Below, piece by piece: positions 1 through 64,000 of a stretch of 64,000 nucleotides of DNA. Where the stretch lies: the NCBI GenBank assembly GCA_017460225.1, contig JAFUBM010000005.1, positions 12,284 to 76,283 on the forward strand, in the 5' to 3' direction. Below the pieces are notes generated by a model. That model searched no databases and was not told the DNA's origin. It saw only the letters and a list, made by a program, of their open reading frames with translations. Within the stretch, counting starts at the first letter, position 1. Each line of letters starts with the position of its first letter. This stretch comes from Candidatus Saccharimonadota bacterium. GTDB lineage: Bacteria; Patescibacteriota; Saccharimonadia; Saccharimonadales; Saccharimonadaceae. The translations under genes and the position numbers were made by a program.

Positions 1-259
1 AGAGGACAGACAGACTAGTCCGCGAGAAAGTCCCCGCGACGGACAAGCCGGAGACTAAGAACGCCGTGGAGGCGAGCAATAAGAAATGCATCAAGGTAAC
101 ACCGGAGAGATAGCTGGAGGCGAGGCGACGAGTAGTCTGCCGGACATGTGCGCCGAGGGAAGCATGATAGAGTAGAAGCAAAGTAGCGAGAGGAGTAGCG
201 AAGGAGGCGAGAATAAGCCCCGCTAGGACAATGATTCCCAAATAAGTATAACCTTCCAT
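1..259 (-). CDS. Membrane protein, hypothetical; runs off the left edge (5' part only)
   Basis: Not in the ORF track because it is truncated. ATG at 259 reads MEGYTYLGIIVLAGLILASFATPLATLLLLYHASLG... with no stop to base 1. Preceded by TGaTATAAT-N7. Confidence 0.7.
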   Translation of the reverse strand, partial: MEGYTYLGIIVLAGLILASFATPLATLLLLYHASLGAHVRQTTRRLASSYLSGVTLMHFLLLASTAFLVSGLSVAGTFSRTSLSVL

Positions 260-318
260 AATATATATTATATCACTTATGCTTGAAAATAAAAAGCCTA
301 GCGTGGTAGACTCTAGCT

Positions 319-1761
319 ATGAACAGTTGGAGGTATATGAGGCTGGTAGTGTGCGCGTTGTTTGTGGCGTTGCAAGCGAGTAGTTTGGCAGTGCTGCCGG
401 TATGGGCAGAAGAGCCAGCCGAGACGGTAGCGCCGAGAGCGCTAAAGAAGGGGGAAGTCTTAATTAAGAGTTTTAACCCAGGATATACGAACACGGGAGA
501 GTTCTTGGAACTAATGAAGCTCCCGGAAGATGAACTATCGCTCGCCGACCTAACGGTCAATTATATTACTTCGACAGGACGAGAGTATCTAGTCCATACT
601 TTTGTCGAGGGAAATACGATGGTCGGCGAGTCTCTCCTTATGCGGTTAGCAAGTTCGGCGGAGGTGACCGAAGCGGAAGATTATACCGAAGTAGCCGACG
701 TAGTCTATACACGGAATATGTCGCAGAGTAAGGGGCGGATAAACTTGGTATTTGAGGACGAAGTAATAGATACGCTGGCCTGGGGGCTAGAGGATGACGA
801 CAGTTTCCCGGCGTTTAATACGAAAAAGCCAACGACACTCGTGCGCGACCCGGAGGCAGAGGAAGTAGAAGACTCGTTTGGTCACGAGGAAGATTATGCG
901 CCAAGCTACGACCCGGAAGAACCGGGGTTAAGAATAGACGAAGTGCAAGAAGAAATCGTAGAGCCAAAGTGTCGCGGAGTGGAGTTTTCGGAACTTTTGA
1001 CGTATTTTGAGAACACGAGCGCTGAGCAATTTATCGAACTATACAATGGGACCGAAGAAAAAATCGAGCTGGATGGATGTCAGCTAAAATATAAAAACAA
1101 ATTATACCCCCTCTCGGGAGAGGTGACGGCGGGAGGCTATACCATAATCCGGCCGGGAGCGGAGTGGGGGCTGACGTTGACCAAAAATCCGACATCTTCA
1201 AATATCTTGGAAATTATCGATGCGGACGGAGAAATAGTTGATTCCCTAACCTATACGAGCGGACAAAAGAAGAATGTTTCCCTGGCGCTGACGGGACACG
1301 CGGCGGACGGGAGCGAAATCTGGACGCAGACATACAACCCTACGCCTGGCGCGGCGAATGTTTATCAGCAGTTTAAGACTTGCCCGGCGGGAAAAGTAAT
1401 AAACCTGGACACTGGGAACTGCGTGAATGAGACGACGCTAACGACAACACTAGCGGCGTGTCCGGAAGGCAAGTATAGGAATCCGCTGACTAACCGCTGT
1501 AAATCCTACGCGACGACGGCGAGCGCGGAGCTAAAGCCTTGCGCTGAAGGGTATGAACGTAACCCCGCAACGAACCGTTGCCGCAAAATCGTCTCAAACG
1601 ACGGGGCGGATTATGAAATCGTGACCGAAAGGTTTGAGGAAAAACGGGAGTTTGTGGCGATATGGGCGATAGTGATAGTAGTGGCGGCGGGAATAGGGTA
1701 TATTATCTTCCAGTTTAGAGAAGAAATTGGGGAGAAGCTAGGGCGGAGGAAAAAAGCTTAG
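319..1761 (+). CDS. Secreted, C-terminally anchored protein with lamin-tail-domain (LTD)-like regions and three Cys-rich repeats
   Basis: Signal peptide; EFLEL and EQFIELYN LTD-like motifs; three C-x-x-G-x-x-x-N-x-x-T-x-x-C repeats; C-terminal TM followed by a basic tail. Confidence 0.75.
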   Translation: MNSWRYMRLVVCALFVALQASSLAVLPVWAEEPAETVAPRALKKGEVLIKSFNPGYTNTGEFLELMKLPEDELSLADLTVNYITSTGREYLVHTFVEGNTMVGESLLMRLASSAEVTEAEDYTEVADVVYTRNMSQSKGRINLVFEDEVIDTLAWGLEDDDSFPAFNTKKPTTLVRDPEAEEVEDSFGHEEDYAPSYDPEEPGLRIDEVQEEIVEPKCRGVEFSELLTYFENTSAEQFIELYNGTEEKIELDGCQLKYKNKLYPLSGEVTAGGYTIIRPGAEWGLTLTKNPTSSNILEIIDADGEIVDSLTYTSGQKKNVSLALTGHAADGSEIWTQTYNPTPGAANVYQQFKTCPAGKVINLDTGNCVNETTLTTTLAACPEGKYRNPLTNRCKSYATTASAELKPCAEGYERNPATNRCRKIVSNDGADYEIVTERFEEKREFVAIWAIVIVVAAGIGYIIFQFREEIGEKLGRRKKA

Positions 1762-1767
1762 AACCAA

Positions 1768-1803
1768 AATGACCCTAAAATGGGGGGGCATTTTAGGGTC
1801 ATT
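1768..1803. terminator. Bidirectional intrinsic terminator
   Basis: 15-bp perfect inverted repeat AATGACCCTAAAATG / CATTTTAGGGTCATT between convergent genes. Confidence 0.8.
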
Positions 1804-1804
1804 A

Positions 1805-1881
1805 TGGTGGCGGGGGTTCGATTTGAACGAACGACCTTTTGGTTATGAGCCAAACGAGCTACCAGGCTGCTCTACCCCGCG
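1805..1881 (-). tRNA. Initiator tRNA-fMet (CAT)
   Basis: CGCGGGGTAGAGCAGCCTGGTAGCTCG-TTTGG-CTCATAA-CCAAA-AGGTC-GTTCG-TTCAAAT-CGAAC-CCCCGCC-ACCA. Initiator-type body, 1:72 mismatch, encoded CCA. Confidence 0.92.
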
Positions 1882-1924
1882 ACGTACCTATTATTATATA
1901 GCACGGTATGAATAATGTCAAGGC

Positions 1925-3250
1925 TTATCTAGAATTGTCGGGGACTTCGCCGGTGTTGTTGCAGGCGGTAGCGCCCCAAACGCCGTTTTCGTCTTCGCCG
2001 AGCTTGTAGCAGTCGCTAGTGACGTAGAAGTTTTTCTTGATGGCGTCGCCGTCGGTGGAAGTGGCCTGGATGGCAAACTCCGGGAACGGGAAGCCAACGT
2101 CGATGAACTCTACCCGAGCTTCAACGCGGGAGTACATATCGTTGGCGCGGCCGGTGGAATCGATAGAGACTTGGACGTCCTGGAAGTTGGTAGTAGTGTT
2201 GCAGTTTTCGTCTTTGCACATATTGACGGCGAAATTAGTCTCTGGCGTGCCATAAGGGAGGGAGACGATAAGGAAGAAGGTGCTGTCGCTGCGGTCGCCG
2301 CCAACCGGCTCGGGGAGGACGAGAATGGCGGAACAGGCAAACTCGGAGTTGCCGGAGCTGTCACAAGAAATCTTGACGGGCGTTTTGCCGTCGGTGCGGT
2401 CGTGGCGGTTGGAATCTAGGAGAAAGCTAGCGCCAACGGTGTTGCCGGCGGAAGCGTCTTCTGTGGGGACGAGAAAGACGGTGGCGCGGTCAGTTTGGTT
2501 GCCCGTAGTAGAGTCGAGCTGTTCGAGCGTGTACTGGCTGGAAGTCTGGATGAGTTGGGCGGAAATAGTAGGAGGAGTAGAGGCGTTGGACAGAGGCGAG
2601 AAGTAGACTCTGCCGTCGTTATAGCCGCGAGTCTCGTTGAAATTATAGCTAGTGCCGTTTTCTTGGCTATACCAGGAAATCTTGAGTGCCTTAACGGCGT
2701 TGGCGCCCTCCGCGGTTTTGAGCGGGATAACCTTGAGTGAAGATCCGGAGTTGAGCGTGGAGCGATAATCGATCAGGCTATTGTTGAGGGCGACACAAGT
2801 ATAGGCTTGGACAGTGTCGGAGCTACCGTCGGAGGATTCTTGGATTTTGACTTCGCCGGAGGTCTCCATAGGACGGCCAAGAGCGAGAGCGACCGAGGTG
2901 CAGTCTACATCCGTGGTCTCCCTGATGTTGCCGTCTTGGTCAAGAGTAAACGGGGTGTTTTGGAGGCTTTTGGAGATGTTGTCTGTGACAGCTCGGCATT
3001 TCTCGTCTTCAGTGTCGCCGGAGAGCTGACACTCATAATACTTCTTCAGAGCGACCTTGGCGTCTTCTACACCGGCAAGGGCGGAATCGTAAGCGGACTG
3101 AGCGAGCTCGTCGGACGTGGTGCGGTTGGCCTCGTTGATGATGATACGAATGAAACTGACCGTAATCACACTAAAGAGCAACGTGGCAATAACTACGACA
3201 TAGATAGAGGTAGCGCCGGGTTTGGTTTTGACGGTGGGATGATGAAGCAT
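1925..3250 (-). CDS. PilX-like minor type IV pilin
   Basis: N-terminus K-P-G-ATSIYVVVIATLL lacks Glu5, followed by AYDSALAGVEDA (PilX N-terminal pattern); C-terminal SIDSTGRAN...RVEARV. Confidence 0.75.
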   Translation of the reverse strand: MLHHPTVKTKPGATSIYVVVIATLLFSVITVSFIRIIINEANRTTSDELAQSAYDSALAGVEDAKVALKKYYECQLSGDTEDEKCRAVTDNISKSLQNTPFTLDQDGNIRETTDVDCTSVALALGRPMETSGEVKIQESSDGSSDTVQAYTCVALNNSLIDYRSTLNSGSSLKVIPLKTAEGANAVKALKISWYSQENGTSYNFNETRGYNDGRVYFSPLSNASTPPTISAQLIQTSSQYTLEQLDSTTGNQTDRATVFLVPTEDASAGNTVGASFLLDSNRHDRTDGKTPVKISCDSSGNSEFACSAILVLPEPVGGDRSDSTFFLIVSLPYGTPETNFAVNMCKDENCNTTTNFQDVQVSIDSTGRANDMYSRVEARVEFIDVGFPFPEFAIQATSTDGDAIKKNFYVTSDCYKLGEDENGVWGATACNNTGEVPDNSR

Positions 3251-3259
3251 GGTTCTCCT

Positions 3260-4255
3260 TTAGACCCCAGAAGCTTGGGTAGAAAAGTTAAATTTGTTAA
3301 CGGCGCAGTAGCTAAAGTCGAGATTTTGGTAGGTGTCGGGAGTCTTACAAAAATCGCTGGCGGTCATAATGTCGACGGAGCCGTCGAGCGTACCGAGGAT
3401 GAAAGAAGCGGAGTAGAAGAGGCGGTTAGTGTTGGAGACTTGGGCGGGAGTGAAGACCACCATATCGTAGAGGGCAAGAGAAGAGTCCGAAGCGGAAATA
3501 AGCTCGATAGGGGAGGTCTCTAGAGGATAAGTAATCTCGAAACCTTGGTGGGAATCGTCGAACCGAACGGGGTCGGTCTTGGAATAGTTGCGATCGGCAT
3601 GGCTACCGTCGGTGTTGGTGATGGGGAAGGTGCAGATGGCGCGAGAGGTGTCTTCGAACTTAAGCAGGCGGAAGTTCTCAATCCAGTAACCGTCGGTGCC
3701 GTCGAAGCTCCAGCCGCTGGGGAGGTTGCCGGTGTCGACGTCAGCGGGGAGAAGGTCTCGAGGGATGTGAATAGAGAGGCGATCGGACGAGGCGAAAGCG
3801 TTGCCATCAGGCTTAGAATAGGCGCTGCTAGAACTACCGAGAACGTAACCAGTGTTCCAGACATAAGAGTAGCGGCCGGTACAAAAGACACCGCCAAGCG
3901 GAACGGTACTAGAGCTGCTGCCGGAGTTCTCGATATGGGCCGTGGTGTAATACTGATGGTAGACGGCCTTTTGGCCGGAATCTTTGGCACAATCTTCTTT
4001 GTTGGTAGTGTCGTAGCCGTTGCAAAAAGTAGAGACGATGTTGACGGTAGGGGAGCCGGTAATAGAGGCGGTGAAATCATCGATAAGGTCACGGCCGACT
4101 TGGTTGACGGCTTTCATAGAGTAGCCGCGGCGGTAGAGGGAGACGATTTCGTTGGTGATGAGTGTAATGGTAATCAAAAGGACGGAGATAAAGGCGATAG
4201 CAAAGGAAAGTTCGATGAGCGTAAAGCCGGATTTTCTCGATTCCCTTTTGTTCAT
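3260..4255 (-). CDS. Prepilin-type N-methylation domain protein (PilW-like minor pilin)
   Basis: RKSG|FTLIELSFAIAF class III signal peptide. Confidence 0.85.
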   Translation of the reverse strand: MNKRESRKSGFTLIELSFAIAFISVLLITITLITNEIVSLYRRGYSMKAVNQVGRDLIDDFTASITGSPTVNIVSTFCNGYDTTNKEDCAKDSGQKAVYHQYYTTAHIENSGSSSSTVPLGGVFCTGRYSYVWNTGYVLGSSSSAYSKPDGNAFASSDRLSIHIPRDLLPADVDTGNLPSGWSFDGTDGYWIENFRLLKFEDTSRAICTFPITNTDGSHADRNYSKTDPVRFDDSHQGFEITYPLETSPIELISASDSSLALYDMVVFTPAQVSNTNRLFYSASFILGTLDGSVDIMTASDFCKTPDTYQNLDFSYCAVNKFNFSTQASGV

Positions 4256-4292
4256 AATACTATTTTAGCATAAACTTTTTGGAAGTCTAGGG

Positions 4293-5159
4293 CTATTGGA
4301 GCGGGTAACTACCCGAGACGCTAGCGCCATCGGCAGGCTTAGCGCAAGGGTTGTCGGCGGCGTCCAGGTCAATTAGGGCGACGCCGGAAGAGTTGACGGC
4401 ATGACGGTCGAGATGGACGGCGCGGCGATGGTCGCTATGGTTGTCTTCTGAATCGATACAGATGGTGACGTCGGCGCGTTCGAGCGTGTCGAGCACAGCG
4501 GAGAAGTCGATGGCGGAGGCGGGGTTGTTGGCGATAGCGTAGCTGAAATTAGGGACTTGGGACTGGTCGTAATAAGTCAGAGAGAAAGTCTGGATAGTGC
4601 CGGAGATAGGAGAGCGAACGATAAGGAGCATACCATAGTAGCGTTTGTTGGTGCCGGGCTGCTCAAAGCTGGCAATCCAAGGAATGGTATAAGACGTACG
4701 GCGGTAAAAGGTGTAGTTCTTGGCGGAGTTGCTAGGGTTGTCACGGTTGAGGTCGTAGACGATGTTGGCCTGGACCTTCTTCAGGACTTCTATAGTGTTG
4801 GAATCTGTGAGATAGGAAGAGTTGACGGCGTAGCCGGCGACATCGTAGACATAGACATCGCTAAAGGGCGTGATTGTGCCAGCGTCGTTTTCTGTGGCTT
4901 CGCCAAAAGTGATGAGCTTGCCGTAGACGGCGGTGTTGGAATTGCCGGCGCTAGAGGTGTTGTCGTTGGAGATGTTGGCGACGTCGTTGTAAGCGGTGCG
5001 AAGAAACTCGGCAAAATTGTTGACGGAATCATTGTAGCGCTGACGAGAGATGGAAGCGTTGGTGCCGACAATAAGGCCAATCATTAGCAGGCCGGAGAGC
5101 GCAAGAAAAAGCGCGACTTCGATAATGGTAAAGCCCCGAGGGCGCGACCGTTTAACCAT
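4293..5159 (-). CDS. Prepilin-type N-methylation domain protein (FimT/FimU-like minor pilin)
   Basis: Start reassigned to ATG 5159 (MVKRSRPRG|FTIIEVALFL). The ORF-track extension overlaps rpsG and its terminator. Confidence 0.85.
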   Translation of the reverse strand: MVKRSRPRGFTIIEVALFLALSGLLMIGLIVGTNASISRQRYNDSVNNFAEFLRTAYNDVANISNDNTSSAGNSNTAVYGKLITFGEATENDAGTITPFSDVYVYDVAGYAVNSSYLTDSNTIEVLKKVQANIVYDLNRDNPSNSAKNYTFYRRTSYTIPWIASFEQPGTNKRYYGMLLIVRSPISGTIQTFSLTYYDQSQVPNFSYAIANNPASAIDFSAVLDTLERADVTICIDSEDNHSDHRRAVHLDRHAVNSSGVALIDLDAADNPCAKPADGASVSGSYPLQ

Positions 5160-5172
5160 AAGTTTATTATAT

Positions 5173-5208
5173 ACAAAAAATCTCCCGTTTACAACAGGAG
5201 ATTTTTGT
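5173..5208 (-). terminator. Intrinsic terminator after rpsG
   Basis: Minus strand ACAAAAATCTCC...GGAGATTTTTTGT hairpin with T-tract. Confidence 0.75.
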
Positions 5209-5215
5209 CCAGAGA

Positions 5216-5695
5216 TTAGGCGCGAGCGAAGTGCGCGAAAGCGCGGTTGGCTTCTGCCATACGGTGGCAATCTTCCTTCTTCTTGAAGGCGGCACCGGTC
5301 TGGTTGTAAGCGTCGACGATCTCAGCCTCAAGGCGCTTGGCATAAGGCATACCGCCACGAGCACGTGCGGCTTGGACGAGCCAGGTGAAGGCAAAGTGTT
5401 GTTGGCGATGGCCGGAAATTGGGAACGGAATCTGGTAGTTGGCGCCACCGACACGGCGAGACTTGACCTCAAAATCCGGAGAGACGTTGGCGAGAGCTTT
5501 CTCAAACACCTCTACGGGGTCTTCGCTCTTGAGCTTCTTAGCGGCACCCTCGAGAGCGGCGTAGACGGCACGCTCTGCGGCTTGCTTTTTGCCGTCGAGC
5601 ATGGATTTGTTGATGAGCTTTTGGACTAGGATGCTCTGGTAGCGACGATCCGGAAGGACTTTGCGCTCGAGAGATTTAGTAGTTTTGCGTGGCAT
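5216..5695 (-). CDS. rpsG: 30S ribosomal protein S7
   Basis: MPRK..., DGKK, VKSRRVGGANYQIP, HRMAEANRAFAHF. Confidence 0.98.
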   Translation of the reverse strand: MPRKTTKSLERKVLPDRRYQSILVQKLINKSMLDGKKQAAERAVYAALEGAAKKLKSEDPVEVFEKALANVSPDFEVKSRRVGGANYQIPFPISGHRQQHFAFTWLVQAARARGGMPYAKRLEAEIVDAYNQTGAAFKKKEDCHRMAEANRAFAHFARA

Positions 5696-5697
5696 AA

Positions 5698-6111
5698 TTA
5701 CTTACCCTCCTTCTTAGCACCATACTTAGAGCGACCTTGCTTGCGGCCTTGGACGCCTTGAAGATCAAGCGTACCGCGGACGACGTGGTAACGGACACCC
5801 GGAAGATCTGGCACACGACCACCACGGACGAGCACAACGGCGTGCTCCTGGAGGTTGTGACCTTCGCCGCCGATATAGGCCCAGACTTCCTGGCCGTTGG
5901 TCAGGCGGACACGCGCGACCTTGCGGAGAGCGGAGTTAGGCTTTTTCGGGGTCTTGGTAGTGACCTTGATGCAGACACCGCGCTTGAGCGGAGCAGGCTG
6001 GTCATAATACCGAGTCTTAAGGGTGTTGACGATAGAGCCGAGGGCCGGAGACTTCGACTTGTGGGCAGCCTTTTTGCGAGGCTTGCGAATTAACTGATTG
6101 ATAGTAGGCAC
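5698..6111 (-). CDS. rpsL: 30S ribosomal protein S12 (GTG start)
   Basis: [41 protein letters not shown]. Confidence 0.98.
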
Positions 6112-6229
6112 AGTTAAAAATATCCTTTTATAACTTGTTATTGTGTCTGGCGGTGTACAGCAATACCCCAGACGGGAAACTCTGAGCTGTATTATACGCT
6201 AAAACGGCGGAAAAAGCAAGAGATAAGGG

Positions 6230-6811
6230 CTATTCCGTGGCGGAAGATTCGGAGATGAGGAGATTACGATACTCGGTGGCGAGAGCGGAATATTTGTCGC
6301 GGTTCTCGACATCGCCTTTGACTTCGTAGAGGCGAGTCAAGACGTTGTAGAAGCGGAAGGAATCTTCCACGGAGAAGTTAGAGGTGTTGAGGCTGAGGAG
6401 GCGAGATTCGGCGGCGGTAAAATCTTCGATGGTAATCTCAAAGTTGGCTAGAGAGAGTATGGCGTCGAACTTTTCCTCGGCGGAAGAGGAAGGGCTGTTT
6501 AGAATAGACTCTTGATAAGCAACGTAAGCATCGCCGGAGTTGTCCGTGCCTTCGGCGCCCCAAACAACTTCCATCTCGGCTTCCTGGACGTTTTCGTCGG
6601 CGGCGGAAGTGGAATCGTCTGCGGGGGCGGAAGAACCTGAGCGATCTTGGACGCGGAAGACGACAAAGAGTAAAACGGCAGCAATTGCTAGTACGACAAC
6701 AGCGGCGGCAATGATAAGAAGGAGTTTTTTAGAATCTTTGGCGGGGCGGGCGGGGGTAGATTGTGGCGCCGCGGGGGCTTGGTCTTGGGTAAAGACGGGG
6801 GTGTTTTCCAT
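6230..6811 (-). CDS. Single-pass membrane protein with helical (TPR-like) extracellular domain
   Basis: One TM after a basic stretch; helical C-terminus similar to the neighbouring gene. Confidence 0.7.
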   Translation of the reverse strand: MENTPVFTQDQAPAAPQSTPARPAKDSKKLLLIIAAAVVVLAIAAVLLFVVFRVQDRSGSSAPADDSTSAADENVQEAEMEVVWGAEGTDNSGDAYVAYQESILNSPSSSAEEKFDAILSLANFEITIEDFTAAESRLLSLNTSNFSVEDSFRFYNVLTRLYEVKGDVENRDKYSALATEYRNLLISESSATE

Positions 6812-7353
6812 TATTGTTCTCCTGTTAGGATTTTATGTTGTTCGTCAGCCTTGGCCGTGTATTCGGCAAAGAGAGTAGCGTTGTCTAAAGCGGAGGCGTC
6901 ATAGAGGCGGGCATAGGCAGAGTAGAGCTGGTAAAGCTCGGAGGGAGAAGAGTAGGCAGACTCATCGATAGCGTCTAAAATCTCCTGGGCTTCGTCGTAT
7001 TTTTTCAGCATGAGTTTCATATTGAAAGCGTCGAGAGTGAGAGAAAGCTGCTCAGAAGAGGACTTGGCGGAGGATTTTTGTTTGTCTAGGTAGTTTAGAT
7101 AGTCTTCCTCGGGGTCTTCAGAGCCTTCTGGGGTAGTGTAGACGATTTCTGGGGCGGGGACGAGGTCTGCCTCGGAGCTGGCGTGGCTACGGAGGAGAAA
7201 ATAGAGGCCGGTGCCAAGGGCGATTACGGCGAGAATAATCCCGACGATAGCTAGGGGCGGGAGGGGTTTCTTGGGCTTCTTAGACTCGGCGTTGACCGCG
7301 GCGGAAAGCTCGGCGACGGTCTCGGAGTTAGAAAAGATGTTATTATTTTCCAT
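6811..7353 (-). CDS. Single-pass membrane protein, probable paralog of 6230..6811
   Basis: Same architecture; TATACT-N6-ATG promoter; stop/start overlap with the next gene. Confidence 0.7.
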   Translation of the reverse strand: MENNNIFSNSETVAELSAAVNAESKKPKKPLPPLAIVGIILAVIALGTGLYFLLRSHASSEADLVPAPEIVYTTPEGSEDPEEDYLNYLDKQKSSAKSSSEQLSLTLDAFNMKLMLKKYDEAQEILDAIDESAYSSPSELYQLYSAYARLYDASALDNATLFAEYTAKADEQHKILTGEQ

Positions 7354-7408
7354 AGTTTAAGTATAAGCGAGTTTGGGAGATTTTACAAGGATTTTGCGAG
7401 ACGGGGGC

Positions 7409-7834
7409 TTAGACGCCGAAGAGGAAGGACATCCACTTGGAGAAGTTGGACGGCTCGGCGATTTCGGCGACGGCGGAGCTGGTCTTGTACTTGTTCTTGG
7501 CCTCCTCGGAGTTTTCTGGAAGATAGATAAGGGTCTCACCGTCGAGGAGTTTGTTTTTGTGGATGCGGGCGGAAAGCTCTTGATACTCCGGAGAGGAATA
7601 ATAAAGATTCTCGAGCTCCATCGTGTCGACTTCTAGCTGGAGGAGGGCAAGCTCGCGACGCTTAGTGGCGAGCTGTTGGGAGAGCTCCCAGTTGCGCGAC
7701 ATGGCGTTGATCGAGCTGTATGTCCAGAAAAAGCACATGATGATTGCGACAAAGAAAACGATGTTGTCGAAAGAAAAATAATCGTGTTTGAGACGGAAGT
7801 AAAATCTGCGAAGTTTGGTACGAAGAGATTGCAT
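7409..7834 (-). CDS. Septum formation initiator family protein (FtsB/DivIC-like)
   Basis: N-terminal TM, coiled coil, then SPEYQELSAR...GETLIYLP resembling the DivIC C-terminus. Confidence 0.65.
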   Translation of the reverse strand: MQSLRTKLRRFYFRLKHDYFSFDNIVFFVAIIMCFFWTYSSINAMSRNWELSQQLATKRRELALLQLEVDTMELENLYYSSPEYQELSARIHKNKLLDGETLIYLPENSEEAKNKYKTSSAVAEIAEPSNFSKWMSFLFGV

Positions 7835-7904
7835 TAGCTTTATTATAGCACGTTTGCCTTTGGTTAGGGAAAAGTGCTATAATATAGGGAATAGCACTGC
7901 GGGC

Positions 7905-7980
7905 GGGGGCGTAGCTCAGGGGTTAGAGCAGGCGGCTCATAACCGCTTGGTCGTTGGTTCGAGCCCAACCGCCCCCACCA
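7905..7980 (+). tRNA. tRNA with CAT anticodon, probably tRNA-Ile2 (lysidine type)
   Basis: GGGGGCG-TAGCTCAGGGGTTAGAGCAGGCGGCTCATAACCGCTTGGTCGTTGGTTCGAGCCCAAC-CGCCCCC-ACCA. Body resembles E. coli ileX; elongator Met is not excluded. Confidence 0.85.
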
Positions 7981-8003
7981 GTGCTATTTTTTATTGAGGC
8001 AAG

Positions 8004-8045
8004 AAAAATCCGCTACGCACAAAGGTCGAAACGGAGCGGATTTTT
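8004..8045. terminator. Bidirectional terminator
   Basis: AAAAATCCGCT...AGCGGATTTTT inverted repeat between convergent units. Confidence 0.7.
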
Positions 8046-8069
8046 AGTACCTAAATAAACTGCGCGAGC

Positions 8070-8276
8070 TTAGGCTTTTTTCTTCAAAGTCAAGAAGCCG
8101 TTGCGCGGGTTCTCGTTGACCTCGCGGTCAGCAGGAAGGTCGCACGGAGTGCCTTTGCCGCCGTTGGCATCTTTAGTGAAGAAATAAATAGTCTGAGGCT
8201 TGCCACCACGGAGCGTAACTTCGGATTTGTGAAGATAGTACTTTACGCCTTTGCTGTTGGTATGTTCATAAGCCAT
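8070..8276 (-). CDS. Small basic conserved hypothetical protein (68 aa)
   Basis: MAYEHTNSKGVKYYLH...TLRGG...TIYFF; strong SD AAAGGAGG; own promoter and terminator. Confidence 0.85.
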   Translation of the reverse strand: MAYEHTNSKGVKYYLHKSEVTLRGGKPQTIYFFTKDANGGKGTPCDLPADREVNENPRNGFLTLKKKA

Positions 8277-8308
8277 TAGCTTAATCCTCCTTTAGTTGTT
8301 GTAGTTTT

Positions 8309-8337
8309 ATCTTACCGTCTCGCGATAGGGGTGTCAA
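8309..8337 (-). promoter_or_regulatory. Near-consensus sigma70 promoter for the 68-aa gene
   Basis: TTGACA (8337-8332), N17, TAAGAT (8314-8309). Confidence 0.8.
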
Positions 8338-8343
8338 GGGGTT

Positions 8344-9021
8344 TTAACGAGATTTCAAGAAGATTAAGGTAATTTCTAGGATAAGCCAGATAAGAAAGCG
8401 TATAAAAATTACAACACCCAGGAGAGCAGTAGCGAGGAGGACAAAGCCGGAAAGAGTGGGCGCCCAGAGGGGCGAGACAAACTCACGGCGATAGAGCTCG
8501 GTAGAGGGGAGGTCGGCGAGAATCGTGTCGCTGGCGATTTCTTCGGCGGGGTACTTGGCGAGCTCGGCTTGGTAGCAGGCGATGTGGTCTGGGTGGTTCC
8601 AGGTCCAACCGTAGCGGATGGCGAGCGGCCGACAGGCGGCGGAGGCGGCGGCGTAGATGTTGCCGTTGGGGTTGGAATCGTCAATCTCGGTCTCGGCGGC
8701 GCGCTCAAGGACGGCGGAGGCGGCGCGAAGATAGCTTTGCTCGAGATAAAATACGCCAGTGCCAAACTCGAGCTTTTTGAGGCCGTTTTCGTCGACGATG
8801 TTGACGACAATATGGCGGACGGTAAAATCTTGGAGAGCGTTAAGGGAAGCGGCTAAAGATTCGCTGTCCCCTGCCTCGTCGGCGGCAAGGACGGCGGAGC
8901 GGAGGTCGACCATCCGGAGATGATCTAGGCGGAGAGCAGTAGCGGAAACAAAGCAAAGCAAAATAAAGACAAGCAAAAGTTGCCAGGTCTTGATGGAAAA
9001 ATGTTTACGCTTGCCACCCAT
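8344..9021 (-). CDS. Two-TM membrane protein, hypothetical
   Basis: N- and C-terminal TMs; Cys pair in the loop; TGtTATAAT-N10-ATG. Confidence 0.75.
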   Translation of the reverse strand: MGGKRKHFSIKTWQLLLVFILLCFVSATALRLDHLRMVDLRSAVLAADEAGDSESLAASLNALQDFTVRHIVVNIVDENGLKKLEFGTGVFYLEQSYLRAASAVLERAAETEIDDSNPNGNIYAAASAACRPLAIRYGWTWNHPDHIACYQAELAKYPAEEIASDTILADLPSTELYRREFVSPLWAPTLSGFVLLATALLGVVIFIRFLIWLILEITLIFLKSR

Positions 9022-9063
9022 AGTTGGTGTTATTATAACACAGCGGCGTGCTATAATAAAGTT

Positions 9064-10308
9064 ATGAGAATATATATTTCTGGAATCTCGGGGACAGCGA
9101 TGGGGCCGCTGGCGCTAATGGCGAAAGAAGCGGGGATGGAGGTCTGTGGATCAGACCTGAGCCACGGAGCAGTGACGGAAGAGCTGGAAAAAGCCGGGAT
9201 TGAGGTGGCTATCGGAGAACAGGACGGTAACTTTTTGCAGAAAAAAGTCGACGACGGAGGGGTGGATTGGTTTGTTTATACATCGGCGCTGCCCAAAGAC
9301 CACAAGGAGCTAGCCTTGGCACACAAACTAGGACTGCACTGCTCAAAACGAGACGAGTTTATACAGACGCTAGTAGAACGACTGGGGTTGAAGATGGTAG
9401 CGGTGGCCGGGACGCACGGCAAGACCACGACGACCGCCGGAATCGTGTGGCTCTGCCGAGAATTGAAACTGCCGGTAGCCTGGCTAGTTGGGACGACGCT
9501 GGGATTTGCCGAGGCGGGGCGATATACTCCGGAGGCGAAATACTTGATTTATGAAGCGGATGAATACGACCGGAACTTCCTCTATTATCACCCGTGGCTC
9601 GCGCTAATCACGGCGGTGAGCTATGACCACCCAGACATTTATCCGACCGAGGAAGACTACAAGGCGGCGTTTGCGCAGTTTGTCCGACAGAGCCGTAAGA
9701 CGATTACGGAGACGGGGGGGCTAGAAAAGAAGCTAAGTCTAGCGGGAAAAGTACGACGGTTTGACCTGGCGATGGGAGTGCGCGCGGTACAGGAGATAGC
9801 GCGAGATTTGAAGCTACCCGAGGGAGGAGCGAGCGAAAAAGAGCTTCTAGCCATCGCGGATGAGTTCCCAGGAGTGGGACGCAGAATGGAAAAAATTGCG
9901 GAGGGAGTTTACTCCGACTACGCACACCATCCGGAGGAAATCCATGCGACGATCGAGATTGCGCGAGAAGAGGCAGAGCGAACGGGACGGCGAGGAGTCG
10001 TGGCGGTCTACGAGCCACACCAGAATGTCCGACAACACGAAGTGTTTGCAGGCTACCGCGAAGCGTTTTTGGGGCTAGAGAAGCTGTTTTGGTTGCCGAC
10101 GTACCTAACACGAGAGAATCCGGAACTGGCGATTTTGCGGCCGGAAGAGTTTATCAGTAGCTTGGAGAACTTTGAGATAGCAGAAGCGGCGGAGCGAGAC
10201 GAGAAGCTGGCGCTGAGATTAAAAAGTTACCTAGACGAAGGATATCTAGTCTTGATGATGACGGCGGGGCCAGGGGACGGGTGGCTTAGAGAGAACTTTG
10301 GGGAGTAG
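9064..10308 (+). CDS. murC: UDP-N-acetylmuramate--L-alanine ligase (MurC/Mpl family)
   Basis: ISGISGTAM, GTHGKTTT, EADEYD, DHPD, DYAHHPEEI. Start moved to 9064 (TGcTATAAT-N6-ATG). Confidence 0.85.
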   Translation: MRIYISGISGTAMGPLALMAKEAGMEVCGSDLSHGAVTEELEKAGIEVAIGEQDGNFLQKKVDDGGVDWFVYTSALPKDHKELALAHKLGLHCSKRDEFIQTLVERLGLKMVAVAGTHGKTTTTAGIVWLCRELKLPVAWLVGTTLGFAEAGRYTPEAKYLIYEADEYDRNFLYYHPWLALITAVSYDHPDIYPTEEDYKAAFAQFVRQSRKTITETGGLEKKLSLAGKVRRFDLAMGVRAVQEIARDLKLPEGGASEKELLAIADEFPGVGRRMEKIAEGVYSDYAHHPEEIHATIEIAREEAERTGRRGVVAVYEPHQNVRQHEVFAGYREAFLGLEKLFWLPTYLTRENPELAILRPEEFISSLENFEIAEAAERDEKLALRLKSYLDEGYLVLMMTAGPGDGWLRENFGE

Positions 10309-10320
10309 ACCGGCGCAAGG

Positions 10321-10698
10321 CTAGATACCTAACGATTCGTCGGAGAGGGGCGTAGCGCCGTAAGGGTCGCTAAACTCGTTGAGGCGATCAAGCTCAAGGC
10401 GGAGGTTTTTGAGGTATTCTTCTAGCGCCTCGCGAGTAATCTTGCCGGTGTCGGAGAAAACAAAATCAGCATCGTCTTTGTCCTTTTCGCTTTCGTCTTC
10501 TTCTGGGAGGAAGCCGGGACGGGAACGGTCGAGATAAATATCGCCGGAATCGTGATAGAGCTTGAGAGAGACGGCGGTAGTGAGGAAAGTAATGCCTACG
10601 GCGGAAGCGCCGAGAATCAAGAGATGCTTAGCGCCGGGGGTGAGATTTTGGGACGAGTCTGGAGCGGGGGTTTTATGGAAAGACGGGAGTTTAATCAT
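10321..10698 (-). CDS. Small single-pass membrane protein
   Basis: One TM and an acidic tail; overlaps the upstream stop (translational coupling). Confidence 0.7.
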   Translation of the reverse strand: MIKLPSFHKTPAPDSSQNLTPGAKHLLILGASAVGITFLTTAVSLKLYHDSGDIYLDRSRPGFLPEEDESEKDKDDADFVFSDTGKITREALEEYLKNLRLELDRLNEFSDPYGATPLSDESLGI

Positions 10699-11221
10699 CG
10701 AGATTCTCCTTGATAATCTCTACGGACTTGACGGAGTTAGTAAGGAGGGTGCTGATGGTCTTGACGTCATCTTGAAGAACTTCGCGCTTCTCGCGAGTAG
10801 AGACGAGCTTGTTGTAAAAGGTCTCTGGCTCAAGACGGCAGTCGATAGCGATAAGCTCCTCAAGGGACTTGGAATAGTCGATGTAGTCGGCGGAGAAGTT
10901 GGAGCGAGAGGTGGCGAGGGCGGTCTGGAGGTTGATCAGAGCAACGGAGGAGAGGTCGTTTTTGACGAGACGGAGGTTTAGCGGGGTAATGTATTTGGAG
11001 AGGGCGGTCTCGTAAATGGCGCCGTAGTAGGTGCGAGTGCGAGCGTCGGAGCGCTGGAGAAGTTTGAGGCTCTGGCGGATGGAGCCGCAGTTCTCGGAGA
11101 TTTGGTCGCGCTTTTTAGAAGAAAGCTGAGAGGATGATTCTTCGGCAAATGCCGAGGGAGCAAAGAGAAGGACGAAGAGCGCAAGAGCGAATGTTGTAAT
11201 TTTTGCAACGTTAGTCTTCAT
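10691..11221 (-). CDS. Secreted alpha-helical protein with two Cys
   Basis: Signal peptide ending AFA; ENC and IDC cysteines; coupled to the upstream gene. Confidence 0.75.
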   Translation of the reverse strand: MKTNVAKITTFALALFVLLFAPSAFAEESSSQLSSKKRDQISENCGSIRQSLKLLQRSDARTRTYYGAIYETALSKYITPLNLRLVKNDLSSVALINLQTALATSRSNFSADYIDYSKSLEELIAIDCRLEPETFYNKLVSTREKREVLQDDVKTISTLLTNSVKSVEIIKENLDD

Positions 11222-12305
11222 AGAGACCTAGGTGTTTACGGTTGTCGTAGAGGAGAGTAGGGATGCCTTTGATGTGGACTTGGTTAGTCGCGATGTCTTT
11301 GACTTGGGCGAGGATGGCGCTGACTTCGGCGGAGTCGCGGAGACGACCTAGCTCGGAGATTTCTTCTTCGCTGGCACCAAAATCGCGAAGCCAGGACTTA
11401 AGCTCGGCCTTGGCATCGGAATATGACAGGGAAGCAAAGTAGCTTTGGTAGATGATTCCCTTGTCGGTGCGCTCAGTAAAGAGGCGGTTTAGGAGCTTCA
11501 GACCGTAGCTGGTCTTAGCCTCGGCGTCTTGGTCGAGGAGGGCGGCGGCATAGAAATAGCGGGCAAAGAGCTCGGAGTTGGCAAACTTGTAGTCACCCTC
11601 GGAAAGCTCAATCGGGTAGGGCAAGAGAGCGGTGCGGTGGGTCTCGAAGAAGCCAGAGGAAAGTTGGTTCCGGAACGACATCATACAAGCAGAACAGCCA
11701 GGGTCGAGAATGTCGAGAGCAAAGGCGGCAGATTCGGCAGGGGCGGACTTTGACGGGTCGAGGACGGAGGCATCGACAAAAGTAGGGACCTCAAGGAAGT
11801 AATCCTCGGCGTGCCAGGATTTGATACGGTCGGGGAGCGCCTCAAAAATGTCGCCCCACTCGGTAAACCAGCGGCCGGTCTTCTGCCAAAAAGTCTTGGA
11901 CTCGTCTTCGTCGCCGAGAGAACAGGCTTCGGAGGAGAGGGTACAGGAGGCGGGACGGTCGACGTTGCAGGTGCCGAGCGCCCAAAGGGAAAGGAGGGAC
12001 TTGACGGACGTCAGGACGGCCCAGAGAAAGACGGCAACAAAAATTACGGACAGGACTTCTAGAATGACAGAGAGAGGCTTGAGCCAGCCGGGGTGGGAAA
12101 GCACGAGGCGTTTGAAGAGAGCGTTTTTGACATCGTCTTTGAAGTTGGTATCGCACTTTTGGAGGCGAACTTTTTTAGAGACGCAACCGAGGGATTTTTT
12201 GAAGACTTTCCAGTAGGCACGACCAATCTCGCGCTTGAAGATGGAGATGACGGCGACAAAGATGCCAATAATTCCGAGAATAATAAACGCAGCAATACAA
12301 ACCAT
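11211..12305 (-). CDS. Membrane-anchored DsbA/thioredoxin-fold protein
   Basis: Two N-terminal TMs; LDILDPGCSAC (CxxC); C-terminal IKGIPTL cis-Pro loop. Start moved to 12305. Confidence 0.7.
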   Translation of the reverse strand: MVCIAAFIILGIIGIFVAVISIFKREIGRAYWKVFKKSLGCVSKKVRLQKCDTNFKDDVKNALFKRLVLSHPGWLKPLSVILEVLSVIFVAVFLWAVLTSVKSLLSLWALGTCNVDRPASCTLSSEACSLGDEDESKTFWQKTGRWFTEWGDIFEALPDRIKSWHAEDYFLEVPTFVDASVLDPSKSAPAESAAFALDILDPGCSACMMSFRNQLSSGFFETHRTALLPYPIELSEGDYKFANSELFARYFYAAALLDQDAEAKTSYGLKLLNRLFTERTDKGIIYQSYFASLSYSDAKAELKSWLRDFGASEEEISELGRLRDSAEVSAILAQVKDIATNQVHIKGIPTLLYDNRKHLGLYED

Positions 12306-12352
12306 ATTTATTATTATACCAAGTTTGGGGAGCATTTGGTATAATGAAATTC
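12306..12352. promoter_or_regulatory. Divergent pair of leaderless extended -10 promoters
   Basis: TGgTATAAT-N7-ATG on both strands: -10 at 12318-12313 (minus) and at 12340-12345 (plus). Confidence 0.7.
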
Positions 12353-13513
12353 ATGAATGATTTTGACTATCTTAAAGCGGGGGAAGTATACGTCGATGCG
12401 GCGTGCCAGAGCTTGCGCCCGCGCCCAGTGCTAAACGCGCTAACCGAATACTACGAGAAGTTTAACTCGTGCGGGGAGCGGGTGAAATATTCGTGGGGAA
12501 TCGAGACGGACAAACGAGTAGAGGCGACGAGGGAGAAGGTTCTGAAATATCTCAAGCTCTCGCACCGCGATTATTTTGTCTCCTTTACGCTAAACACGAC
12601 TTATGGAATCAATTTGCTACTGTCGCAACTTGACGGGGAGCAATTTGATGTTGTAGTGACGAGCGATATTGAACATAATTCCCCGTTCTTGTCAACGATG
12701 ACGTTTGCGGAAAAATATGGCATGGAGAGAAAAATCCTGAGCCGGGGAGAGGATGGGAGCTTGCCGGTAGGCGAAATCCCGGAAAAAGCGGTGGCTGTGA
12801 TCAACGCGGCGTCGAACATCGACGGGCGAAAGCTAGTCAACATCAAAGATGTGGTGCGGCGCGTTCATAAAACTGGTGGAGTTGTCATTATCGATGCGGC
12901 GCAAGCGATGGCACACTCAAGCGACGTCTTGGAGAAGACTGAGGCGGACGCGATTTGTTTCTCGGCACATAAAATGTATGCCCCAAGCCTCGGAGGGATA
13001 GTGGTCCGGAAGGATTTGCTCCCAAAGATTAAGACGACGTTTATCGGCGGTGGAATGGTGGATGATTTAGACAAGGAAAGCTATTTGCTATCGAGCGAGA
13101 AAAATCCCGACCATCTCTACACGAAGTTTGAGAGTGGGCTGCAAGCCTGGGGGGAAATCATAGCACTAGGGGCGGCAATAGATTGGCTAGGGAAACTCAG
13201 CAAGAAAGAGCACAAAAATCTTGAGGCTAACTACACGGAGGTGTTTGAGTTTTTGAACGCGAGCGAGAAAGTGCACCTTGTAAACCGCGAGGCAAACCCA
13301 ACGATGAGCTTCTTTGTGGAGGGAATCGACTCGCACTTGCTCGGCGAGGCGCTGGGAGCGGAGAAAATTATGGCAAGGACGGGCTACTTCTGCGCGCATT
13401 ATTATCTGGACAAGGTGCGCCATTTGCCGCCGCTGGTCCGGTTCTCACTGGGCTACCATAATCGGCCGGAAGACGTGGAAAAAATTAAGAAAGTGATGGA
13501 GAAAATTGTATGA
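12353..13513 (+). CDS. Class V PLP aminotransferase, SufS/cysteine desulfurase-like
   Basis: YVDAAC, IEHNS, DAAQA, FSAHKM (PLP Lys), RTGYFCAH (catalytic Cys loop). Start is 12344 or 12353. Confidence 0.85.
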   Translation: MNDFDYLKAGEVYVDAACQSLRPRPVLNALTEYYEKFNSCGERVKYSWGIETDKRVEATREKVLKYLKLSHRDYFVSFTLNTTYGINLLLSQLDGEQFDVVVTSDIEHNSPFLSTMTFAEKYGMERKILSRGEDGSLPVGEIPEKAVAVINAASNIDGRKLVNIKDVVRRVHKTGGVVIIDAAQAMAHSSDVLEKTEADAICFSAHKMYAPSLGGIVVRKDLLPKIKTTFIGGGMVDDLDKESYLLSSEKNPDHLYTKFESGLQAWGEIIALGAAIDWLGKLSKKEHKNLEANYTEVFEFLNASEKVHLVNREANPTMSFFVEGIDSHLLGEALGAEKIMARTGYFCAHYYLDKVRHLPPLVRFSLGYHNRPEDVEKIKKVMEKIV

Positions 13514-14049
13514 AAAAAGAAAGAAAACAGCAGGCCGGGAAATACTTTATCTTTGGCGTAGTAAATACGCTGGTGAACTATGGGCTATATGAGGCGCTGG
13601 CGCTCTTGGTGTTTACGGCAGAAAACCAGCTCTGGCTGGCGACGCTAATCTCGGGAGTGGTGGGGATTTTTACGGGATACTATCTCCACTCGCGGTTTAC
13701 CTGGAAGGAACGCGAGGTTGGAAAGAAGGAACTGGGGAAGTTTTTTGTCTGGAACGTGGGGTTGGCGGTAGCAATCAAGCCGGCGTTAACCTGGATGCTT
13801 GAGCAACCGAAGTTCTTATATAAACTAGCTTACGACATCTGCCAGGCAATCCACGTCCCGTTCTCCTACGAGTTTGTGGAGACGACGGGAATCTTTGTGC
13901 TAATGACGGCGGTGGTGATGGTGATTAACTTTTTGGTCTATGACCGATTTGTCTTTGGGAAGAAGAAGGAAGAGAAGAACAGGGAAGAGATAGAGGTGAA
14001 GAGCGTTCGGAAGTCCCGAGAAGAAGTTGAGGGAAAGCGCGAAGCTTAG
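13510..14049 (+). CDS. GtrA family lipid-linked sugar flippase
   Basis: YFIFGVVNTLVNY...SRFTW...NFLVYDRFVF pattern; 3-4 TMs. Confidence 0.8.
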   Translation: MKKERKQQAGKYFIFGVVNTLVNYGLYEALALLVFTAENQLWLATLISGVVGIFTGYYLHSRFTWKEREVGKKELGKFFVWNVGLAVAIKPALTWMLEQPKFLYKLAYDICQAIHVPFSYEFVETTGIFVLMTAVVMVINFLVYDRFVFGKKKEEKNREEIEVKSVRKSREEVEGKREA

Positions 14050-15426
14050 AACGACGGCAAAAAGCAAGCATCTCTCGGGGAGGGCGAGAGATTTTTTGAG
14101 CATGAGAATGAGGTAGCCCGCGGCGAAGAGGGCGAGCAGAAGCCCGATAAGCCCGGTCTCGAGAAGGAGGGAAAGATATTCGTTTTGGACAATCTCAAAC
14201 TTGGTGTTGGTTTTCCCCCGCTCAAACATCAGCGTCCCGGCAGAGCCGAGGCCGGAGCCAAAGAGGAGCTGGGCCGGGGAAGAGACGGAGAGTTCGAGAG
14301 CGAGGCGATTAAAGCCGAGACGAACGTCAGTAGACTCGGCGACGTAACCGGAGAAGGTAGAAGAGCTGAGGGAGGAATCGAGAGGAAGAGTAGTGGTGGC
14401 GTCGAGAGAGTCGGAAGTGGCCGGCTCGCTGGCGGCCGAAGACCGCGGGGCGCCGTCGAGATCGAGCTCAAGCGCGCCAAGAGAAAGCTGTGAAATAGAT
14501 TTTTCTACCCCGGAGGCAAAAGTGTCGGTAGTGGGAGAGACGGCGGCAAAAATACCTTGGGCCAGAAGCGTAAAGAGGAAGCTAAAGAGCACGAGGGGGA
14601 GCGTCCGCCAGAGGCGGGAGTTTTTGAGCTTGACGAGATTTATGACGAAAAGAAAGAGATAGGCGACGGCAAAAGAGTAGATGGCGCCGCGAGAGAAAGT
14701 CAAAAACAGTGTAGAGAGAAAAACAAAGACGAGAGAAAGATGGGACGAGGCGGGAGCTATATGCATCCGAGGACGAGCGAAGAGGTAGAGCGAGTAGAGG
14801 GCGGGGGCGAGCAGGAGATTGCCCATAAACTGTGGCTCAATGGCGAAGCCGGAGGGATGCGGGAAGCCAAAAGAAAGAGAGGTACAACCAAGGCAGAGAA
14901 GAGTCGACTCGCGCGAGACGCCATAAACGTCGAGCAAGCACTGGAGCCAACAAAAGAGACAGACAGAGGCGGAGGAGTAGAGGAAAATACGCTCGAAGAG
15001 CGCCCGCTTAGAAGGGGCGAGGGGCGAGGGGCGGGACAATAAAGCGATAATGGAGATATAAAGACACCAGAGGACGCCGGCGGTAAGGATGGTACGGAGA
15101 GGGTGCAAGCTCCAGAAAAACGTCAGAGAAAGATAGAGAGGGAAGAGCAGGGTAAGAAGAGGAGCAGCGGAGGAAAATGACGGCGAACGGCGAAAGGCGC
15201 ACCAAGATTGTTTGAGGAAACGCCAGAAATCGCCAAGCGAAAGTAGAGCAAAAAGTAGAAGCCAGAGCAGGGCGAGCGAGAACTCAAAGTTCATGGAGTC
15301 GGACGTGGGAGCAAGAGTCAGAACGGGGTGATAGGAGAAAAAGAGAGCGGCTGGGAAAGTATAGAGGAGGCATAAGCGGAGCTTAGCGAGCGGATTTTTT
15401 AGAGGCTGATTTGACTTTTTTCTCAT
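13900..15426 (-). CDS. O-antigen ligase / oligosaccharyltransferase-like (Wzy_C/WaaL family) membrane protein
   Basis: ~12 TMs; EPQFMGNLL, TFSRGA, GSGLGSAG, QNEYLSLLLETGLIG. Confidence 0.8.
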   Translation of the reverse strand: MRKKSNQPLKNPLAKLRLCLLYTFPAALFFSYHPVLTLAPTSDSMNFEFSLALLWLLLFALLSLGDFWRFLKQSWCAFRRSPSFSSAAPLLTLLFPLYLSLTFFWSLHPLRTILTAGVLWCLYISIIALLSRPSPLAPSKRALFERIFLYSSASVCLFCWLQCLLDVYGVSRESTLLCLGCTSLSFGFPHPSGFAIEPQFMGNLLLAPALYSLYLFARPRMHIAPASSHLSLVFVFLSTLFLTFSRGAIYSFAVAYLFLFVINLVKLKNSRLWRTLPLVLFSFLFTLLAQGIFAAVSPTTDTFASGVEKSISQLSLGALELDLDGAPRSSAASEPATSDSLDATTTLPLDSSLSSSTFSGYVAESTDVRLGFNRLALELSVSSPAQLLFGSGLGSAGTLMFERGKTNTKFEIVQNEYLSLLLETGLIGLLLALFAAGYLILMLKKSLALPERCLLFAVVLSFALSLNFFSGLPNALHLYLFPVLLFLLLPKDKSVIDQKVNHHHHRRH

Positions 15427-16594
15427 TTGTGTTGTTTCCCTGTTTGACTTGTTCGATTATATATGCTTTAATTTCTTTTTTGAATCGTTCCTCGGCAAAG
15501 GGAACGGCCGAGCGACGAATTTTCTTCTCGTTAAACTTGAGGGTCTTAAAGCGACGAAGAGCTTGGCGGAGGGAGTTGACGGATTGCTTGCCAAAGAGGA
15601 CACCGTTTTCTCCGTCGATGACGTAATCAAGAGCGCCGCCGGCGCCATAGGCAATCACGGGGCAGCCACAGGCAAGCGCCTCAATCGGCGCGATGCCAAA
15701 AGGCTCAAGCGAGGGAAAGATATAACCCTCGGCGGACTCGAGATATTTTTTTAGACCTTGTTGGTCGGTCAGGGGGACAAACTTGATCAGCTTGGAACGG
15801 CGGGCGAGCTTCTTAAGGTGTTTGTGCTCCGGGCCTTCGCCGATGACCGTAAGAGGGACTTTGAGCTCAAGGCAAGCCTTGACAGCAAGGTCAAGACGTT
15901 TCCAAGTAACTTGACGAGAAGTAGTGACGAAGCCGTAGCGCGTACAATTTTCTTGTTCGGGTTTTTTCGCTTGACTTTTTTCGGTTTTATTTCCCTTTTT
16001 GCTTGTGGAAAAGTCTGTTGTGGAAAACTTTTCCACGGCGACGGGCGGAAAGATAATCTCTGCTTCCCTGTCATAAGCACGGCGAATCTCACCCTTGGCG
16101 TAGGTAGAGATGGTGATGAATCGGTCTGGGCGCTGAGCGGCTTTATAGTCGGCACGCTTCAGGGGCGGGAGAAAGAGTTTTAGGCCGAGGCGAGCAAGAG
16201 GGTTGAGGAGGCCAAAGCCAGGGTTCTTGAGGTAATCATCGCGCATACCCCAGTAATATTGCGTGGGGACGTGGCAATAGCAAAGATGGAGAGCGGTTCC
16301 CTTTTTGATGGACTTGGCCTCGGCGCCAGTGACGGAAATAATGAGGTCGTAGTTGGATAAATTGAGGTGGGAAAAATAGGCTTGGCGCAGAGGGCCGAGG
16401 AAACGGCGAAACGATAGCGGGAAGACCTGGAGCCAGCCAACGCGGACTTCCCTATTCTTGAACCAGTCAATCTTTTTGGGAGAATATTGGGAGGTGTAGA
16501 TAGGAGCGTCGGGGAAAAGATCGGAGACGGCCTTTAAGACGCGCTCGGCGCCGCCAACAGAAACGAGCCAGTCGCAAACGAGGGCGACTTTCAC
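15383..16594 (-). CDS. GT4 glycosyltransferase
   Basis: MKVALVCDWL...GGAERV, EPFGIAPIEALACG (EX7E). Confidence 0.9.
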   Translation of the reverse strand: MKVALVCDWLVSVGGAERVLKAVSDLFPDAPIYTSQYSPKKIDWFKNREVRVGWLQVFPLSFRRFLGPLRQAYFSHLNLSNYDLIISVTGAEAKSIKKGTALHLCYCHVPTQYYWGMRDDYLKNPGFGLLNPLARLGLKLFLPPLKRADYKAAQRPDRFITISTYAKGEIRRAYDREAEIIFPPVAVEKFSTTDFSTSKKGNKTEKSQAKKPEQENCTRYGFVTTSRQVTWKRLDLAVKACLELKVPLTVIGEGPEHKHLKKLARRSKLIKFVPLTDQQGLKKYLESAEGYIFPSLEPFGIAPIEALACGCPVIAYGAGGALDYVIDGENGVLFGKQSVNSLRQALRRFKTLKFNEKKIRRSAVPFAEERFKKEIKAYIIEQVKQGNNTNEKKVKSASKKSAR

Positions 16595-18018
16595 TACTTG
16601 GCTCCTTCGTGAGCAAAGACAACTTTGACGGTGCGAAGGAGGATTTGGAAGTCGAGAGCAAGTGACCAGTTTTTGATGTAATAGAGGTCGAGCGAACGAC
16701 GCTCTTCAAAAGAGATGTTGCGACGGCCGGAGACTTGGGCGAGGCCGGTGAGACCGGACTTGACCGTAAGGAGAAGCGAGCGGTCGCCGTATTTCTTCAG
16801 TTCCCCGGGGACGAGGGCGCGTGGGCCGACAAGGGAGATATCGCCGCGGACGACGTTCCAGAGCTGAGGCAGCTCGTCGAGGGAAGTGCGGCGGAGAAAG
16901 GCGCCGAGCTTGGTGATGCGAGGGTCTTGCTCGAGATAGTCGCCGTTTTTGCGGTATTTTTTAATCAGCTCCGGATGCCCCATCTTCTTAAAAGCTTCCT
17001 CGGGAGAAAGCCCGGAATACTCCGGCTTCATGGAGCGGAACTTGTAGATTTTGACCTTGCGGTTAAACTGGGACAGGCGAGTAGAGGCGTAGATCGCGGG
17101 GTGGCGCAGACCGGAAAACTTGACCACGAGCCAAATCAACACCATCGGCAGCAGGGCGAGAAGAAAGAGAAGACCGCCGAGAAAGAGATCAAAGAACCGT
17201 TTGAGATATTTGCTGTTGCCAAGAAGTGGCGTGGCGGAGACGCGGATGGCGGGAGTGTTACCAACGAGCTCGAGTTCCCCGAGCTGGGAAGAGAGGGAGG
17301 TCTCCGACGGGACGAAATAATAGAGCAAGTGGCGGTCGATTGACTGCTTGTAGACGTATTCGGTCTGACGCTCGTCGGTCTGGAAGATGACGTCGGGCTT
17401 GGCCTTTTTGAGGGCGTCTTTAAGCGAGGGGTATTGTTTGGGCAAAAGGTCATGCGGAAAATAGCGGCGCGAGGCGACGATGCCAACGAGCTGATAGCCG
17501 GACTCGGGAGTAGCGGAGATAAAATCAGCTAAATAATCGGTGTTAGGATTGTTGCCGATGATGACAGCGCGAAGCGTGCCGCGATTCTTGCGGAAGAGAT
17601 GGTCTCGGAGGGCGCGGAAAAGCGTGCGGTTCAAAACGAGGAAGAGGAAACAAAAGGCAAGAGACAGAAGCGCAACCGTGCGTACCGGGAAAAGGTCCGA
17701 GCGGAGGAAAAAGTCGACCGAAATAATCGACATAGTGCCAACGAGTGAAGCGACGAAAAGGCGACCAATCTCCTTGGCGCGAGCGTGGCGAGCCAAGATA
17801 GACTTAGAGTAGAGGCCAAGCGAGGCGAGGACAAGTAGCCAAATCGGAATCAAGAGAGCAATCTCTAAGACGAAACCCCAGATGTCCGACTCAAAGAAGA
17901 AGGGGCGAGAGTCGAGATGCGTCCGAAAATAATAGGCGGCGCCAAAGGAAAACAGAATGGCAAAAATGTCACCAAAGATAAGGACTAGTCTAGGGAGAAA
18001 AGTCGAGTCTTTCTGCAT
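16594..18018 (-). CDS. Undecaprenyl-phosphate sugar-1-phosphate transferase (WcaJ/WbaP/CpsE family)
   Basis: YKFRSM, DPRITKLGAFLRRTSLDELPQLWNV, GPRA, KSGLTGLAQV. Start moved to 18018. Confidence 0.92.
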   Translation of the reverse strand: MQKDSTFLPRLVLIFGDIFAILFSFGAAYYFRTHLDSRPFFFESDIWGFVLEIALLIPIWLLVLASLGLYSKSILARHARAKEIGRLFVASLVGTMSIISVDFFLRSDLFPVRTVALLSLAFCFLFLVLNRTLFRALRDHLFRKNRGTLRAVIIGNNPNTDYLADFISATPESGYQLVGIVASRRYFPHDLLPKQYPSLKDALKKAKPDVIFQTDERQTEYVYKQSIDRHLLYYFVPSETSLSSQLGELELVGNTPAIRVSATPLLGNSKYLKRFFDLFLGGLLFLLALLPMVLIWLVVKFSGLRHPAIYASTRLSQFNRKVKIYKFRSMKPEYSGLSPEEAFKKMGHPELIKKYRKNGDYLEQDPRITKLGAFLRRTSLDELPQLWNVVRGDISLVGPRALVPGELKKYGDRSLLLTVKSGLTGLAQVSGRRNISFEERRSLDLYYIKNWSLALDFQILLRTVKVVFAHEGAK

Positions 18019-18068
18019 ATATGTTACAATTATACCATATATATTATATATACATAAGGAGGAGCGGG

Positions 18069-19073
18069 ATGCGGATTCTACTAACGGGCGGGACAGGCTA
18101 TATTGGATCACACACGGCGGTAGAGATGATACGTGCGGGATATGAAGTTGAACTATTGGACAATTTGGCAAACTCAAAAATTACGGTATTAGACCAGGTT
18201 GAAAAAATTACAGGAGTGCGCCCAAAGTTTTATGAAGTGGATTTGTGCGACAGAGCAAAGACCTTAGCGGTGTTTAGGGCGGGTAAGTTTGATGCGGTAA
18301 TGCACTTTGCGGGACTGAAAGCGGTGGCGGAGAGCGTGGAGCAGCCCCTCAGGTATTATGAGAACAATATCGGGAGCACCCTTTCCCTGCTGGAAGCGAT
18401 GAAAGAAACGGGAGTAGGGCGAATCATCTTCTCTTCTTCGGCCACGGTCTACGGCGACCAAGACCCTGGCGAGACCGGATTCTCCGAAACGGCTCAAACG
18501 GGAGCGGGGATTACAAACCCGTATGGCTGGACAAAAATGATGATTGAGCAGATTTTGCGTGACTATGCAAAGGCGGAGAAGGGTACGAGCGTAACGTTGC
18601 TGAGATACTTCAATCCGGTAGGAGCGGACACGTCGGGGCTGATTGGCGAAGACCCAAACGGGATTCCGAACAATTTGATGCCTGTGGTGATGAAAGTGTA
18701 TCGCGGGGAGATACCGGAGTTGACGATTTTTGGTGATGATTACGAGACGAGAGACGGGAGCTGCGAACGGGACTTTATCCATGTGACGGATCTAGCAAAT
18801 GGACACATCAAGGCGCTGGAAAATCAGCGGCCGGGCGTGGCGGTGTATAATCTCGGAACCGGCAAGCCGACTTCGGTGTTTGAGATTGTGGGAGCGTTTG
18901 AAAAAGTGGCGGGCAAAAAGTTGTCGAGCAAAATTGGCGAGAGACGAGCGGGCGACCTGGCAAGATTGTTCGCCAACCCAAGTCTGGCGGAGAAAGAATT
19001 GGGCTGGAAAGCCGAGCGAGACGTAGAGACGGCGGTGCGGGACACACTGAGATATTTGCGTAATTTGAAGTAA
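18069..19073 (+). CDS. galE: UDP-glucose 4-epimerase
   Basis: TGGTGYIGSHT, FSSSATVYG, YGWTK, LRYFNP, RDFIHV; SD AGGAGG before ATG 18069. Confidence 0.95.
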   Translation: MRILLTGGTGYIGSHTAVEMIRAGYEVELLDNLANSKITVLDQVEKITGVRPKFYEVDLCDRAKTLAVFRAGKFDAVMHFAGLKAVAESVEQPLRYYENNIGSTLSLLEAMKETGVGRIIFSSSATVYGDQDPGETGFSETAQTGAGITNPYGWTKMMIEQILRDYAKAEKGTSVTLLRYFNPVGADTSGLIGEDPNGIPNNLMPVVMKVYRGEIPELTIFGDDYETRDGSCERDFIHVTDLANGHIKALENQRPGVAVYNLGTGKPTSVFEIVGAFEKVAGKKLSSKIGERRAGDLARLFANPSLAEKELGWKAERDVETAVRDTLRYLRNLK

Positions 19074-19096
19074 ATTATGGTAAAATAAGGTATAAG

Positions 19097-20026
19097 ATGA
19101 GTAAAATTGCGGTTTTAATCCCCTGTTATAACGAAGCTAAGACTATTGAACGCGTAGTCAAGGATTATAAGAAAGCTTTACCTAAAGCGGAGATCTACGT
19201 CTACGATAATAATTCGACGGACGGGACTGGAGACTTGGCAGAAAAGGCAGGCGCGATAGTTAAAGTAGAGCGCAAGCAGGGCAAAGGAAATGTGGTAAGG
19301 AGTATGTTTAGGGACATTGAGGCGGATTGTTACTTGATGATTGACGGTGACGGAACGTACCCAGCCGACGCCGCAAAAGAAATGTGTCAGCGAGTGCTGG
19401 AAAATGGCGCCGATATGGTAGTGGGGGATCGGCTGTCTTCGACTTATTTCCAGGAAAACAAACGGCCGTTCCATAATTTTGGCAACCGTTTAGTGAGGGG
19501 CTTGATAAACTTCATCTTCCGGAGCAATATTCGAGACATTATGACCGGCTACCGGGCTTTTTCTCGGGATTTTGTGAAGACTTTTCCAGTACTCTCAAAA
19601 GGGTTTGAAATTGAGACCGAGATGACGATTCATGCGTTGGACAAAAACTTCTACATCGAAGAGATGCCCGTCAACTACAAAGACCGCGAGGCGGGGAGTG
19701 AATCGAAGCTAAACACGTTCTCGGACGGGTTTAAGGTCTTGATGACGATTGCGAGATTGTTTGAGGAATACCGCCCGATGCTGTTCTTTGGACTGTTTGG
19801 GCTGGTCTTTTTCGTCTTGTCGCTGGCGTTTGGAATACCGGTGTTTAGAGATTACTTTGAGACGGGACTAGTCGAACGATTCCCTACTTTGATTTTTGCC
19901 GGATTCTTGCTGATGATATCGGCGTTCTCGTTTGTATGCGGTATCATCTTAAAGGTGGTAGTGCAAAAACATCGCCAGATGTTTGAACTGTTTTTAATCA
20001 ACACGACTAAACGCGGAGAGAAATAA
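19097..20026 (+). CDS. GT2 polyprenyl-phosphate glycosyltransferase (DPM1-like) with two C-terminal TMs
   Basis: IPCYNE, DNNSTD, DGDGTY, DIMTGYRAF, GFEIETEM. Confidence 0.85.
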   Translation: MSKIAVLIPCYNEAKTIERVVKDYKKALPKAEIYVYDNNSTDGTGDLAEKAGAIVKVERKQGKGNVVRSMFRDIEADCYLMIDGDGTYPADAAKEMCQRVLENGADMVVGDRLSSTYFQENKRPFHNFGNRLVRGLINFIFRSNIRDIMTGYRAFSRDFVKTFPVLSKGFEIETEMTIHALDKNFYIEEMPVNYKDREAGSESKLNTFSDGFKVLMTIARLFEEYRPMLFFGLFGLVFFVLSLAFGIPVFRDYFETGLVERFPTLIFAGFLLMISAFSFVCGIILKVVVQKHRQMFELFLINTTKRGEK

Positions 20027-20838
20027 TGAACATTCCAAACGTACTTTATCGGAACAACCGGATTTTGTTAAAAGAGCTGACGAAGACGGATTTTAAGCTG
20101 AGATACCAAGGCTCGATGCTGGGGTATCTTTGGGCGCTACTCAGACCCTTGATGATGTTCGCGATTCTTTACGTGGTCTTTGCGAAGTTGCTGAGATTTG
20201 GGAGCGACATCCCACACTACCCAGTATATCTTTTGACCGGGACGGTGCTATGGAGCTTCTTTACGGAGTGCACGAGCCAGGGGATTCAGGCGATAGTACA
20301 ACGGGGGGATTTGATTCGGAAGATTGCTTTCCCGAAATATATCGTGGTAGCATCGACGACATTTACGGCGCTGATCAACCTGGCGATCAACCTGGCGGTG
20401 GTGGTGATTTTTGCGCTAATCAACGGGGTGACGCCGAGTCTGACGTGGCTACTGGTACCGGTGTTCATCTTTGAACTTTACTGCCTGGCGCTGGGGATCT
20501 CTTTCCTGTTTGGTGCCATCAACGTACGGTTTAGGGACATTGCGTCGATCTGGGAAGTGTTGATTCAAGCGCTGTTTTATGCGATACCGATTATTTACCC
20601 GATTACGATGGTGGCTAATTCTAGCACACTGGCAGCAAAAATCATTTTGCTCAACCCGATCGCGCAAGTGATTCAGGACGTGAGGTACAATCTCATCACC
20701 ACTGAGACGGTGACGACCTGGAACTTTTTGGAAAGTCCGGTAGCGATGGCGGTGCCGATTGTGATTGCTGGCGCGATGCTAGTGGTTGGGGCGATTTATT
20801 TCCGGAAACAGTCTAAGTTCTTTGCGGAGGAAATCTGA
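20026..20838 (+). CDS. wzm: Polysaccharide ABC transporter permease
   Basis: TDFKLRYQGSMLGYLW, FRDIASIW, NPIAQVI. Confidence 0.9.
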   Translation: MNIPNVLYRNNRILLKELTKTDFKLRYQGSMLGYLWALLRPLMMFAILYVVFAKLLRFGSDIPHYPVYLLTGTVLWSFFTECTSQGIQAIVQRGDLIRKIAFPKYIVVASTTFTALINLAINLAVVVIFALINGVTPSLTWLLVPVFIFELYCLALGISFLFGAINVRFRDIASIWEVLIQALFYAIPIIYPITMVANSSTLAAKIILLNPIAQVIQDVRYNLITTETVTTWNFLESPVAMAVPIVIAGAMLVVGAIYFRKQSKFFAEEI

Positions 20839-21614
20839 TGAAACGAAAAATTGGCGTGCGACGCGAAGTGCGCACCGAGAGCGAAAACGCTATCGAAGTA
20901 AAAAACCTACACAAGAGCTTCCGGTTGCCAACCGAGAAAGCTTGGGGGCTAAAGCAAGCTATCTTTAACCGGCTGCGCGGGATCAAGGGTTACAAAGACC
21001 AAAAGGTGCTCAAAGGACTAGACTTTACCATCAAAAAAGGCGAGTTTATCGGCATCGTGGGACGGAACGGAAGCGGTAAGTCGACACTGCTGAAGATTCT
21101 GGCCGGAATCTACTATCCGGAAAAGGGCGAAGTGATCGTCAATGGGAGTTTGATTCCCTTTATTGAGCTGGGTGTAGGGTTTAACCCGGAGCTGACCGGG
21201 CGAGAGAATGTATATTTGAACGGGGCGCTGCTTGGCTTCTCGAACAAAGAGATGGGCGAAATGTATGATGACATCTGGAAGTTTGCCGAGCTGGAACAAT
21301 TCCAGGACCAGAAGCTAAAAAATTATTCGAGCGGGATGCAGGTACGCCTGGCGTTTTCGATCGCGATTCGAGCGAGAGGAGACATCCTTGTGCTTGACGA
21401 AGTCCTGGCGGTGGGTGATGCGGCGTTTCAGCAGAAATGCAACGACTACTTTGAATCGCTTAAAGAACATGGACAGACGATTATCTTAGTGACGCACTCA
21501 ATGGAAAACGTGCGGAAGTTTTGTACACGGGCAATTATGATTGAGGACGGGAAAATCGTCCACGACGGCGAACCGGAAAAAGTAGCGGAAGATTATCTGA
21601 AATTGTTCAAATAA
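20838..21614 (+). CDS. wzt: Polysaccharide ABC transporter ATPase (no C-terminal carbohydrate-binding domain)
   Basis: GRNGSGKST, YSSGMQVRLAF, DEVLAVGD; 258 aa. Confidence 0.92.
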   Translation: MKRKIGVRREVRTESENAIEVKNLHKSFRLPTEKAWGLKQAIFNRLRGIKGYKDQKVLKGLDFTIKKGEFIGIVGRNGSGKSTLLKILAGIYYPEKGEVIVNGSLIPFIELGVGFNPELTGRENVYLNGALLGFSNKEMGEMYDDIWKFAELEQFQDQKLKNYSSGMQVRLAFSIAIRARGDILVLDEVLAVGDAAFQQKCNDYFESLKEHGQTIILVTHSMENVRKFCTRAIMIEDGKIVHDGEPEKVAEDYLKLFK

Positions 21615-21645
21615 AAATAACCCCGGGAGACCGGGGATATTTTTT
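21613..21645. terminator. Bidirectional terminator
   Basis: CCCCGG-GAGA-CCGGGG stem flanked by A and T tracts. Confidence 0.8.
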
Positions 21646-22546
21646 AGGCGGGGTGGTAGTCGCCGCGTGCCTTGAGGTAGCGAGTGAGGGCGTCTTGCCA
21701 AGACGGAAGCGGAGTGAAGCCTTGCTCTACTAGCTTAGACTTGTCGAGGCGAGAGTTGAACGGACGCTTGGCGACGGATTCACCATATTCGGCGGTAGTA
21801 ACCGGAGTAACTTTGACCGATAGACCGGCTTGGCGGAAAATCTCTTTGGCGAAGTCGGCCCAGGAGATGTAGCCGCCCTCGTTGGTGGCGTGATAAAAAC
21901 CATACTGCTCAGACTCAATCATATCGGCGAGAAGCCGAGAGAGGTCGGGACAGTACGTAGGCGTGCCGATTTGGTCGGAAACGACGCGAAGCTCGGGATG
22001 AGTGGCGCCGACTTTTAGCATGGTGTCGACAAAGTTTTTGCCGTTTTGACCGAAGACCCAGGCGATGCGGACGATGAAAAACTTATCTAGGAGCTCAGCA
22101 ACGGCTTGTTCCCCGCCGAGCTTGGTCTGGCCGTAGAAGTTTTGTGGGGCAAAAGATTTGTCGTCCGGACGCCACGGCGTGGTGCCTTGGCCGTCGAAGA
22201 CGTAGTCTGTGGAAATGTAAAGGAACTTAGCGCCGAGAGACTTGGCGGCGGCGGCGAGATAGCGCGTGCCGGAGACGTTAATTTTCTCGACGAGCGGCTG
22301 GACCTGCGGATCTTCGGCGCCGTCGACGTTGGTCCAGGCGGCGCAGTGGATGATGGCGTCGGGCTGAAGCTCGGAGAGGACGGATTTGGTCTTGGCTTCG
22401 TCGGTAATGTCGAGAGCGACAACGGGAAATTCGCCAGTACCCTCTCCGGAACGGTCGGAGCCGATGGCGTCGTGACCACGGCGAATTAACTCAAGAACGA
22501 CATCGTGGCCGAGTTGGCCGGAAGCGCCAGTAACAAAAACTTTCAT
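21644..22546 (-). CDS. rmlD: dTDP-4-dehydrorhamnose reductase
   Basis: TGASGQLG, CAAWTNVD, STDYVFDG, YGQTK, DQIGTPT. Confidence 0.95.
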   Translation of the reverse strand: MKVFVTGASGQLGHDVVLELIRRGHDAIGSDRSGEGTGEFPVVALDITDEAKTKSVLSELQPDAIIHCAAWTNVDGAEDPQVQPLVEKINVSGTRYLAAAAKSLGAKFLYISTDYVFDGQGTTPWRPDDKSFAPQNFYGQTKLGGEQAVAELLDKFFIVRIAWVFGQNGKNFVDTMLKVGATHPELRVVSDQIGTPTYCPDLSRLLADMIESEQYGFYHATNEGGYISWADFAKEIFRQAGLSVKVTPVTTAEYGESVAKRPFNSRLDKSKLVEQGFTPLPSWQDALTRYLKARGDYHPA

Positions 22547-23572
22547 CTATTTTCCTCCATACATTTTTGCGTAATAATTCTGATAATCGCCGGAAATGAT
22601 TTCTTGCCACCAAGCTTCGTGAGAGAGATACCAGTCGATGGTCTTCTCGATGCCGTCGGCAAACTTGGTCTCCGGGAACCAGCCAAGCTGCTGTTTAATC
22701 TTAGTGGGGTCGATAGCGTAGCGACGATCATGACCCTTGCGGTCTGCGACAAAAGTAATCAAATCTTCGGACTTGCCGAGCTTCTTCAAGATGAGTTTGA
22801 CGATATCGAGATTGGCCATTTCGTTGTGGCCGCCAACGTTGTAGACTTCGCCAAGGCGGTCGTCGTGGATAATCAAGTCGATGGCTTTACAGTGGTCTTC
22901 AACATAGAGCCAGTCACGAACGTTGAGACCATCGCCGTAGACCGGGAGGGGCTGGTCGTGGAGGGCGTTGATAATCATCAGAGGGATGAGCTTCTCTGGG
23001 AAATGATAGGGACCGTAGTTGTTGGAGCAGCGAGAAATCGTGACGGGGAGCTGGTAGGTGCGGTGGTAGGCGAGGACGAGCAGATCGGCGCCGGCCTTGG
23101 AGGCGGAGTAGGGGGAGGAGGCGTGAATCGGAGTACTTTCAGTAAAGAAGAGGTCGGGACGGTCGAGCGGCAGGTCGCCATAGACTTCATCGGTGGAGAC
23201 TTGGTGGAAGCGCGGGATTTCTAGCTCGCGGCAAAGATCCATCAAGGTCTGAGTACCCTTGATGTTGGTGTCGACGAAGATGCCGGGAGTTTTGATCGAG
23301 CGGTCGACATGGGACTCGGCGGCGAAGTTGACGACGATGTCGGGTTTGACTTCCTTAAACAGCTTTTCGACACCGGCGCGGTCGCAGATGTTGAGCTTCT
23401 CAAAACGGAAGTTGGGGTTTTCTAAAGCCGTTTTAAGAGTTGAGAGATTGCCGGCGTAAGTTAGACAATCGACACAGACGATTTTGTAGTCGGGATGTTT
23501 GTCGAGCATATAGTAGACGAAGTTGCTACCGATAAAGCCGGCGCCGCCCGTAACAACGATAGTTTTTCCCAT
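22547..23572 (-). CDS. rmlB: dTDP-glucose 4,6-dehydratase
   Basis: TGGAGFIGSN, AESHVDRSI, STDEVYG, YSASKA, SNNYGP. Confidence 0.96.
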   Translation of the reverse strand: MGKTIVVTGGAGFIGSNFVYYMLDKHPDYKIVCVDCLTYAGNLSTLKTALENPNFRFEKLNICDRAGVEKLFKEVKPDIVVNFAAESHVDRSIKTPGIFVDTNIKGTQTLMDLCRELEIPRFHQVSTDEVYGDLPLDRPDLFFTESTPIHASSPYSASKAGADLLVLAYHRTYQLPVTISRCSNNYGPYHFPEKLIPLMIINALHDQPLPVYGDGLNVRDWLYVEDHCKAIDLIIHDDRLGEVYNVGGHNEMANLDIVKLILKKLGKSEDLITFVADRKGHDRRYAIDPTKIKQQLGWFPETKFADGIEKTIDWYLSHEAWWQEIISGDYQNYYAKMYGGK

Positions 23573-24132
23573 TAGTGTTCTCCTTTGAAGGTTATTTTGG
23601 ATTCGCTAAGCGGAAGATGATGTTGGTCTTTCTCGCTCAAGATATAGGCACAGTCAAGTTTGGGCCAGTCAACAGCGACGGAGGGGTCGTTGAAAGGCAG
23701 GCCGCCTTCGTCTTCTGGGTGATAAAATTCGTCGCACTTGTAGGCAAACTCAGCGGAATCGGAGACGACGAGAAAGCCATGGGCAAAACCACGGGGGATG
23801 AGGAGCTGTTTTTTGTTTTCTTCCGAGAGAAGAACGCCGACCCACTGGCCGTAAGTCTTGCTACTTTCGCGGAGGTCGACGGCGACGTCAAAGACCTCGC
23901 CTTTTAGGACGCGGACGAGCTTGGCCTGGGGGTGGGTCTTTTGGAAATGGAGGCCGCGGAGGACACCTTTTTTGCTGGAGGACTGGTTGTCCTGAACGAA
24001 AGTATAGTCTAGCCCGGCATCCTTAAAATCTTGGTCGGAGTAGGTCTCCATAAAGTAGCCGCGGGAGTCGCCAAAAACTTTGGGAGTGATAATGTATACA
24101 TCTTTGATTTTGGTAGGAGTGAAAGTCAACAT
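23572..24132 (-). CDS. rmlC: dTDP-4-dehydrorhamnose 3,5-epimerase
   Basis: DSRGYF, QDNQSSS, LRGLHFQ, PRGFAHGF. Confidence 0.96.
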   Translation of the reverse strand: MLTFTPTKIKDVYIITPKVFGDSRGYFMETYSDQDFKDAGLDYTFVQDNQSSSKKGVLRGLHFQKTHPQAKLVRVLKGEVFDVAVDLRESSKTYGQWVGVLLSEENKKQLLIPRGFAHGFLVVSDSAEFAYKCDEFYHPEDEGGLPFNDPSVAVDWPKLDCAYILSEKDQHHLPLSESKITFKGEH

Positions 24133-24135
24133 AGG

Positions 24136-25023
24136 CTAATCCTTGAGCTTCCCCTCGGCAACGTTTTTGAGGTGGGCGCCGTAGCTAGATTTGCCGTATT
24201 TGGCGGCGGAATCGAGAAGCTCATCTTTAGAAATCCAGCCGTTTTTGAAGGCGATTTCTTCCGGCGCGGAGATTTCGATGCCCTGGCGCTTTTGGATGAC
24301 GCGGACAAAATCTGAGGCGTCGGCGAGAGAATCCATCGTCCCGGTGTCGAGCCAGGCAAAGCCGCGGCCGAGAAGCTGGACGTCGAGAGTTTGGTCGGAG
24401 AGGTAGAGCTGGTTCAAATCCGTAATCTCGAGCTCACCGCGGGCGGAAGGCTGAATCGTTTTTGCTCTCTCCGAGACGCCGGCAGGATAGAAGTAAAGAC
24501 CGGTGACGGCGTAGTTGGACTTAGGAGTGGCGGGTTTTTCCTCAATCGAGAGAGCGTGCCAATCTTTGTCGAACTCAACAACACCAAAACGCTCCGGGTC
24601 ATCGACGTAGTAGCCAAAGACGGTGGCACGGGAGTTTGTTTCTGCATCTTTGACGGCGTCTTTTAGTGCCTGGGTAAAGCCCTCGCCGTAGAAGATGTTG
24701 TCGCCAAGTACCATGGCACAGGCGTCGGAGCCGATAAACTCTTCCCCGAGGAGGAAGGCCTGGGCGAGACCATCCGGAGAAGGCTGGACTTTGTAGCTGA
24801 GCTTAAGGCCAAACTTAGAACCATCGCCGAGAAGACGTTCGAAGTTGGGGAGGTCGGCCGGAGTAGAAATAATCAAAATCTCGCGGATGCCGGCGAGCAT
24901 AAGAGTAGAGAGGGGGTAGTAAATCATCGGCTTGTCATAGACCGGAAGCATCTGCTTTGAGGTTGCTAACGTGAGGGGGTAGAGACGGGTGCCGGAACCG
25001 CCTGCTAAAATAATTCCTTTCAT
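24136..25023 (-). CDS. rmlA: Glucose-1-phosphate thymidylyltransferase
   Basis: [39 protein letters not shown]. Confidence 0.97.
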
Positions 25024-25092
25024 AAAAACTCCTTTACCTTTAGAGATATTTTAACACAAAAACGGCTTTATAGCTATTGCTTGGGACGATGC

Positions 25093-26307
25093 TTAGTCAT
25101 AGGTGTCATAGGATTTGACGTAGAGTTTCATAATCAGATTGGTGGCCCAGTTGGGCCAGATTTTGTTAAACATAGCCCGGTCCTCTTCTTGGCGCTTGTT
25201 GTCTACAATAAACTTTTTGGTGGTGGCGCCGGCGTGGATGCGATATTTGACTAGCCGACGCGGGATGTAGAGGCTGATGCCCTTTTGGCGGGCAATTTTA
25301 AGGAAAGTGTCCCAGTCTAGACCGAACTTGAGGTCGGAGGTAAAAAGCGGAGCCCCAAGCAAGCGTTTGTTGTAGGTGACGGACGGGCAGTTGATAGTGT
25401 TGCCGAAGGCGAGCGACATAACTTTGAAAAACTTGAAGCGGGCGAAGAACTTTGACCGAGTAAACACCTTTAGGAGGCGCTTGATTTTGCTGTTTTTGTC
25501 TGGAGCGTCGGCGCCGTGTTTGTAGGGCGTATAATCTGTATTGTACATGAGGATTTTTGGGTCGTAGTTTTCTAAAATAGATCTGGCGTAGTCTGGGGCA
25601 TAGAGGTCGTCTTGGTGAGCGATAGTGACTAGCTCGGTCTTGGCTTGGTCGTAGGCGAAGTTCCAGTCGTCCTGGATGTCCGATTTTCCTTTGCGGACGC
25701 AGTATGGAATCTTGTATTTTTGAGCAAGAGATTTGATACGGTGATTAGGGGTGGAAGTGGCGATGAGATAGTTGGTTGGGACGGTTTGGCTTAATAAAGA
25801 CTTGATACAGTCCTCTAGATATTCTGATTCTTGGTAGGCGCAGATAGCAAAAGTATGGCGCTTGGCACGCTTCTTTAGCTCGGCGCGGCTTAGCTCTTTA
25901 CGTTTGCCGAAGGCCCAAAACTTGTTGAGTAAGAAATTGACCGGGACGGTGATGACTAAGTTCATAAGTGAGGCGATATAGAGCGGGATGCCGAGTTTGT
26001 TACATTCAAGCTCAATCAGGATTGCCGTGAGGATGAGTCCGGTTGAAGCATAGGACAGATAAGTTTTGAGGAGCGAGCCAAAGAGCTCGCGCTTGGTCTG
26101 AGGGCGCTTTTTAAAAACAAAGCGGGAGTTTAAGGTAAACGAGACAAGGACGCTAAGAACAAAGGCGATGGCGTTGGACAGTTGTAGATGGAGATGCAGG
26201 AGATAATAGCAAGAGTTGACGATAGCGTAGGAAGTGAAGGTGTTGACGATGCCAACGAGACCAAATTTGATAAATTGTTTGATGAGGTCTTTTGTGTCCG
26301 GTTTCAT
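25093..26307 (-). CDS. GtrA-like domain fused to a GT2 glycosyltransferase
   Basis: N-terminal FIKFGLVG...NKFWAF (GtrA); C-terminal GT2 with HQDD and LDW motifs. Confidence 0.8.
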   Translation of the reverse strand: MKPDTKDLIKQFIKFGLVGIVNTFTSYAIVNSCYYLLHLHLQLSNAIAFVLSVLVSFTLNSRFVFKKRPQTKRELFGSLLKTYLSYASTGLILTAILIELECNKLGIPLYIASLMNLVITVPVNFLLNKFWAFGKRKELSRAELKKRAKRHTFAICAYQESEYLEDCIKSLLSQTVPTNYLIATSTPNHRIKSLAQKYKIPYCVRKGKSDIQDDWNFAYDQAKTELVTIAHQDDLYAPDYARSILENYDPKILMYNTDYTPYKHGADAPDKNSKIKRLLKVFTRSKFFARFKFFKVMSLAFGNTINCPSVTYNKRLLGAPLFTSDLKFGLDWDTFLKIARQKGISLYIPRRLVKYRIHAGATTKKFIVDNKRQEEDRAMFNKIWPNWATNLIMKLYVKSYDTYD

Positions 26308-26316
26308 GGCGCGAAT

Positions 26317-27273
26317 CTACTTGTTTGATAGGACCTTCTCGATAGCGTAGCGGGGACGACGTTTGGTTTCGCTGTAAATCTTGCCGATGTACTCGCCAAT
26401 GATGCCGATGCAGAAGATTTGGAACCCACCAAAGAAGCAGACAAGGGCGATAATCGTAGTCCAGCCAGCGACGTTGCCACTAACAAAATGCCCGATGATG
26501 ACATAAATCAAGAAGATGAAGCTGGCGAGCGAGATGAGCGAGCCGAAGACGGTAATGAGACGAAGGGGGCGGACGCTAAACGACAAGATGCCTTCGAGGG
26601 CAAAGCTGAGCATTTTCTTTAGGGGGTATTTGCTTTCGCCGGCGAAGCGGGCTTTTCTTTCGTATTTGACGACGGCGGTTTGGAGTCCAATCTGGGGGAT
26701 GATGCCACGCAAAAAGAGGTTGACTTCGCTGTATTTTTCTAGCTCGTCGACGGCGCGGCGGCTCATGAGACGATAGTCGGCGTGGTTGTAGACGATGTCG
26801 ACACCGAGCCGCCGCATCAATTTGTAGAAAAGCTGCGCTGTGTGGCGTTTGAAGAAAGTGTCCTTCTTTCTTGACGACCTGACGCCGTAGACGATTTCGG
26901 CGCCGACGTTGTATGCTTCTATAAACTGATCTAGGACTTCGATGTCGTCTTGTAAATCGGCATCCATAGAAATTAGGACATCGGCGCGGGTCTTGGCGGT
27001 CATTAGCCCGGCGAGAAGAGCGTTTTGGTGGCCGCGGTTTTTGGCAAGTTTAACACCCTCGACGTAGTGATTCTTTTGGTGCAGCTTTTCGATCAGAGAC
27101 CAAGTGTGGTCTTTGGAGCCATCGTCGACATACATGATTTTGCTTTTGGGGGAAATTAGCTTCCGCTTGACCATTTGATCGAGCTTACCGGTCAATCTGT
27201 CGGTAGTTTCGGACAGGACGGGCTCTTCGTTGTAGCACGGGATGACGAGATAGAGGATGTTTTCTTTTTTCAT
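26317..27273 (-). CDS. GT2 bactoprenol glycosyltransferase (GtrB-like)
   Basis: IPCYNEE, DDGSKD, NRGHQNALLAG, DADLQDD, ADYRLMSR, RPRY; two TMs. Confidence 0.9.
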   Translation of the reverse strand: MKKENILYLVIPCYNEEPVLSETTDRLTGKLDQMVKRKLISPKSKIMYVDDGSKDHTWSLIEKLHQKNHYVEGVKLAKNRGHQNALLAGLMTAKTRADVLISMDADLQDDIEVLDQFIEAYNVGAEIVYGVRSSRKKDTFFKRHTAQLFYKLMRRLGVDIVYNHADYRLMSRRAVDELEKYSEVNLFLRGIIPQIGLQTAVVKYERKARFAGESKYPLKKMLSFALEGILSFSVRPLRLITVFGSLISLASFIFLIYVIIGHFVSGNVAGWTTIIALVCFFGGFQIFCIGIIGEYIGKIYSETKRRPRYAIEKVLSNK

Positions 27274-27280
27274 AAATCTC

Positions 27281-28924
27281 CTAGTTCATTTTGTAAAAGT
27301 TGACGACTTCACTGTTAAACATCTTGTAGGAATAGACTAGGTCGTAGCTGGAAACATCGTTGTAGCGATAGACAGGGTTGGACAGATTGTAGACTATTTT
27401 ACCCTGTTCTAGATATTTTTCATAGGTATCGTTAGTGACGAGGACGATGCGCTGGCTCAGGCCGGGAGTAATATAGGTTTTCATATCGCCGATGACGACT
27501 TCGCCGAAGCCGGAGGCATAAAGGTAGAGCAAGCCGTCTTCGTTCTCCTCGAACTGACCGGAAGCGAGGAATTGTTTGATGGCGTCCTGGGAGGCAACGT
27601 TGTAGTAGTCGAGCTCATAGACGCCGGCTAGATTGCTGGTGCCGAGGAGGAGATTATAATAGGCGGTGTTGGCCATGCGGTATTTGAAGAGACAACAAAC
27701 GTTGTTTATGAGAGTGAGACAGATGATGACCGTCAGAATTAAGCTGGGCTTTGAGCGGTCTTTGAGCTGGAAGACGAGATAGCTGCCGACGATAAGCATC
27801 AAAGCGTAGAGGAAATAGAAGTGGCGCCAGCCATTGTAAAGGTTGGGGTTAGAGAGAATGGCAAAAAGGAACGGGACGAGAAACATGGCGAACACGAGCA
27901 AAAAAGCAAAATTGGTGAAGTCAAAGCGCTTTGTCTTGAGGCTACGGACTAGGTCGATGACGATGGCGACACTTGAGGCGACAAAGAGAGCGGAGATGAT
28001 GAGCGGGAGAGTGACCAAGATGAGCTTGGGAATATAATACCACGGGAGAGGATTTTCGCTGTGGCGGTGGATGACGCCCTCGAACATCACGGCGGTATTG
28101 GCGCTAAAATTAACGGCATTGCCGAGACAATACTGGACGTACTCGATTAAGGCGAAGTGGCCGTTACCCCAAATGGCGGGAGTCAGGGCGAAATACCAAC
28201 AAAGTACAGTGACGGCGGCGGTGAGCCCGCACAGAAAATTGTGCCGAGTCCATTCTTTTTTGATGGTTAAGTAACTGAGGTAGCCTAGACCAATGACACC
28301 GACAAAGAAAAGCCCGAGGATTTTGATGTTACAGACAAAGCCGCCGAAGAAGGCAAACAGTAATGCCCAGCGGAAGCGTTTTTCTTTGATGAAGCGGATG
28401 CCAAAGTAAATCATCGCCACAAGTAGCGACATAAACACGATGTCTTTGTTGTTGTGAAGACTGTCGACGAACATCCGAGGAGTGAGGTAGTAGAGGAGAG
28501 TCAGGAGGAGGGACAACTTTTTGCTCTTGAATAGATACCGTAAGAGTAGGTAGAAGAAAACGACACCGATAAAAGCGAGGCAGTAAGTGTAGAAATGCCA
28601 CAAAACGGAAGTGAGGTGCGGATACTTGGTTTTTAGGACGAGGATGGGAGCAAAAGGATAATAAGGAGCAATGCCGTGGTCACGGTTGGGGTCGACGCTG
28701 ATGGCGAGAATCTGCCGGTTGTGGATGGCGGTGGCGACTTCTTCAACATGAAAAGCTTCGGCGTAATCTTTGACGTTTGAGAGGAGGATGTTTTGCTCGG
28801 TGTTTTCGTCGAAATTGCCGTTGACTTGGGGGAGAAAATGGAGACCAAACATAAATAACGTGGCAAAAAAGAGGAGCGTGAGCAGCTTACTACTGTGCTT
28901 TTGGAAAAAACTAGACATAGACAA
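27281..28924 (-). CDS. GT-C fold polytopic membrane glycosyltransferase (PMT/ArnT-like)
   Basis: ~12 TMs; NNKDI, PWYYIP, YNGWRHFYF; SD GGAGG. Confidence 0.65.
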   Translation of the reverse strand: MSMSSFFQKHSSKLLTLLFFATLFMFGLHFLPQVNGNFDENTEQNILLSNVKDYAEAFHVEEVATAIHNRQILAISVDPNRDHGIAPYYPFAPILVLKTKYPHLTSVLWHFYTYCLAFIGVVFFYLLLRYLFKSKKLSLLLTLLYYLTPRMFVDSLHNNKDIVFMSLLVAMIYFGIRFIKEKRFRWALLFAFFGGFVCNIKILGLFFVGVIGLGYLSYLTIKKEWTRHNFLCGLTAAVTVLCWYFALTPAIWGNGHFALIEYVQYCLGNAVNFSANTAVMFEGVIHRHSENPLPWYYIPKLILVTLPLIISALFVASSVAIVIDLVRSLKTKRFDFTNFAFLLVFAMFLVPFLFAILSNPNLYNGWRHFYFLYALMLIVGSYLVFQLKDRSKPSLILTVIICLTLINNVCCLFKYRMANTAYYNLLLGTSNLAGVYELDYYNVASQDAIKQFLASGQFEENEDGLLYLYASGFGEVVIGDMKTYITPGLSQRIVLVTNDTYEKYLEQGKIVYNLSNPVYRYNDVSSYDLVYSYKMFNSEVVNFYKMN

Positions 28925-28965
28925 CCTCCGTTTAGGTTTGGTACTGAGACTATTATAGCATAGTC

Positions 28966-30501
28966 CTAGAGGTTCTGCGCAAAGAACATCGTAACGGCAA
29001 GCAAGTTGGTAGTAAGAGAGTAACAGACGATAGTGTTGAGTGAAACCAACGATGGACGAGAGACGGCGGTGGATTTGGAGCGGGCATAGGGAGCGATAGT
29101 GAGCGGGATGAGCAGAATGATAGGCAAGAAGTAGCGTCCCTGGACGCCGTCAACAAAAGGCAAATTGACGGGGCTCCACTGAATATAGATGCTAGTAAAG
29201 ACGAGGAGCGCGACTAGGCAAAAGACGCCGCCAAAGACCAGACGTTCAAACGGAGTGATTTTGATCGCCTCGTCGCGTTGAGCGAGCAAGAGGACGAGCA
29301 AGACAAAAGACAGGAAGAAGAAGATAGTGGGAAGGTTAAAGGTGAAAGAGCCAAGATTGATACCGAGCAACGACGTGAGGTAGAACTCGCCCATGGTGTT
29401 TAGGCTATTAAATAATACCATGAGATAGCGAAGCGGGTTGTGCAAGATGCCGGCAAGCTGCTCTCCGGGATTGACGCCAGCGTTAAATTCAACGAGGAAC
29501 CTTGAAGAAGTGGCGAGCCAACTGAGATTAAGGACGAGCAAAGCTATGATGAGGATGGAAGCATGAATCCACTTGGCACGCGGAGAACCAAACCTTTTTG
29601 CGGGAATGAGAAGATAAAGCGCGACGAGCGGGAGATAAACAATTTTACAGTAGCCAACAAGGATGGCTACGAGATAAAGCAGAGCAATCTCCAGGGGTTT
29701 GAGGCGGGTTTGGCGAGTGTAGATTAGGTAACAGACATAAGACGTAAGGAAGAGGCCTAGACCAATCGCCAGAGCGTCGGGGGCGAGAGAGGTGGCTTCT
29801 TGGAGCGTGATGGGGAGGAGTGAAAAGAAGAGGAGGAGCTGCTTAAACTTCGGGGTGAGTTTGATGGAAAAATATATCAGAACGAGCCAGACGATAAAAT
29901 CGACAATCTCGGCAAAATAAGCGATTAGCTCGAGCGAGGCACCGACAGCTTTGCCAAAAAGTACGCCAATAACCTGCGGAAGATAGCTGAGCCAATAGTA
30001 AAGCGCGGTGTTGTTGAACGGAACATAGCTGGTTTCGCTAGAGACCGGCTCGCTTAATCTCTCAATCACGGTGGCATAAGCACCGTGTTCCGGCGTCTCT
30101 ACTAAGGAAGTCTGGAAGCCGGAAGGTAATTTAGCGCCGGCGTGACCAAAATCGTCATAAGTCTCAGCGATAAAATAGCCTTCCGTGATAGAATAGGCAC
30201 GTTTGAAGTGCATGATTTCGTCGGGGGACTCGCCGGGCGGGAGAAAGATAATAAATAAAACGCCGAGAGGGATGGCGAGCAGGAGAAAAATCTTTTCTAG
30301 CGGGACTTGCTTGCGCCGCAGATAAAAGAACGCCCATAGAATACCCAGATATAATAAAGCTATGATAATCAAGATGATGAGAGAGTGCGGGATTGAGTTG
30401 GTAGACAGGACGTGCCGGGTCGACATGGCAAGCAGAGCGCCGCAGAACAAAATCAAATACAGATTGGGATTTTTTAGTAGGGCGAGGAGTTTGGTTTTCA
30501 T
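28966..30501 (-). CDS. DUF2142-like polytopic membrane protein (predicted GT-C)
   Basis: SPDEIMHFKRAY, CKIVY, GVQGRYFLP. Confidence 0.75.
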   Translation of the reverse strand: MKTKLLALLKNPNLYLILFCGALLAMSTRHVLSTNSIPHSLIILIIIALLYLGILWAFFYLRRKQVPLEKIFLLLAIPLGVLFIIFLPPGESPDEIMHFKRAYSITEGYFIAETYDDFGHAGAKLPSGFQTSLVETPEHGAYATVIERLSEPVSSETSYVPFNNTALYYWLSYLPQVIGVLFGKAVGASLELIAYFAEIVDFIVWLVLIYFSIKLTPKFKQLLLFFSLLPITLQEATSLAPDALAIGLGLFLTSYVCYLIYTRQTRLKPLEIALLYLVAILVGYCKIVYLPLVALYLLIPAKRFGSPRAKWIHASILIIALLVLNLSWLATSSRFLVEFNAGVNPGEQLAGILHNPLRYLMVLFNSLNTMGEFYLTSLLGINLGSFTFNLPTIFFFLSFVLLVLLLAQRDEAIKITPFERLVFGGVFCLVALLVFTSIYIQWSPVNLPFVDGVQGRYFLPIILLIPLTIAPYARSKSTAVSRPSLVSLNTIVCYSLTTNLLAVTMFFAQNL

Positions 30502-30505
30502 AAAA

Positions 30506-31492
30506 CTATTTTAACACACTCGCGAGGCGTTGCTCTTCTTGATCGATGGCGGCGAGAGTCGCTTCGGGCAGAGGGTATTCTTCTGCGAGAAGACGATGAA
30601 TAAACTTAACTTCGCCGAGAAGCTTGGCGGATTTTTGGGACTGGGCGGTAGCGGAGGAGCCGTGGAGGCGGAAAAAGTTGAGCGCGGCGGCGGAATAGGC
30701 GAGCTGACCATGGCGGAGGACTTGGAGATAAAAATACCAGTCGCCGACTTGGCGGAACTTTTTGGCTTCGGAAAGATACTTATCGAAAGGAATCTTCTGG
30801 CCGAGGCGAAAGATGACGGAGGAGACGTTAGGGATTTCGCAGTTGACAGCGAAAAAACGAAGGATCTCTTCCCTGCCGTCGGCGACGAAGTCTTTAGTAA
30901 AGTGGCCGGAGCGTTGTTTGTCGACGGAGCGAGTTTGGAAATCGTGCGTTAGAACCGAGCCGAAGCGGTTGATGGCGACGGAGTTGGCAAAACTCATAAC
31001 GACTTCTGGGTGCTTGAACTTTTGCATGGCGGTAGCGAGGAAAGTGGGGGCGGAAAGATCATCGGCTTCGGCGAGCCAAAGAAAATCGCCGGAAGCAAGC
31101 GAGAAAGCCTTTTGCCATTGGTTGATGGATTTGCCAGAGTTCTGGGCGCTGGGGAGGAACTTGATGGAAGTGCCGGGAAATTGAGCACGGAGCTTAGGGA
31201 GAAGCTTTTCGAGATAGCTTTGCGAGCCATCGGTTGAGGCGTCGTCGAGAATGATGAGCTCGAAAACTGGGTAAGTTTGGCGAAGAATCGAGAGAAGACG
31301 GCGCTTGAGGTATCTTTTGTAATTATAGTTTGGAACGACGACGGAAACCTTTGCTGGGGATTTAGGGACCTGGGGCGCGGCGGCCGGAAGGCGACGGAGA
31401 CGCGGAGCAAAGGGGTGAGTAAAGAAAGTGTAGAGAGCGGGGATGAGGATGGAGCGTTTGAGGAAAACTTTGAATTTGTTAGGCGAGCGCAT
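30506..31492 (-). CDS. GT2 glycosyltransferase
   Basis: VVPNYNY, LDDASTDGS, EADD, GDWYFY. Start moved to ATG 31492, which overlaps the upstream stop. Confidence 0.88.
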   Translation of the reverse strand: MRSPNKFKVFLKRSILIPALYTFFTHPFAPRLRRLPAAAPQVPKSPAKVSVVVPNYNYKRYLKRRLLSILRQTYPVFELIILDDASTDGSQSYLEKLLPKLRAQFPGTSIKFLPSAQNSGKSINQWQKAFSLASGDFLWLAEADDLSAPTFLATAMQKFKHPEVVMSFANSVAINRFGSVLTHDFQTRSVDKQRSGHFTKDFVADGREEILRFFAVNCEIPNVSSVIFRLGQKIPFDKYLSEAKKFRQVGDWYFYLQVLRHGQLAYSAAALNFFRLHGSSATAQSQKSAKLLGEVKFIHRLLAEEYPLPEATLAAIDQEEQRLASVLK

Positions 31493-32543
31493 TGTAGGCT
31501 CCTTCGACTGCGGTGAGATAATTTTTGCCGTAGTAGGTTTTGAGACAATACTCCTTGGCGGCGAGAGCGATTTTTCTAGATTGGTCGGGATGGGTGTAAA
31601 GAAACTCGAGCTTAGTGGACCATTCATCGGGACGAGCGAGGAGGCCGGTTTTGCCGTCTTTGATAGCGTGAGAAAAAGTGAAGCTGGGGGAGGCGATGGT
31701 TGGGGTCTCGACGATGGCAGCTTCAAAGAACTTGAGCTCGGACTTGCAGTTGGTAAAATCATTGACGACGAGAGGAGCGAGGTTGACGTCGACGGCGGCG
31801 ATTTTTTCCTGGAGCTTCTCAAAATCGACGGGCGGTTCAAACGTGATACGTTTGGCGTCAATCAGGCGTTTGGCGCGAGGAGAGAAATCCATATAGCCAA
31901 CAACCTTGAGTTTGGCGTCGGAATGGGCCTCGAGAAAGCGTAAGACGGCCGGCTCGATGAGACGGAAATCCTTAGCGTGGGTTGGGGAGCCGGAGAAGTA
32001 GCCGAGCGAAAAACCGGAGTGGGGCTTTTGGCTTTTAAGAGCGTGCTCAGAAGCGTGGAGCTGAGCGGTGTTGAGGGAGTTGGGAATGACGGCAACGGGC
32101 CGCTTGAACGTGCGCTGGAGTTTTTGCGCTAAAAAGTCGTTGGTAGTAAGGAAGCCGTCGACACGCTTAGCGATCCGGCGGATACCCCAAAAATACCCGA
32201 GCCAATAAGCAACGTTTTTGCTGTTGGTGGAGCGCATGAGGAGCGGGAGGTCGCGATAGTCGAAAATTAAATCGTCGAGGTCAAAAATGGCTTTGGCGCC
32301 AAGGCGCTTAGCCTCGGCAATAAGGTCGAGTACGAGACGGTCTTTGGCGGTCTGGCGCTCGATGATGAGGAGACTGGCGGACGGAAGTTTGCTGCGGAGT
32401 TTGATGAGCTCAGACTTAGAAAAGTACTGCACGTGCCAGGTTTGACTCTTGGCGCAGGCGACGGAGGGGTTTAGGACACGATAGCGGAACTGGGCGGAGG
32501 CGGAATCTTCGTAGAGATAAAGAGCGAGGCGAGGGCTAGTCAT
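31479..32543 (-). CDS. GT-B (GT4-like) glycosyltransferase
   Basis: RYRV, FDLDD, GYFSGSPTH, KSELKFFEA. Start moved to 32543. Confidence 0.8.
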   Translation of the reverse strand: MTSPRLALYLYEDSASAQFRYRVLNPSVACAKSQTWHVQYFSKSELIKLRSKLPSASLLIIERQTAKDRLVLDLIAEAKRLGAKAIFDLDDLIFDYRDLPLLMRSTNSKNVAYWLGYFWGIRRIAKRVDGFLTTNDFLAQKLQRTFKRPVAVIPNSLNTAQLHASEHALKSQKPHSGFSLGYFSGSPTHAKDFRLIEPAVLRFLEAHSDAKLKVVGYMDFSPRAKRLIDAKRITFEPPVDFEKLQEKIAAVDVNLAPLVVNDFTNCKSELKFFEAAIVETPTIASPSFTFSHAIKDGKTGLLARPDEWSTKLEFLYTHPDQSRKIALAAKEYCLKTYYGKNYLTAVEGAYNALA

Positions 32544-34716
32544 AGAACTTAATAATCCGGTCTTCGAGATGTTGCCAATCGCGGGAGTGGACGGTAATTT
32601 TGGCGCCGGTTGCGAGGCGCTGACGGAGGGCTTTGTCTTCGACGAGGCGGTTGATTTGAGCGACGGCAGAGTCGAGATTTCCCTGCTCGTAGAGGAGACA
32701 GTTGTCGCCGTCGGCAAGATATTCGGCATTGCCTTCGTTGGGCGCGACAACGGCAAAACCGCCGGTGGCCATCATCTCTAGCGGGGGGTAAGAAAAGCTT
32801 TCTAGGAGACTGGATTTGAGTAAGATGTCGCAAGAGGCATAGACTTCATGAACTTTGTCGGCGGGGACTTTGTGATGGAAATGGTCAACATGATACCAAG
32901 ACTTAGGCTCACCTTCGTAAGAGAGGTAGTGAATCTCAAACTTTGAGAGGTCAAGCCGCTCGACGACGCGAAAACTCTCGTCGACATTTTTGTAATAGTC
33001 AGCGGAGTTGCCCTCGACGAGGAGTTTGATCTTCTTCCCTCTGAAGGAGCGTTCATGGAACTTGAATCGAGAAAGGTCGAGACCGTTTGGAACGTATTTA
33101 GCGGATTGGCCAAAATCGTCTTTGAGCCAATTTTTGCACCATTCGGAAATAGTGAGATACTGGAGAGTACCGGCGGGAGAACAGTAAGTAGAGTTGGCGA
33201 CAAAGCGCGCGGGATTCCCGGGTTCGGCAAAGCCAGTCTCGAAGTTTTGGACGAGATAGGCGCGCTGGTTGACGCTAGGATAGGACTTGACAAAATTAGT
33301 GGTGGTCCAGAGAGTAGCCACGAGGGTGTCGAAGTGGGCGACGAAATCATGAACGACAGAAGAGACGACATTGAGTTCGCCGTCGGAGTTTTTGATGTTG
33401 TCGGAAGGTTTGGCTTCGGAAATCAAGGTAACGTCAAAACCGTGGTTGCGTAAAATGTTGGAATGTTTAATAACGACGTTGACGCCGCCAGAGACGTTGG
33501 TAGTGGGGAGGACAAAACCGATATTTTTGGCGAGATGGGACTCGATGTAGGCGGAGAGGTCACGGCCGGAGTAGGTAGTGACGTAGCGTTTGGAAGCGAG
33601 GCGATTAGCGCGAGCGACAATCGCGGCGACTTCAGCGGGAGACTCGAGCGCAAACTTGAGCTTCTCGTACCAATCGTCGGGAGTCTTGGCAAGGAGACCG
33701 GTTTTGCCGTCTTCGATGACTTCGGAGAAAGCGCCGAGGTCGGAAGCGATAGTTAAGGTGTTGACGAGGGCAGCTTCAGTCCATTTGTTCTCAGACTTGG
33801 CTTCGTTAAAAATTGAGGGCGCGAGCGGAGCGAGGTTGACATCGAGGTCGGCGATAATCTTGGGGAGCTTGCGCCAATCGGAAAACTTTTTCTTGATGAT
33901 GCGGCGCTTGAAAGGCTCGAACTCCTCAGGAAGGTCGAGATAGCCCATGACTTCGAGATAGACGTTGCTATGTTCAGACATCAAGCGCAAGATGGCGGGC
34001 TTAATCAAGTCGAAGTCAGGGTTGTGGGTGATGCTGCCGGAGAGGTAGCCGATAATAAACTTTTCTGGGTGCGGCTGGACAGCGGAGATGGCGTCGAGGG
34101 AGAGCTTGAGCATTTCTTCGCTGGCGACGTTGCGGTTGATCAGGACGGGTTTTTGATAGTTTTCGGAAAGCTCGCGGGCGAGAGCGGAAGTGGAGGTGAT
34201 GAGACAATCGCAAAGCTTCAGGGTCTTTTCCATGCGAATGACGCCGTCGTCATACTCGGCCTTGTCTTCCCGATCCATGGCGGCGACATAGGGGATTTGG
34301 TTGGTGTAGCGGCGATGAATGACGAGATCGTCGATGTCGAAAAAGCAGGTTTTGTTGAAATAATGCGCTTGGTTGATAAGGGCTTCGACTTCGTCAGTGA
34401 TGGGACAGTGGAAGAAAACAAAACCCCGATAGAACTTTAGGACGGAAGGATCGAGATTGTCATAGAAGACCTTGTCGCAAGAAAAACCGCGCGCCTCAAG
34501 CTGCTCGATTTGGTGGTCGACACGATAGCGGGCGGGATGAGGTAAACCACAGCCGTTAATAAACAATAAATCTTTGACGACGAGATTGTCTTTTGTGGCG
34601 GATTTGCTGGCGACGTAGTTTTTGGTCTTGCGGACGAGAGAACTGACGCCTTCGTTTTTGAGCGTCCAAACGACTTTTCTGGGGAGAGAGATACGAGATT
34701 TTTTCTGTTTAGCCAT
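32536..34716 (-). CDS. Two-domain GT-B glycosyltransferase; C-terminal domain WsaF-like (rhamnosyltransferase)
   Basis: Domain 1: RYRV, FDIDD, GYLSGSITH, KSENKWTEA. Domain 2: SGGVNV, YLVQNFETGF, ESFSYPPLEMMA. Confidence 0.8.
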   Translation of the reverse strand: MAKQKKSRISLPRKVVWTLKNEGVSSLVRKTKNYVASKSATKDNLVVKDLLFINGCGLPHPARYRVDHQIEQLEARGFSCDKVFYDNLDPSVLKFYRGFVFFHCPITDEVEALINQAHYFNKTCFFDIDDLVIHRRYTNQIPYVAAMDREDKAEYDDGVIRMEKTLKLCDCLITSTSALARELSENYQKPVLINRNVASEEMLKLSLDAISAVQPHPEKFIIGYLSGSITHNPDFDLIKPAILRLMSEHSNVYLEVMGYLDLPEEFEPFKRRIIKKKFSDWRKLPKIIADLDVNLAPLAPSIFNEAKSENKWTEAALVNTLTIASDLGAFSEVIEDGKTGLLAKTPDDWYEKLKFALESPAEVAAIVARANRLASKRYVTTYSGRDLSAYIESHLAKNIGFVLPTTNVSGGVNVVIKHSNILRNHGFDVTLISEAKPSDNIKNSDGELNVVSSVVHDFVAHFDTLVATLWTTTNFVKSYPSVNQRAYLVQNFETGFAEPGNPARFVANSTYCSPAGTLQYLTISEWCKNWLKDDFGQSAKYVPNGLDLSRFKFHERSFRGKKIKLLVEGNSADYYKNVDESFRVVERLDLSKFEIHYLSYEGEPKSWYHVDHFHHKVPADKVHEVYASCDILLKSSLLESFSYPPLEMMATGGFAVVAPNEGNAEYLADGDNCLLYEQGNLDSAVAQINRLVEDKALRQRLATGAKITVHSRDWQHLEDRIIKFYD

Positions 34717-34744
34717 AGATATATTTTACCATATATCGGGCGGA

Positions 34745-35176
34745 TTAGGCGTTTTCGGGCTGTTTTCTTAGGTCGTTGCGGATTTGAGTAGAAGAGATGC
34801 CTTTTGTATATGGTAGATACACTACGGTTACGCCTAGCTCATTCATGGTTTTTTCGAGATTATTATAATAATCTTTGCCCTTGTGGTCTTCACTGATAAA
34901 CAAAATGTTGAAGCCGTACTTTTTTAGAGCGCCAAAATCTCTGTCTTCGTCGGAAAGTTCGGCACGATCAACGTATTTGATGGCGCGGACGACGGCGAGG
35001 CGATTGGCCTCTCCTATGATGGGGTACTTGTTTTTTTGCTTGTACATGATTTCGTCCGGAGTGACGTCGACGATTAGATAATCGCAACGCTTTTTGGCTT
35101 CGCGAATGTAATTAAGATGGCCGATATGGAAGAGATCCCAACAGCCACCGAGATAACCGATTTTAACTTTTGACAT
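34745..35176 (-). CDS. Cytidylyltransferase (TagD-like)
   Basis: GCWDLFHIGHLN (HIGH motif), YLPYTKGISST. Confidence 0.88.
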   Translation of the reverse strand: MSKVKIGYLGGCWDLFHIGHLNYIREAKKRCDYLIVDVTPDEIMYKQKNKYPIIGEANRLAVVRAIKYVDRAELSDEDRDFGALKKYGFNILFISEDHKGKDYYNNLEKTMNELGVTVVYLPYTKGISSTQIRNDLRKQPENA

Positions 35177-36359
35177 GGCGAATTTTCCCTTCTATTTGAT
35201 AAAGTTTCCGCGCTAGGCTAAACAGTTTGCCGTCTTCGTAGCCCTTGAGGATTTGGGCGCAATGTTCGATTTCTGCGTCTTTAGCTGCCACCATTTCGCG
35301 ACGAGATTTTGAGATTTCGTCATGGAAGATGACATAATCTTTGGCTTCTTGGCTGTTGAGGAAATAGTTGATGGCGTCTAGGTAACCCTTGGTGCCGGTG
35401 CGATAATTTTGAGGGAAAAGAATCTTGGCAAGATCACGTTGTTTTTTGATGAATTTTTCGCTTAGTGCTTTGTCGACGGCCGCCTTGACCTGGCTGATGT
35501 TGTCCGCGAAAGGAAGATAGCCGGCTTTGACTAGTTGGTACTGAGTCGTGCTAAGGTCTCCGTATTTGAAGTAGTTTAAATCGTGGGCAAAAACGGCGCA
35601 CGGAACGCCAGCATAAAGGGCTTCGCCGATGGCCGAGGAATTGCCAAAGAGACAAACGTCAGAATCCAGAATAAGCTCGCTTAGGCTAGTCTCTGGACCG
35701 TAGTATTCATCGGCTAAACTCTCAAGGACATCTTTCTTTTGTTGGTTGGTCTTTAAGTAGGCGATGCCGTGATGACTTTTGACGATGATGTGATAGTCGG
35801 ACTTAAGGATCTTGATAAGTTTTTGAAACTCCTCGGCTTTGTCTTGGTCATTAAAAGTCGGGGCGAAGAGAAGGCGCTTTTGGGCGGTTTTGGGCGCGCG
35901 GCGTTTTTTGCCATAGAAGCGGAGGTTGTCTACCGGGAAAGTCTTGCCGTAGCAAGAGAGGAGGGACGAGGTGACGGTGCTTTGGCAAAGGAAGCCATGG
36001 AAGCGCTCCATTTTGGTTGGAATGTAGGTTAGAATGGGTTTAGCGTTGAGGGTGCCGTATTCGTATTTTAGGTAGCATTTGGCCCGAATCGGGTCGTCGC
36101 TGTAAGGAGTTAGATAGATGTCAAAAACGCGGTTGGTGAGATTTTGGGAGAACTCCGGATGGAGCCCTTGACGTTTAAGCAGTTCTGTAACGTGGCTCGA
36201 TAGGCTTTCGTAGCCATCGTGGTTGGACTCAAAAGAGTCAAGAACGATCCTGACTTCCTTAAACGAACGCTTGAGCTCCTCTAGAAGCGGCTCAACCGTA
36301 AAAAACTGGACTTCGCTTTGGATGTTGATTGCTATACTTTTAGAGGAAGGTTTGGTCAT
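35163..36359 (-). CDS. CDP-glycerol/polyol phosphotransferase-like protein (TagF/TagB family)
   Basis: LLFAPTF, IVKSHH, DSDVCLFGNSS; coupled to the cytidylyltransferase. Confidence 0.6.
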   Translation of the reverse strand: MTKPSSKSIAINIQSEVQFFTVEPLLEELKRSFKEVRIVLDSFESNHDGYESLSSHVTELLKRQGLHPEFSQNLTNRVFDIYLTPYSDDPIRAKCYLKYEYGTLNAKPILTYIPTKMERFHGFLCQSTVTSSLLSCYGKTFPVDNLRFYGKKRRAPKTAQKRLLFAPTFNDQDKAEEFQKLIKILKSDYHIIVKSHHGIAYLKTNQQKKDVLESLADEYYGPETSLSELILDSDVCLFGNSSAIGEALYAGVPCAVFAHDLNYFKYGDLSTTQYQLVKAGYLPFADNISQVKAAVDKALSEKFIKKQRDLAKILFPQNYRTGTKGYLDAINYFLNSQEAKDYVIFHDEISKSRREMVAAKDAEIEHCAQILKGYEDGKLFSLARKLYQIEGKIRHVKS

Positions 36360-36395
36360 TAATGATTATATTATAGCATATTTTTAAGATTGCTA

Positions 36396-37862
36396 CTAGG
36401 GGCTGGAGCGCCTGATGAGTTTAATCTCAAGAGCTTCAACACGTTTGGAGAGACCGGTAGTGCCGGCGACTTCACCGTTTTTGACCCAATCTTGCCAGCC
36501 GATGTCCTGGACGTGGGCACGAGAATCGAGATTGATGACGGACGTTTTCCGGGCGATGTAAATCTGGATGGCTTCAATCTGCTTGGACTGGCCGGTAGTG
36601 CCGGCGACTTCGCCGTTTTTGACCCAATCTTGCCAGCCGATGTCCTGGACGTGGGCACGGTAGTAGATGTCGTAAGAGCTGGAGAGTTCGTCGCTGAGTT
36701 TGATCTCGATGGCTTCGATGCGCTTGCTACTGCCGGACTGGCCACTGATTTCTCCGTCTTGATGATAGGCCGACTCCCATCCTAAATCTTGGATGTGGGC
36801 GCGATAAAGGATGCCGGATTGGTCATCCGCGAGACGGATAGCAAAAGCGTCCATCAAAAGCGAATACCCGGAGCTGCCTGATACTTCGCCACCAGCAGAC
36901 CAATCAAGCCAGCCGACCTGTTTGAGGCTGGAGCGGTATTCTAGCGCGAGGACAGTGGGGACGACTTCTATATCGGAAACGCTAGCGATAGCGTCGGCGG
37001 CGGTTAGAGGTTTGACCGTGATGGTTGGGTCGCCGAACCAGTCGACAAAGAGGTAGAAGAAGTTGCGGTTGCCATAGGCGCCGCAAGAGACGGTGCCGTA
37101 GCCGACGCTGAGGGCGGCTTCGTTAGGTTGGTACGGAGTGTAGCGATAGAGGGCGGAAGTGGCGAGGTTTTCAATATTGACGACGGAGCCGCCGCAGCTA
37201 CTGTTGGGGTTGTAATAAATAAAGTTTTCGCCCAAGGGATAGTTGGTCCAGCCGCCGTCGAGGACGGTGCGGAAAAGCTCGGCAGCCTTAGATAGCTGGT
37301 TCTTGAAACCATAGTACTTCTCGTTACAAGGAGCGGTGTCGGGGCAGCCGTAGCCGGTGGCGGCTTTGTACTGGCGGGAGTTGGGCCAAGAGTCAGAGAT
37401 GAGACCTTGTTCCTTTTCGAGGAGGACAATCAGGACCTGGGGGTTGATCTGGTATTCTTGGGCAACTTCGTAGATAATCTCTGCGGCGGTCTGGGAGGCT
37501 TCGCCATCCTCGAGGAGATCACCGTAGTTGGTCCCGGAAGTAGCAAAGCGCTCTTCGGCGAGACAGACGAAGTGGCCGTCTGAGATGTGGTAGTGGACGC
37601 TAGGATACCAATCGGCTTTGTAAGTGTCCGTATTGTGGCAATTCCCTTTTGAAGATAGGAACGCCTGAATCTCCGAGACGGACATGGAGTCGGACTGGCT
37701 CATCATGTAGTCGGAGATGATATTACCGGCGCGGAAGTCGGAATGAGAGATGGCGGTAGAAGAAGACGGAAGCTTAAGCGCGAGAAAAGTAAAGACGGCG
37801 GCAAAAGAGAAGCTAAAGAGAAGTTTGAAGACGAGATGGGCGTGGGACTTGGGGAGGTTCAT
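36396..37862 (-). CDS. Secreted protein: lysozyme-like N-terminal domain plus four ChW-like repeats
   Basis: Signal/TM; INPQVLIVLLEKEQGL...GYGCPD; C-terminal RAHVQDIGWQDW...GEVAGTTG...RVEALEIKL repeats. Confidence 0.75.
   Translation of the reverse strand: MNLPKSHAHLVFKLLFSFSFAAVFTFLALKLPSSSTAISHSDFRAGNIISDYMMSQSDSMSVSEIQAFLSSKGNCHNTDTYKADWYPSVHYHISDGHFVCLAEERFATSGTNYGDLLEDGEASQTAAEIIYEVAQEYQINPQVLIVLLEKEQGLISDSWPNSRQYKAATGYGCPDTAPCNEKYYGFKNQLSKAAELFRTVLDGGWTNYPLGENFIYYNPNSSCGGSVVNIENLATSALYRYTPYQPNEAALSVGYGTVSCGAYGNRNFFYLFVDWFGDPTITVKPLTAADAIASVSDIEVVPTVLALEYRSSLKQVGWLDWSAGGEVSGSSGYSLLMDAFAIRLADDQSGILYRAHIQDLGWESAYHQDGEISGQSGSSKRIEAIEIKLSDELSSSYDIYYRAHVQDIGWQDWVKNGEVAGTTGQSKQIEAIQIYIARKTSVINLDSRAHVQDIGWQDWVKNGEVAGTTGLSKRVEALEIKLIRRSSP
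36454..36659. repeat. 68-bp direct repeat, 138-bp period, 1 mismatch (ChW-like repeats 3 and 4)
   Basis: 36454-36521 versus 36592-36659. Confidence 0.92.
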
Positions 37863-38479
37863 AAGTTAACCCTCCCGCTGATAATACCGGAACGATCGCC
37901 GGAAGTGAGGGTGATTTGGATGGAAGTCTCGCCGGAGAAGGTAGTGAGGCTAGAGAGTGGAATGTCAAAACCCTCGCAGGTGGACGAAGCGGCCTCGGGG
38001 AGAATGGCAGCGGAAACGGTGAGCTGACTATCGCCGTTAACCAGAGAGAGAGTGCAGGAGCCGGAGGAAAGATACTGGTCGATGTTGGTGCGGAGAACTA
38101 ACTGGTCGCCGGAGACGGCGGCGTAGGTCAAATTACCCGTGAGGGAGGGGGCGGCGTTGGCACTAGCGCCGTCGTACTTCTCCGGGGTCTTACCATCGGG
38201 ATTATCCGTGGCGGAGGAAGCGGAAGCAGAGGAAGAGTCTGTGGTAGTGTCTGAGGAAGATGAGAGCGGAGCGGCAACCGGGGCGGAGCTACTAGAGGAA
38301 GTCTCCGCCGAAGCAAGCTCCGGGAGATTATAAGACTTATCAAACAAGAAGCGGTAAGCTCCATAGATGACGACGCCGGCTAAGACTAAGAGAATAAGCC
38401 AGAAAACAAAGCGCAGAGGACTAAACTTGCGACGGCGGACAGAGGAGGATTTGGATGTTTGATGTTTGTGTTTAGGCAT
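37859..38479 (-). CDS. Single-pass membrane protein with Ser-rich linker and beta-rich C-terminal domain
   Basis: Basic N-terminus, TM, Ser/Ala linker, Cys pair. Confidence 0.75.
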   Translation of the reverse strand: MPKHKHQTSKSSSVRRRKFSPLRFVFWLILLVLAGVVIYGAYRFLFDKSYNLPELASAETSSSSSAPVAAPLSSSSDTTTDSSSASASSATDNPDGKTPEKYDGASANAAPSLTGNLTYAAVSGDQLVLRTNIDQYLSSGSCTLSLVNGDSQLTVSAAILPEAASSTCEGFDIPLSSLTTFSGETSIQITLTSGDRSGIISGRVNL

Positions 38480-38509
38480 AACCTTTCTCCTGGATATATT
38501 ATATATATA

Positions 38510-38839
38510 TTAGGCGCCAAGGTCAAGACCAAGGAGCTCGGCGGCACGGAGGAGAGTGCCGGCGTCTTCCTCAGAAGCGGATTTGAGCTTGAGCTGGAAG
38601 AGGGCGGTAGTCTCCGGAAAGGAGAGGTCGACAACCTCGAGCGAGCGAGCGGTGCCAGGAGTCTTCTTAAGAGCGCCTTTTTCTACTAAATTATCGATGT
38701 GTTCGGCGACAGCAGAGACAGAAGAAAGCCCGAGACCGGACATAATCTCACGATAAGACGGGGAGTAGTTGTGCTCTTCCACGAAGGCGGAGATAAAATC
38801 AACAATTTGCTTTTGCTTTTTTGTTAATTTGGCGGACAT
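38510..38839 (-). CDS. LexA-type N-terminal DNA-binding domain only (109 aa)
   Basis: LTKKQKQIVDFI...YSPSYREI..GLGLSSVSAVAEHIDNLVEKG...ARSL; no peptidase domain. Start moved to 38839. Confidence 0.85.
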   Translation of the reverse strand: MSAKLTKKQKQIVDFISAFVEEHNYSPSYREIMSGLGLSSVSAVAEHIDNLVEKGALKKTPGTARSLEVVDLSFPETTALFQLKLKSASEEDAGTLLRAAELLGLDLGA

Positions 38840-38861
38840 ATATGCTATAATTATAAGACAA
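38840..38861. promoter_or_regulatory. Overlapping divergent -10 elements in a 22-bp intergenic gap
   Basis: TATAATTATA at 38846-38855 gives TATAAT on both strands, each 10 nt from its ATG. Confidence 0.7.
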
Positions 38862-40697
38862 ATGGTCAAAGAAGAAAAGACGATCGACGGGTTCTCCGTC
38901 CGTAAGGCAAAAGATTCGAAACTCGTAACCCGTTCAAAAGCGGAGAAGTTGGCGCAACCGGCAAAAAAAACCGCGCCAAAGAAGCCCGCGAGCAAACCAG
39001 CACGGAAGGCTACTCCCGCAAAGAAAAAAGCGGTTAAGAAGACTCGGCCGGTAAAAATCGAGATAGCAGACGAAGTACGTGAGACAAAGGTAGATACACG
39101 GCTAGAGGAAGAGTTGTTTGGAAAACGCGAAGAAGCACACGAGGATTTTTTGGCGCCGGTAGAGAGCTTTGACCTGGGTGAAGAAGACAAAGGCGGAACA
39201 AGCGAGGGGCGACTAGAGGAAGTAGACGACGCCGAAGTAATTGAGATGAAAAACGAGAAGAAAACAAAGCGCGAACTTAAAAAAGCCGAAAAGGCAGCCA
39301 AGAAAGAGCGCAAGGCGCTAGCAAAGCAAAAGAAAGCGGAGAAGAAGTCGAAAGGCAAGCTTGTAGTAAAGATTGTTTTGGCTATCCTACTTATCGCAAT
39401 TATCGGTGGCGGAGTCTATCTCTACTTCTGGGGAAATGATTTGATCAAGAAGTTGACCGGAGGCGAGGGGAGTGTCTGGAGCGCCATCGGCGCGATGACA
39501 AGCGAAACCTACGAGCCGCTCAAGACCGACGCCAACGGGCGGACGAACATCTTGCTCTACGGCACGAGCGGGTTTGATGCGAGCGGGACGGGCTACGGCG
39601 GCGGCACGCACGACGGTTCTTCCCTAACGGACTCCATCATGATCTTGTCGCTTGACCAAGAAACGGGAGATATTGCGATGGTATCCTTACCGCGCGACCT
39701 CAAGGCTGGCTACACTTGCACCTCGACCGGAAAGGTAAACGAAGTCTACTGGTGCGCGACATTCAAATACGACAAGCCGCTAACAATTGAGCAAGAGGCG
39801 GAGGGAGCGAACGCTTTGCAGGCGAAGATCCAAGAAATCCTGGGAATCGAGACGCAATACTTTGTCCACATGAACTGGGGGGCGCTAGTCTCCATCGTGG
39901 ACACGCTCGGCGGAATTACTATCACGCTCGACGAAGACATCAATGATTATAACTGGACGGGGGCGGTATACGAGGCAGGGGTGGAGTATACAATAGGCGG
40001 CGAGCAAGCTCTAGGCTTAGCCCGAGCGCGGCACGGTACACAGTATGGCGACTTTACCCGTGGCAACTCCCAGCAGAAAATCTTAATCGGTATCAAGAAT
40101 AAGGTTGTGGAGAAGGGGTTGAGCTTGACGGACGCGCTGACAATTCTCAATGCGCTGGGCGACAACTTGCGCTCAAACCTCGATATGGAAGCGATGAAGA
40201 CCGGGATGCATCTACTCGAGACCTTTGACCTCGACTCAATGCGGCAGATTCCGCTGGTAGGCGACGCCTACTATATGACGACAGCTAACATTGGCGGCAT
40301 CTCCTACGTAATCCCGAGTGAAGGCGCTGACAGATACACAAAACTGCAAGAATATATCGCGCGGATGCTGAAGAGCAACCCGGCAGAGCGCGAGGGCGCA
40401 GAGCTCTTGGTCCTCAACGGCACAGGCGAAGCGGGCGTGGCAGCGACAGAGCGCGAACGGCTAGAAAAGCGCGGCTACACCATCAAGGCGATCGATGATG
40501 CGCCGGAGGGCGAATATGCTTACACGGAAGATATCGAAATCTATGACACGAGCGAAGGATTGAAGCCGGAAACGAAGAAAGCGCTGGAAGATTTTTATGG
40601 AGTGGAGATGAAAGATATGGCGGAGCTGCCGAACGGGATTTCGCCGGTTGGATACGACTTTATCATTATTATTGGTGATAGCTCCATAGAAGAATAA
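38862..40697 (+). CDS. LCP (LytR-CpsA-Psr) glycopolymer transferase with C-terminal LytR_C domain
   Basis: NILLYG, LTDSIM, SLPRDL, ARARH, DFTRG..QQ, LVLNGT..AGVA. Start moved to 38862. Confidence 0.9.
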   Translation: MVKEEKTIDGFSVRKAKDSKLVTRSKAEKLAQPAKKTAPKKPASKPARKATPAKKKAVKKTRPVKIEIADEVRETKVDTRLEEELFGKREEAHEDFLAPVESFDLGEEDKGGTSEGRLEEVDDAEVIEMKNEKKTKRELKKAEKAAKKERKALAKQKKAEKKSKGKLVVKIVLAILLIAIIGGGVYLYFWGNDLIKKLTGGEGSVWSAIGAMTSETYEPLKTDANGRTNILLYGTSGFDASGTGYGGGTHDGSSLTDSIMILSLDQETGDIAMVSLPRDLKAGYTCTSTGKVNEVYWCATFKYDKPLTIEQEAEGANALQAKIQEILGIETQYFVHMNWGALVSIVDTLGGITITLDEDINDYNWTGAVYEAGVEYTIGGEQALGLARARHGTQYGDFTRGNSQQKILIGIKNKVVEKGLSLTDALTILNALGDNLRSNLDMEAMKTGMHLLETFDLDSMRQIPLVGDAYYMTTANIGGISYVIPSEGADRYTKLQEYIARMLKSNPAEREGAELLVLNGTGEAGVAATERERLEKRGYTIKAIDDAPEGEYAYTEDIEIYDTSEGLKPETKKALEDFYGVEMKDMAELPNGISPVGYDFIIIIGDSSIEE

Positions 40698-40723
40698 AAA
40701 AGCTCCCCTTTCGGGGAGCTTTT
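40698..40723. terminator. Bidirectional terminator
   Basis: AAAAGCTCCCC-TTTC-GGGGAGCTTTT. Confidence 0.85.
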
Positions 40724-40726
40724 AGG

Positions 40727-41188
40727 TTAGTCTTCCTTTTTGGAGATGATGAGGACGCGGTCGCGGCCTTCACCTTCGGAGTGGGTGGTGACGTCGGAAT
40801 AATCTTCCGCAAGCTTATGGACGACACGGCGGTCGGCGGCGTTGAGGTTGATAGTCATAGACTCACCGGTCTGACGCACCTTTTTGATCCAACCCTCAGC
40901 ACGCTCTGCGATACGGTCGGCACGCTGGCGCTTGTAGTCGGCGATGTCGACGTTGACCCGAGTGAGCTCGGCGTTTTTGGAAATCAAAGCCTGGGATACG
41001 ACGTGCTGGAGGCAGCGAAGGTTCTCGGCGTTCTTGCCGATCAATAAACTGTTCATGGACGTCGATGGGACGGAAAGCTGGATGACTTCGTCGTCGACCG
41101 TGGAATAGACCGCAACGTTAATCCCGAAGAAACTTAACAGGTCTTCTAGGTATTTGGTGGCGAAGCGGATGGATTCGTCTTGGTTCAT
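40727..41188 (-). CDS. jag: Jag/KhpB RNA-binding protein (KH + R3H, no Jag_N domain)
   Basis: LLIGKNAENL..LQ, RRVVH, HSEGEGRDR. Confidence 0.88.
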   Translation of the reverse strand: MNQDESIRFATKYLEDLLSFFGINVAVYSTVDDEVIQLSVPSTSMNSLLIGKNAENLRCLQHVVSQALISKNAELTRVNVDIADYKRQRADRIAERAEGWIKKVRQTGESMTINLNAADRRVVHKLAEDYSDVTTHSEGEGRDRVLIISKKED

Positions 41189-41192
41189 ATAA

Positions 41193-42185
41193 TTATCTCC
41201 TTTTCTTTTTAGTAGACTTGGCGGAGATGCGTGTGATTTTTGTACCGGATTTTTTGTTTTCTATAACCTCACCCTCTTTGAGGTTGGTGAATTGTTTTAG
41301 TTCTTTAAGAATGGCTTTGTCGCCGAGGGTTTCCATCTCGGCTTCGGCGGATTTGAGGACGAGAGATTGCTGGACGTAAGTGATGACGTTAGATAAGAAA
41401 TAATAGAGGACGAGTGCGCCGGGGAGATTGATCATAATCAGGAGGAGTATAACAGGCATCATATAGGACATCTGAGCCATGGACATATCGTTGATCTCGG
41501 CTTGGTCGAGCTCTTTACCTTCGCCGGCTTCCTTCATCAGCTGGCGGAAAGATTTGCTCTTGGACTTGCCAGAAGGACGTTGCTGGCGAGAGAGGAGATA
41601 TTGAGAAAAGGCCGCGAGGATAGAGAGGGCGAGCATAGCAACCGCGGACTTAGACTTAAAACCGGGGGTAACCTCGAGATTAACAAGGCCGAGGAGAGTG
41701 GGATGGAAATCGTAGGTCTTGTCCTCTGCCGTAGACTCAAGATAGGCGTTTTGGAGAGAGATGACACTGGAGATGTTGGAGCCGTCGGTCTTGACGAAAG
41801 AGTAGGCACGAGAGTCGAGATTTTTCTCGACCGTGGGCGGAGTAACCATAATGCGGATGGCGCCAAAAATCGCGATAAACATCGGGAGCTGAATCAAGAG
41901 AGTGAGAATCGAGCGGAAAGGCTTGACGTTGTACTTCTTATAGAGATCCATGGTCTGAAGCGACTCGAGCTGGCGGTTGCCGTTGCAGTTCTTCTTAATC
42001 TGGGCGAGCTCGGGCTGAATCTTGCGCATCAGCTTGGTCTGGCGAAGCTGAGAGCGAGTCAGGGGATACATACAGAGCTTAACGAGAATCACAAAGAGAA
42101 TGATAGCGATACCAAAGTCCCCAACGAGGTTGTAAATCAAAAAGAGGATGTTAGTGATAGGACGGATGATAATAGTATCAATCAT
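41193..42185 (-). CDS. yidC: Membrane protein insertase YidC
   Basis: FGIAIIL..LVK..MYPL, IQPEL, LLIQLPMF, LYYFLSN. Confidence 0.93.
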   Translation of the reverse strand: MIDTIIIRPITNILFLIYNLVGDFGIAIILFVILVKLCMYPLTRSQLRQTKLMRKIQPELAQIKKNCNGNRQLESLQTMDLYKKYNVKPFRSILTLLIQLPMFIAIFGAIRIMVTPPTVEKNLDSRAYSFVKTDGSNISSVISLQNAYLESTAEDKTYDFHPTLLGLVNLEVTPGFKSKSAVAMLALSILAAFSQYLLSRQQRPSGKSKSKSFRQLMKEAGEGKELDQAEINDMSMAQMSYMMPVILLLIMINLPGALVLYYFLSNVITYVQQSLVLKSAEAEMETLGDKAILKELKQFTNLKEGEVIENKKSGTKITRISAKSTKKKRR

Positions 42186-42194
42186 AAGTTCACC

Positions 42195-42539
42195 TTATTG
42201 TAGCATACTTTCCTCATAAAGAGAACGGAGAAGCTTTTGGAGATCGGCAAAGGGTAGATCTTTAACCTTGCGATCGTAAATCACAAAGATATAGTCGCGC
42301 GGGAACTGCAACAGACGGTTAAGATCAAGACGTAAAGCTTCGTAGACGCGGCGGCGAATCCGGTTCCGGGCGACGGCGGATTTGTAGACTTTTTTAGAGA
42401 CAACCACAGCAAAACGATTGCAGCCACGCGAGTTGGGCGCAAAAATCAGAGAGGCTTCCGGGCGGCGGATGGTTTTGCCGGATAGATAAGTGTGTTTTAC
42501 TCCGCCACGGGAGTGGAAGCGGTATTTACTGTTTAGCAT
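42195..42539 (-). CDS. rnpA: Ribonuclease P protein
   Basis: VSKKVYKSAVARNRIRRR. Start moved to 42539. Confidence 0.93.
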   Translation of the reverse strand: MLNSKYRFHSRGGVKHTYLSGKTIRRPEASLIFAPNSRGCNRFAVVVSKKVYKSAVARNRIRRRVYEALRLDLNRLLQFPRDYIFVIYDRKVKDLPFADLQKLLRSLYEESMLQ

Positions 42540-42561
42540 ATATATATTATAACATATTGTG

Positions 42562-42770
42562 GTCATTTCTTGGCTGGCTATAACGGCGAAGGATTCTTTC
42601 TCGCTAGGGAAAATCCAGTCTGATTTTTCTCGACGTCCAGTCGAGCGGCTCGCAAAGCCGTTCGGGTAGCACCGGCCACGTTTTGCTCGCCTTCGTGTCC
42701 GTCTCGAAAAATCCGTGGATTTTCTTTAGTCGCTTCGAAAGAACCGTTCGCCTCGCCGGCAAGAAATGAC
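42562..42770. mobile_element. 209-bp MITE/REPIN-like element, copy 1
   Basis: 11-bp terminal IR GTCATTTCTTG/CAAGAAATGAC; long imperfect subterminal IR; second copy at 62184. Confidence 0.75.
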
Positions 42771-42778
42771 TGATATTT

Positions 42779-42834
42779 CTGGCGGGGAGAGACCCCCGCC
42801 AGCCAAAAACAGAAAGAACCCGTTAGGGTTCTTT
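42779..42834 (-). terminator. Two hairpins downstream of rpmH
   Basis: CTGGCGGGG/CCCCGCCAG (42779-42802) and AAAGAACCC/GGGTTCTTT (42813-42834). Confidence 0.65.
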
Positions 42835-42843
42835 CCACTGGAA

Positions 42844-42981
42844 TTAATATGTGAGGCGTTTGCGGCCTTTGAGGCGGCGGCGCTTCAAGACGAGGCGGCC
42901 GGCGTGGGTGGCGTTGCGCTTCATGAAACCATGCTCAGCTTTGCGTTGGCGCTTGTGGGGCTGATACGTACGTTTAGGCAT
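42844..42981 (-). CDS. rpmH: 50S ribosomal protein L34 (45 aa; absent from the ORF track)
   Basis: Manual translation [45 protein letters not shown]; canonical position divergent from dnaA. Confidence 0.95.
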
Positions 42982-43039
42982 AAAATAGAAATCCTATATA
43001 GTTTATTTAATTGCAATTATTTGGTCTATTATAGCAGAG

Positions 43040-43167
43040 TTTTCCACGAATGACAAGGAGTTTTCCACAACGAAACAGGTTAGCTGGCGAAAAAGTGGAA
43101 AAGTTGTTCCCTGTTAGAAAAATCTATATTAGAAAATAAAAAAATCTTCTTGCGAACTTGTGGAAAA
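43040..43167. promoter_or_regulatory. DnaA-box cluster upstream of dnaA
   Basis: TTTTCCACG 43040, TTTTCCACA 43061, AGTGGAAAA 43094, TGTGGAAAA 43159. Confidence 0.8.
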
Positions 43168-43221
43168 CTTTGGAGAGATAGGGTATAATGGAGGGAGTTA
43201 AGGAGGTCGAAAAAACAAACC

Positions 43222-44616
43222 ATGTTTGATGTGTTCCAGAATGTGTTGGCAGAAGTCCAGAGAGAAGTCTCGGATGCCTCCTTTAAGACGTGGTTTAAGG
43301 ACGTGGAGCTGACTAATCTAGACCGTAAAGCGAAGGTGGCGACGATTGGCGCGCCGAATGTGTTTGTGACTAAACAGCTAGAGTCGAAGTATCTAGAGAT
43401 GTTAATGGAGGCGTTTAGACATAACAAAATAGAGTTAACTAAAATAGATTTTACGGTGAAGTCGACCGGCAAGACTAAGGTACGGTCGCGAGAAATCAGG
43501 AATGAGGAAGGAATAACCCTAGGGGGAGCGGAGCGGATGAGCTCTGTGGGGGAGCTGGCCGGACGGATGCGCGGCATGAAGCCGACGGGTGGATTCAATA
43601 CGGGGCTAAACTCAAAGTATACCTTGGACAACTTTGTAGTGGGGAGAAATAACGACCTGGCGGCGGGCGTGGCACGACTAATCGTGAAGCAGCCCGGGGG
43701 AAAGTACAATCCGTTTTTCCTATACGGCGGGCCGGGGCTAGGTAAGACACACTTGGTACAGGCGATCGGAAACGCCATCCTGGAGCGAGACCCGAAGTGC
43801 CGCGTGTTGTACATCACGATGAATCATTTTTATTCGGAATTTATCAACTCAATCCGAGCAAACAAGGGCGAGGAGTTTGTGCGGAAATACCAGAAGCTGG
43901 ATGTGCTGATTATCGACGATTTCCAGATGATTATCGGGAAAGACCGGAGCCAGGAAGAGTTTTTCAATATTTTTAACGACCTACATCAGGCAAATAAGCA
44001 GATTATCGTAACGAGCGATCGGTTACCCGACCAAATCAAGACCTTAGACGCGAGGCTATCGAGCCGACTAACTTGGGCGGGAGCGTATGACTTGCAGTTC
44101 CCCGGCTTTGAGGATAGATGCGCTATCTTGAAAGCCAAGGCGGAGTTTATGGGGCAAGAGATCGAAGACGCAGCGATTGAGTTTATTGCGGAAAACGTCA
44201 AAACCAACATTCGCGACCTTGAGGGAGAATTCCAGAAGATTATGGTGACGAGCGAAATCCGCGGAATGAGCCCGCTGGAGCTAATCAACGAGGGGTATAT
44301 CTCCGGCTCGGTGGTGCAGCGACGAAGAAACGTCACCGCAAGACAGGTGGTGGAGAAGGTGGCAAAATACTACAACTTGACCGTGATAGAAATGACTGGA
44401 AAAAGCCGAGTGAGCAATATCAAAACCGCAAGGCAGGTGGCGATGTATCTACTATCGAAAGAGTTAGGGATGTCAACCACTAAGATTGCACCGGAAGTGG
44501 GAGTAAAAGACCATACGACCGTAATGAACGGCCTAAAACGCATCGAGGCGGAACAAAAAACGGATTTTATGCTCCGAGACCAAGTGGAGCAGATTCGCGA
44601 GGCGATTTATGGATAG
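43222..44616 (+). CDS. dnaA: Chromosomal replication initiator DnaA
   Basis: NPFFLYGGPGLGKTHL, DVLIIDD, QEEFFNIFN, NIRDLEG, KDHTTV. Confidence 0.98.
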   Translation: MFDVFQNVLAEVQREVSDASFKTWFKDVELTNLDRKAKVATIGAPNVFVTKQLESKYLEMLMEAFRHNKIELTKIDFTVKSTGKTKVRSREIRNEEGITLGGAERMSSVGELAGRMRGMKPTGGFNTGLNSKYTLDNFVVGRNNDLAAGVARLIVKQPGGKYNPFFLYGGPGLGKTHLVQAIGNAILERDPKCRVLYITMNHFYSEFINSIRANKGEEFVRKYQKLDVLIIDDFQMIIGKDRSQEEFFNIFNDLHQANKQIIVTSDRLPDQIKTLDARLSSRLTWAGAYDLQFPGFEDRCAILKAKAEFMGQEIEDAAIEFIAENVKTNIRDLEGEFQKIMVTSEIRGMSPLELINEGYISGSVVQRRRNVTARQVVEKVAKYYNLTVIEMTGKSRVSNIKTARQVAMYLLSKELGMSTTKIAPEVGVKDHTTVMNGLKRIEAEQKTDFMLRDQVEQIREAIYG

Positions 44617-44629
44617 CCGAAGTAAAAAC

Positions 44630-44857
44630 TGTGGATTACTTGGTGGAAAAATGAGTGATATTTGTGCGGGGTTACGGTGCGAAAAACTGTGCAAAGCTAG
44701 ATTAGCTATAAACCAAACCGAATTAGAATGTGTAGAATTGTCGCGGCTGGTGGAGTATGGAGCTGGGGTTGGTGGAAAAGTCTATCAGATGAGAAAGCAA
44801 TTAAAAACACGGAAATCATGTTTTCCACATAGGTTACTATTACTACTAAATAAATAA
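44630..44857. other. oriC segment: DnaA boxes, DnaA-trios and AT-rich unwinding region
   Basis: TGTGGATTA 44630, GGTGGAAAA 44642 and 44771, TTTTCCACA 44821, then TAGGT and TAC-TAT-TAC-TAC-TAA (44835-44849). Confidence 0.8.
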
Positions 44858-44867
44858 GGAGGAAGAA

Positions 44868-45974
44868 ATGGAGATTGAAGTAGATTCGGGGAAACTAGCT
44901 AAAGCGCTCAGTATAGTGAGTCGAGTAGCAGCAGGAAGCAAGGCGACTTTACCTATCTTAAACAATGTTTTGATCCGAGTGGATGCGGGAAAGGTAAGTC
45001 TAACGACCACTAACCTAGATATGGCGGTAGTAGATTATTTGCCAGTATCGAAGAGTAAAGACGGGGTAATTACCGTACCGGCGAGGCTACTAGCAGAGTT
45101 TGCAGCAAACTTACCGAAGGGGAATGTTGTAAAAATTACAACAGACGGAGTAAAGGTGAACGTGGAGACTAAGGGATATAAGTCGACACTAAACGGAGCG
45201 GTGGCGGATGACTTTCCGGAGCTACCGGGAATAGACGAGAAAAAGGCGGTGAGGTTTAAGATGGGGGTGGATGAGTTTAAGGTGGGGGTAAACCAGGTGA
45301 CGGTGGCGAGCTCAAACGATATGACACGGCCGGCGTTAACCGGAGTCTACTTTAATACGGACGGCGGGGCGCTATATATTGCGGCGACGGACGGATACCG
45401 GCTGAGCGAGCGGAAGTTTATAGAAAAAGTACAGGCGGAAGTAAAGGCGATTGTGCCGACTAGTTCCCTGTCGGAAGTGATGCGATCCCTAGGCGAAGAG
45501 ACGGAGGAGGTGGAGATTTTGTTTGATGAGACGCAGGTACGATTCCGGGCGGGAGAGATAGAAATCACCTCAAAGCTAATCGACGGGAGCTTCCCGGATT
45601 ATCGACAGTTGATACCGAAGGAAGTGGAAGCGGAGATTGTGGTCCCGAAAGACGAGTTAGTGCGAGTAACGAAGCTGGCGGCGCTGTTTGCGAGAGAAGT
45701 GGGTGGGTCGATTGTACTGGAGGCGAAGACGGCGACGGGGACGTTTGCCGTGGCGGCGGTAGCGAATGAATACGGAGAAAACTCATCGGAAATAGAGACG
45801 GAAGTGACGAAAGACGAGCGGATAACGCTAAACTCACGATTCTTGATCGACGCCCTGAACGCGCTAGATGAGGAAAAGGTGAAGCTGGGATTCTCGGGGA
45901 AGTTGAGCCCGATACTGGTAAAAAATGAGAAAAGCGACAAATATACACATATTATTATGCCGCTAAAATCGTGA
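44868..45974 (+). CDS. dnaN: DNA polymerase III beta clamp
   Basis: LPILNNV, TTNLD, RPALTGV, ATDGYRL, FPDYRQLIP, IIMPLK. Confidence 0.97.
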   Translation: MEIEVDSGKLAKALSIVSRVAAGSKATLPILNNVLIRVDAGKVSLTTTNLDMAVVDYLPVSKSKDGVITVPARLLAEFAANLPKGNVVKITTDGVKVNVETKGYKSTLNGAVADDFPELPGIDEKKAVRFKMGVDEFKVGVNQVTVASSNDMTRPALTGVYFNTDGGALYIAATDGYRLSERKFIEKVQAEVKAIVPTSSLSEVMRSLGEETEEVEILFDETQVRFRAGEIEITSKLIDGSFPDYRQLIPKEVEAEIVVPKDELVRVTKLAALFAREVGGSIVLEAKTATGTFAVAAVANEYGENSSEIETEVTKDERITLNSRFLIDALNALDEEKVKLGFSGKLSPILVKNEKSDKYTHIIMPLKS

Positions 45975-46993
45975 TGATAATTAAATCTGTAAAGTTGACG
46001 AATTTCCGGAGCCACGAGTGGTTTGATTTGGAATGTTGGAAAGCGACGACGATGATCTCGGGGGAGAACGGGAGCGGAAAGACGTCGATATTGGAGGCAA
46101 TCTACGAGACGATGCGGGGAAAGAGCTTCCGGGCGATAGACCGAGAGATGGTGCGGAGAGGGGCGGAGTTTTATCGAGTGGAGCTGGGGTATGTGGATGG
46201 AGAAAAAATCGTGGTGACTTATGATGCGGTGACAGATAAGAAGACGTTTCTGGCCGGCGATAAAAAGACGGCGCGGTTACCGAAGAAATATCGCTATCCG
46301 ATTGTGTTGTTTGAGCCGGACGATCTAAACTTGGTCTCGGCGAGCCCGACGCGGAAGCGCGAGTATTTTGATAGATACTTGGCGCAGCTCAACGAAGGGT
46401 ATAATAATTCCCTAGTAAAATACAACAAAGCACTAAAGCAGCGGAATGAGCTATTAAAAAACGAGCGAGTGGGGCGGAGTGAACTGTTTTCTTGGAATAT
46501 ACTACTAAGTAAGCTGGGAGTAGTGATAGCGCGCGAGCGAAAAAAGCAGACAGAGAAAATCAACCGGGAGCTGACCGAGGTGTATCGGAGTATCGCGGAG
46601 AATGAAGACGAGATAAGCCTAGAAGTAAAGTCTGACCTAGGGCGGATGGACGAGAGCGAGTATTTACGGGAACTAGAGGGGAGGTTTGAGCGAGATAGAA
46701 TCTTGGGGCATACGACGTTTGGGGTGCACCGAGATAATTACGAGTTTACCTTTAACGGGTCGGGGGCGGAGGGGTCGGCAAGCCGAGGAGAGGTAAGGTC
46801 GATGATTGTGGCGCTGAAGTTTATTGAAGCGGAGGAAATTTTCCGAACACTAAGAAAAAGACCGGTGGTGTTGCTAGACGATGTGTTCTCGGAGCTGGAT
46901 GAGACAAGGCAAAAGGCCTTGGTGAAGAACTTTAAGCAAAACCAAGTGATTATCACGAGCGTGAACGCGGTGGAGGATGTGGAGGTGAACTAG
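45971..46993 (+). CDS. recF: DNA replication/repair protein RecF
   Basis: LTNFRSH, GENGSGKTS, ASRGE, LLDDVFSELD. Confidence 0.93.
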   Translation: MMIIKSVKLTNFRSHEWFDLECWKATTMISGENGSGKTSILEAIYETMRGKSFRAIDREMVRRGAEFYRVELGYVDGEKIVVTYDAVTDKKTFLAGDKKTARLPKKYRYPIVLFEPDDLNLVSASPTRKREYFDRYLAQLNEGYNNSLVKYNKALKQRNELLKNERVGRSELFSWNILLSKLGVVIARERKKQTEKINRELTEVYRSIAENEDEISLEVKSDLGRMDESEYLRELEGRFERDRILGHTTFGVHRDNYEFTFNGSGAEGSASRGEVRSMIVALKFIEAEEIFRTLRKRPVVLLDDVFSELDETRQKALVKNFKQNQVIITSVNAVEDVEVN

Positions 46994-47412
46994 TTGCAGT
47001 TGTTATCGTAGATGAGGCGGTAGTTTTTGGGGTCGATTCCCTGCTCGGTAAGCCAAGAAAGAGCGGCGGAGCGGAGATTGGTGCGGATAGGTTCTTCGCA
47101 GGTGCGGATAGTAATAGAGAGGGTGACGGCAGTATCGGCGGCCTCAGGGGAGACGGCGAAAATACGGAAGCCATAGGCGCGACCAGGATTAGAATCGTAT
47201 GGTAGGAGAGAGAAGACTGGGTCGGAAGAGAGAAGAGAGTCGCGATAGGACATAAGATCGTCTTGGGACTGGGACTGGATGGCTTCATAGGAATCTGGGT
47301 CTGGGGTGGATTCTGAGTGACGGGTTAAAACGAGAATAATAACAATAAGAATAACAACGATAAGCCCAAAGGTGCCAAAGAGGAGATAAAGTTTTTTGTG
47401 GTTTTGGTTCAT
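46990..47412 (-). CDS. Single-pass membrane protein, hypothetical
   Basis: N-terminal TM; coupled to the upstream hydrolase gene. Confidence 0.7.
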   Translation of the reverse strand: MNQNHKKLYLLFGTFGLIVVILIVIILVLTRHSESTPDPDSYEAIQSQSQDDLMSYRDSLLSSDPVFSLLPYDSNPGRAYGFRIFAVSPEAADTAVTLSITIRTCEEPIRTNLRSAALSWLTEQGIDPKNYRLIYDNNCN

Positions 47413-48701
47413 TAAGCGCCTCCTAGGTAGCGATAAACGTGATAGCCGGGGTAGGTATAGAAGTAAGTGATTTCTCCGGTGACGCGGCGGTAGCCGGCTT
47501 CGGCGATTTTGGGCTGACCGTTGATTTCTACGTAAATATAAATGTGCTGGGGACTAGAATTGACGATAATGTCGCCAGGCTGGAGGGCGCTATAATTACC
47601 ATTTTCTGCTTCGGTAATGCGGCGATAAGATGAGCTGGAGGCCATGTGGGATTCTTGGACGGTGGGGCCGGTTTCTGGAAAACTAGTATCGAGACCGGAG
47701 TAGTGCATGACGGTAGCGACGAAGACGTCGCAGGAAGCGCCGCGACCTTCGGGAGTGCCCCGACCAAGAAAGGCTCCGACGCCGGTGGACTCGAGCGCGG
47801 CGGTGTAAGTAGGTTTGGCTTGAAAGGCGGCTTCGGTGTGCTCCATGGCGGCGGTGATATGGTCTTCTTCCCAGGCTAGGTCAATAGCGGTGTCGGCGAT
47901 GGAGTTGCCGGTGGTGCTGGTGCCACAATAAGAAGCGGAAGAGGAAGATGAGCTACTAGAGGCGGAACTAGACGGAGAGGAAGAGATTTCGGTGTCTGTG
48001 GGGGAGAGTGAAGAGAAGGAAGAATAGGCGCTTTCAGCAAAACTACGGCGACCGGAGGCGTTTTGATAGAGATTACCATTGGCGAGGGTGGCAACACCTG
48101 GGTCGAGAATGGAACCTTCACCATAGATAGCGCGTTCATAAACGACAAGAAAAAGTTCGGCGTAGGAAGAAGGAGAAGGATTGGAGACCCGGCCGAGATT
48201 GTTAGTATATTGGCTAAATTCACCAGGCTCGTTGATCATATAGGTAAGCTCGACTTGGAGGGCGGCATCGGACTGGGATTCATCACCCCAAGAGATACCA
48301 TGGGAGGCGAGTTCGTTCATAAGTGCGTCATTACGACCGCCGCAAGCTTGATAAATACCACTACAACCGGAGCTGTTGCGGGCGAAAGGATTGACGTTGC
48401 TTTCTGCCATGAGGTTACCGATGATACCGGCGATGGCGGCGGGGTTGTCGGAGACGCCAGAGATGCCGGCGTTGAGGAGAAAGTTCCAGGCTTTTTCGGC
48501 ATTAGAATTGCCGGTGAGGTCGGTGAGAATGATAGAGTCGCAACTACCAAACTTGGCAACCCAGTCTGGGTCGTAGAAATAGATGCCGTTGTAGCCGTAG
48601 GTTTTTTTGCGGGAGGAGGAGAGGGCTTGGACGGACGTGGTGCCGGCTACGACCAAAAAGAAGCTAAGAAAGATAAATAGGACGGGTCTAATAACCTTCA
48701 T
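47412..48701 (-). CDS. Secreted two-domain peptidoglycan hydrolase (phage-tail-lysozyme-like plus NlpC/P60-CHAP-like)
   Basis: Signal peptide; AIAGIIGNLMAES; Ser linker; ASCDVFVATV...LQPGDII...HIYIY. Confidence 0.75.
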   Translation of the reverse strand: MKVIRPVLFIFLSFFLVVAGTTSVQALSSSRKKTYGYNGIYFYDPDWVAKFGSCDSIILTDLTGNSNAEKAWNFLLNAGISGVSDNPAAIAGIIGNLMAESNVNPFARNSSGCSGIYQACGGRNDALMNELASHGISWGDESQSDAALQVELTYMINEPGEFSQYTNNLGRVSNPSPSSYAELFLVVYERAIYGEGSILDPGVATLANGNLYQNASGRRSFAESAYSSFSSLSPTDTEISSSPSSSASSSSSSSSASYCGTSTTGNSIADTAIDLAWEEDHITAAMEHTEAAFQAKPTYTAALESTGVGAFLGRGTPEGRGASCDVFVATVMHYSGLDTSFPETGPTVQESHMASSSSYRRITEAENGNYSALQPGDIIVNSSPQHIYIYVEINGQPKIAEAGYRRVTGEITYFYTYPGYHVYRYLGGA

Positions 48702-48728
48702 TATCTATATATTATATATATAATAAAC

Positions 48729-49082
48729 TTAATCGTCAATCGGAGGTTCGGAGAAGAGGGTGGAAGAAGTTGAGGCGGGTTTGGATTCAGCAGTGGAAGT
48801 AGAGTTAGATTCGGTGGCGCGGGCGGAAGAGTAGGAGGCGTAGTTGGATTTTAAAATACCGAGCATGAGAAAGGCGGCGAGGAAAGTGGCGGCGAGGACA
48901 AGGAGGCGCTTGGTCTCGAAGCTTAAATCCTTGAGACTAGAGAGATTGAAGGAGCTGGAAGAAAAACTAGAAGAAGCGGAGGGCTCAGAAAGAGGAGTGG
49001 TGCCGGCGGGGACGAAGGGGTCGTCGCGGTGGTGTAGCCAAAAGAGCTTTTCTTTGAGGCGCTCAAAATGCTCGTACATCAT
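48729..49082 (-). CDS. Single-pass membrane protein, hypothetical
   Basis: Central TM with Ser-rich flanks; TGtTATAAT-N8-ATG. Confidence 0.6.
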   Translation of the reverse strand: MMYEHFERLKEKLFWLHHRDDPFVPAGTTPLSEPSASSSFSSSSFNLSSLKDLSFETKRLLVLAATFLAAFLMLGILKSNYASYSSARATESNSTSTAESKPASTSSTLFSEPPIDD

Positions 49083-49122
49083 ATAGAGATATTATAACAG
49101 ATAGAGGGGGAAGATAAAAACT

Positions 49123-50949
49123 TTAGCGTTGTGTGGTTTGAGTGGGGTTGGTGGTGATAAGTTGTTCTTCTGTCTCGCTGGCGATGACTTGGATGTGAAC
49201 GTGGTTGCTACCAGCAAAGAAGAGACCCTGGCCGACCGGGAAGTTGGCGAGACGTTTCTTTTCTTCGTCGGTCAACTTGAAGACATCCGAGAGGACGTCG
49301 ACGGCGGAAGCGGATTGTTTTAAGAGGAGCTGCATGGAAGAGTTGGCAACGATAGCGCGACCCATTTTGGTCCCCATAAAATCTTCGACGTCTTGAGTGA
49401 TGGTAGAGAGGCCGAGGTAATACTTGCGGGCGCGCTTGGCAAGGGAGAAGAGGAAGTTGGCGGAATCTTCGTGTTGCATGAGCTGCCAAGCTTCATCAAC
49501 GATAAGTAGGCGACGCTTCTGCTCGGCGCGGACGACGTTCCAGATGTGGGACAAAACGATATACATGGCGACGGGGCGGAGCTCATCCTCAAGATCGCGG
49601 ATGTTGAAGACAACCATAGGGTTGTTGATGTCGACATTGGACTGCTGGGAGAAGATGCCAGCGAAAGTACCGGTGGTGTATTTACGCAGGCGGTTGGCTA
49701 GCGAGGGGCCGGTGCCTTCCATGTGGAGGAGCGTGTCGTAGAGGTTGATGATGGTGGGGGAAGTGGACTGATGGGTGAGGGGATCAGAAGTGATGCCGGC
49801 ACGGGCGTAGGTGTCGATCAAAGCTTGGTCGAGATCGGCTTCTTCTTCGGCGGTGAGGGCGGGAGTAACGGAGCCGTTGGGACCAGTAGCGGTGCCGCCG
49901 AGCATGAGGCGGAAGAGACCGTGGAGGGTAACGAGATTGGCGCGGAGAGCGTCGTTGGCGTCTTCCGCATCGACGACCTTGGGAAGGTCAAAGGGGTTAA
50001 TCCGGACATCGGAGTTAAGCGAGAGGCGGATGTAAGAGCCGCCGACGGCGTCACAGAGCTTCTGGTACTCGTTCTCTGGGTCGATGATGATAATCTCGGC
50101 GCCGACCATCATAGAACGTAAGGCTTCGAGCTTGACAGTAAAGGATTTACCGGCACCGGACTTGGCGAAGACGACCATGTTGGCATTCTCAAGCGAGAAG
50201 CGGTCGAAGATGACGAGGCCGTTGTTGTGCATATTGATGCCGTAGAGGATACCCTTTTCTTGGGTTAAATCGGCGGAGGTAAACGGGAAAGAGGTGGAGA
50301 TGGCGCCGGTGTTCATATTGCGGCGAATCTGGAGCTGGTCAGTACACTGGGGGAGGCAAGATTGCATACCTTGCTCCTGTTGAGAGGAAGCAACCTTGGA
50401 AAAGACCATCTGCTGGCCAAAGAGAGTCTCGATTTTTTGCTGGACAAAGCGGAGCTCGTCGAGAGAATCGGCCCAGAGAGTAACGTAGAGACCAAAGCGG
50501 AAAAACTTCTCGGCGCCGACCTGGAGCTGGTCGCGGAGCTCCTCGGCGTCGGTGATGGCGGCTTCTAGCTCAGGGTCGCGGACTTTGCCACGCTCGGCGT
50601 TGACGTTCATGGAAGCTTCTAGCTGAGTGACTTTCTTGCGGAGGTTTTTCATGACGACGCCGGTGTCGACGGGATAGATGTACATAGAGATATCGAGGAC
50701 TTCATCGATGTTGATGAGGGGGGAGAGCCAGCCAGTGTAGAGCGAGCGGGGATAGCCATAAATATAGAGAGTGCGGCCGTATTTGGTGCCGAGGCGGAAA
50801 TGGTCGGAATGAATCTCGATAGAGGAAGGAGAGATGAGGTCGCGGAGGGTGGTAATGCCCTGCTCGAAGGCGCGCTGGATGGCAAGATCTTCGTTGAGCT
50901 GGCTCTGGGCGGCGATTTCCGCGGCGGACAAGTTCTTTTTCTTAGGCAT
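49123..50949 (-). CDS. VirB4-like type IV secretion ATPase
   Basis: AKSGAGKS (Walker A), IIDPENEY, INPFDL, LLIVDEAW (Walker B), RARKY, ITQDVEDF. Confidence 0.9.
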   Translation of the reverse strand: MPKKKNLSAAEIAAQSQLNEDLAIQRAFEQGITTLRDLISPSSIEIHSDHFRLGTKYGRTLYIYGYPRSLYTGWLSPLINIDEVLDISMYIYPVDTGVVMKNLRKKVTQLEASMNVNAERGKVRDPELEAAITDAEELRDQLQVGAEKFFRFGLYVTLWADSLDELRFVQQKIETLFGQQMVFSKVASSQQEQGMQSCLPQCTDQLQIRRNMNTGAISTSFPFTSADLTQEKGILYGINMHNNGLVIFDRFSLENANMVVFAKSGAGKSFTVKLEALRSMMVGAEIIIIDPENEYQKLCDAVGGSYIRLSLNSDVRINPFDLPKVVDAEDANDALRANLVTLHGLFRLMLGGTATGPNGSVTPALTAEEEADLDQALIDTYARAGITSDPLTHQSTSPTIINLYDTLLHMEGTGPSLANRLRKYTTGTFAGIFSQQSNVDINNPMVVFNIRDLEDELRPVAMYIVLSHIWNVVRAEQKRRLLIVDEAWQLMQHEDSANFLFSLAKRARKYYLGLSTITQDVEDFMGTKMGRAIVANSSMQLLLKQSASAVDVLSDVFKLTDEEKKRLANFPVGQGLFFAGSNHVHIQVIASETEEQLITTNPTQTTQR

Positions 50950-51745
50950 TTTTTTCTCCTTTCTTGACGTAGGTCGTCGCGAGTTTGGAAAAATCTACCA
51001 GCGGTTCGCGAACCGCGGTGTCGGGGTTGTTGAAATCGTAATAGAGTTGAGCAAGCTGCTGAGTGTTGAGACGGACGGAATGGATGCCGATTTGGAAGAG
51101 GCCGGAAGTAACAGTCTCGACGCGGTTGTTGATCTCCGCGGCGGCTTTGTCGTAAGTGGGGCGGTCAATGCGGACGACGGGCTGCTGTTTGTTTTTCTGG
51201 AAAGCAGCGAAGAGGTTGCGAGTCTCGGTGAGCATTTTTTCTTGCTCGGAGTTGGGGTAATACGGGATGACGATAAAGAAGGACTTGTCCATAATGTTGG
51301 CTTCTTGGGAGAGGACGTCGATGAAGTTGATGTAATCGTCCATCAGGATACCGAGGAGCATATTGTCGTTGTTTTTGCGGATCTCGGTTAGACGGTTGAT
51401 GTAAGGAGTGATGTCGACGCGCTGGGAGCGGATAAGAATCTGGGTGGTGAAGTTGAGGGAGTTGAGGAAGTTTTGGTAGGAGAACTCGACACCCTCGCGC
51501 TCTTGGGAGGACATAAGGTCGAAGTTGATCGACTGACAAGCAACGACGGCGCGGAAAGAGCCATCTTTCATAATAACCATACCATCGCGGAGCTCAGAAA
51601 TCAGGAGAGTGGACTGTGTAGCCAAGGGAGAGTCGGGGGTAGCTTGGGCCACGGAAACGGGCGCGGGAGCAGAGGAGATGGTCTGGCCGTTGACGATGGC
51701 GCCTTGGGGGGGTTGGGTAGGTTGTTGAGGTTGGTTTGGGTGCAT
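50942..51745 (-). CDS. Conjugation-type protein resembling the N-terminal part of Gram-positive VirB4/TraE
   Basis: SINFDLMSSQEREG...YQNFLNSL...QILIRSQRVD..PY; overlaps the virB4 start. Confidence 0.6.
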   Translation of the reverse strand: MHPNQPQQPTQPPQGAIVNGQTISSAPAPVSVAQATPDSPLATQSTLLISELRDGMVIMKDGSFRAVVACQSINFDLMSSQEREGVEFSYQNFLNSLNFTTQILIRSQRVDITPYINRLTEIRKNNDNMLLGILMDDYINFIDVLSQEANIMDKSFFIVIPYYPNSEQEKMLTETRNLFAAFQKNKQQPVVRIDRPTYDKAAAEINNRVETVTSGLFQIGIHSVRLNTQQLAQLYYDFNNPDTAVREPLVDFSKLATTYVKKGEKNA

Positions 51746-51754
51746 GTGCTCTCC

Positions 51755-52588
51755 TTAATGTAAACTAATATAGACTTCTTTATCTTTTTTCTTAGGCTTG
51801 ATGCGAGTGGTGCGGGCGGCTTGCTGGGCGATAGTGGAGACGGTATAGGCGTCGTTGGTGGATAAGTTTTCGGCGACGCGAGGCGGGAGTGGAGGAGTAG
51901 GGGCGGGAGTGGGGGCGTAGAGATTGACAGGAGGAGCGAAGACTGGCGTGGGGGAGGGGGCGGGAGTGGGGTTGATGGGATTGTTGGCGTCGATAGCGGC
52001 ACGCATCTTCTCGACGGCTTCGGCGTGGCGACGGTCGGACTCGGACATAACGCCAGCGCCGATCTGAGTAGAGCGGTAATTGTCGAAGACGTCGGTGATG
52101 GCGTTGGCTTCGGCAAGGATTTCGCCACGGACGGGAGAGTCGGACGGTGTAGCACCGCCTTTTAGAGAGTTACCTTCTGAGTCGACGACGGAAGCAAGGA
52201 ACGAGAGACGGCGGCCAGCTTCTTCCTCGGAGAGGTCGCGGATGAGCTTTTTTTCGACGGTCTTGGGAGCGTAAATTGTAATGGTGGACTCACGTTGGCC
52301 GGGATTCCAGAGACGGCGGTTGGGCTTGGTGTAGTAAGAAATCAGAGCAGCGACGTAGGTTTCCATGGGCTGGTCTTTGCGCAAGGGCAGGGCGAGAACT
52401 AGCAAAAAGAGCGCGGGAAGCACCAAAACTACCGAGAGGAGAATAAAAATCTCGGAAAGTTGGGCGAGTGCCCAAGCAAGAGCGATGAGGCCGGCGGCGA
52501 TAAGCAAGTAAATAAATTGGCGAAAATTAAACGGACCAAGCAACTTATCGTCCGCTTCGACATCCTGGGGGACCTTATACTGCGCCAT
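51755..52588 (-). CDS. PrgI family (VirB3-like) protein with Pro-rich tail
   Basis: YKVPQDVEADDKLLGPFNFRQ followed by two TMs. Confidence 0.8.
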   Translation of the reverse strand: MAQYKVPQDVEADDKLLGPFNFRQFIYLLIAAGLIALAWALAQLSEIFILLSVVLVLPALFLLVLALPLRKDQPMETYVAALISYYTKPNRRLWNPGQRESTITIYAPKTVEKKLIRDLSEEEAGRRLSFLASVVDSEGNSLKGGATPSDSPVRGEILAEANAITDVFDNYRSTQIGAGVMSESDRRHAEAVEKMRAAIDANNPINPTPAPSPTPVFAPPVNLYAPTPAPTPPLPPRVAENLSTNDAYTVSTIAQQAARTTRIKPKKKDKEVYISLH

Positions 52589-52633
52589 GGTTATATTATA
52601 GCATGTTGTTCGCTTGCGGTCATTAGCATTTTA

Positions 52634-55600
52634 CTAACGATAGTTGTCGGGGTTGTCGAGGATGTCCATCAATTCTACGAACAAGTCGTCGTTGGTGGCA
52701 GAGGGGTTGGCTTTGAGGAACTCGTCGAAGAGATAGGCGCAGTAGTCTAGGCCAAACTTGCGGAGGGTGCGGCTGACACGCTTGGGATAGTTAGCGGAGT
52801 CACCGGCTTCGTCGAAGAGGTCGTGCATAGCGTCGCGGAAATATTCGGCGTTGTCATAAATAGGAAGCGGGCCGGAGTCGGAGCCTTCGTGCTCGAGTTC
52901 GCGGTCGATCTCTGCTTGGCGCTCCCGACGTTCTTCGGCCTTTTGCTTAATGTAGGCGGCAATCTTGACGTCGTCGTCGAGATCAAGCATACGGCGGAGA
53001 GAGTCTTTGGAACCGAGGGCGGCACCAGAGCGGCGAGATTTGTAGATTTGTTCGAGCTTGCCTTTGCTGTTGAGAATACCTTGGAACTTTTCTTTAGCCT
53101 TGGATTCGCGGAACTCTTTGAGCTCTTGGTCGGACATACCGTCGGCGTAGTTCTCGGGGAGTTCGCCAGAGGCGATAAGCTCGGCGATGCGTTCGTTGGC
53201 AAAGGATTCGACCATAGGCGAGAAGAGATCGGTGCGGAGGTTCAAAATCTGGTTTGGAGTCTGGGCAGCAACATAGAGATCCGTCTGCTTCTCGAAGAAC
53301 TCGGGCGGGAAGCCATAATACGGGTCGTCTGGGTCTTCCCAGCGTTTGACATATTTGCCGTTTTTGAGCTTGAGACCAGTGAGGTAAGAGGCTTGAGATT
53401 GGATTTGCTCAGAGCCAGACGGATATTTGAGAGCGGCGGAAATGAAAGCAGGGAGAGTGGCCCAGTTGAGCTCGTTGAGCTTCTTAGCCATACCCTCGGT
53501 ATCGTCACCGTAGACTTTCTTGAGCGAGCCGAGGATGTTGTCGTAGGCGGTACGCTCGACACCGTCGAGAGAAGTACCTTCCATGAGCTTAACCATGCCG
53601 CGCTTGGACTTTTTGATTTCGACAGCACCGGTTTCTGGGTTGACTTCTTCGTATTCACCCTTGACGTATTCATCAAAGGAGAGGATGTTGTTTTTGCGGC
53701 GCTTGTCGTTGCCTTTGTCATCGAGCTGGCCTTCGTTGAAGACGCGAGCGGTCTCGAGGTTGATGTATTTGCCATAGCGGCGGAGGAACGGATCGTTGTC
53801 TTTGACATCAAACATGAGGAAGTTGGCGATAGCCTGGGAGGCGTGGGTGCCGAGACGGATTTGGCCGCCAGAGAGGACGTCGTCGAGAGTGGCTTTGACG
53901 AGGTCTGTATCGCCACGCTGGTTTAACGTACGCATACCCATCAAGATAGTGTCGATATATTCGTTGGAATGGTGATAGTTGTTGAGGTCTTTGAGGCGGT
54001 TGACGAGCTCCTGGGTCGGCGGGATAGAAGCAAAGTAGTTGGCAAACTTGGAGGTAATAATCTTGTCTTGGACAGCCTCGGCGTTGGCGGCGTAGGCGCC
54101 GGCGTAGTGGATGCGCTCGCCGTTATCATGCATAATAGAAGAAATGGTATTGTAACGCGCGAGGTTAGCGGCGTTGATAGCGCGGTTGTACTGAGTGGAC
54201 TGAGTGCGAGCGGTGAGGGCGGCTTCAAAGCGAGCATGGCGCGAGGCGGCGTTGTCGCGGGCAATCATCTCGCCGCGGGCGGTTTCGATAACTAGACGGT
54301 CGGCGGCGTTCATGACAGCGAGATCATTGTCTAGGATTTCTTGGTAGCGCGGGTCGGTCTTTGGCGTGGTGGCGGAGACACCCTCTTCAAAATCGTTAGT
54401 AGTCTTGGTAATTAGTTCTTGGTTGCGAACGTTTTGGCGAAGGAGGCGCTGGCGCTCGAGACCGCGAGAGGTGAGATAGCCACGGCGGTTGCGATAGTTT
54501 GCGGTGTAGGCGGCAGAGCTGAGCTTGGCGGCGGCTTCATAGTCGGCGGTATCGGCGGCACGGCGGTCGACGCGTTTCTTTAGGTATTGGGCGAGGTAGC
54601 GGGAAGGCTGAGTCGGGCGGGCTTCGACCCCCATGTATTTAGCGCGACGGTAAGCGGATTCTCTGAGAGCGGCGTTGGAGAGCCCGACGGTGGGGGCTTT
54701 GAGGACGTTGCGAACGAGAGTGTTGACTTGACCCGGGAGAGTACCAGACATCTGGAGGAGCTTCCAGGAGAAAATCAGCGGGACGACCTTGACACCCATA
54801 CCGAGAACGAGGATAAGGTTGGACTCGGCGCTGGCCATGATAGTCCAGCCAACGAGCGAACAGGCGCCAAAGAGAGCGGCAAAGAGGGGGTAGAAGACTA
54901 GCATGGTGGTGAGGGTGGATTTCCACTTTTTGTACCAGATCTCAGTATTGGGGAGCATCATCGAGACAAAGGCGAGAGGGCTGACCATAACGAGGAGATA
55001 AATCAGGGCTTGGCGGACGGCGAGGGTAACGTAGGCGGAGAGTACGGCAACGACCCCACCGAGGAGTACGGGGATGAGCGCGAGAAAGACTGCAGCAAAC
55101 CCACCGGCAAGACCGATGGCGAGACCGCCAAGGATGGTGCCGCCGCCCAGGAGAGTGGTGAGGTTGACGTAGTTGATGTCTTTAGAGGTGACGGAGGCGG
55201 TAAGGAGGCCGCTCGGGGTGACGGAAGTCTCGATAGAGAGGAAGATGTCACGAACGGACGAGCCAATGATGTTGGAAAAGTCGACAAAGAGAGCGCAGAG
55301 AATATAGGAGAGGTTGATCATAATGGCGGCGACGACGACTTTGGGGAGGGCGCGTTTGATGCCATAGTTGCTGATACCGATGCCGGTAAGCTGAGAATAG
55401 ATGACGACGAGGAAGAAAATGACAAAGACGATGTTGGTGATGTCGCGGAAGATGGACCAGATTTGGCGGAAGGGCGAGTCGGCGTCGGAGGTGATGGGCT
55501 TAATGACGAGATATTCTTCGATGATTTCGTAGAGGCCGTCGGTGACTTTAGAGAGGAAGCCGGTGGCGGGACAGACGAGCCAACCGAGTGAGCCGGATTC

Positions 55601-55768
55601 TTCCTGGCAGGTGTTGACGGAGGTGGTTTCTGAGGTGGTTTGGGCAGAAGAAGCGGGGTCGTCGACGGCGGAGACAGGCGTGTTTAACAGAGAGACGGTA
55701 GAAAAAAGAGCCAAAAAACTGAGGCCCAAAGAAAGAATTATACGGCGGATTTTTGCTAACACACGCAT
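52634..55768 (-). CDS. Large VirB6/TrbL-like polytopic T4SS membrane protein
   Basis: GWLVCP, IWSIFRDITN, YGIKRALPK, RQALIYLL..VSPLAF; ~8 TMs then ~700-aa hydrophilic tail. Confidence 0.7.
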   Translation of the reverse strand: MRVLAKIRRIILSLGLSFLALFSTVSLLNTPVSAVDDPASSAQTTSETTSVNTCQEESGSLGWLVCPATGFLSKVTDGLYEIIEEYLVIKPITSDADSPFRQIWSIFRDITNIVFVIFFLVVIYSQLTGIGISNYGIKRALPKVVVAAIMINLSYILCALFVDFSNIIGSSVRDIFLSIETSVTPSGLLTASVTSKDINYVNLTTLLGGGTILGGLAIGLAGGFAAVFLALIPVLLGGVVAVLSAYVTLAVRQALIYLLVMVSPLAFVSMMLPNTEIWYKKWKSTLTTMLVFYPLFAALFGACSLVGWTIMASAESNLILVLGMGVKVVPLIFSWKLLQMSGTLPGQVNTLVRNVLKAPTVGLSNAALRESAYRRAKYMGVEARPTQPSRYLAQYLKKRVDRRAADTADYEAAAKLSSAAYTANYRNRRGYLTSRGLERQRLLRQNVRNQELITKTTNDFEEGVSATTPKTDPRYQEILDNDLAVMNAADRLVIETARGEMIARDNAASRHARFEAALTARTQSTQYNRAINAANLARYNTISSIMHDNGERIHYAGAYAANAEAVQDKIITSKFANYFASIPPTQELVNRLKDLNNYHHSNEYIDTILMGMRTLNQRGDTDLVKATLDDVLSGGQIRLGTHASQAIANFLMFDVKDNDPFLRRYGKYINLETARVFNEGQLDDKGNDKRRKNNILSFDEYVKGEYEEVNPETGAVEIKKSKRGMVKLMEGTSLDGVERTAYDNILGSLKKVYGDDTEGMAKKLNELNWATLPAFISAALKYPSGSEQIQSQASYLTGLKLKNGKYVKRWEDPDDPYYGFPPEFFEKQTDLYVAAQTPNQILNLRTDLFSPMVESFANERIAELIASGELPENYADGMSDQELKEFRESKAKEKFQGILNSKGKLEQIYKSRRSGAALGSKDSLRRMLDLDDDVKIAAYIKQKAEERRERQAEIDRELEHEGSDSGPLPIYDNAEYFRDAMHDLFDEAGDSANYPKRVSRTLRKFGLDYCAYLFDEFLKANPSATNDDLFVELMDILDNPDNYR

Positions 55769-55922
55769 TGACCTTATGATTATATCACAAAATGCTTAAA
55801 AAGTCAATGATAATAAGGGGTAATAGAGAGGGCGGAAGAGGAGGAGGTGCGGGGCTGGCGTCTCTTTACAAGTAAAAATAAGTTTGGTATGATAGGGTTA
55901 AGCTTAATAAGAAAGGAAGAAG

Positions 55923-56318
55923 ATGAAAGTTTCTGAAAAAGTAAAGACGTTCATTATGGCCGGAGCGTTGGCGCTAGCTGGAGTGGGCGCAGCGGCGGTC
56001 TCGACGGTAACGGTGGCGCAGACCCCGGTTTACGCGGATTGGAAGTCTGAGGTACAGGGCGGGGCGGATTCTACGGGCGGTAATGGCACTGGGCAGAGCC
56101 TGGATGATTATGTAAAAACCATCATCAATACGATTCTCTATATCGTGGGTATCTTGGCGGTAGTTATGGTGATCTTTGGTGGCGTGCAGTATACGACTTC
56201 GGCGGGCGACCAAGCAAAGGTGACCAAGGCAAAGAACACGATTCTTTACGGGTTGATTGGGTTAATCGTAGCGGTGCTGGCCTATGCGATTGTCCAGTTT
56301 GTCATCGACAAGCTTTGA
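55923..56318 (+). CDS. TrbC/VirB2-like pilin
   Basis: Signal peptide; LAVVMVIFGGVQYTTSAGDQAKVTKAKNTILYGLIG. Confidence 0.85.
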   Translation: MKVSEKVKTFIMAGALALAGVGAAAVSTVTVAQTPVYADWKSEVQGGADSTGGNGTGQSLDDYVKTIINTILYIVGILAVVMVIFGGVQYTTSAGDQAKVTKAKNTILYGLIGLIVAVLAYAIVQFVIDKL

Positions 56319-56332
56319 TATTAGCCAAGAGG

Positions 56333-56360
56333 GCTCCCCGGAAAACCGGGGAGCTTTTTT
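56333..56360 (+). terminator. Intrinsic terminator
   Basis: GCTCCCCGG-AAAA-CCGGGGAGC followed by T6. Confidence 0.85.
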
Positions 56361-56388
56361 CTGCGGAGAAGTATGTTATAATAGGGCT

Positions 56389-56805
56389 ATGAAAAAGAAA
56401 ATCTTGTTGTGTTTAGTAAGTTTGATGATAGGGGTGGTGAGCTTGACGCCGGCGCCGGTGATGGCGATGTGCGGGACGGGCCACGCGTTTTTTGGGCTGA
56501 AGAGCTGGTATCATTATCTGGATTGTAATGCGGACGGGACGATTGCGGAGTCGACGTTTGCGGGTGATAATTTGGTAGAGGCGGTCTGGAAGATTGTGGC
56601 GGTGGTGATCTCGGATTTGTTCTTTGTGGCGGGGATGCTAGCGGTGGTGATGATTATCGTGGCGGGGATTAAGTTTATCACGAGCGCGGGAGACCCGGCG
56701 GGCGTGGCGAAGGCAAAGAAGGGTCTGACGGCGGCGATTGTGGGGCTGGTGATTGCGCTGGCGGCCTGGGCGATAGTAAATACCGTGATGGCGCTGTGGA
56801 GCTAA
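56389..56805 (+). CDS. TrbC/VirB2-like pilin with Cys-containing N-terminal extension
   Basis: IIVAGIKFITSAGDPAGVAKAKKGL; Cys pair. Start moved to 56389. Confidence 0.82.
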   Translation: MKKKILLCLVSLMIGVVSLTPAPVMAMCGTGHAFFGLKSWYHYLDCNADGTIAESTFAGDNLVEAVWKIVAVVISDLFFVAGMLAVVMIIVAGIKFITSAGDPAGVAKAKKGLTAAIVGLVIALAAWAIVNTVMALWS

Positions 56806-56814
56806 GGAGGAAAG

Positions 56815-57084
56815 ATGGACCAAGTAAAGAACGTAATCAACAACAGCGGGATTCCGCAGACGGATCCGAGCGTGGTAGAGGCAAATATCATCAACCGGAT
56901 ATTTTGGGTAGTGGGGGTGCTGGCGGTGATAATGATTATCGTGGCGGGGGTACAGATGATTACAAGCGCGGGAGACTCCGGAGCGGTGACTAAGGCAAAG
57001 CGGACGCTGGTCTATTCTATTGTGGGGCTGATTGTGGCCGTGCTGGCGTATGCAATCGTAAACTTTATTATTGGGAAGTTTTAG
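56815..57084 (+). CDS. Short TrbC/VirB2-like pilin
   Basis: SD AAGGAGG; IIVAGVQMITSAGDSGAVTKAKRTL. Confidence 0.82.
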   Translation: MDQVKNVINNSGIPQTDPSVVEANIINRIFWVVGVLAVIMIIVAGVQMITSAGDSGAVTKAKRTLVYSIVGLIVAVLAYAIVNFIIGKF

Positions 57085-57088
57085 CATA

Positions 57089-57114
57089 AAAAATAGCCCC
57101 GCGGGGCTATTTTT
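57089..57114. terminator. Bidirectional terminator
   Basis: AAAAATAGCCCC-GC-GGGGCTATTTTT. Confidence 0.8.
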
Positions 57115-57119
57115 GTTGG

Positions 57120-57650
57120 CTATTGAATCGGGATGACCTTGGGAGCTTCGACTTTTTCTTTCTCGAAGGTAATCGTAAGGACGCCATCGCGGAGCTCGGC
57201 TTTGACGGAGTTTTCATCTTCGCGGACTTGGACTGGAAGGGCGATAGTCCGGGAGAACTCACCCCAATAACATTCTTGGATGTGCCAGCGAGTAGTCTGG
57301 TCATCTTCCCCGCCGGAGAGAACACCGGAGATGGTCAAGATAGAATCATGAATAGAGACGTTTAGGTCGCTCTTTTTGATGCCGGCGGTGCGGGCTTTGA
57401 TAACTAATTTGTCGGCGGTTTCATAGACATCTACGGCGAGCTGTCCAGGAAAATCATCGCCAGTTTCCCACCCATCATCCCCCTCGTCTGATGGTTCTGC
57501 ACTTTCTTCTTCCTCGGCGGGAGCGAGATCTTCTTCCCCCTCGGGGGCAAGAGGCTCGTCCGGCTCGAGCATAGTGGTAGCGTCGTCTTCTAGGAAGGCG
57601 GCAGCTAATTCATCTTCCATCAGCATGTCATCGTTGGTTTTACGAGCCAT
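57120..57650 (-). CDS. Small heat-shock protein (Hsp20) with acidic N-terminal extension
   Basis: LAVDVYET, ECYWGEFSRTIALP, AELRDGVLTI. Confidence 0.92.
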   Translation of the reverse strand: MARKTNDDMLMEDELAAAFLEDDATTMLEPDEPLAPEGEEDLAPAEEEESAEPSDEGDDGWETGDDFPGQLAVDVYETADKLVIKARTAGIKKSDLNVSIHDSILTISGVLSGGEDDQTTRWHIQECYWGEFSRTIALPVQVREDENSVKAELRDGVLTITFEKEKVEAPKVIPIQ

Positions 57651-57722
57651 ACTCGGTTTCCTCCACTGAGATTAATATAACCTTTATTATATGGGAAAGG
57701 TCTGGTAAAATCAATAGAGAAT

Positions 57723-58499
57723 ATGGTTTTTTCTAAAGAAAATGGTGTAAAAAATACAACGAAATGGGCGGTAAGTTCGGTTTTTGATTTGTTATCACCT
57801 CCGTTGTGCAGGGGATGTGGGGTGCGAGGGAGCTATTTGTGTGAATGTTGTAAAAAATACATTTTGGAACACTTACGCGTGCGACGGGATTTTGGGGAGG
57901 CTCCGGAGGCGAGGGAGGTGTTTTATCGAGTGAGCTATCTGGGGTATCGGGATGAGCTGTTGGGGGAGATGGTGGAGGAATATAAATACCGTTCGATAAG
58001 GGGCTTAGCTGGGGTGCTGGCGGAGATATTATGGGAGGGATATTTGCGGTCAGAGACGAGGAAGAGGAAAGTAATTTTGGTGCCGTTCCCGACAAGCCGG
58101 AAGCACATAAGAGAGCGAGGGATGGACCATACGCTGATTTTGGCGCGAGAGATAGCCAAGCGGGCAGGAGGGGGCATGGAGGTCTCGAGGATGCTGAGAC
58201 GGCGCAAAGATACGACACAGGTAGGGGCGAGCGAGGAGTTGAGGAAGAAGCAGGCCAAAGAGGCGACGGAAGTAGACGAAAGAGAAGTTAGGAGAGTGTT
58301 AGAGAAATATGGGCGGGCGCTAGAGAAGGGGAAGGCGAGGGTGGTAGTGTTTGACGACGTCTGGACGACGGGGGCGAGTATGATAGAGGCGGGTAAAAAA
58401 TTGCGGCGAGCGGGTGTGGAGAGACTGGAAGGGCTGACGGTGGTGCGAGGGCGACGTCAAAAAAGCCCTACGATATACGGAGGGCTGTTTGAGGCTTAA
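57723..58499 (+). CDS. ComF family protein (Zn finger plus phosphoribosyltransferase)
   Basis: CRGC...CECC, RERGMDH, VVFDDVWTTGASM. Confidence 0.85.
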   Translation: MVFSKENGVKNTTKWAVSSVFDLLSPPLCRGCGVRGSYLCECCKKYILEHLRVRRDFGEAPEAREVFYRVSYLGYRDELLGEMVEEYKYRSIRGLAGVLAEILWEGYLRSETRKRKVILVPFPTSRKHIRERGMDHTLILAREIAKRAGGGMEVSRMLRRRKDTTQVGASEELRKKQAKEATEVDEREVRRVLEKYGRALEKGKARVVVFDDVWTTGASMIEAGKKLRRAGVERLEGLTVVRGRRQKSPTIYGGLFEA

Positions 58500-58504
58500 G
58501 TAGG

Positions 58505-58870
58505 CTAGGCGACAACGCCGAGAACAAACTCGACGATGGCAACGGAGAGCAGGGCGACGACGAGACCAATCAGAGCGTAGAGAATGGTGTTCTTGGCGTC
58601 GGTAACTTTTTTGGCATCGCCACCAGAGACAGCGTATTTGAACCCGCCGAAGATGAGCATAATAACGGAGAGCGCGCCGAGGATGTAGAGGAAAGTATGG
58701 GTGATTTCAGTGATGACACCGTTGTTACCGGTAAGGGTGGTGGGCATATCTTCGGTGCGGGCGGCTTCGATACCGTCACGGACAGAGAGAGCCATAACTT
58801 TGCCGGCGAAAAGAGTCGTCATTGCGGCGGCGCCGGTGAAAATTTGGGATAGTTTTGCTAGATGTTTCAT
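58505..58870 (-). CDS. TrbC/VirB2-like pilin
   Basis: IMLIFGGFKYAVSGGDAKKVTDAKNTILYALIG. Start moved to 58870. Confidence 0.85.
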   Translation of the reverse strand: MKHLAKLSQIFTGAAAMTTLFAGKVMALSVRDGIEAARTEDMPTTLTGNNGVITEITHTFLYILGALSVIMLIFGGFKYAVSGGDAKKVTDAKNTILYALIGLVVALLSVAIVEFVLGVVA

Positions 58871-58973
58871 TAATTTTCTCGCAGTTAATGAGTTATTTGG
58901 TCTATTATAGCACAGATTGAGGAAAAAGACAATAGGTGCGAAGAATGAGAGAATATGATAAAATAAGACGGAC

Positions 58974-59066
58974 GGAGGGTTACCCAAGTGGCTGAAGGGG
59001 ACGGTTTGCTAAATCGTTAGTCTGGGGAAACCTGGAGCGGGAGTTCGAATCTCCCACCCTCCGCCA
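58974..59066 (+). tRNA. tRNA-Ser (GCT)
   Basis: GGAGGGT...ACGGT-TTGCTAA-ATCGT, long variable arm, GTTCGAATC, ACCCTCC-GCCA. Confidence 0.92.
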
Positions 59067-59090
59067 TTTTTTGTGTGATATAATGAAGTC

Positions 59091-59570
59091 ATGAGTAGTA
59101 AAACTTTGAAACAGAAAGAAATAGTCAATTGGGAAGCGGAAGAGTATGTGCAGACGGAGAAAAATACGGGATGGTATGTGGGGTTGGGGGTGGTGGTGCT
59201 GGGGCTGGTGGCGTTGTCGATTTGGCTGGAATGGTGGACGTTTACGGCACTGGTAGTGCTGTCGGCGGTGGCGATTGTGATTTATTCGGTGTGGCCGCCA
59301 CGGAAGTTGCATTATTCCCTGTCGGACAAGGGGCTGTCGGAGGGAAATCGGCTGTATGATTATGACGAGTTTAAGAGCTTTGGGGTGGTAGTTGAGGGAA
59401 AGAAGCCGTCGATTGTGTTGACGCCGAGGAAGCGGTTTTCTCCGCGCGTAACGGTGTATTTTCCAAAGACGAAGGGGGAGGAGATTGTGGATGCGTTTGG
59501 CGCGAGACTGCCGATGGAAGACGCGAAGTTTGATTTATTGGACAGGATTGTGAAGTTTTTGCGATTTTAG
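59091..59570 (+). CDS. Small two-TM membrane protein with soluble C-terminal domain
   Basis: WEAEEY...WY, hairpin TMs; leaderless promoter. Confidence 0.75.
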   Translation: MSSKTLKQKEIVNWEAEEYVQTEKNTGWYVGLGVVVLGLVALSIWLEWWTFTALVVLSAVAIVIYSVWPPRKLHYSLSDKGLSEGNRLYDYDEFKSFGVVVEGKKPSIVLTPRKRFSPRVTVYFPKTKGEEIVDAFGARLPMEDAKFDLLDRIVKFLRF

Positions 59571-59639
59571 GCTTGAGCGTTTTGGAAAAATGTGGTAAGC
59601 TGGGTATAAGTAGAGTAATTTATCAACACTAAAAAAAGG

Positions 59640-60194
59640 GTGGTTATGAATAACGACGAATTGCAAAAAGCAATTGATGATATCACGAAAGAGACCGCGC
59701 CGGCTCCGGCTGAGCCTGTGGCGGCAGAGACAGAAGCGCTAGCGAACGAAATCGCAGGAGCGACCGCACCAACGACAGGCGAGGGCGTAGCACTCGCGCC
59801 GGTAGCGGAAGCGGCTCCGGCGGCAGAAGCGCCAGCAGTAGACATTCCGGCGGCGCCAGCACCAGCGGTACCAGAGACTCCAGCGATGCCTCCGGTAGCG
59901 GAAGCGCCAGCAGCTGAGCCTGCTCCGGCAGAACCGGTAGCTCCGGCGCCAGCACCAGTAGTGGCGACTGAGCCAGAGGCGGCGGCGACAGGTATGGACG
60001 ACATCAAGAAAGAAGCCCTGAAAGAGCTCTATCCGCTCCTAGATAAGACTGATATGACAGCGGAAGAAAAGTATGACATTTGTATGGAGATGCAGAGCGA
60101 GCCGGATGCGATCCGGAACGCACTGGGGTACGCGAAGCAGTTTACGGACATGGGTAAGAAGGTAGACGCGTTGCTCAAAATCTACAGGATGTAA
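59640..60194 (+). CDS. Ala/Pro/Glu-rich hypothetical protein with helical C-terminal domain
   Basis: Low-complexity central region; bounded by a terminator. Confidence 0.75.
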   Translation: MVMNNDELQKAIDDITKETAPAPAEPVAAETEALANEIAGATAPTTGEGVALAPVAEAAPAAEAPAVDIPAAPAPAVPETPAMPPVAEAPAAEPAPAEPVAPAPAPVVATEPEAAATGMDDIKKEALKELYPLLDKTDMTAEEKYDICMEMQSEPDAIRNALGYAKQFTDMGKKVDALLKIYRM

Positions 60195-60200
60195 ACCTAT

Positions 60201-60231
60201 AAAAAATAGCCCCCGTAGGGGGCTATTTTTT
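60201..60231. terminator. Bidirectional terminator
   Basis: AAAAAATAGCCCCC-GTA-GGGGGCTATTTTTT. Confidence 0.85.
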
Positions 60232-61843
60232 AGTACATGCCGGACATATCGGGAGTGGCTGGTTTGGGTTCGGGGATTTCGCAGATGAGGCAGCCCATAG
60301 TGATAGCCGTGGCGGCGATCGAGACGGCGTTTTGGACAGCTTCACGTGTAACGCGGGCAGGGTCGATGACGCCAGATTTTTTCATATCGACGAGACCTTT
60401 TTCGGGGGTCATGACGTTGATACCGTAGCCTGGTTTGGCTTTTTCAACTTCCGCAAGGAGAGCGGGGGCATTGAGGCCGGCGTTTTCTAAGATATGAATG
60501 AGCGGGCGTTTGAGGGCATTTTTGACAATTTTAGTACCGTTGTCATCGCCTTTGAGAGAATTGGCGAGATTGACGAGGGTAACACCGCCACCGGGGACGA
60601 TACCTTCAGAGAGAGCGGCTTTGGTAGCGGCGACGGCGTCGTCGACACGGAACTTCTTTTCGTCGATCTCGGTCTCGGTAGCGCCGCCGACTTTGATGAT
60701 GGCAACTTTGCCAGAGAGGGCAGCGGCACGTTTTTCGAGCTGTTCTCTTTCGTAATCAGAAGTGGCAAGAGCGGCTTGGTTTTTGATGAGCTCGATGCGG
60801 TCAGAGACGGATTGTTTGCTACCGGCACCTTTGATGATGGTGGATTCGTCTTTGGTGGCGATAACCTTACCGGCACTACCTAAGACTTCCATACCACATT
60901 CTTCGAGCTTGAGACCCTTATCGGCAGAGACGAGGGTAGCGTCGGTCAAGATAGCGATGTCTTCCATAATTTCTTTGCGGCGGTCACCAAAGGCGGGAGC
61001 TTTGAGGACGAGAGAATTAAAGACACCTTTGAGCTTGTTCAAAACAAGAAGCGAAAGAGCTTCGCCTTCGACTTCTTCGGCGATGATAACGAGGTCTTTC
61101 TTCCCTGCCTGAGCGCATTGTTCGAGGAGCGGAAGCAGGTCGGATGCGGCGGAAATCTTTTTATCGGTAACAAGGATGAGAGGCTTGTCAAAGACGGCTT
61201 CTTGGCGGTTAACGTCGGTGACGAAGAACGGAGAGGAATAACCTTTGTCGTAAGAAAAGCCTTCGGTAATTTCCTGCTCCATCTCTAGGCCTTGGCCAGC
61301 CTCAACGGTAACGACACCGTCTTTACCGATTTTTTCGATAACGTTAGCAATGAGTTCGCCAATTTCGGCGTCGCCAGCGGAAATGGTGGCGACTTCGGCG
61401 ACTTTTTTGGAATTGCCCTCGATTTTTTCTGTCAATCCATCGATGCCTTTAATGATTTCTGCTCCAGCGCGTTCAATTCCCTTGCGGAGCTCCATAGGAT
61501 TGACGCCAGCGGCGATGAGCTTGTTGGCTTCGTTGAGGATTTCGTAGGTGAGGACGGTGACGGTAGTAGTACCATCGCCAGCGACTTTGTTGAGCTTTTG
61601 GGCGGCAGATTTAATGAGTTTGGCGCCAACGGCTTCGCCGAGGTTGGTTTCGTCGTTCTTGAGCTCGACGGCTTCGGCGACGGTCACGCCATCGTGTGTG
61701 ATGACAGGCGCGCCGTATTCTTTTTCGATAATGACGTTTTTACCTTTGGGACCAAAGGTAACTTTGACGGCGTCGTAAAGTTGTTTAGCGCCGCTTAAAA
61801 CTTTTTCACGAGCTTCGGCTTCGTAATAAATCTTTTTTGCCAT
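60230..61843 (-). CDS. groL: Chaperonin GroEL
   Basis: TFGPKG, ITHDGVTVA, AGDGTTT, KAPAFGDRRK, GIVPGGG. Confidence 0.98.
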   Translation of the reverse strand: MAKKIYYEAEAREKVLSGAKQLYDAVKVTFGPKGKNVIIEKEYGAPVITHDGVTVAEAVELKNDETNLGEAVGAKLIKSAAQKLNKVAGDGTTTVTVLTYEILNEANKLIAAGVNPMELRKGIERAGAEIIKGIDGLTEKIEGNSKKVAEVATISAGDAEIGELIANVIEKIGKDGVVTVEAGQGLEMEQEITEGFSYDKGYSSPFFVTDVNRQEAVFDKPLILVTDKKISAASDLLPLLEQCAQAGKKDLVIIAEEVEGEALSLLVLNKLKGVFNSLVLKAPAFGDRRKEIMEDIAILTDATLVSADKGLKLEECGMEVLGSAGKVIATKDESTIIKGAGSKQSVSDRIELIKNQAALATSDYEREQLEKRAAALSGKVAIIKVGGATETEIDEKKFRVDDAVAATKAALSEGIVPGGGVTLVNLANSLKGDDNGTKIVKNALKRPLIHILENAGLNAPALLAEVEKAKPGYGINVMTPEKGLVDMKKSGVIDPARVTREAVQNAVSIAATAITMGCLICEIPEPKPATPDMSGMY

Positions 61844-61865
61844 ATATTATATATACCTTTCTGGA

Positions 61866-62114
61866 TTAGAGCGTTGCGAGGACGTCTTCTTCTTTTACTA
61901 AAATATATTCGGTGGCGTCGAGCTTGACAGGAGTAGTGGAGTATTCTTTGTAGATGATTTTGTCGCCTTTTTTGACGTCTTTGACGTCTTTGCCGACGGA
62001 TTCGACTACGGCGTAGGCGGGTTTTTCTTTTTCTGGAAGAAGCAGGCCGGAAGCAGTGATGTTTTTAGTCTCTTCTTTTTTCGCAACAATGTAATCTTTG
62101 AGCGGTTTTAGCAT
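61866..62114 (-). CDS. groS: Co-chaperonin GroES (short, 82 aa)
   Basis: LKPLKD, TASGLLLP, VKKGD, EEDVLA. Confidence 0.95.
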   Translation of the reverse strand: MLKPLKDYIVAKKEETKNITASGLLLPEKEKPAYAVVESVGKDVKDVKKGDKIIYKEYSTTPVKLDATEYILVKEEDVLATL

Positions 62115-62152
62115 AATATCTCCTTTTCTGGCTATTTATTATAGCCGTTTGA

Positions 62153-62179
62153 TTAGCACTGTCAAGTGTAGAGTGCTAA
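62153..62179. promoter_or_regulatory. CIRCE element (HrcA operator) upstream of groES
   Basis: TTAGCACTG-N9-GAGTGCTAA, one mismatch to the consensus TTAGCACTC-N9-GAGTGCTAA. Confidence 0.9.
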
Positions 62180-62183
62180 AGCG

Positions 62184-62392
62184 GTCATTTCTTGGCTGGC
62201 TATAACGGCGAAGGATTCTTTCTCGCTAGGGAAAATCCAGTCTGATTTTTCTCGACGTCCAGTCGAGCGGCTCGCAAAGCGATTCGGGATACACCGGCCA
62301 TCGTTTGCTCGCCTTCGTGTCCGTCTCGAAAAATCCGTGGATTTTCTTTAGTCGCTTCGAAAGAACCATTCGCCTCGCCGGCAAGAAATGAC
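62184..62392. mobile_element. 209-bp MITE/REPIN-like element, copy 2
   Basis: Same orientation and length as copy 1; 9 mismatches by manual alignment. Confidence 0.75.
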
Positions 62393-62455
62393 GGTTTTGA
62401 CACTAGCATTATGAAAATGGCTGTGGTAAAATTAAAGTAATTAAGTGGAGGTTAT

Positions 62456-64000
62456 ATGAAAAAGAGAAGCTGTTTCTTGCTTGGCTTGGGCTTGGTGGCT
62501 GGAGCCGTGTTGGGAATGTCGCAAGATACTTATGCGGCAGGAGTGGGGACGCTAGAAGAGCTTAATGCGGCGTTATGCGCTGGGGGAGAAATAACACTGA
62601 CGGAAGATATTTATGCAGATAGTTGGTTGGCACCAGATTGTAGCTATGTGGTATCTAACGATGTGACGATTGATTTTAATGGACACAAGATAACATCAGC
62701 GCCAGATAGAGGGTATAATTTGGACGTACAGGGGGCAACTTTGACGCTTGATGATTCGGGAACGGGCGGGGGCTATTTCCAGATGCAGAACGAGGGGGAG
62801 ACGACCTCGGGCATTGCGATTACGGACGGGAAAATGGTGCTAAACGGCGGGACGATTGACGGGGGTGAATGGGTTGTGTTGCTTTGGCATGATTCTGAGC
62901 TTGAGATGAATGGCGGGACAATTCACGCTTCAACAGGATTTGCAGTTACGGGAAACGGTACGACTAATCCGGAGCATAAAAACTACGGGTCGAATGTGAA
63001 AATTGTGATAAATGGCGGGGAGATTGTGGCGGATGATGACTTTGCAATTTATAATCCGTCTGAGAATAGTACGATTGATATTTCTGGTGACGCAATGATT
63101 ACTGGGGCGGCAGGGGCAATTGCGGCAAACCGCGGAACGATTACGATTAATGGCGGTACGCTTGAGGCTTTGGGGACGGCGGAAGCGGAGGGAGATGTGT
63201 CCCAAGATGGTTCTAGGGGCTACACGAATGCAGTGATTGGTATTCCGAAAGAATATGGACCGGTAACGCTAAACATTACCGACGGGGTGTTTGTGGCGGA
63301 GAAGGGCGCGCAGTTGATTGCGAACGTATCTGGACTAGATAACGAGAACGAAGCGACGGTGACGATTTCTGGTGGGGTGTTTTCGGCAGAGCCGAAGCAC
63401 AGTTATGTTGTTGAGGGCAAAGATATTTTCCAAACTGATGAGGGGTATGTTGTGGAGAACAAAATAAATCTTCCTACGGATGGATCGATGGCGATTACGC
63501 TATTTAAGGGCGAATCGTTTGATGTTGGGTTTGAACTTGATAAGAGAGGAAAGTATGCGCGGTTGATTGCTGATGATTCTGGACTTTATACGGTTGACGG
63601 AATGACGATTACGGCGGGAGATAATATCGGTTCGGCGAAGTATAAAGTGAATTATGGTGGGTTGATTTATAATCAGGAGCCAGAAGAATATGATGTTGAG
63701 ATAGTTGAGGTGCCGGAAGTGGAAGTGGTGGCGGATGAAGAGCTAGGCTTAAGCGATGAGACGATGACGGAGATTGCCGAAAAAGTGAAAGGAATCCTTG
63801 AGGGGAAGGTGTTTGTGGCGGAAGACGGAACTAAGAGTTGGGTGAGTGAAGACGGGACGGTTTGGGTTACCCCTGAGTATGCAAAGGAAATGGTTTTGAA
63901 CGGTGAGGCCTTGCGCGTGGAGGTGTGGTCTGAGGAGATTTTGGTGGATGAGCTGGACGAAGAAGGTAAAGCTCAGCTTAACGAGATGCTGGAAGAGGGC
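62456..64000 (+). CDS. Large secreted/surface protein with beta-helix-like (NGGTI-type) repeats; runs off the right edge
   Basis: Not in the ORF track because no stop is reached. SD GGAGG; signal peptide MKKRSCFLLGLGLVAG...TYA; repeated LNGGTI, MNGGTI, INGGEI, INGGTL, ISGGVF. Confidence 0.8.
   Translation, partial: MKKRSCFLLGLGLVAGAVLGMSQDTYAAGVGTLEELNAALCAGGEITLTEDIYADSWLAPDCSYVVSNDVTIDFNGHKITSAPDRGYNLDVQGATLTLDDSGTGGGYFQMQNEGETTSGIAITDGKMVLNGGTIDGGEWVVLLWHDSELEMNGGTIHASTGFAVTGNGTTNPEHKNYGSNVKIVINGGEIVADDDFAIYNPSENSTIDISGDAMITGAAGAIAANRGTITINGGTLEALGTAEAEGDVSQDGSRGYTNAVIGIPKEYGPVTLNITDGVFVAEKGAQLIANVSGLDNENEATVTISGGVFSAEPKHSYVVEGKDIFQTDEGYVVENKINLPTDGSMAITLFKGESFDVGFELDKRGKYARLIADDSGLYTVDGMTITAGDNIGSAKYKVNYGGLIYNQEPEEYDVEIVEVPEVEVVADEELGLSDETMTEIAEKVKGILEGKVFVAEDGTKSWVSEDGTVWVTPEYAKEMVLNGEALRVEVWSEEILVDELDEEGKAQLNEMLEEG

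What the first reader, a model, noticed from the sequence alone, without database searches (positions are those of the whole stretch)
1805..1881. Initiator tRNA lacks one of the three anticodon-stem G-C pairs and has a C1:C72 mismatch
Seen: the anticodon stem is UUUGG/CCAAA, so 29-41 is U-A rather than G-C, and the acceptor end is C1 opposite C72. Established: three consecutive G-C pairs (29-31/39-41) direct P-site selection and IF3 scrutiny, and C1:A72 is the usual formylation determinant; reduced-GC variants are known mainly from mycoplasmas and some other reduced genomes. Inference: initiator selection is relaxed, possibly co-evolving with the leaderless mRNAs seen in this window.
Basis: partly seen in the sequence, partly recalled or inferred. 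Interest (0 to 1): 0.55.

Follow-up and report, generated by a model that had tools for sequence, protein, structure and literature searches.

The report
Saccharibacterial initiator tRNA, lineage-typical variant
This is the genome's only start-of-translation tRNA. Its missing G-C pair is normal for this whole order of tiny bacteria, and its odd C-opposite-C end is shared by about half of its genus, so neither points to looser start-site selection.

Summary
Window 1805-1881 (-) encodes an initiator-type tRNA(CAU) with anticodon stem UUUGG/CCAAA (U29:A41, G30:C40, G31:C39) and C1 opposite C72.

- **Only initiator:** it is the only one in a 98%-complete Saccharibacteria assembly. The other two CAU tRNAs are the lysidine tRNA-Ile type (TilS is present) and elongator Met.
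- **U29:A41 is not special to this genome:** all 23 genus genomes recovered have it. So do about 240 of 245 initiators detected in 301 genomes of the order. Elsewhere in Patescibacteria, 29:41 is G:C in 32 genomes, A:U in 34 and U:A in 11.
- **Position 72 is variable:** it is C in 12 and A in 11 genus genomes, and mostly U in the order. It never forms a strong pair with position 1.
- **Selection machinery looks canonical:** 16S G1338/A1339 and the anti-SD, IF3 R131, the uS9 SKR tail and def-fmt are all present.
- **Leaderless link fails:** a strong leaderless-promoter signature exists but is confined to the genus, whereas U29:A41 is order-wide and C72 is polymorphic inside the genus.

The "relaxed selection / leaderless co-evolution" inference is therefore not supported.

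The scan reached the same conclusion earlier on another Saccharibacterium (e1-5270482). I found no paper describing a natural Y:R pair at 29:41.

The parts
1805..1881 (-). Initiator tRNA(fMet) gene, 77 nt, CCA encoded. It is the only initiator-type tRNA in the assembly.
   Evidence: ARAGORN. Rfam tRNA model, 60 bits. 87% identical to E. coli initiator copies. No other A11:U24-type CAU tRNA and no GGG/CCC CAU arm in the genome.
1838..1854 (-). Anticodon arm (positions 27-43): UUUGG CUCAUAA CCAAA. U29 is at window 1852 and A41 at 1840. G30:C40 and G31:C39 are kept. The anticodon CAU is at 1845-1847.
   Evidence: Sequence. Invariant in all 23 genus genomes recovered. T29 is found in about 240 of 245 order initiators.
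1881..1881 (-). C1, which is unpaired.
   Evidence: Sequence. Position 1 is C in all genus sequences.
1809..1809 (-). C72, opposite C1 (a C.C mismatch). It is followed by A73 and CCA.
   Evidence: Sequence. Across the genus, position 72 is C in 12 genomes and A in 11.
1893..1921 (-). Consensus sigma-70-type promoter (TTGACA-17-TATAAT). The -10 box ends 11 nt before tRNA position 1.
   Evidence: Scan: 12 of 12 matches, against 0.3 expected in shuffles.
1768..1803 (-). Intrinsic-terminator-like hairpin (15 pairs) with a T-rich tail, directly after the CCA end.
   Evidence: Scan.

Best explanation
This is the cell's single, normally expressed initiator tRNA(fMet). It most likely works by the canonical bacterial route.

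1. MetRS charges it via the CAU anticodon and A73.
2. The def-linked Fmt formylates it because 1:72 cannot form a strong pair, with G2:C71, C3:G70 and A11:U24 present.
3. The same mismatch keeps it away from EF-Tu and peptidyl-tRNA hydrolase.
4. IF2, IF3 and 16S G1338/A1339 place it in the P site through the retained G30:C40 and G31:C39 pairs.

The two deviations sit at positions where experiments show tolerance. The outer 29:41 pair is U:A, an old trait fixed in almost the whole order Saccharimonadales. Position 72 is C, one of several interchangeable non-pairing bases, and it toggles between A and C within this genus.

**Shown:** sequence, uniqueness, conservation, and presence of the partner genes.
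**Inferred:** charging, formylation and P-site behaviour.
For: **Identity**
- Identity elements are present.
- It is the sole initiator in a 98%-complete assembly.
- TilS is present, and the tRNA at 7905-7980 matches E. coli tRNA-Ile(CAU), so the three CAU tRNAs form the standard set.
- The gene has its own promoter and terminator.

**Conservation**
- In the genus every stem pair stays paired, with double changes at 3:70, 7:66, 50:64, 51:63 and 52:62. Pair 1:72 is never paired.
- In the order, 245 of 301 genomes match an initiator pattern, and only 5 have a non-T at position 29.
- In the phylum, G30:C40 and G31:C39 are kept in every match, while 29:41 is G:C, A:U or U:A.

**Partner genes**
- A def-fmt pair is present. 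The Fmt model has pLDDT 91, and its best PDB matches are Met-tRNA formyltransferases.
- infC is present with R131.
- uS9 ends in SKR.
- The assembly's own 16S 3' end carries G1338/A1339 and CCUCC.

**Literature**
- An engineered ua/GC/GC initiator sustains E. coli, and G30:C40 is the essential pair (PMC5389676).
- The absence of a strong 1:72 pair is sufficient for formylation (PMC5393177).
Against: - In E. coli the engineered 1st-UA initiator grows poorly at 22 C (PMC5389676). Plain neutrality is therefore not certain, and some compensation in these ribosomes may exist.
- The Fmt of this genus is about 35 residues shorter than other Fmt, and TIGR00460 scores it below its cut-off. Formylation is assumed, not shown.
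- IF3 has V in place of R129.
- The rest of the 16S P site (790, 966/967) is not assembled in this genome.
- There are no expression or modification data.
Confidence: 0.82

Rival explanations
1. Initiator selection is relaxed in this organism: the missing G-C pair weakens IF3 and 16S proofreading, and this co-evolved with heavy use of leaderless mRNAs.
For: - The genome does have many leaderless-type starts. A TANAAT box ends 6 or 7 nt before the first ATG of 101 of 598 long ORFs, against a background of about 3 per position.
- The 1st-UA initiator is cold-sensitive in E. coli.
- The IF3 R129 position is V.
Against: - U29:A41 is order-wide. The TATAAT-N6-ATG excess is confined to the genus. 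All 25 genus genomes searched (G000 plus 24 relatives) give 68-127 hits against 2-14 in the control. The 16 other families give 11-32 hits against 1-18.
- Across the phylum sample, the median excess is 13 for G:C genomes, 9 for A:U and 4 for U:A.
- IF3 R131, the uS9 SKR tail, 16S G1338/A1339 and the anti-SD are canonical. These differ from the mycoplasma pattern summarised in PMC11775629.
- infC probably still starts at ATT, which would need IF3 discrimination (inference).
Confidence: 0.08
2. The variant carries a real cost, and undetected lineage-specific changes in the ribosome or initiation factors compensate for it, as proposed for rhizobial ribosomes and their A29:U41 initiator. Fidelity stays normal, but the recognition of pair 29:41 is re-wired.
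For: - Cold sensitivity of 1st-UA in E. coli.
- The variant is fixed in about 98% of detected order initiators, including environmental lineages.
- Rhizobial ribosomes load 1st-AU tRNA better than E. coli ribosomes do (PMC5389676).
Against: - No compensating change appears at the sites tested: 16S 1337-1340 is GGAA whatever the 29:41 state, IF3 keeps R131, and uS9 keeps SKR.
- About 60% of the other Patescibacteria matched also lack G29:C41, which fits simple tolerance of changes at the outer pair.
Confidence: 0.25
3. The gene is not the working initiator. It is a decaying copy or an elongator, and the true canonical initiator lies in the unassembled 2% of the genome.
For: The assembly has 20 contigs, and ARAGORN finds no tRNA-Pro and no tmRNA, so it is incomplete for RNA genes.
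Against: - The same single gene, with the same stem, is found in 23 genus genomes, some in 3-10 contigs.
- Almost no canonical alternative turns up in 301 order genomes.
- The gene shows compensatory substitutions, a perfect promoter and a terminator.
- The other two CAU tRNAs are accounted for.
Confidence: 0.02

Closest known systems
E. coli initiator tRNA(fMet) (metZWV / metY)
   Same: - 87% identical over 77 nt, with the same length, D loop, variable loop and T loop.
- C1 is unpaired, and G2:C71, C3:G70, A11:U24, G30:C40, G31:C39, the CUCAUAA loop and A73-CCA all match.
   Different: - 29:41 is U:A instead of G:C, and position 42 differs.
- Position 72 is C instead of A.
- G9 is replaced by A, and two T-stem pairs differ.
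Natural 3GC-variant initiators of alpha-proteobacteria and some mycoplasmas (au/GC/GC, GC/GC/gu, au/GC/gu; Samhita 2012 and Shetty 2017, as cited in PMC5389676)
   Same: The outer pair of the three is not G:C, while the essential middle G30:C40 pair is kept. The variant is fixed in a whole lineage rather than in one genome.
   Different: - Those variants keep purine:pyrimidine at 29:41 (A:U). Here it is pyrimidine:purine (U:A), which that paper lists only as an engineered mutant.
- The mycoplasma-type changes (IF3 R131 to P/F/Y, uS9 SKR to TKR; PMC11775629) are absent here.
Engineered E. coli '1st UA' (ua/GC/GC) initiator mutant (Shetty et al. 2017, PMC5389676)
   Same: It has the same three pairs, U29:A41 / G30:C40 / G31:C39. 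It sustains E. coli as the sole initiator at 37 C.
   Different: It is a laboratory construct in an E. coli tRNA body and grows poorly at 22 C. The tRNA here is the wild-type state of an entire order.

Membership tests
Bacterial initiator tRNA (tRNA-fMet) | CAU anticodon in a CUCAUAA loop | tested here: met
Bacterial initiator tRNA (tRNA-fMet) | No strong Watson-Crick pair at 1:72 (usually C1xA72) | tested here: met
   C1xC72. 1:72 is unpaired in 14 of 14 distinct genus sequences. The identity of the mismatch differs from the usual one.
Bacterial initiator tRNA (tRNA-fMet) | G2:C71 and C3:G70 (formylation determinants) and A11:U24 | tested here: met
   and alignment A3.
Bacterial initiator tRNA (tRNA-fMet) | Three consecutive G:C pairs at 29-31:39-41 | tested here: not met
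   Only G30:C40 and G31:C39 are present; 29:41 is U:A. The experimentally essential middle pair is present (PMC5389676).
Bacterial initiator tRNA (tRNA-fMet) | Closest characterised relative is an initiator, not an elongator Met or Ile2 | tested here: met
   87% identity at full length to the 4-copy E. coli tRNA-Met genes, found in a metZWV-like triplet. The other window CAU tRNA matches tRNA-Ile instead.
Bacterial initiator tRNA (tRNA-fMet) | Cognate formylation and deformylation genes in the genome | tested here: met
   A def (139.7 bits) and fmt-like pair is present. The fmt-like protein has PF00551 plus PF02911, and its fold matches Fmt with TMq 0.82. TIGR00460 gives 129.7 bits, below its cut-off of 201.5.
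Bacterial initiator tRNA (tRNA-fMet) | Actually formylated and used in the P site at start codons | not testable with these tools
   This needs tRNA biochemistry or profiling in a cultured relative.
Mycoplasma-type relaxed initiation system (unusual initiator plus co-evolved IF3/uS9) | IF3 R131 (E. coli numbering) replaced by P/F/Y | tested here: not met
   BLASTP against E. coli IF3: LRFRGRE aligns with IVFRGRE. R131 is kept and only R129 changes to V.
Mycoplasma-type relaxed initiation system (unusual initiator plus co-evolved IF3/uS9) | uS9 C-terminal SKR changed to TKR | tested here: not met
   uS9 ends ...KKEQFSKR.
Mycoplasma-type relaxed initiation system (unusual initiator plus co-evolved IF3/uS9) | Altered 16S G1338/A1339 | tested here: not met
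   G000 C19:49-71 reads GAAGTCGGAATCGCTAGTAATCG, identical to the pattern I used for E. coli 1331-1353. That pattern and its numbering are typed from my own memory of the E. coli 16S sequence, anchored on the 1392-1406 primer site. GGAA at 1337-1340 is near-invariant in 107 phylum genomes.
Natural R:Y-preserving 3GC variants (alpha-proteobacteria / mycoplasma) | Purine:pyrimidine retained at all three positions | tested here: not met
   29:41 is U:A, which is Y:R.

The most novel reading that the evidence does not exclude
Saccharimonadales, and with A:U or U:A about 60% of the other Patescibacteria matched, run translation initiation without the first of the three G:C pairs. This includes a natural pyrimidine:purine pair at 29:41, which breaks the published R:Y generalisation. 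They do so with unchanged 16S G1338/A1339, IF3 R131 and uS9 SKR. That would mean either that the G1338 contact to pair 29:41 is dispensable in nature or that an unknown compensation exists. In this genus an Fmt that has lost about 35 residues, including the basic 'PxGRG' loop-1 segment, would also formylate initiators with C or A at 72 and non-C:G pairs at 3:70. That would amount to a minimal recognition mode.
Probability: 0.25. Interest if true: 0.5.

Novelty: new variant of a known kind. Interest (0 to 1): 0.3.

Why it matters
It corrects an over-reading. This tRNA does not mark a peculiar initiation system in this genome.

For specialists, the wider pattern is a modest extension of the list of natural exceptions to the 3GC rule.
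- An entire order uses U29:A41, a Y:R pair known in the literature I could search only as an engineered mutant that is cold-sensitive in E. coli.
- Most of the candidate phyla radiation sampled lacks G29:C41, while the rRNA and factor residues that read it are unchanged.
- This offers natural material for asking what the outer G:C pair is for, and for designing orthogonal initiators.

Tried and rejected
1. **A second canonical initiator.** ARAGORN on all 20 contigs and regex scans for GGGCTCATAACCC and for A11:U24-type CAU tRNAs found none.

2. **16S in the assembly.** An RF00177 search of the assembly found nothing, and four of five genus mates also lacked 16S. A 23-nt pattern search then showed that contig C19 starts with the last ~245 nt of 16S.

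3. **Co-variation of 16S 1338/1339 with the 29:41 state across the phylum.** None was found. The only G1338A genome (G483) has a canonical 3GC initiator.

4. **A short Fmt as the explanation for U29:A41 or the variable position 72.** Rejected.
   - Other Saccharimonadales families have Fmt whose match runs from model position 2-3 over about 300 positions.
   - So do four other genera of the same family.
   - These genomes carry U29:A41 (one has 3GC), with U, A or G at position 72.
   - The short form is genus-specific.

5. **Association of first-G:C loss with leaderless promoters.** Rejected with a crude TATAAT-N6-ATG versus reversed-pattern count.

6. **Thermodynamic folding.** The unmodified RNA does not fold into the cloverleaf, so I rely on the covariance model and on covariation.

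7. **Literature.** Searches for initiator tRNA together with Saccharibacteria, Patescibacteria or CPR found nothing relevant. PMC3420168 (Samhita 2012) is not held.

Full report
**Observation**

ARAGORN and Rfam both call a tRNA(CAU) at window 1805-1881 on the minus strand. Read 5'->3', it parses as follows:
- Acceptor CGCGGGG / CCCCGCC.
- D stem GAGC/GCUC.
- Anticodon arm UUUGG-CUCAUAA-CCAAA.
- Variable loop AGGUC.
- T arm GUUCG-UUCAAAU-CGAAC.
- A73, then CCA.

So C1 faces C72 (window 1881 and 1809). Pairs 2-7:66-71 are Watson-Crick. 11:24 is A:U. The three diagnostic pairs are U29:A41 (1852/1840), G30:C40 and G31:C39.

The gene is 87% identical over its full length to E. coli tRNA-Met genes that occur about four times per genome and lie in a triplet. 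These are the initiator copies. It differs from them at positions 9, 29, 41, 42 and 72 and at two T-stem pairs.

It has a perfect TTGACA-17-TATAAT promoter (1921->1893) and a 15-pair terminator hairpin directly after the CCA end (1803->1768).

**Is it the initiator, and the only one?**

The window lies in a 694-kb, 20-contig assembly rated 98% complete. Earlier notes and the record titles of close matches identify it as a gut Saccharibacterium.

ARAGORN finds 40 tRNAs, three with CAU:
- This gene.
- Window 7905-7980, which matches E. coli tRNA-Ile(CAU) at 87%. TilS is encoded.
- An elongator-type tRNA on contig C5 with G1:U72 and C11:G24.

No GGG/CCC CAU arm and no second A11:U24-type CAU tRNA exists anywhere in the assembly.

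**How special is it?**

*Genus.* All 23 genomes that yielded the gene have the identical UUUGG/CCAAA stem. Position 72 is C in 12 and A in 11. Every other stem pair stays paired, with double substitutions at 3:70, 7:66, 50:64, 51:63 and 52:62. C72 and A72 occur on the same T-stem and acceptor backgrounds, which suggests repeated switching.

*Order.* An initiator pattern that leaves the anticodon stem and 1:72 free matched 245 of 301 genomes. The same pattern requiring a non-T at position 29 matched only 5, all GGG/CCC. About 240 of 245 (98%) therefore carry U29, and wherever sequences were listed, A41.
- 1:72 in the order is mostly C.U. C.A, U.G, U.U, A.A and U:A also occur. C:G does not.

*Phylum.* In a sample of 181 genomes, 85 matched. 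My hand count outside the order gives 29:41 as G:C in 32, A:U in 34 and U:A in 11. G30:C40 and G31:C39 are kept in every match.

Most hits were Saccharibacteria. Others were Nomura-, Morani-, Uhr-, Parcu- and Berkelbacteria and a few non-CPR records, such as Sphingomonas sp. BE123 and Neorhizobium alkalisoli.

*Unpublished genomes.* The tallies include four genomes flagged unpublished (G057, G287, G305, G471).

**The selection machinery**

- *def-fmt.* A def-fmt pair lies on contig C19. The fmt product is 260 aa with both formyltransferase domains. Its AlphaFold model (pLDDT 91) is closest to Met-tRNA formyltransferases (4iqf, TMq 0.82; 2fmt).
- *IF3.* infC is present. Aligned to E. coli IF3, it keeps F130-R131-G132-R133, and only R129 changes to V. 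Its reading frame has no ATG or GTG and only one TTG, five codons before the conserved NGEIR. An ATT sits 8 nt after AAAGGA, so the IF3-dependent non-canonical start is probably kept (inference).
- *uS9.* It ends in FSKR.
- *16S.* Contig C19 begins with the last ~245 nt of 16S rRNA. It reads GUCGGAAUCG at 1335-1344, so G1338 and A1339 are canonical, and it ends with the CCUCC anti-SD. The E. coli numbering used here is from my own memory of the E. coli 16S sequence, anchored on the 1392-1406 primer site. A genus mate with more of the 16S reads the same.
- *Phylum.* 1337-1340 is GGAA in nearly all 107 genomes with this stretch assembled, whatever their 29:41 state.

These are the sites reported to change in mycoplasmas with unusual initiators: IF3 R131 to P/F/Y, and uS9 SKR to TKR (PMC11775629 citing Ayyub 2018). 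None is changed here.

**The leaderless link**

Among 598 first ATGs of long ORFs, a TANAAT hexamer ends exactly 6 nt (75 cases) or 7 nt (26 cases) upstream, against about 3 per other position. SD-like motifs also peak at 4-10 nt.

The signature does not track the tRNA features. I used TATAAT-N6-ATG counts against the reversed pattern as a crude proxy.
- Every genus genome searched (G000 plus 24 relatives) scores 68-127 against 2-14 in the control, regardless of C72 or A72.
- Sixteen other families of the order score 11-32 against 1-18. Fourteen of them yielded an initiator: 12 with U29:A41 and two (G039, G040) with 3GC.
- In the phylum sample the median excess is 13 for G:C genomes, 9 for A:U and 4 for U:A.

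U29:A41 is therefore far older than the leaderless habit of this genus, and C72 is polymorphic within it.

**Mechanism**

The best-supported reading is ordinary function through the determinants that experiments show to be indispensable.
- In E. coli, G30:C40 is the essential pair of the three. An engineered ua/GC/GC initiator sustains cells lacking all four wild-type genes (PMC5389676).
- For formylation, EF-Tu rejection and Pth resistance, what matters is the absence of a strong 1:72 pair, not its identity (PMC5393177).

One caveat: the E. coli 1st-UA strain grows poorly at 22 C. Tolerance may therefore rest on compensation I could not see, as proposed for rhizobial ribosomes and their A29:U41 initiator.

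**Novelty**

The papers I could search list natural exceptions only as au/GC/GC, GC/GC/gu and au/GC/gu in alpha-proteobacteria and mycoplasmas, all purine:pyrimidine. I found no paper linking initiator tRNA with Saccharibacteria, Patescibacteria or CPR.

The order-wide Y:R pair and the phylum-wide erosion of the first pair look undescribed, but they extend a known theme. The scan had already noted this tRNA type in other Saccharibacteria, and one follow-up (e1-5270482) reached the same conclusion. My order counts confirm it independently.

**Verdict**

The gene is an ordinary sole initiator carrying the lineage-typical variant. The co-evolution inference is not supported. Interest is low to moderate.

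Noticed in passing
G000 contig C19:11105-11887 (-), read as L033:1501-2283:-, outside the window: The Fmt of this genus is a short form.
- It is 260 aa in G000. The 120 closest database homologues listed are 248-283 aa, and many are annotated as 'hypothetical'.
- It lacks about 35 residues between beta2 and beta4 of the N-terminal domain, including the basic 'PDxPxGRG' loop-1 segment of E. coli Fmt.
- Other genera of the same family, and other Saccharimonadales and CPR, match TIGR00460 from model position 2-3 over about 250-310 positions.
- TIGR00460 scores the short form at 130-160 bits, below its cut-off of 201.5.
   Followed up: partly
Whole genome G000 and the 24 genus relatives searched: A very strong leaderless-promoter signature, with TATAAT or TANAAT ending exactly 6-7 nt before ATG. 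G000 scores 87 against 2 in the reversed control. Genus mates score 68-127. Other families of the order score only 11-32. It looks like a genus-level shift in transcript architecture.
   Followed up: partly
G000 contig C4:66482-66973 (-), read as L035: The infC frame has no ATG or GTG and only one TTG near its 5' end, five codons before the conserved NGEIR. An ATT lies 8 nt downstream of AAAGGA, so the gene probably keeps the AUU-type autoregulated start. IF3 has V at the E. coli R129 position.
   Followed up: partly
window 7905-7980 (+): The second CAU tRNA of the window is the lysidine-type tRNA-Ile2. It has G27.U43 and is 87% identical to E. coli tRNA-Ile(CAU). TilS is encoded at C3:114121-114687.
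   Followed up: yes
Whole genome G000: ARAGORN finds 40 tRNAs but no tRNA-Pro and no tmRNA in an assembly rated 98% complete. Only the last ~245 nt of 16S are assembled, at the start of C19, followed by tRNA-Ala and tRNA-Ile.
   Followed up: no
G483 (phylum sample), 16S stretch at C2:26699-26721: This genome reads GAAGCTGAAATCG, meaning A at 16S position 1338. Its initiator has the canonical GGG/CCC stem. It was the only such case among 107 genomes.
   Followed up: no
G411:C26:24644-24715: A second initiator-like copy whose anticodon stem halves do not match (CGTGG / CCCGA). It may be a chimeric or decaying duplicate, or an assembly artefact.
   Followed up: no
L090 (Sphingomonas sp. BE123) and L099 (Neorhizobium alkalisoli): Cultured alpha-proteobacterial isolates also carry an initiator-type gene with U29:A41 rather than the A29:U41 reported for the class. 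I did not check whether these are extra copies.
   Followed up: no

Follow-up and report, generated by a model that had tools for sequence, protein, structure and literature searches.

The window analysed here is a 64,000-nt stretch of contig JAFUBM010000005.1 from the genome of a gut Saccharibacterium, and at the locus described below a SufS-family PLP gene diverges from a coupled operon of three genes. The features of the locus, in window coordinates, are listed here.

12344-13513, plus strand: SufS-like ORF, open from 12344, with its likely true start at 12353
12353-13513, plus strand: SufS-family (type II) cysteine desulfurase-like PLP enzyme (Pfam Aminotran_5, 6e-57)
12306-12352, no strand assigned: divergent promoter region of 47 bp, with two putative back-to-back extended -10 boxes read directly from the sequence
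11211-12335, minus strand: membrane/DsbA-like ORF, likely true start 12305
11901-12305, minus strand: N-terminal membrane module, residues 1-135 (TM1, basic hairpin, TM2, outer Cys cluster)
11214-11828, minus strand: extracytoplasmic DsbA-like thioredoxin-fold domain, residues ~160-364, with C204-S-A-C207 and the cis-Pro loop GIPT
10691-11221, minus strand: 176-aa ORF, middle gene of the three-gene operon
10321-10698, minus strand: 125-aa ORF, last gene of the operon

Homologues of the membrane/DsbA-like protein all begin with M-x-C-I-A-A, and orthologues of the SufS-like enzyme with MNDFDYL, which places the real starts at 12305 and 12353 and leaves a spacer of 47 bp. The spacer carries TGGTATAAT-N7-ATG on both strands (plus strand, 12337-12345; minus strand, 12321-12313). 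These boxes read as mirror-image extended -10 elements, 7 nt before each ATG and apparently positioned for leaderless starts. A promoter consensus scan did not detect the TGGTATAAT boxes in the spacer because it demands a -35 element. The stop/start overlaps of the minus-strand genes were 11 and 8 nt in the ORF layout, so the three genes are coupled. A preliminary description of this DNA, made from the sequence, had proposed both the 47-bp spacer with mirror-image leaderless promoters and the three-gene coupled operon, and both were borne out. Each motif that it quoted was also found in the sequence (RTGYFCAH, CVSKKVRLQKC, CSAC, GIPT, and the three-Cys cluster of the operon's first protein, CNVDRPASCTLSSEAC).

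The plus-strand gene encodes a putative cysteine desulfurase-like enzyme in which the catalytic Lys and Cys are intact. It has the class V PLP lysine, histidine and aspartate and the short R-x-G-x-x-C-A cysteine loop of SufS. The PLP Lys (SAHK), EHNS and DAAQ have counterparts in the alignment with B. subtilis SufS and were invariant in 16 enzymes linked to the membrane module. RTGYFCAH aligns with RAGHHCAQ of the same protein, and the catalytic Cys (GYFCAH) was invariant in the module-linked clade, in agreement with the SufS-type Cys loop first noted for this gene. The curated SufS threshold was not reached (TIGR01979 sufS, 186 bits against a cut-off of 475; PRK09295, 111 against 661), and in the clade's D-x-A-C-Q-S-L-R-P an additional invariant Cys takes the place of the Ala or Thr of SufS. 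The enzyme had been called a lone one with no suf or isc partner nearby. No such partner is adjacent at the locus, neither SufE nor SufBD was found in the genome, and the sole NifU_N gene follows a different desulfurase. However, the genome does encode two further desulfurases with ordinary partners, NifS beside NifU on contig C8 and another beside MnmA on contig C14, and "lone" therefore describes the locus and not the genome.

The first protein of the minus-strand operon joins a two-TM membrane module to a DsbA fold, and all eight of its Cys were invariant down to 27% identity. From its N-terminus, the module runs through TM1, which carries C3, a basic helical hairpin that contains C41-x9-C51, and a long TM2 to the cluster C113-x7-C121-x6-C128. 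Cys outside the CxxC were conserved across all module architectures, with C3, C41, C51 and C113 invariant and C121 at least 90% conserved. There are two hydrophobic segments, at residues 1-28 and 73-110. Over 35 homologues, the net charge was +9.7 in the loop and -4.4 in the stretch after TM2, a bias that supports a predicted topology of N-out, loop-in and C-out and, by the positive-inside rule, the earlier placement of Cys sets on both faces of the membrane. AlphaFold2 confidence was low for the hairpin with the cytoplasmic Cys pair (pLDDT 47-58). In the model, this pair would lie about one membrane width from the outer Cys, and a direct thiol-disulfide relay is not obvious from the geometry.

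The C-terminal domain had been read as a thioredoxin fold with CSAC and IPT motifs, and structural modelling confirmed a DsbA fold, that is, a thioredoxin fold with an inserted helical domain. AlphaFold2 gave pLDDT >90 for residues 160-364, and the top Foldseek matches were DsbA, ScsC and MdbA, and also BcfH, with TM-scores to the target of 0.5-0.69. The CxxC (C204-S-A-C207) and the cis-Pro (I348-P349) were invariant in 35 homologues. Against the Pfam DSBA and Thioredoxin_4 models the window protein matched no family at E ≤0.1; among distant relatives that have the same module, hits to PF13462 and PF01323 were obtained. Elsewhere the module is found standalone or fused to canonical Thioredoxin_4/DSBA domains, and in most cases it is joined to an exported DsbA-type domain. 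SxxC replaces CxxC in the fused DsbA domain of some module proteins.

No match to the module was obtained in Pfam or NCBIfam with the window protein and ten diverse relatives, and a PDB sequence search with the window protein found nothing. The Foldseek matches, of DsbA type, covered the C-terminal domain only. Assignment as DsbB (PF02600, a four-helix bundle with CxxC in the first outer loop) was rejected: there was no PF02600 match, the protein has two hydrophobic segments and not a four-helix bundle, hhalign against a DsbB alignment built from relatives gave a probability of 0.6%, and no DsbB was among the Foldseek matches. VKOR, whose core of four or five helices carries CxxC in TM4 along with a Cys pair in a loop, was likewise rejected (no PF07884 match; 0.5% hhalign probability for eight aligned Patescibacteria VKORs). 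The DsbD/CcdA family is defined by PF02683, six or more helices and Cys inside TM1 and TM4; the module had no PF02683 match, has two helices as opposed to at least six, and carries its only helix Cys, C3, at the outer end. Judged by these sequence comparisons, the two-helix, Cys-studded module is an undescribed membrane domain.

The 176-aa protein is helical and had been described as a secreted two-Cys protein, a view upheld by an AxA signal peptide and by the invariance of both Cys (C45 and C128) in 67 orthologues. Its gene is translationally coupled to the module gene and lies downstream of it in 67 of 80 Saccharibacteria loci; it is absent from the pair loci of other lineages in the phylum, and Pfam and PDB searches gave no family or structural relative. 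Conserved in one Saccharibacteria clade only, it is a lineage-specific accessory or possibly a client. The 125-aa protein is a lineage-specific accessory with a single TM, the conserved motif GDIYLDRSRPG.LP and no Cys, and its gene is coupled to that of the 176-aa protein.

The window genome is 98% complete, and DsbB, VKOR, MauE, DsbD/CcdA, SufE, SufBD and the quinone-synthesis marker UbiA were not found in it, which leaves no conventional system there to account for the two proteins. It encodes two more DsbA-like proteins. In the same genome, a second Cys membrane protein adjoins another DsbA-like gene.

The module was present in 21 of 401 sampled Patescibacteria, always at E ≤1e-42, and the SufS-like clade was present in all 21. 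The top-ranked SufS-like matches in this sample were from the module genomes, plus one pseudogene; two partial copies (G249 and G323) ranked lower. G184 lacks the module, and its desulfurase gene has decayed into three ORFs. A SufS-like orthologue was found in none of 60 genomes of the same order, and none of those checked has the module. Among the genomes searched, the SufS-like clade occurs only where the two-TM module with its five to six Cys occurs.

In many lineages the SufS-like gene precedes the module gene on the same strand, with gaps of -4 to +8 nt, usually 0-8 nt, and the pair is usually translationally coupled; in the window's genus the two genes are divergent. The SufS-like gene was not within 3 kb of the module in 44 of 80 Saccharibacteria loci. 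Unlinked Saccharibacteria still encoded the enzyme (18/18, 58-66% identity), and the neighbours of the relocated genes showed no conservation. All-against-all ORF clustering of 19 loci gave no third gene conserved with the pair, which alone was common to them. Outside these ultra-small bacteria, the pair was found in Nanoarchaeota, which are ultra-small archaea, and in the cultured actinobacterium Piscicoccus intestinalis, where an operon with overlapping stops and starts runs from a DsbA through the desulfurase to a module-DsbA protein, with an ArsR-type regulator upstream. A test for complementary charges on the desulfurase and the basic module loop showed no trend. The pairing first suggested from the window is thus syntenic or co-occurring far beyond the window's genus. 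Together, the conserved Cys, the wide pairing and the lack of a conventional DsbB, VKOR or SUF system in the genome strongly support the view that the PLP enzyme and the multi-Cys membrane protein are functionally linked. What is conserved is the pair, a module with its dedicated desulfurase, as two halves of one system.

The distribution was also compared with that of the known disulfide generators. In the window's family, the module was present without VKOR in all three genomes of the genus, and VKOR without the module in eight of nine others. Strict complementarity with VKOR, DsbB or MauE, true in this family, fails generally. At least 8 of the 21 module genomes also have one of these enzymes (VKOR in G261, G295 and G352; DsbB in G039, G249, G284, G340 and G366; MauE in G366), and Piscicoccus has two MauE genes in addition to the pair. 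No pattern was seen in the Piscicoccus family, with the module in 1 of 41 genomes and VKOR in 21 of 41. Because of this co-carriage, the system is no simple replacement of the quinone-dependent enzymes.

The most likely reading, which we infer and hold tentatively, is that sulfane sulfur derived from the desulfurase drives thiol-disulfide chemistry outside the cell. The desulfurase would take sulfur from L-cysteine as an enzyme persulfide and hand it on to C41 and C51, the cytoplasmic pair on the hairpin tip, which would act as the acceptor, in the role that SufE or SufU has toward SufS. The zero-valent sulfur would be the oxidant, with thiol attack on the persulfide giving a disulfide and H2S. 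Either a sulfane-sulfur species that is set free at the membrane and can permeate it, or a conformational relay, might bring the oxidising equivalent to the outer face, where it would pass to C3/C113/C121 (and perhaps C128), then to the CSAC of the DsbA-like domain and on to exported proteins. The module would hold the functional position of DsbB, VKOR or MauE, fed by cysteine sulfur and not by quinone. Co-occurrence, adjacency, the domain fusions, the invariant residues and the enzymes missing from this genome favour this reading; the distance between the two Cys sets, the co-carriage of DsbB, VKOR or MauE, the SxxC variants and the second Cys membrane protein beside another DsbA-like gene speak against it. 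In its full form, an O2- and quinone-independent de novo disulfide generator that has desulfurase-derived zero-valent sulfur as terminal oxidant, acts via the module on exported DsbA, releases H2S and is common to CPR, DPANN and at least one cultured actinobacterium, the proposal is rather doubtful.

A different use of the same sulfur is unlikely. The desulfurase may load the module, and the outer Cys and DsbA-like domain may then carry or pass on sulfane sulfur on the outside, for instance for persulfidation of surface proteins, metal precipitation or supply of an extracytoplasmic acceptor. The co-occurrence and adjacency data fit this outward relay identically; the presence of the pair alongside DsbB, VKOR or MauE suggests a non-redundant job; SxxC variants of the fused domain are unable to form an active-site disulfide; and the ArsR-type regulator in Piscicoccus points the same way. 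However, no acceptor or product is identifiable, no further gene is conserved with the pair, and most members keep the full CxxC and cis-Pro in the exported domain, like DsbA oxidases. A persulfide beside a second thiol also tends to collapse to a disulfide and H2S.

We consider it improbable that the cytoplasmic C-x9-C pairs of two module subunits bind a metal ion or an Fe-S cluster that the dedicated desulfurase would build, and that this site serves the outer thiol-disulfide domain as sensor or electron sink. Fe-S assembly is the commonest role of cysteine desulfurases, two Cys per subunit would give four per dimer, and the Cys spacing is invariant, with a flanking acidic residue (C-[DE]). 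Yet the genome has no SufBD/SufE scaffold, its only NifU goes with another desulfurase, and there are neither conserved His or further ligands nor haem- or quinone-type helix residues for electron transfer over ~30 Å. To our knowledge, C-x9-C is not among the known cluster motifs.

Still less probable is a reductive path of the DsbD/CcdA type, by which the module would keep an exported thioredoxin-like domain reduced for isomerase or repair functions, with the desulfurase as a regulatory or accessory neighbour. A cytoplasmic Cys pair, outer Cys and a Trx-fold are what such a path would use, DsbD/CcdA was not found in the genome, and we take the cis-Pro loop GIPT to resemble that of thioredoxin. 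Such a path would leave unexplained why the module strictly co-occurs with a desulfurase that is catalytically intact, the module has two helices with neither cytoplasmic Cys within the membrane, unlike DsbD/CcdA, and the fold matches belong to the DsbA/ScsC/MdbA class. Finally, chance proximity of a housekeeping desulfurase (Fe-S or tRNA thiolation) to a membrane-anchored DsbA, in keeping with genes that are divergent and not co-transcribed in the window's genus and often more than 3 kb apart in Saccharibacteria, is very improbable and already contradicted by co-occurrence in every genome checked (CPR, DPANN and the actinobacterium), by decay of the desulfurase where the module is missing, and by the NifS-NifU and desulfurase-MnmA pairs that already cover housekeeping roles.

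Extracytoplasmic thiol-disulfide chemistry fed by cysteine sulfur, the reading preferred here, would share features with several known systems. Like the module, the membrane proteins of DsbB-DsbA, VKOR-DsbA/Trx (VKOR-Trx fusions, actinobacterial MdbA-VKOR) and MauE, whose pathway was proposed in 2026 (bioRxiv 10.64898/2026.03.05.709764), are Cys proteins fused to or beside an exported DsbA-type domain, with a membrane-proximal and a loop Cys set on the outer face and a patchy distribution, partly complementary among relatives. The module differs from them in having two helices and not a four-helix bundle, in showing no sequence, profile or fold similarity, and in its invariant cytoplasmic Cys pair, its obligatory association with a PLP desulfurase and its presence in a genome that lacks a quinone-synthesis marker. 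With SufS-SufE, SufS-SufU and CsdA-CsdE the pair shares a type-II desulfurase whose short catalytic Cys loop needs a dedicated acceptor Cys on a partner, and a partner gene directly downstream. Here the presumed acceptor is a membrane-protein loop and not a soluble SufE/SufU fold, there is no SufBCD scaffold, and the clade is far below the SufS cut-offs, with the extra invariant Cys (D-x-A-C-Q). DsbD/CcdA/ScsB also have Cys on both membrane sides tied to an exported thioredoxin-fold domain, but there is no homology, they have six to eight helices whereas the module has two with no Cys in the membrane core, and the module's cytoplasmic partner is a desulfurase rather than a thioredoxin.

Under anaerobic conditions, DsbA is oxidised by polysulfides, which also rescue dsbB mutants of E. 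coli (Xin et al. 2025, PMC11921322), a precedent for zero-valent sulfur as a two-electron dithiol oxidant that needs neither O2 nor quinone and gives off H2S. The polysulfide in that work was exogenous and no dedicated proteins took part, whereas the gene pair described here could both make and channel sulfane sulfur. Membrane-anchored DsbA/MdbA-like proteins (fam000318) are enriched in CPR, and a role in the folding of exported proteins, pilins among them, has been proposed for them (Meheust et al. 2019, PMC6744442); VKOR was the reported neighbour there, and neither the membrane module nor the desulfurase was mentioned. Literature searches on desulfurase with DsbA, on Saccharibacteria, and on persulfide with DsbB/VKOR found no description of the pair.

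How exported proteins are oxidised without a respiratory chain or quinones is a question raised by Dutton et al. 2008 and restated recently (bioRxiv 10.64898/2026.03.05.709764), and DsbB, VKOR and MauE are all missing in about 20% of species (same source). The epibiotic life of CPR and DPANN organisms relies on surface proteins and pili, and many of them are without any known disulfide generator. The presence of a copy in cultured Piscicoccus intestinalis and the small size of the two-gene system make the idea directly testable. If true, a membrane module fed by a desulfurase would represent a new class of machinery, would connect the folding of envelope proteins with cysteine catabolism and the release of H2S, and would give cysteine desulfurases a role beyond sulfur supply for Fe-S clusters, tRNA and cofactors. 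The pair points to an undescribed route by which cysteine would supply the cell surface with sulfur or oxidising power.

The SufS-like class-V PLP enzyme (the desulfurase) and the three-gene operon divergent from it were located in the window as follows (ORF listing, starts as called).

10321-10698, minus strand: single-TM protein, 125 aa, overlapping the preceding gene
10691-11221, minus strand: secreted two-Cys protein, 176 aa, overlapping its neighbours
11211-12335, minus strand: membrane/DsbA-like protein, 374 aa as called, overlapping the next minus-strand gene
12344-13513, plus strand: class-V PLP enzyme (SufS-like), 389-aa ORF

All sequence motifs quoted in the preliminary description were found in the window. 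In over 1,600 database homologues of the first operon protein the N-terminus (M-V-C-I-A-A-F) falls at the eleventh residue of the called ORF, and MNDFDYL is the N-terminus in PLP-enzyme orthologues; the true starts are therefore 12305 and 12353, which bears out the 47-bp spacer originally described. Direct reading of the sequence found TGGTATAAT, then 7 nt, then ATG on each strand of the spacer, in agreement with the mirror-image leaderless promoters that had been claimed, and the spacer is predicted to hold two extended -10 promoters in mirror-image arrangement, positioned for leaderless mRNAs. Neither was listed by the consensus promoter scan, for which a -35 hexamer is mandatory. A gene for a GtrA-family membrane protein (13510-14049, plus strand) has its start overlapping the SufS-like stop codon (ATGA), and the same coupling was observed in a sister genome (L025), so the desulfurase is probably co-transcribed with GtrA in this genus. 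The GC skew was strongly positive throughout the window (positions 1-64000; 0.14-0.35 in each of the 2-kb bins), a strand asymmetry of unusual strength and uniformity.

The first operon protein had no match in Pfam, NCBIfam or PDB sequences. An AlphaFold2 model based on an alignment of 35 homologues had a mean pLDDT of 82, rising above 90 for residues 160-364, which grouped with DsbA, ScsC, MdbA and BcfH in Foldseek. The modelled N-terminal part comprised TM1 (2-23), a basic helix (25-46), a helix (55-70) and a long TM2 (72-110), with low confidence in the short loop between the two middle helices and in the Cys loop (111-138). Hydropathy gave two hydrophobic segments, and the mean net charge over the 35 sequences was +9.7 in the inter-helix loop and -4.4 in the stretch after TM2; the predicted topology is therefore N-out, loop-in, C-out. 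Every Cys of the protein (8/8) was invariant in alignments down to 27% identity.

A profile search run exhaustively over 1.8 billion representatives recovered only 223 clusters. In these, residues 1 to ~130 occurred as a standalone protein of 125-170 aa, in fusions of 305-321 aa with canonical Thioredoxin_4/DSBA domains, or joined to a divergent DsbA-like domain, as in the window, and the membrane part is an independent module. In occurring either standalone or fused it matches DsbB and VKOR, and hhalign detected no profile similarity between the module and either of them (probability <1%). Counted from the revised start, M1, C3, C113 and the C-x9-C loop pair C41 and C51 were invariant in all module architectures, and C121 was kept in at least 90%; the non-CxxC cysteines on which the proposed trans-membrane relay had been built are thus conserved. 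In some fusions of the module to canonical Thioredoxin_4 (P0255 and P0268 in alignment A3) SxxC replaces the active-site CxxC; in others from the same alignment CxxC is followed by x-[YF]-T.

The PLP enzyme matched Aminotran_5 in Pfam (6e-57); its closest NCBIfam model was SufS, at 186 bits far under the cut-off of 475. In an alignment to B. subtilis SufS the PLP lysine, the fold His and Asp and the catalytic Cys were all kept, with the catalytic loop reading RTGYFCAH in the window versus RAGHHCAQ. A further Cys (D-x-A-C-[QMS]-[ST]-L-[RK]-P) was invariant among module-linked enzymes, at a site where SufS has Ala or Thr, and their catalytic-loop subtype (GY[FH]C versus GQHC) tracked the subtype of the module protein.

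A module-only profile detected the module in 21 of 401 Patescibacteria genomes, each at E <=1e-42 and with no intermediate scores. Among 19 module loci from this sample, 17 were assessable, and a SufS-like gene adjoined the module gene in 14 of these, usually directly upstream on the same strand, standalone modules included. Clustering of all ORFs from the 19 loci left the pair as the sole genes in common. With the window enzyme as query, the top-ranked genomes were the module genomes and G184; two module genomes with only partial enzyme copies (G249 and G323) ranked lower. The SufS-like orthologue of G184 (L147:3040-4287) was split by stop codons into three ORFs, no module gene stood beside or after it, and the two genes seem to have decayed together. 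No module accompanied canonical SufS genes (27-28% identity, with SufB/C/D/U-type neighbours), and no enzyme orthologue was found in 60 same-order genomes outside the family.

The Saccharibacteria set comprised 80 species-level loci, every one from animal-gut or rumen MAGs. The divergent arrangement of the window was found in 20, the enzyme lay upstream and co-directional in 13, and 44 had no SufS-like gene in a full 3-kb upstream flank; 18 of these 44 genomes were checked, and all encoded an orthologue elsewhere (58-66% identity). The association of the two genes put forward in the preliminary description was thus upheld, by adjacency in most phylum loci and by retention of the enzyme where unlinked. 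Genes for the 176-aa and 125-aa proteins followed the module gene in 67 of the 80 loci and were absent from the co-directional Saccharibacteria clade and all other lineages examined; both proteins are probably lineage-specific accessories. The two Cys of the 176-aa protein were invariant among orthologues, and this protein is a possible client, the role first assigned to it. The 125-aa protein had no family match; GDIYLDRSRPG.LP, just outside the membrane, was strictly conserved in 68 orthologues.

Cluster look-ups also returned members annotated from Nanoarchaeota, 'archaeon' MAGs, Liptonbacteria and the cultured actinobacterium Piscicoccus intestinalis. The nanoarchaeal locus (L153:2146-7475) has a standalone module with a 14-Cys tail and, co-directional with it and 1.6 kb upstream, a class-V enzyme bearing the signature. 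Other neighbours of this module encode a 283-aa unknown protein, a 47-aa poly-acidic peptide and a 629-aa transglutaminase-core protein. The Piscicoccus operon runs Thioredoxin_4 (244 aa), desulfurase (415 aa), module-DsbA (361 aa), each stop overlapping the next start. Horizontal acquisition is suggested there, because Piscicoccus alone bears the module among 41 genomes of its family. At this locus (L150:1991-6086) the operon is preceded by an ArsR-type HTH_5 regulator, which has two N-terminal Cys, and by a 146-aa hydrophobic ORF, and an HTH_17 excisionase-like gene lies downstream; the locus is possibly a mobile cassette under metal or persulfide regulation.

In the window genome (694 kb, 98% complete) VKOR, DsbB, MauE, DsbD/CcdA, SufE, SufBD and a UbiA-type prenyltransferase were not found; a conventional DsbB/VKOR or SUF system, which might have accounted for both proteins, was therefore not detected. 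Its class-V enzymes number three: besides the window enzyme, one has NifU_N as the next gene and another has MnmA, so ordinary sulfur needs are already supplied. Two further DsbA-like proteins are encoded. On contig C3 the gene for a polytopic membrane protein of 203 aa (L044:2021-2632, minus strand), which has four Cys, including those of GCPTCG within a helix, and no match in Pfam or NCBIfam, overlaps the start of a DsbA-like gene with CPYC (L044:1345-2061, minus strand); this protein is another candidate, unrelated to the module, for the membrane partner of a DsbA. All three genomes of the window genus had the module and no VKOR, versus VKOR and no module in 8/9 genomes in the rest of the family. 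Over the phylum sample VKOR occurred in 3/21 module genomes versus 131/380 others, DsbB in 5/18 module genomes tested and MauE in a single genome; Piscicoccus carries two MauE genes. Complementarity between the module and known disulfide generators is only partial across the phylum.

Gene linkage and residue conservation together show the pair as a predicted two-gene functional unit, formed by a desulfurase whose residues predict intact catalysis and a module in which the putatively cytoplasmic Cys pair and the outer Cys set are both invariant; an exported DsbA fold is usually attached to the module. The desulfurase persulfide would be passed to C41 or C51, where a neighbouring thiol would attack it to give a disulfide and H2S; alternatively, outer thiols would do so after a sulfane-sulfur species had crossed. 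The oxidising equivalent would then pass to the DsbA-domain CxxC and from there to exported proteins. This chemistry has a precedent: in the absence of oxygen, polysulfides oxidised DsbA in vitro, and E. coli mutants in dsbB and dsbA were rescued by them (PMC11921322). We consider such desulfurase-fed oxidation of an exported DsbA domain a tentative reading, with the balance somewhat against it in view of the coexistence counts and SxxC variants discussed below. The trans-membrane step is its weak point: the Cys pair sits on a highly charged hairpin outside the bilayer, and the module has no more than two helices. Alternatively, the pair may relay persulfide outward, a metal or Fe-S site may bridge a module dimer, or the path may be reductive and DsbD-like.

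The literature searched did not describe a desulfurase and module pair. CPR MdbA-like proteins have been reported with a VKOR neighbour (Meheust et al. 2019, PMC6744442), and a 2026 preprint presents MauE as a third DsbB-like family and states that gaps remain (10.64898/2026.03.05.709764). DsbB, VKOR or MauE coexist with the module in ~40% of genomes, and fused domains include SxxC variants; both observations speak more for a non-redundant sulfur-handling role of the pair than for plain replacement of DsbB.

Follow-up and report, generated by a model that had tools for sequence, protein, structure and literature searches.

We find that a 64,000-nt stretch of DNA from a tiny-genome gut Saccharibacterium (hereafter the window) carries two copies of what is probably a selfish, non-autonomous family of coding palindromes of ruminant-gut Candidatus Saccharibacteria, similar in lifestyle to the RPE palindromes of Rickettsia, a reading to which we assign a probability of roughly 70%. 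Searching the entire host assembly (0.69 Mb, 98% complete, 20 contigs) recovered ten copies of a sharply bounded 148-bp core in 694,526 bp, rather than the two that the original prediction implied. Four of the ten lie in frame within the genes for Der, Obg, ValRS and DnaX, all in the same orientation and frame, and the other six are intergenic. Together with the ten strong in-gene copies of related genomes, all of which likewise sit in frame inside coding genes, this placement speaks against the targeting of promoters that had been proposed.

The two window copies (Table 1) are 95.7% identical direct repeats of 210 bp, in the same orientation as initially described but one base longer than the 209 bp given. 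Eight of their nine mismatches fall within three central blocks and the ninth toward the opposite end, the 11-bp terminal inverted repeat is indeed perfect (GTCATTTCTTG / CAAGAAATGAC), and either strand folds into a single long hairpin, as anticipated. Folding energies amount to -93.9 kcal/mol (z -6.3) and -92.7 kcal/mol (z -7.2); among 200 shuffles, none was equally stable. Hairpin z-scores across the elements tested range from -6 to -9. The apical stem-loop contains the three variable, mutually compensating central blocks by which copies 1 and 2 are distinguished; the apex of copy 1 recurs in shorter elements of the genomes G065 and G146. Both genomic neighbourhoods proved to be those predicted: copy 1 separates rpmH from rnpA, with a TGnTATAAT -10 motif ten bases past the element end, and copy 2 begins 3 nt after the CIRCE operator of groES. 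On the minus strand, copy 1 has a stop-free frame that is co-oriented with rpmH-rnpA. Copy 2, which lies 64 nt upstream of a plus-strand surface-protein-like gene, recurs identically in an independent assembly (L137). The rnpA reading frame can alternatively be extended to 42566, where the end of the element donates an ATG start; no called product with this start is on record.

Table 1. Window positions of the two element copies, their parts and the neighbouring features
Feature	Position	Strand	Remarks
groES	61866..62114	-	Pfam Cpn10
CIRCE operator of groES	62153..62179		read directly from the sequence
Copy 2	62183..62392	-	210 bp; co-oriented with groES
Copy 2, 148-bp core	62217..62364	-	same core unit as in copy 1
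rnpA	42195..42539	-	ATG at 42539
Copy 1	42561..42770	-	31-nt arms and 148-bp core; between rpmH and rnpA; R1 score 197.7 bits
Copy 1, 148-bp core	42595..42742	-	unit common to 10/10 genomic copies
Copy 1, apical stem-loop	42652..42686		near-invariant TCGGG-NNN-CACCGGCC motif
GC-rich 35-nt hairpin adjoining copy 1	42771..42805		outside the repeat, within the 249-bp insertion relative to the closest relative
rpmH (L34)	42844..42981	-	Pfam Ribosomal_L34; upstream neighbour of copy 1

Is this element a miniature transposon? Bacterial MITEs (Correia/NEMIS, ERIC, RUP, BOX) are defined by terminal inverted repeats (TIRs) and direct target duplications, usually with a parent insertion sequence (IS), and the Saccharibacteria element resembles them in its small size, its lack of autonomy, its hairpin folding, its multiple copies and its frequent co-transcription with adjacent genes. 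It differs from them in having neither a duplication nor a parent IS, and in that its conserved part is internal. A classical MITE, that is, an IS deletion derivative mobilised in trans by a transposase specific for its TIRs, with the in-frame copies being survivors of random insertion, would account for the perfect termini of the 210-bp copies and for a multi-copy family that is patchy between species and shows lineage-specific bursts. The uniform frame of the in-gene copies would pose no difficulty either, since only one frame is open and selection alone would therefore sort them into it. Nevertheless, we consider this explanation unlikely. Pairwise homology among the copies stops 13 nt inside both ends of the 174-nt model span, the outer 31-nt arms are common only to the two window copies, and their 11-bp termini are not shared by the remaining eight, so that the common unit is the internal core and not the termini, the reverse of a TIR-defined MITE. 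As reported at the outset, the flanks hold no consistent target duplication (T/TG at copy 1, C/GG at copy 2), and a direct duplication is likewise absent from the comparison with the empty site of L101. A profile search of the genome with six Pfam transposase families and a reverse transcriptase family returned one rve-type IS (C13:6587), one Xer-like recombinase and one DGR-type reverse transcriptase, the sole one in the genome, which belongs to a DGR-like locus elsewhere. Y1, TnpB, DDE_Tnp_1 and IS110 (PF01797, PF07282, PF01609, PF01548) are absent from this 98% complete, 20-contig genome, and the lone rve IS has ends unrelated to those of the element. The earlier view of a non-autonomous element without a nearby transposase is thereby borne out, for an element that is also multi-copy and palindromic.

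The suggested kinship with REPINs did not hold up. REPINs are doublets of 20–40-nt REPs that lie outside genes and are accompanied by a Y1 (RAYT) gene. What the element has in common with REPs and REPINs is a palindromic repeat whose hairpin is preserved by compensatory change; however, it forms one hairpin of 150–210 bp rather than a REP doublet, is often intragenic, and resides in a genome in which Y1_Tnp gave no match (as a positive control, it was detected in six reference genomes).

Read from Pfam domain limits, the inserts occupy inter-domain linkers, lying between GD1 and GD2 in Der, between the GTPase and OCT domains in Obg, and between the catalytic and anticodon-binding domains in ValRS. 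Only one of the six frames of the element is free of stops, and it is the one that in-gene copies always use: all 14 of them, here and in relatives, read through it, with indels in multiples of three, and the ten strong in-gene copies of relatives share both orientation and phase. In-gene copies measure exactly 174 nt across the model span, save for one of 174 + 33 nt; two intergenic copies of 173 nt are frameshifted. Judged by frame and length, the inserts would be translated within their host proteins, and the predicted peptide of ~52–70 residues is hydrophilic (consensus ...SFEATKENPRIFRDGHEGEQNVAGATRTALRAARLDVEKNQTGFSLAKK...; 25–31% charged, 15–19% hydrophobic). The five intergenic copies with orientable neighbours are all co-oriented with them. 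A purely DNA-level parasite would not require such co-orientation, which counts against our preferred reading.

Two rival explanations start from these in-gene copies. A long, perfect-looking hairpin within essential genes, in a radiation whose members are known for insertions in rRNA genes, could be an intervening sequence removed post-transcription (for example, by hairpin cleavage and religation) or post-translation, leaving the host proteins insert-free. Yet an open frame and a length divisible by three would be needless in an excised sequence, whereas 14/14 in-gene copies use the one stop-free frame and have indels in multiples of three. Ribozyme and intron matches are absent from the Rfam search, and the 52-aa peptide lacks intein-like residues and falls far short of the length of an intein; this is the least probable of the explanations that we weighed. 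Alternatively, the peptide itself might be what is useful, as a flexible linker or interaction module spread by recombination, with the palindrome being incidental. Its hydrophilic nature, its invariable position in linkers and the retention across species of insertions at shared positions in DnaX and Der are all compatible with this. We nonetheless hold such a module to be highly improbable, given that six of the ten copies are intergenic, that other species have unrelated families of hairpins in the same linker of Der, that in-gene variation is not concentrated at third codon positions, and that the property conserved among copies is base pairing.

How strong is this pairing? Across copies, 96.9% of cells are paired, compared to 43–60% in slid controls; both sides have changed in 31 of 43 pairs, and double-change cells outnumber one-sided ones by 177 to 8. 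The intermediates reveal no strand bias (11 G-U versus 10 A-C), and codon position 3 of the in-gene copies has no excess variation (entropy of 0.58, 0.73 and 0.73 for positions 1–3). Compensatory changes free of both strand bias and third-codon-position bias therefore indicate that the constraint acts on the DNA hairpin, rather than on the peptide or on a single RNA strand. Three G-T pairs that are invariant in every copy, on the strand antisense to the host genes, count against our best explanation. A design in which wobble positions pair with wobble positions was rejected, as paired bases show an even mixture of codon phases.

Covariation of this strength, invariant G-U pairs on one strand and the co-orientation with local transcription of all copies with readable context would also be expected of a functional structured RNA, either a cis-regulatory mRNA hairpin or a small RNA gene family, in which the compensatory changes reflect selection on RNA folding. 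However, Rfam 15 identified only three tRNAs in the window at the gathering threshold and left the element unmatched at E up to 10. The equal numbers of G-U and A-C intermediates in variable pairs are at odds with selection on RNA, and the orientation fitted by the covariance model, whose strand bears the G-U pairs that never vary, runs antisense to all host ORFs. Moreover, copies lie in unrelated genes, so that no common regulatory logic is evident, and most species of the genus lack the family. We thus regard the structured RNA gene envisaged in the original prediction as very unlikely.

As to palindromes at large, whole-genome minus-strand BLAST was of too low sensitivity, and a sliding RNAfold scan of the genome yielded 39 candidate hairpins versus ~11.5 expected from shuffles. 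None of five in-window candidates was significant upon re-folding (z between +1.2 and -1.8), and hence only families backed by repeat copies and z-scores were counted.

Among 150 further genomes of the genus, the covariance model detected the family in eight, and on a tree its spread is patchy, with lineage-specific clusters. Hosts of the ten strong in-gene copies in relatives are DnaX (two), LeuRS, ArgRS, PriA, LepA, ValRS, Der, TatD and one protein without a Pfam match; in public data, the peptide is also found within LeuRS, an Exo_endo_phos protein and an M1 peptidase. In total, the host protein families number at least a dozen and are mostly essential. When 185,579 species genomes were searched, exact matches to the motif were confined to Saccharibacteria from the gut of goats and sheep, and a search of viral contigs for the exact motif returned none. 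Empty sites exist both at rpmH-rnpA, where the spacer is 46–52 bp in eight relatives versus 304 bp here (a 249-bp insertion compared to the closest relative, which is 76.5% identical), and in Der, whose insert is absent from 24/24 other families of the order; in the eight families with a readable linker, the inter-domain segment of insert-free Der is 24–25 aa long. Presence/absence polymorphism was not found at the strain level, with 5/5 strain-level contigs that reach the rnpA site carrying the element. Copies regarded as young lie at C10:31093, C3:39482, C3:89179 and C17:1883. Across the genus, the linkers of Der, Obg, LeuRS and DnaX are repeatedly occupied by different hairpin families. An apical motif common to the Der-linker hairpins of the genus was sought and not found, and these are therefore taken to be separate families.

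The arms of the hairpin have a history of their own. In the der copy, the N-side arm consists of native alpha-5 helix codons (RCLNSL aligns with the DELISHI-type helices of insert-free Der) and the C-side arm is the reverse complement of these codons. The outermost arms are site-specific almost throughout. In the LeuRS genes of G000, G019 and the close relative P0004, the host flanks are near-identical but the arm pairs between them are of three different kinds; these pairs do not fit a model of host-copied arms, which is not valid at every site. Arms can also move together with the core, as is seen from the rnpA and groES copies, which have theirs in common. Relative to the arms, the variants of the central blocks form mosaics: a strain of 97.4% identity has the groES-type block at the rnpA site. 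In addition, one public contig (L139, sample ERZ27256839) joins rpmH, the element and groES, a junction that could reflect a 19.6-kb circle or tandem duplication, or else an assembly chimera. These findings substantiate the recombination between the two copies suspected from the window.

We propose that each copy represents a conserved imperfect-palindrome core that tips a longer, site-specific stem. The element would spread to new sites within a lineage and survive where it is harmless, in intergenic regions and, above all, in the inter-domain linkers of essential proteins, where it is predicted to be translated in its sole stop-free frame. Its hairpin would be maintained at the DNA level, with the arms being corrected against each other, the stem of the der copy may have grown by copying the host flank in inverted orientation, and cores would be homogenised between copies by gene conversion. 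As the likely route we infer intramolecular template switching of the quasi-palindrome type, and for the core's transfer a moving agent. Quasi-palindrome template-switch mutagenesis (the Ripley model) is a mutational mechanism and not an element family; it would explain the arm-to-arm correction, the few one-sided intermediates and the outward growth of stems into host flanks, but fails to explain how the core reaches new sites. More tentatively, and with considerable doubt, the element might be a distinct mobile hairpin without a transposase of its own, whose core would move into the tip of a stem, or take the place of that tip, where a site is permissive, while template switching, by copying inverted host flank, extends the stem and keeps it perfect. 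Over time, linkers would then be loaded, genus-wide, with several unrelated hairpin families, and the selfish-DNA-inside-proteins lifestyle would have arisen a second time, independently and with an insertion chemistry different from that in Rickettsia.

RPE-1 to RPE-10 of Rickettsia are palindromes of ~150 bp, present in tens of copies in a reduced genome (Ogata et al. 2000/2002, via PMC10969869). Nearly half of them lie in frame within unrelated housekeeping genes, adding a conserved peptide at fold-compatible sites, and, according to that review, they lack an associated transposase (PMC10969869). The present family is likewise a dispersed palindrome in the ~100–150-bp range (ten copies of the 148-bp core), likewise has a large in-frame share encoding a conserved peptide (4/10 copies here, 10/10 strong ones in relatives), and likewise comes without a transposase. 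Its host phylum (Saccharibacteria/CPR) is unrelated, however, and the likeness is one of lifestyle, with no sequence relationship claimed; as all exact motif matches are from Candidatus Saccharibacteria, the element is an analogue of the RPEs and not a member. Further differences are that Saccharibacteria copies share only an internal core, with an outer stem that is site-specific and, at der, built from host codons, that evidence points to gene conversion between copies, and that the same four linkers have been hit repeatedly by different hairpin families. Coding palindromes are also contained in mitochondrial genes of Nematomorpha, as long inverted repeats with both arms translated (PMC6649704); as described there, these are organellar and perfect and do not form a dispersed family with a shared core.

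We found no description of such elements for Saccharibacteria or CPR in the literature. To our knowledge, in-frame palindromic elements have so far been treated as a near-peculiarity of Rickettsia. Their occurrence elsewhere is only speculated upon in the above MITE review (PMC10969869). An RPE-like lifestyle in an unrelated, ultra-small CPR genome means that long insertions seen in housekeeping proteins of CPR are not necessarily functional domains, that gene callers can be misled, as illustrated by an rnpA ORF extendable from an element-supplied ATG, and that metagenome assemblies are broken or wrongly joined at repeats of this kind. A mechanism of insertion or maintenance that is amenable to experimental testing is suggested by the stems, which are site-specific and in at least one case derived from the host.

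Both window copies of the element are 210 bp long, lie in direct orientation and share 95.7% identity in pairwise comparison; eight of their nine mismatches fall within three central blocks, and the outermost 11 bp of each form a perfect inverted repeat. The original prediction had described this palindromic pair correctly to within one base. Folding predicts a single long hairpin from either strand, with energies of -93.9 kcal/mol (z -6.3) and -92.7 kcal/mol (z -7.2). How widespread is this repeat? In the genome to which the window belongs (694,526 bp, 20 contigs, 98% complete), BLAST and our covariance model agree on ten copies. Pairwise alignments mostly lose homology within a few bases of two fixed points, each lying 13 nt inward from an end of the 174-nt model span, and alignments involving any of the four copies located inside genes do so too; the shared unit is thus a 148-bp core. 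The near-invariant motifs of this core are GGGAAAATCC-AGTC and, across from it, GTGGATTTTCTTTA, together with an apical TCGGG-NNN-CACCGGCC loop. Beyond the core, every copy gains 9-30 bp more pairing of site-dependent sequence, the exceptions being two sets with common arms: the rnpA and groES copies, and three copies on contigs C3 and C17 (C3a, C3b and C17a).

Four of the ten copies reside within long ORFs that are left unbroken. According to Pfam, they are found between the two GTPase domains of Der/EngA, between the GTPase and C-terminal domains of Obg, between the catalytic and anticodon-binding domains of ValRS, and downstream of the ATPase lid in DnaX. All four use one orientation and one frame, which is the only stop-free frame of the six in the element. 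Over the model span, in-gene copies measure exactly 174 nt (174 + 33 nt in one relative), and two intergenic copies are 173 nt long and frameshifted. The encoded peptide is hydrophilic and 25-31% charged. LeuRS of the same genome carries an insert at the equivalent linker, with arms resembling those of the window copies and a different, 77-nt interior; this interior recurs at C3:49607, flanked by other arms. The five intergenic copies with orientable neighbours (rpmH-rnpA, groES, tuf and two pairs of minus-strand ORFs) are all co-oriented with them.

Outside this genome, BLAST recovered the core in 2/36 further genus genomes and had no match in any of the 24 other families of the order, and the covariance model matched in 8/150 genus genomes. 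The ten strong in-gene copies of relatives are all embedded in long ORFs and share one phase, running antisense to the model: in DnaX (genomes G019 and G088), in LeuRS, ArgRS, PriA, LepA and a second site of ValRS (all G019), in Der (G065), in TatD (G074) and in a host protein without Pfam match. Searching public proteins for the peptide added LeuRS of another Saccharibacterium, an Exo_endo_phos protein and an M1 peptidase as hosts. An exact two-motif pattern matched, among 185,579 species genomes, only Candidatus Saccharibacteria MAGs from goat or sheep intestine, and had no match in viral contigs. A tree of 30 distinct copies resolves lineage-specific clusters, namely a young group of the window's genome and a G019 group, as well as an older group that includes all three DnaX copies.

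What is being conserved? Across these 30 copies, 96.9% of cells are paired, with both sides changed in 31/43 pairs and 177 double-change cells versus 8 one-sided ones; in a control with partners slid by 1-3 columns, pairing reached only 43-60%. Three G-T pairs are invariant across all copies. Among variable pairs, G-U (11) and A-C (10) intermediates are equally frequent, so neither RNA strand is favoured, and entropy at codon positions 1-3 of in-gene copies (0.58, 0.73 and 0.73) reveals no third-position excess. What is under constraint, or is being corrected, is thus the palindrome as double-stranded DNA rather than the peptide.

When the N-side arm of the Der copy, coding for RCLNSL, is aligned to insert-free Der proteins, it falls within their native alpha-5 helix (IEDLLDELISHIP type), in the C-terminal half. 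The C-side arm repeats the N-side arm in reverse complement, apart from one indel; this stem therefore consists of host sequence plus an inverted copy. The pattern does not hold at every site: LeuRS genes of the window's genome, of G019 and of a close relative are nearly identical in the host sequence on either side of the insert and carry three arm pairs that differ from one another, and the arms common to the rnpA and groES copies do not match the flank at the empty site. Template switching from arm to arm is a known quasi-palindrome mechanism, and would here explain the excess of double changes, the outward growth of stems and the absence of strand bias.

Copies also appear to exchange sequence. 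Which of two central-block variants (CCGTT...ACGTT or CGATT...ATCGT) a copy has is independent of its arms: one occurs in the rnpA and C3b copies, the other in the groES and C3a copies. Contigs at strain level (97-98% identity to the window) all contain the element at the rnpA site, and the groES-type block that one of them (L174) has there indicates gene conversion. In a public contig of 1,344 bp (L139; ENA ERZ27256839 k141_1006613), rpmH and an rnpA-type element are joined to CIRCE-groES, linking window 42561-43188 to 61467-62392. Such a junction is expected if recombination between the two copies turned the 19.6-kb dnaA/T4SS segment into a circle or tandem duplication, but could equally be an assembly chimera from a strain with two identical copies.

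The proposal that the repeat is a REPIN or a classical MITE failed on the absence of a RAYT, and of a target duplication and a parent IS, respectively. Y1, TnpB-type, DDE_Tnp_1 and IS110 families were absent from the genome, with control genomes positive. The genome does have a single rve-type IS, whose ends are unrelated to those of the element, a single Xer-like recombinase and a single reverse transcriptase; no link to the element was found for any of the three. The reverse transcriptase (RVT_1, 383 aa), encoded outside the window, adjoins a pair of 66-nt repeats (positions 1-66 and 561-626; 97% identical, with a single difference at an adenine). This pair resembles the template repeat and variable repeat of diversity-generating retroelements, and the variable repeat is cut by the start of the contig. 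Closest in description are the Rickettsia palindromic elements (RPE), ~150-bp palindromes that often sit in frame in housekeeping genes and encode a conserved peptide, with no transposase (PMC10969869). The present element shares each of these features. It is not a member of the RPE families, because it comes from another phylum and the comparison is one of features, not of sequence. Unlike RPE, it combines a conserved core with a site-specific stem, contains host sequence in the stem at der, and occupies the same linkers repeatedly. We found no description of such elements in the literature on Saccharibacteria or CPR.

Coordinates of the element's window copies and of other features (C, contigs of the window's genome)
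Feature	Location	Remarks
Element copy 1	window 42561-42770	between rpmH and rnpA
Element copy 2	window 62183-62392	start 3 nt from groES CIRCE
GC-rich hairpin, 35 nt	window 42771-42805	CTGGCGGGG...CCCCGCCAG; between copy 1 and rpmH terminator
Possible rnpA start	window 42540-42566	in-frame ATG from terminal GGTCAT of element
Direct repeat, ~65 nt	window 36458-36697	TAGTGCCGGCGACTTC...GGGCACG twice, ~140 nt apart, within ORF; probably internal protein repeat
Further hairpin repeats	C4:6470-6620, C4:3050-3200	
Further hairpin repeats	C8:26050-26210, C4:31920-32090, C7:9130-9300, C10:50725-50905	
Further hairpin repeat	C3:49560-49730	
Sole DDE (rve) transposase gene	C13:5087-8383 (L057)	378 aa; lower-GC contig (49.5%)
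Reverse transcriptase and repeat pair	C4:1-3183 (L056)	

Within the genus, linker length is hypervariable in both Obg and Der. The Der halves are 6-50 nt apart in 23/24 other families of the order (~96 nt in G051, with a shorter GD1 match there), and the inter-domain segment spans 24-25 residues in the eight genomes of those families with a readable linker. Most Der linkers of the genus are long DNA hairpins (z about -4 or lower in 19/29 genomes examined, down to -9.8) belonging to several unrelated families, which are multi-copy: one has 20 matches in G019, another 4 in G088. At least three more families of hairpin repeats occur in the window's genome (z -3.0 to -7.6; -3.9 to -7.6 for the loci tabulated above), one being a second in-frame hairpin in ValRS and another being related to a Der-linker family present in G088 and G067. 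For Obg, some dozen genomes of the genus show a match broken around residue 97-101 in an open frame of 465-543 aa, which suggests a further in-frame insert within the N-terminal Obg fold.

At rpmH-rnpA, an empty site is seen in other species: in eight of their contigs, all with the same RpmH protein as here, rnpA follows after 46-52 bp versus 304 bp in the window. Aligned to L101, which is the closest of these contigs at 76.5% nucleotide identity, the window shows a single insertion of 249 bp (42557-42805), comprising the element and the adjoining GC hairpin, the latter likewise missing in this relative; three further intergenic copies are adjoined by similar GC hairpins. The ATG supplied by the element would extend the rnpA ORF by nine codons. 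RnpA is on record in its 114-aa form and not as 123 aa, and such an element-borne start codon could mislead gene callers.
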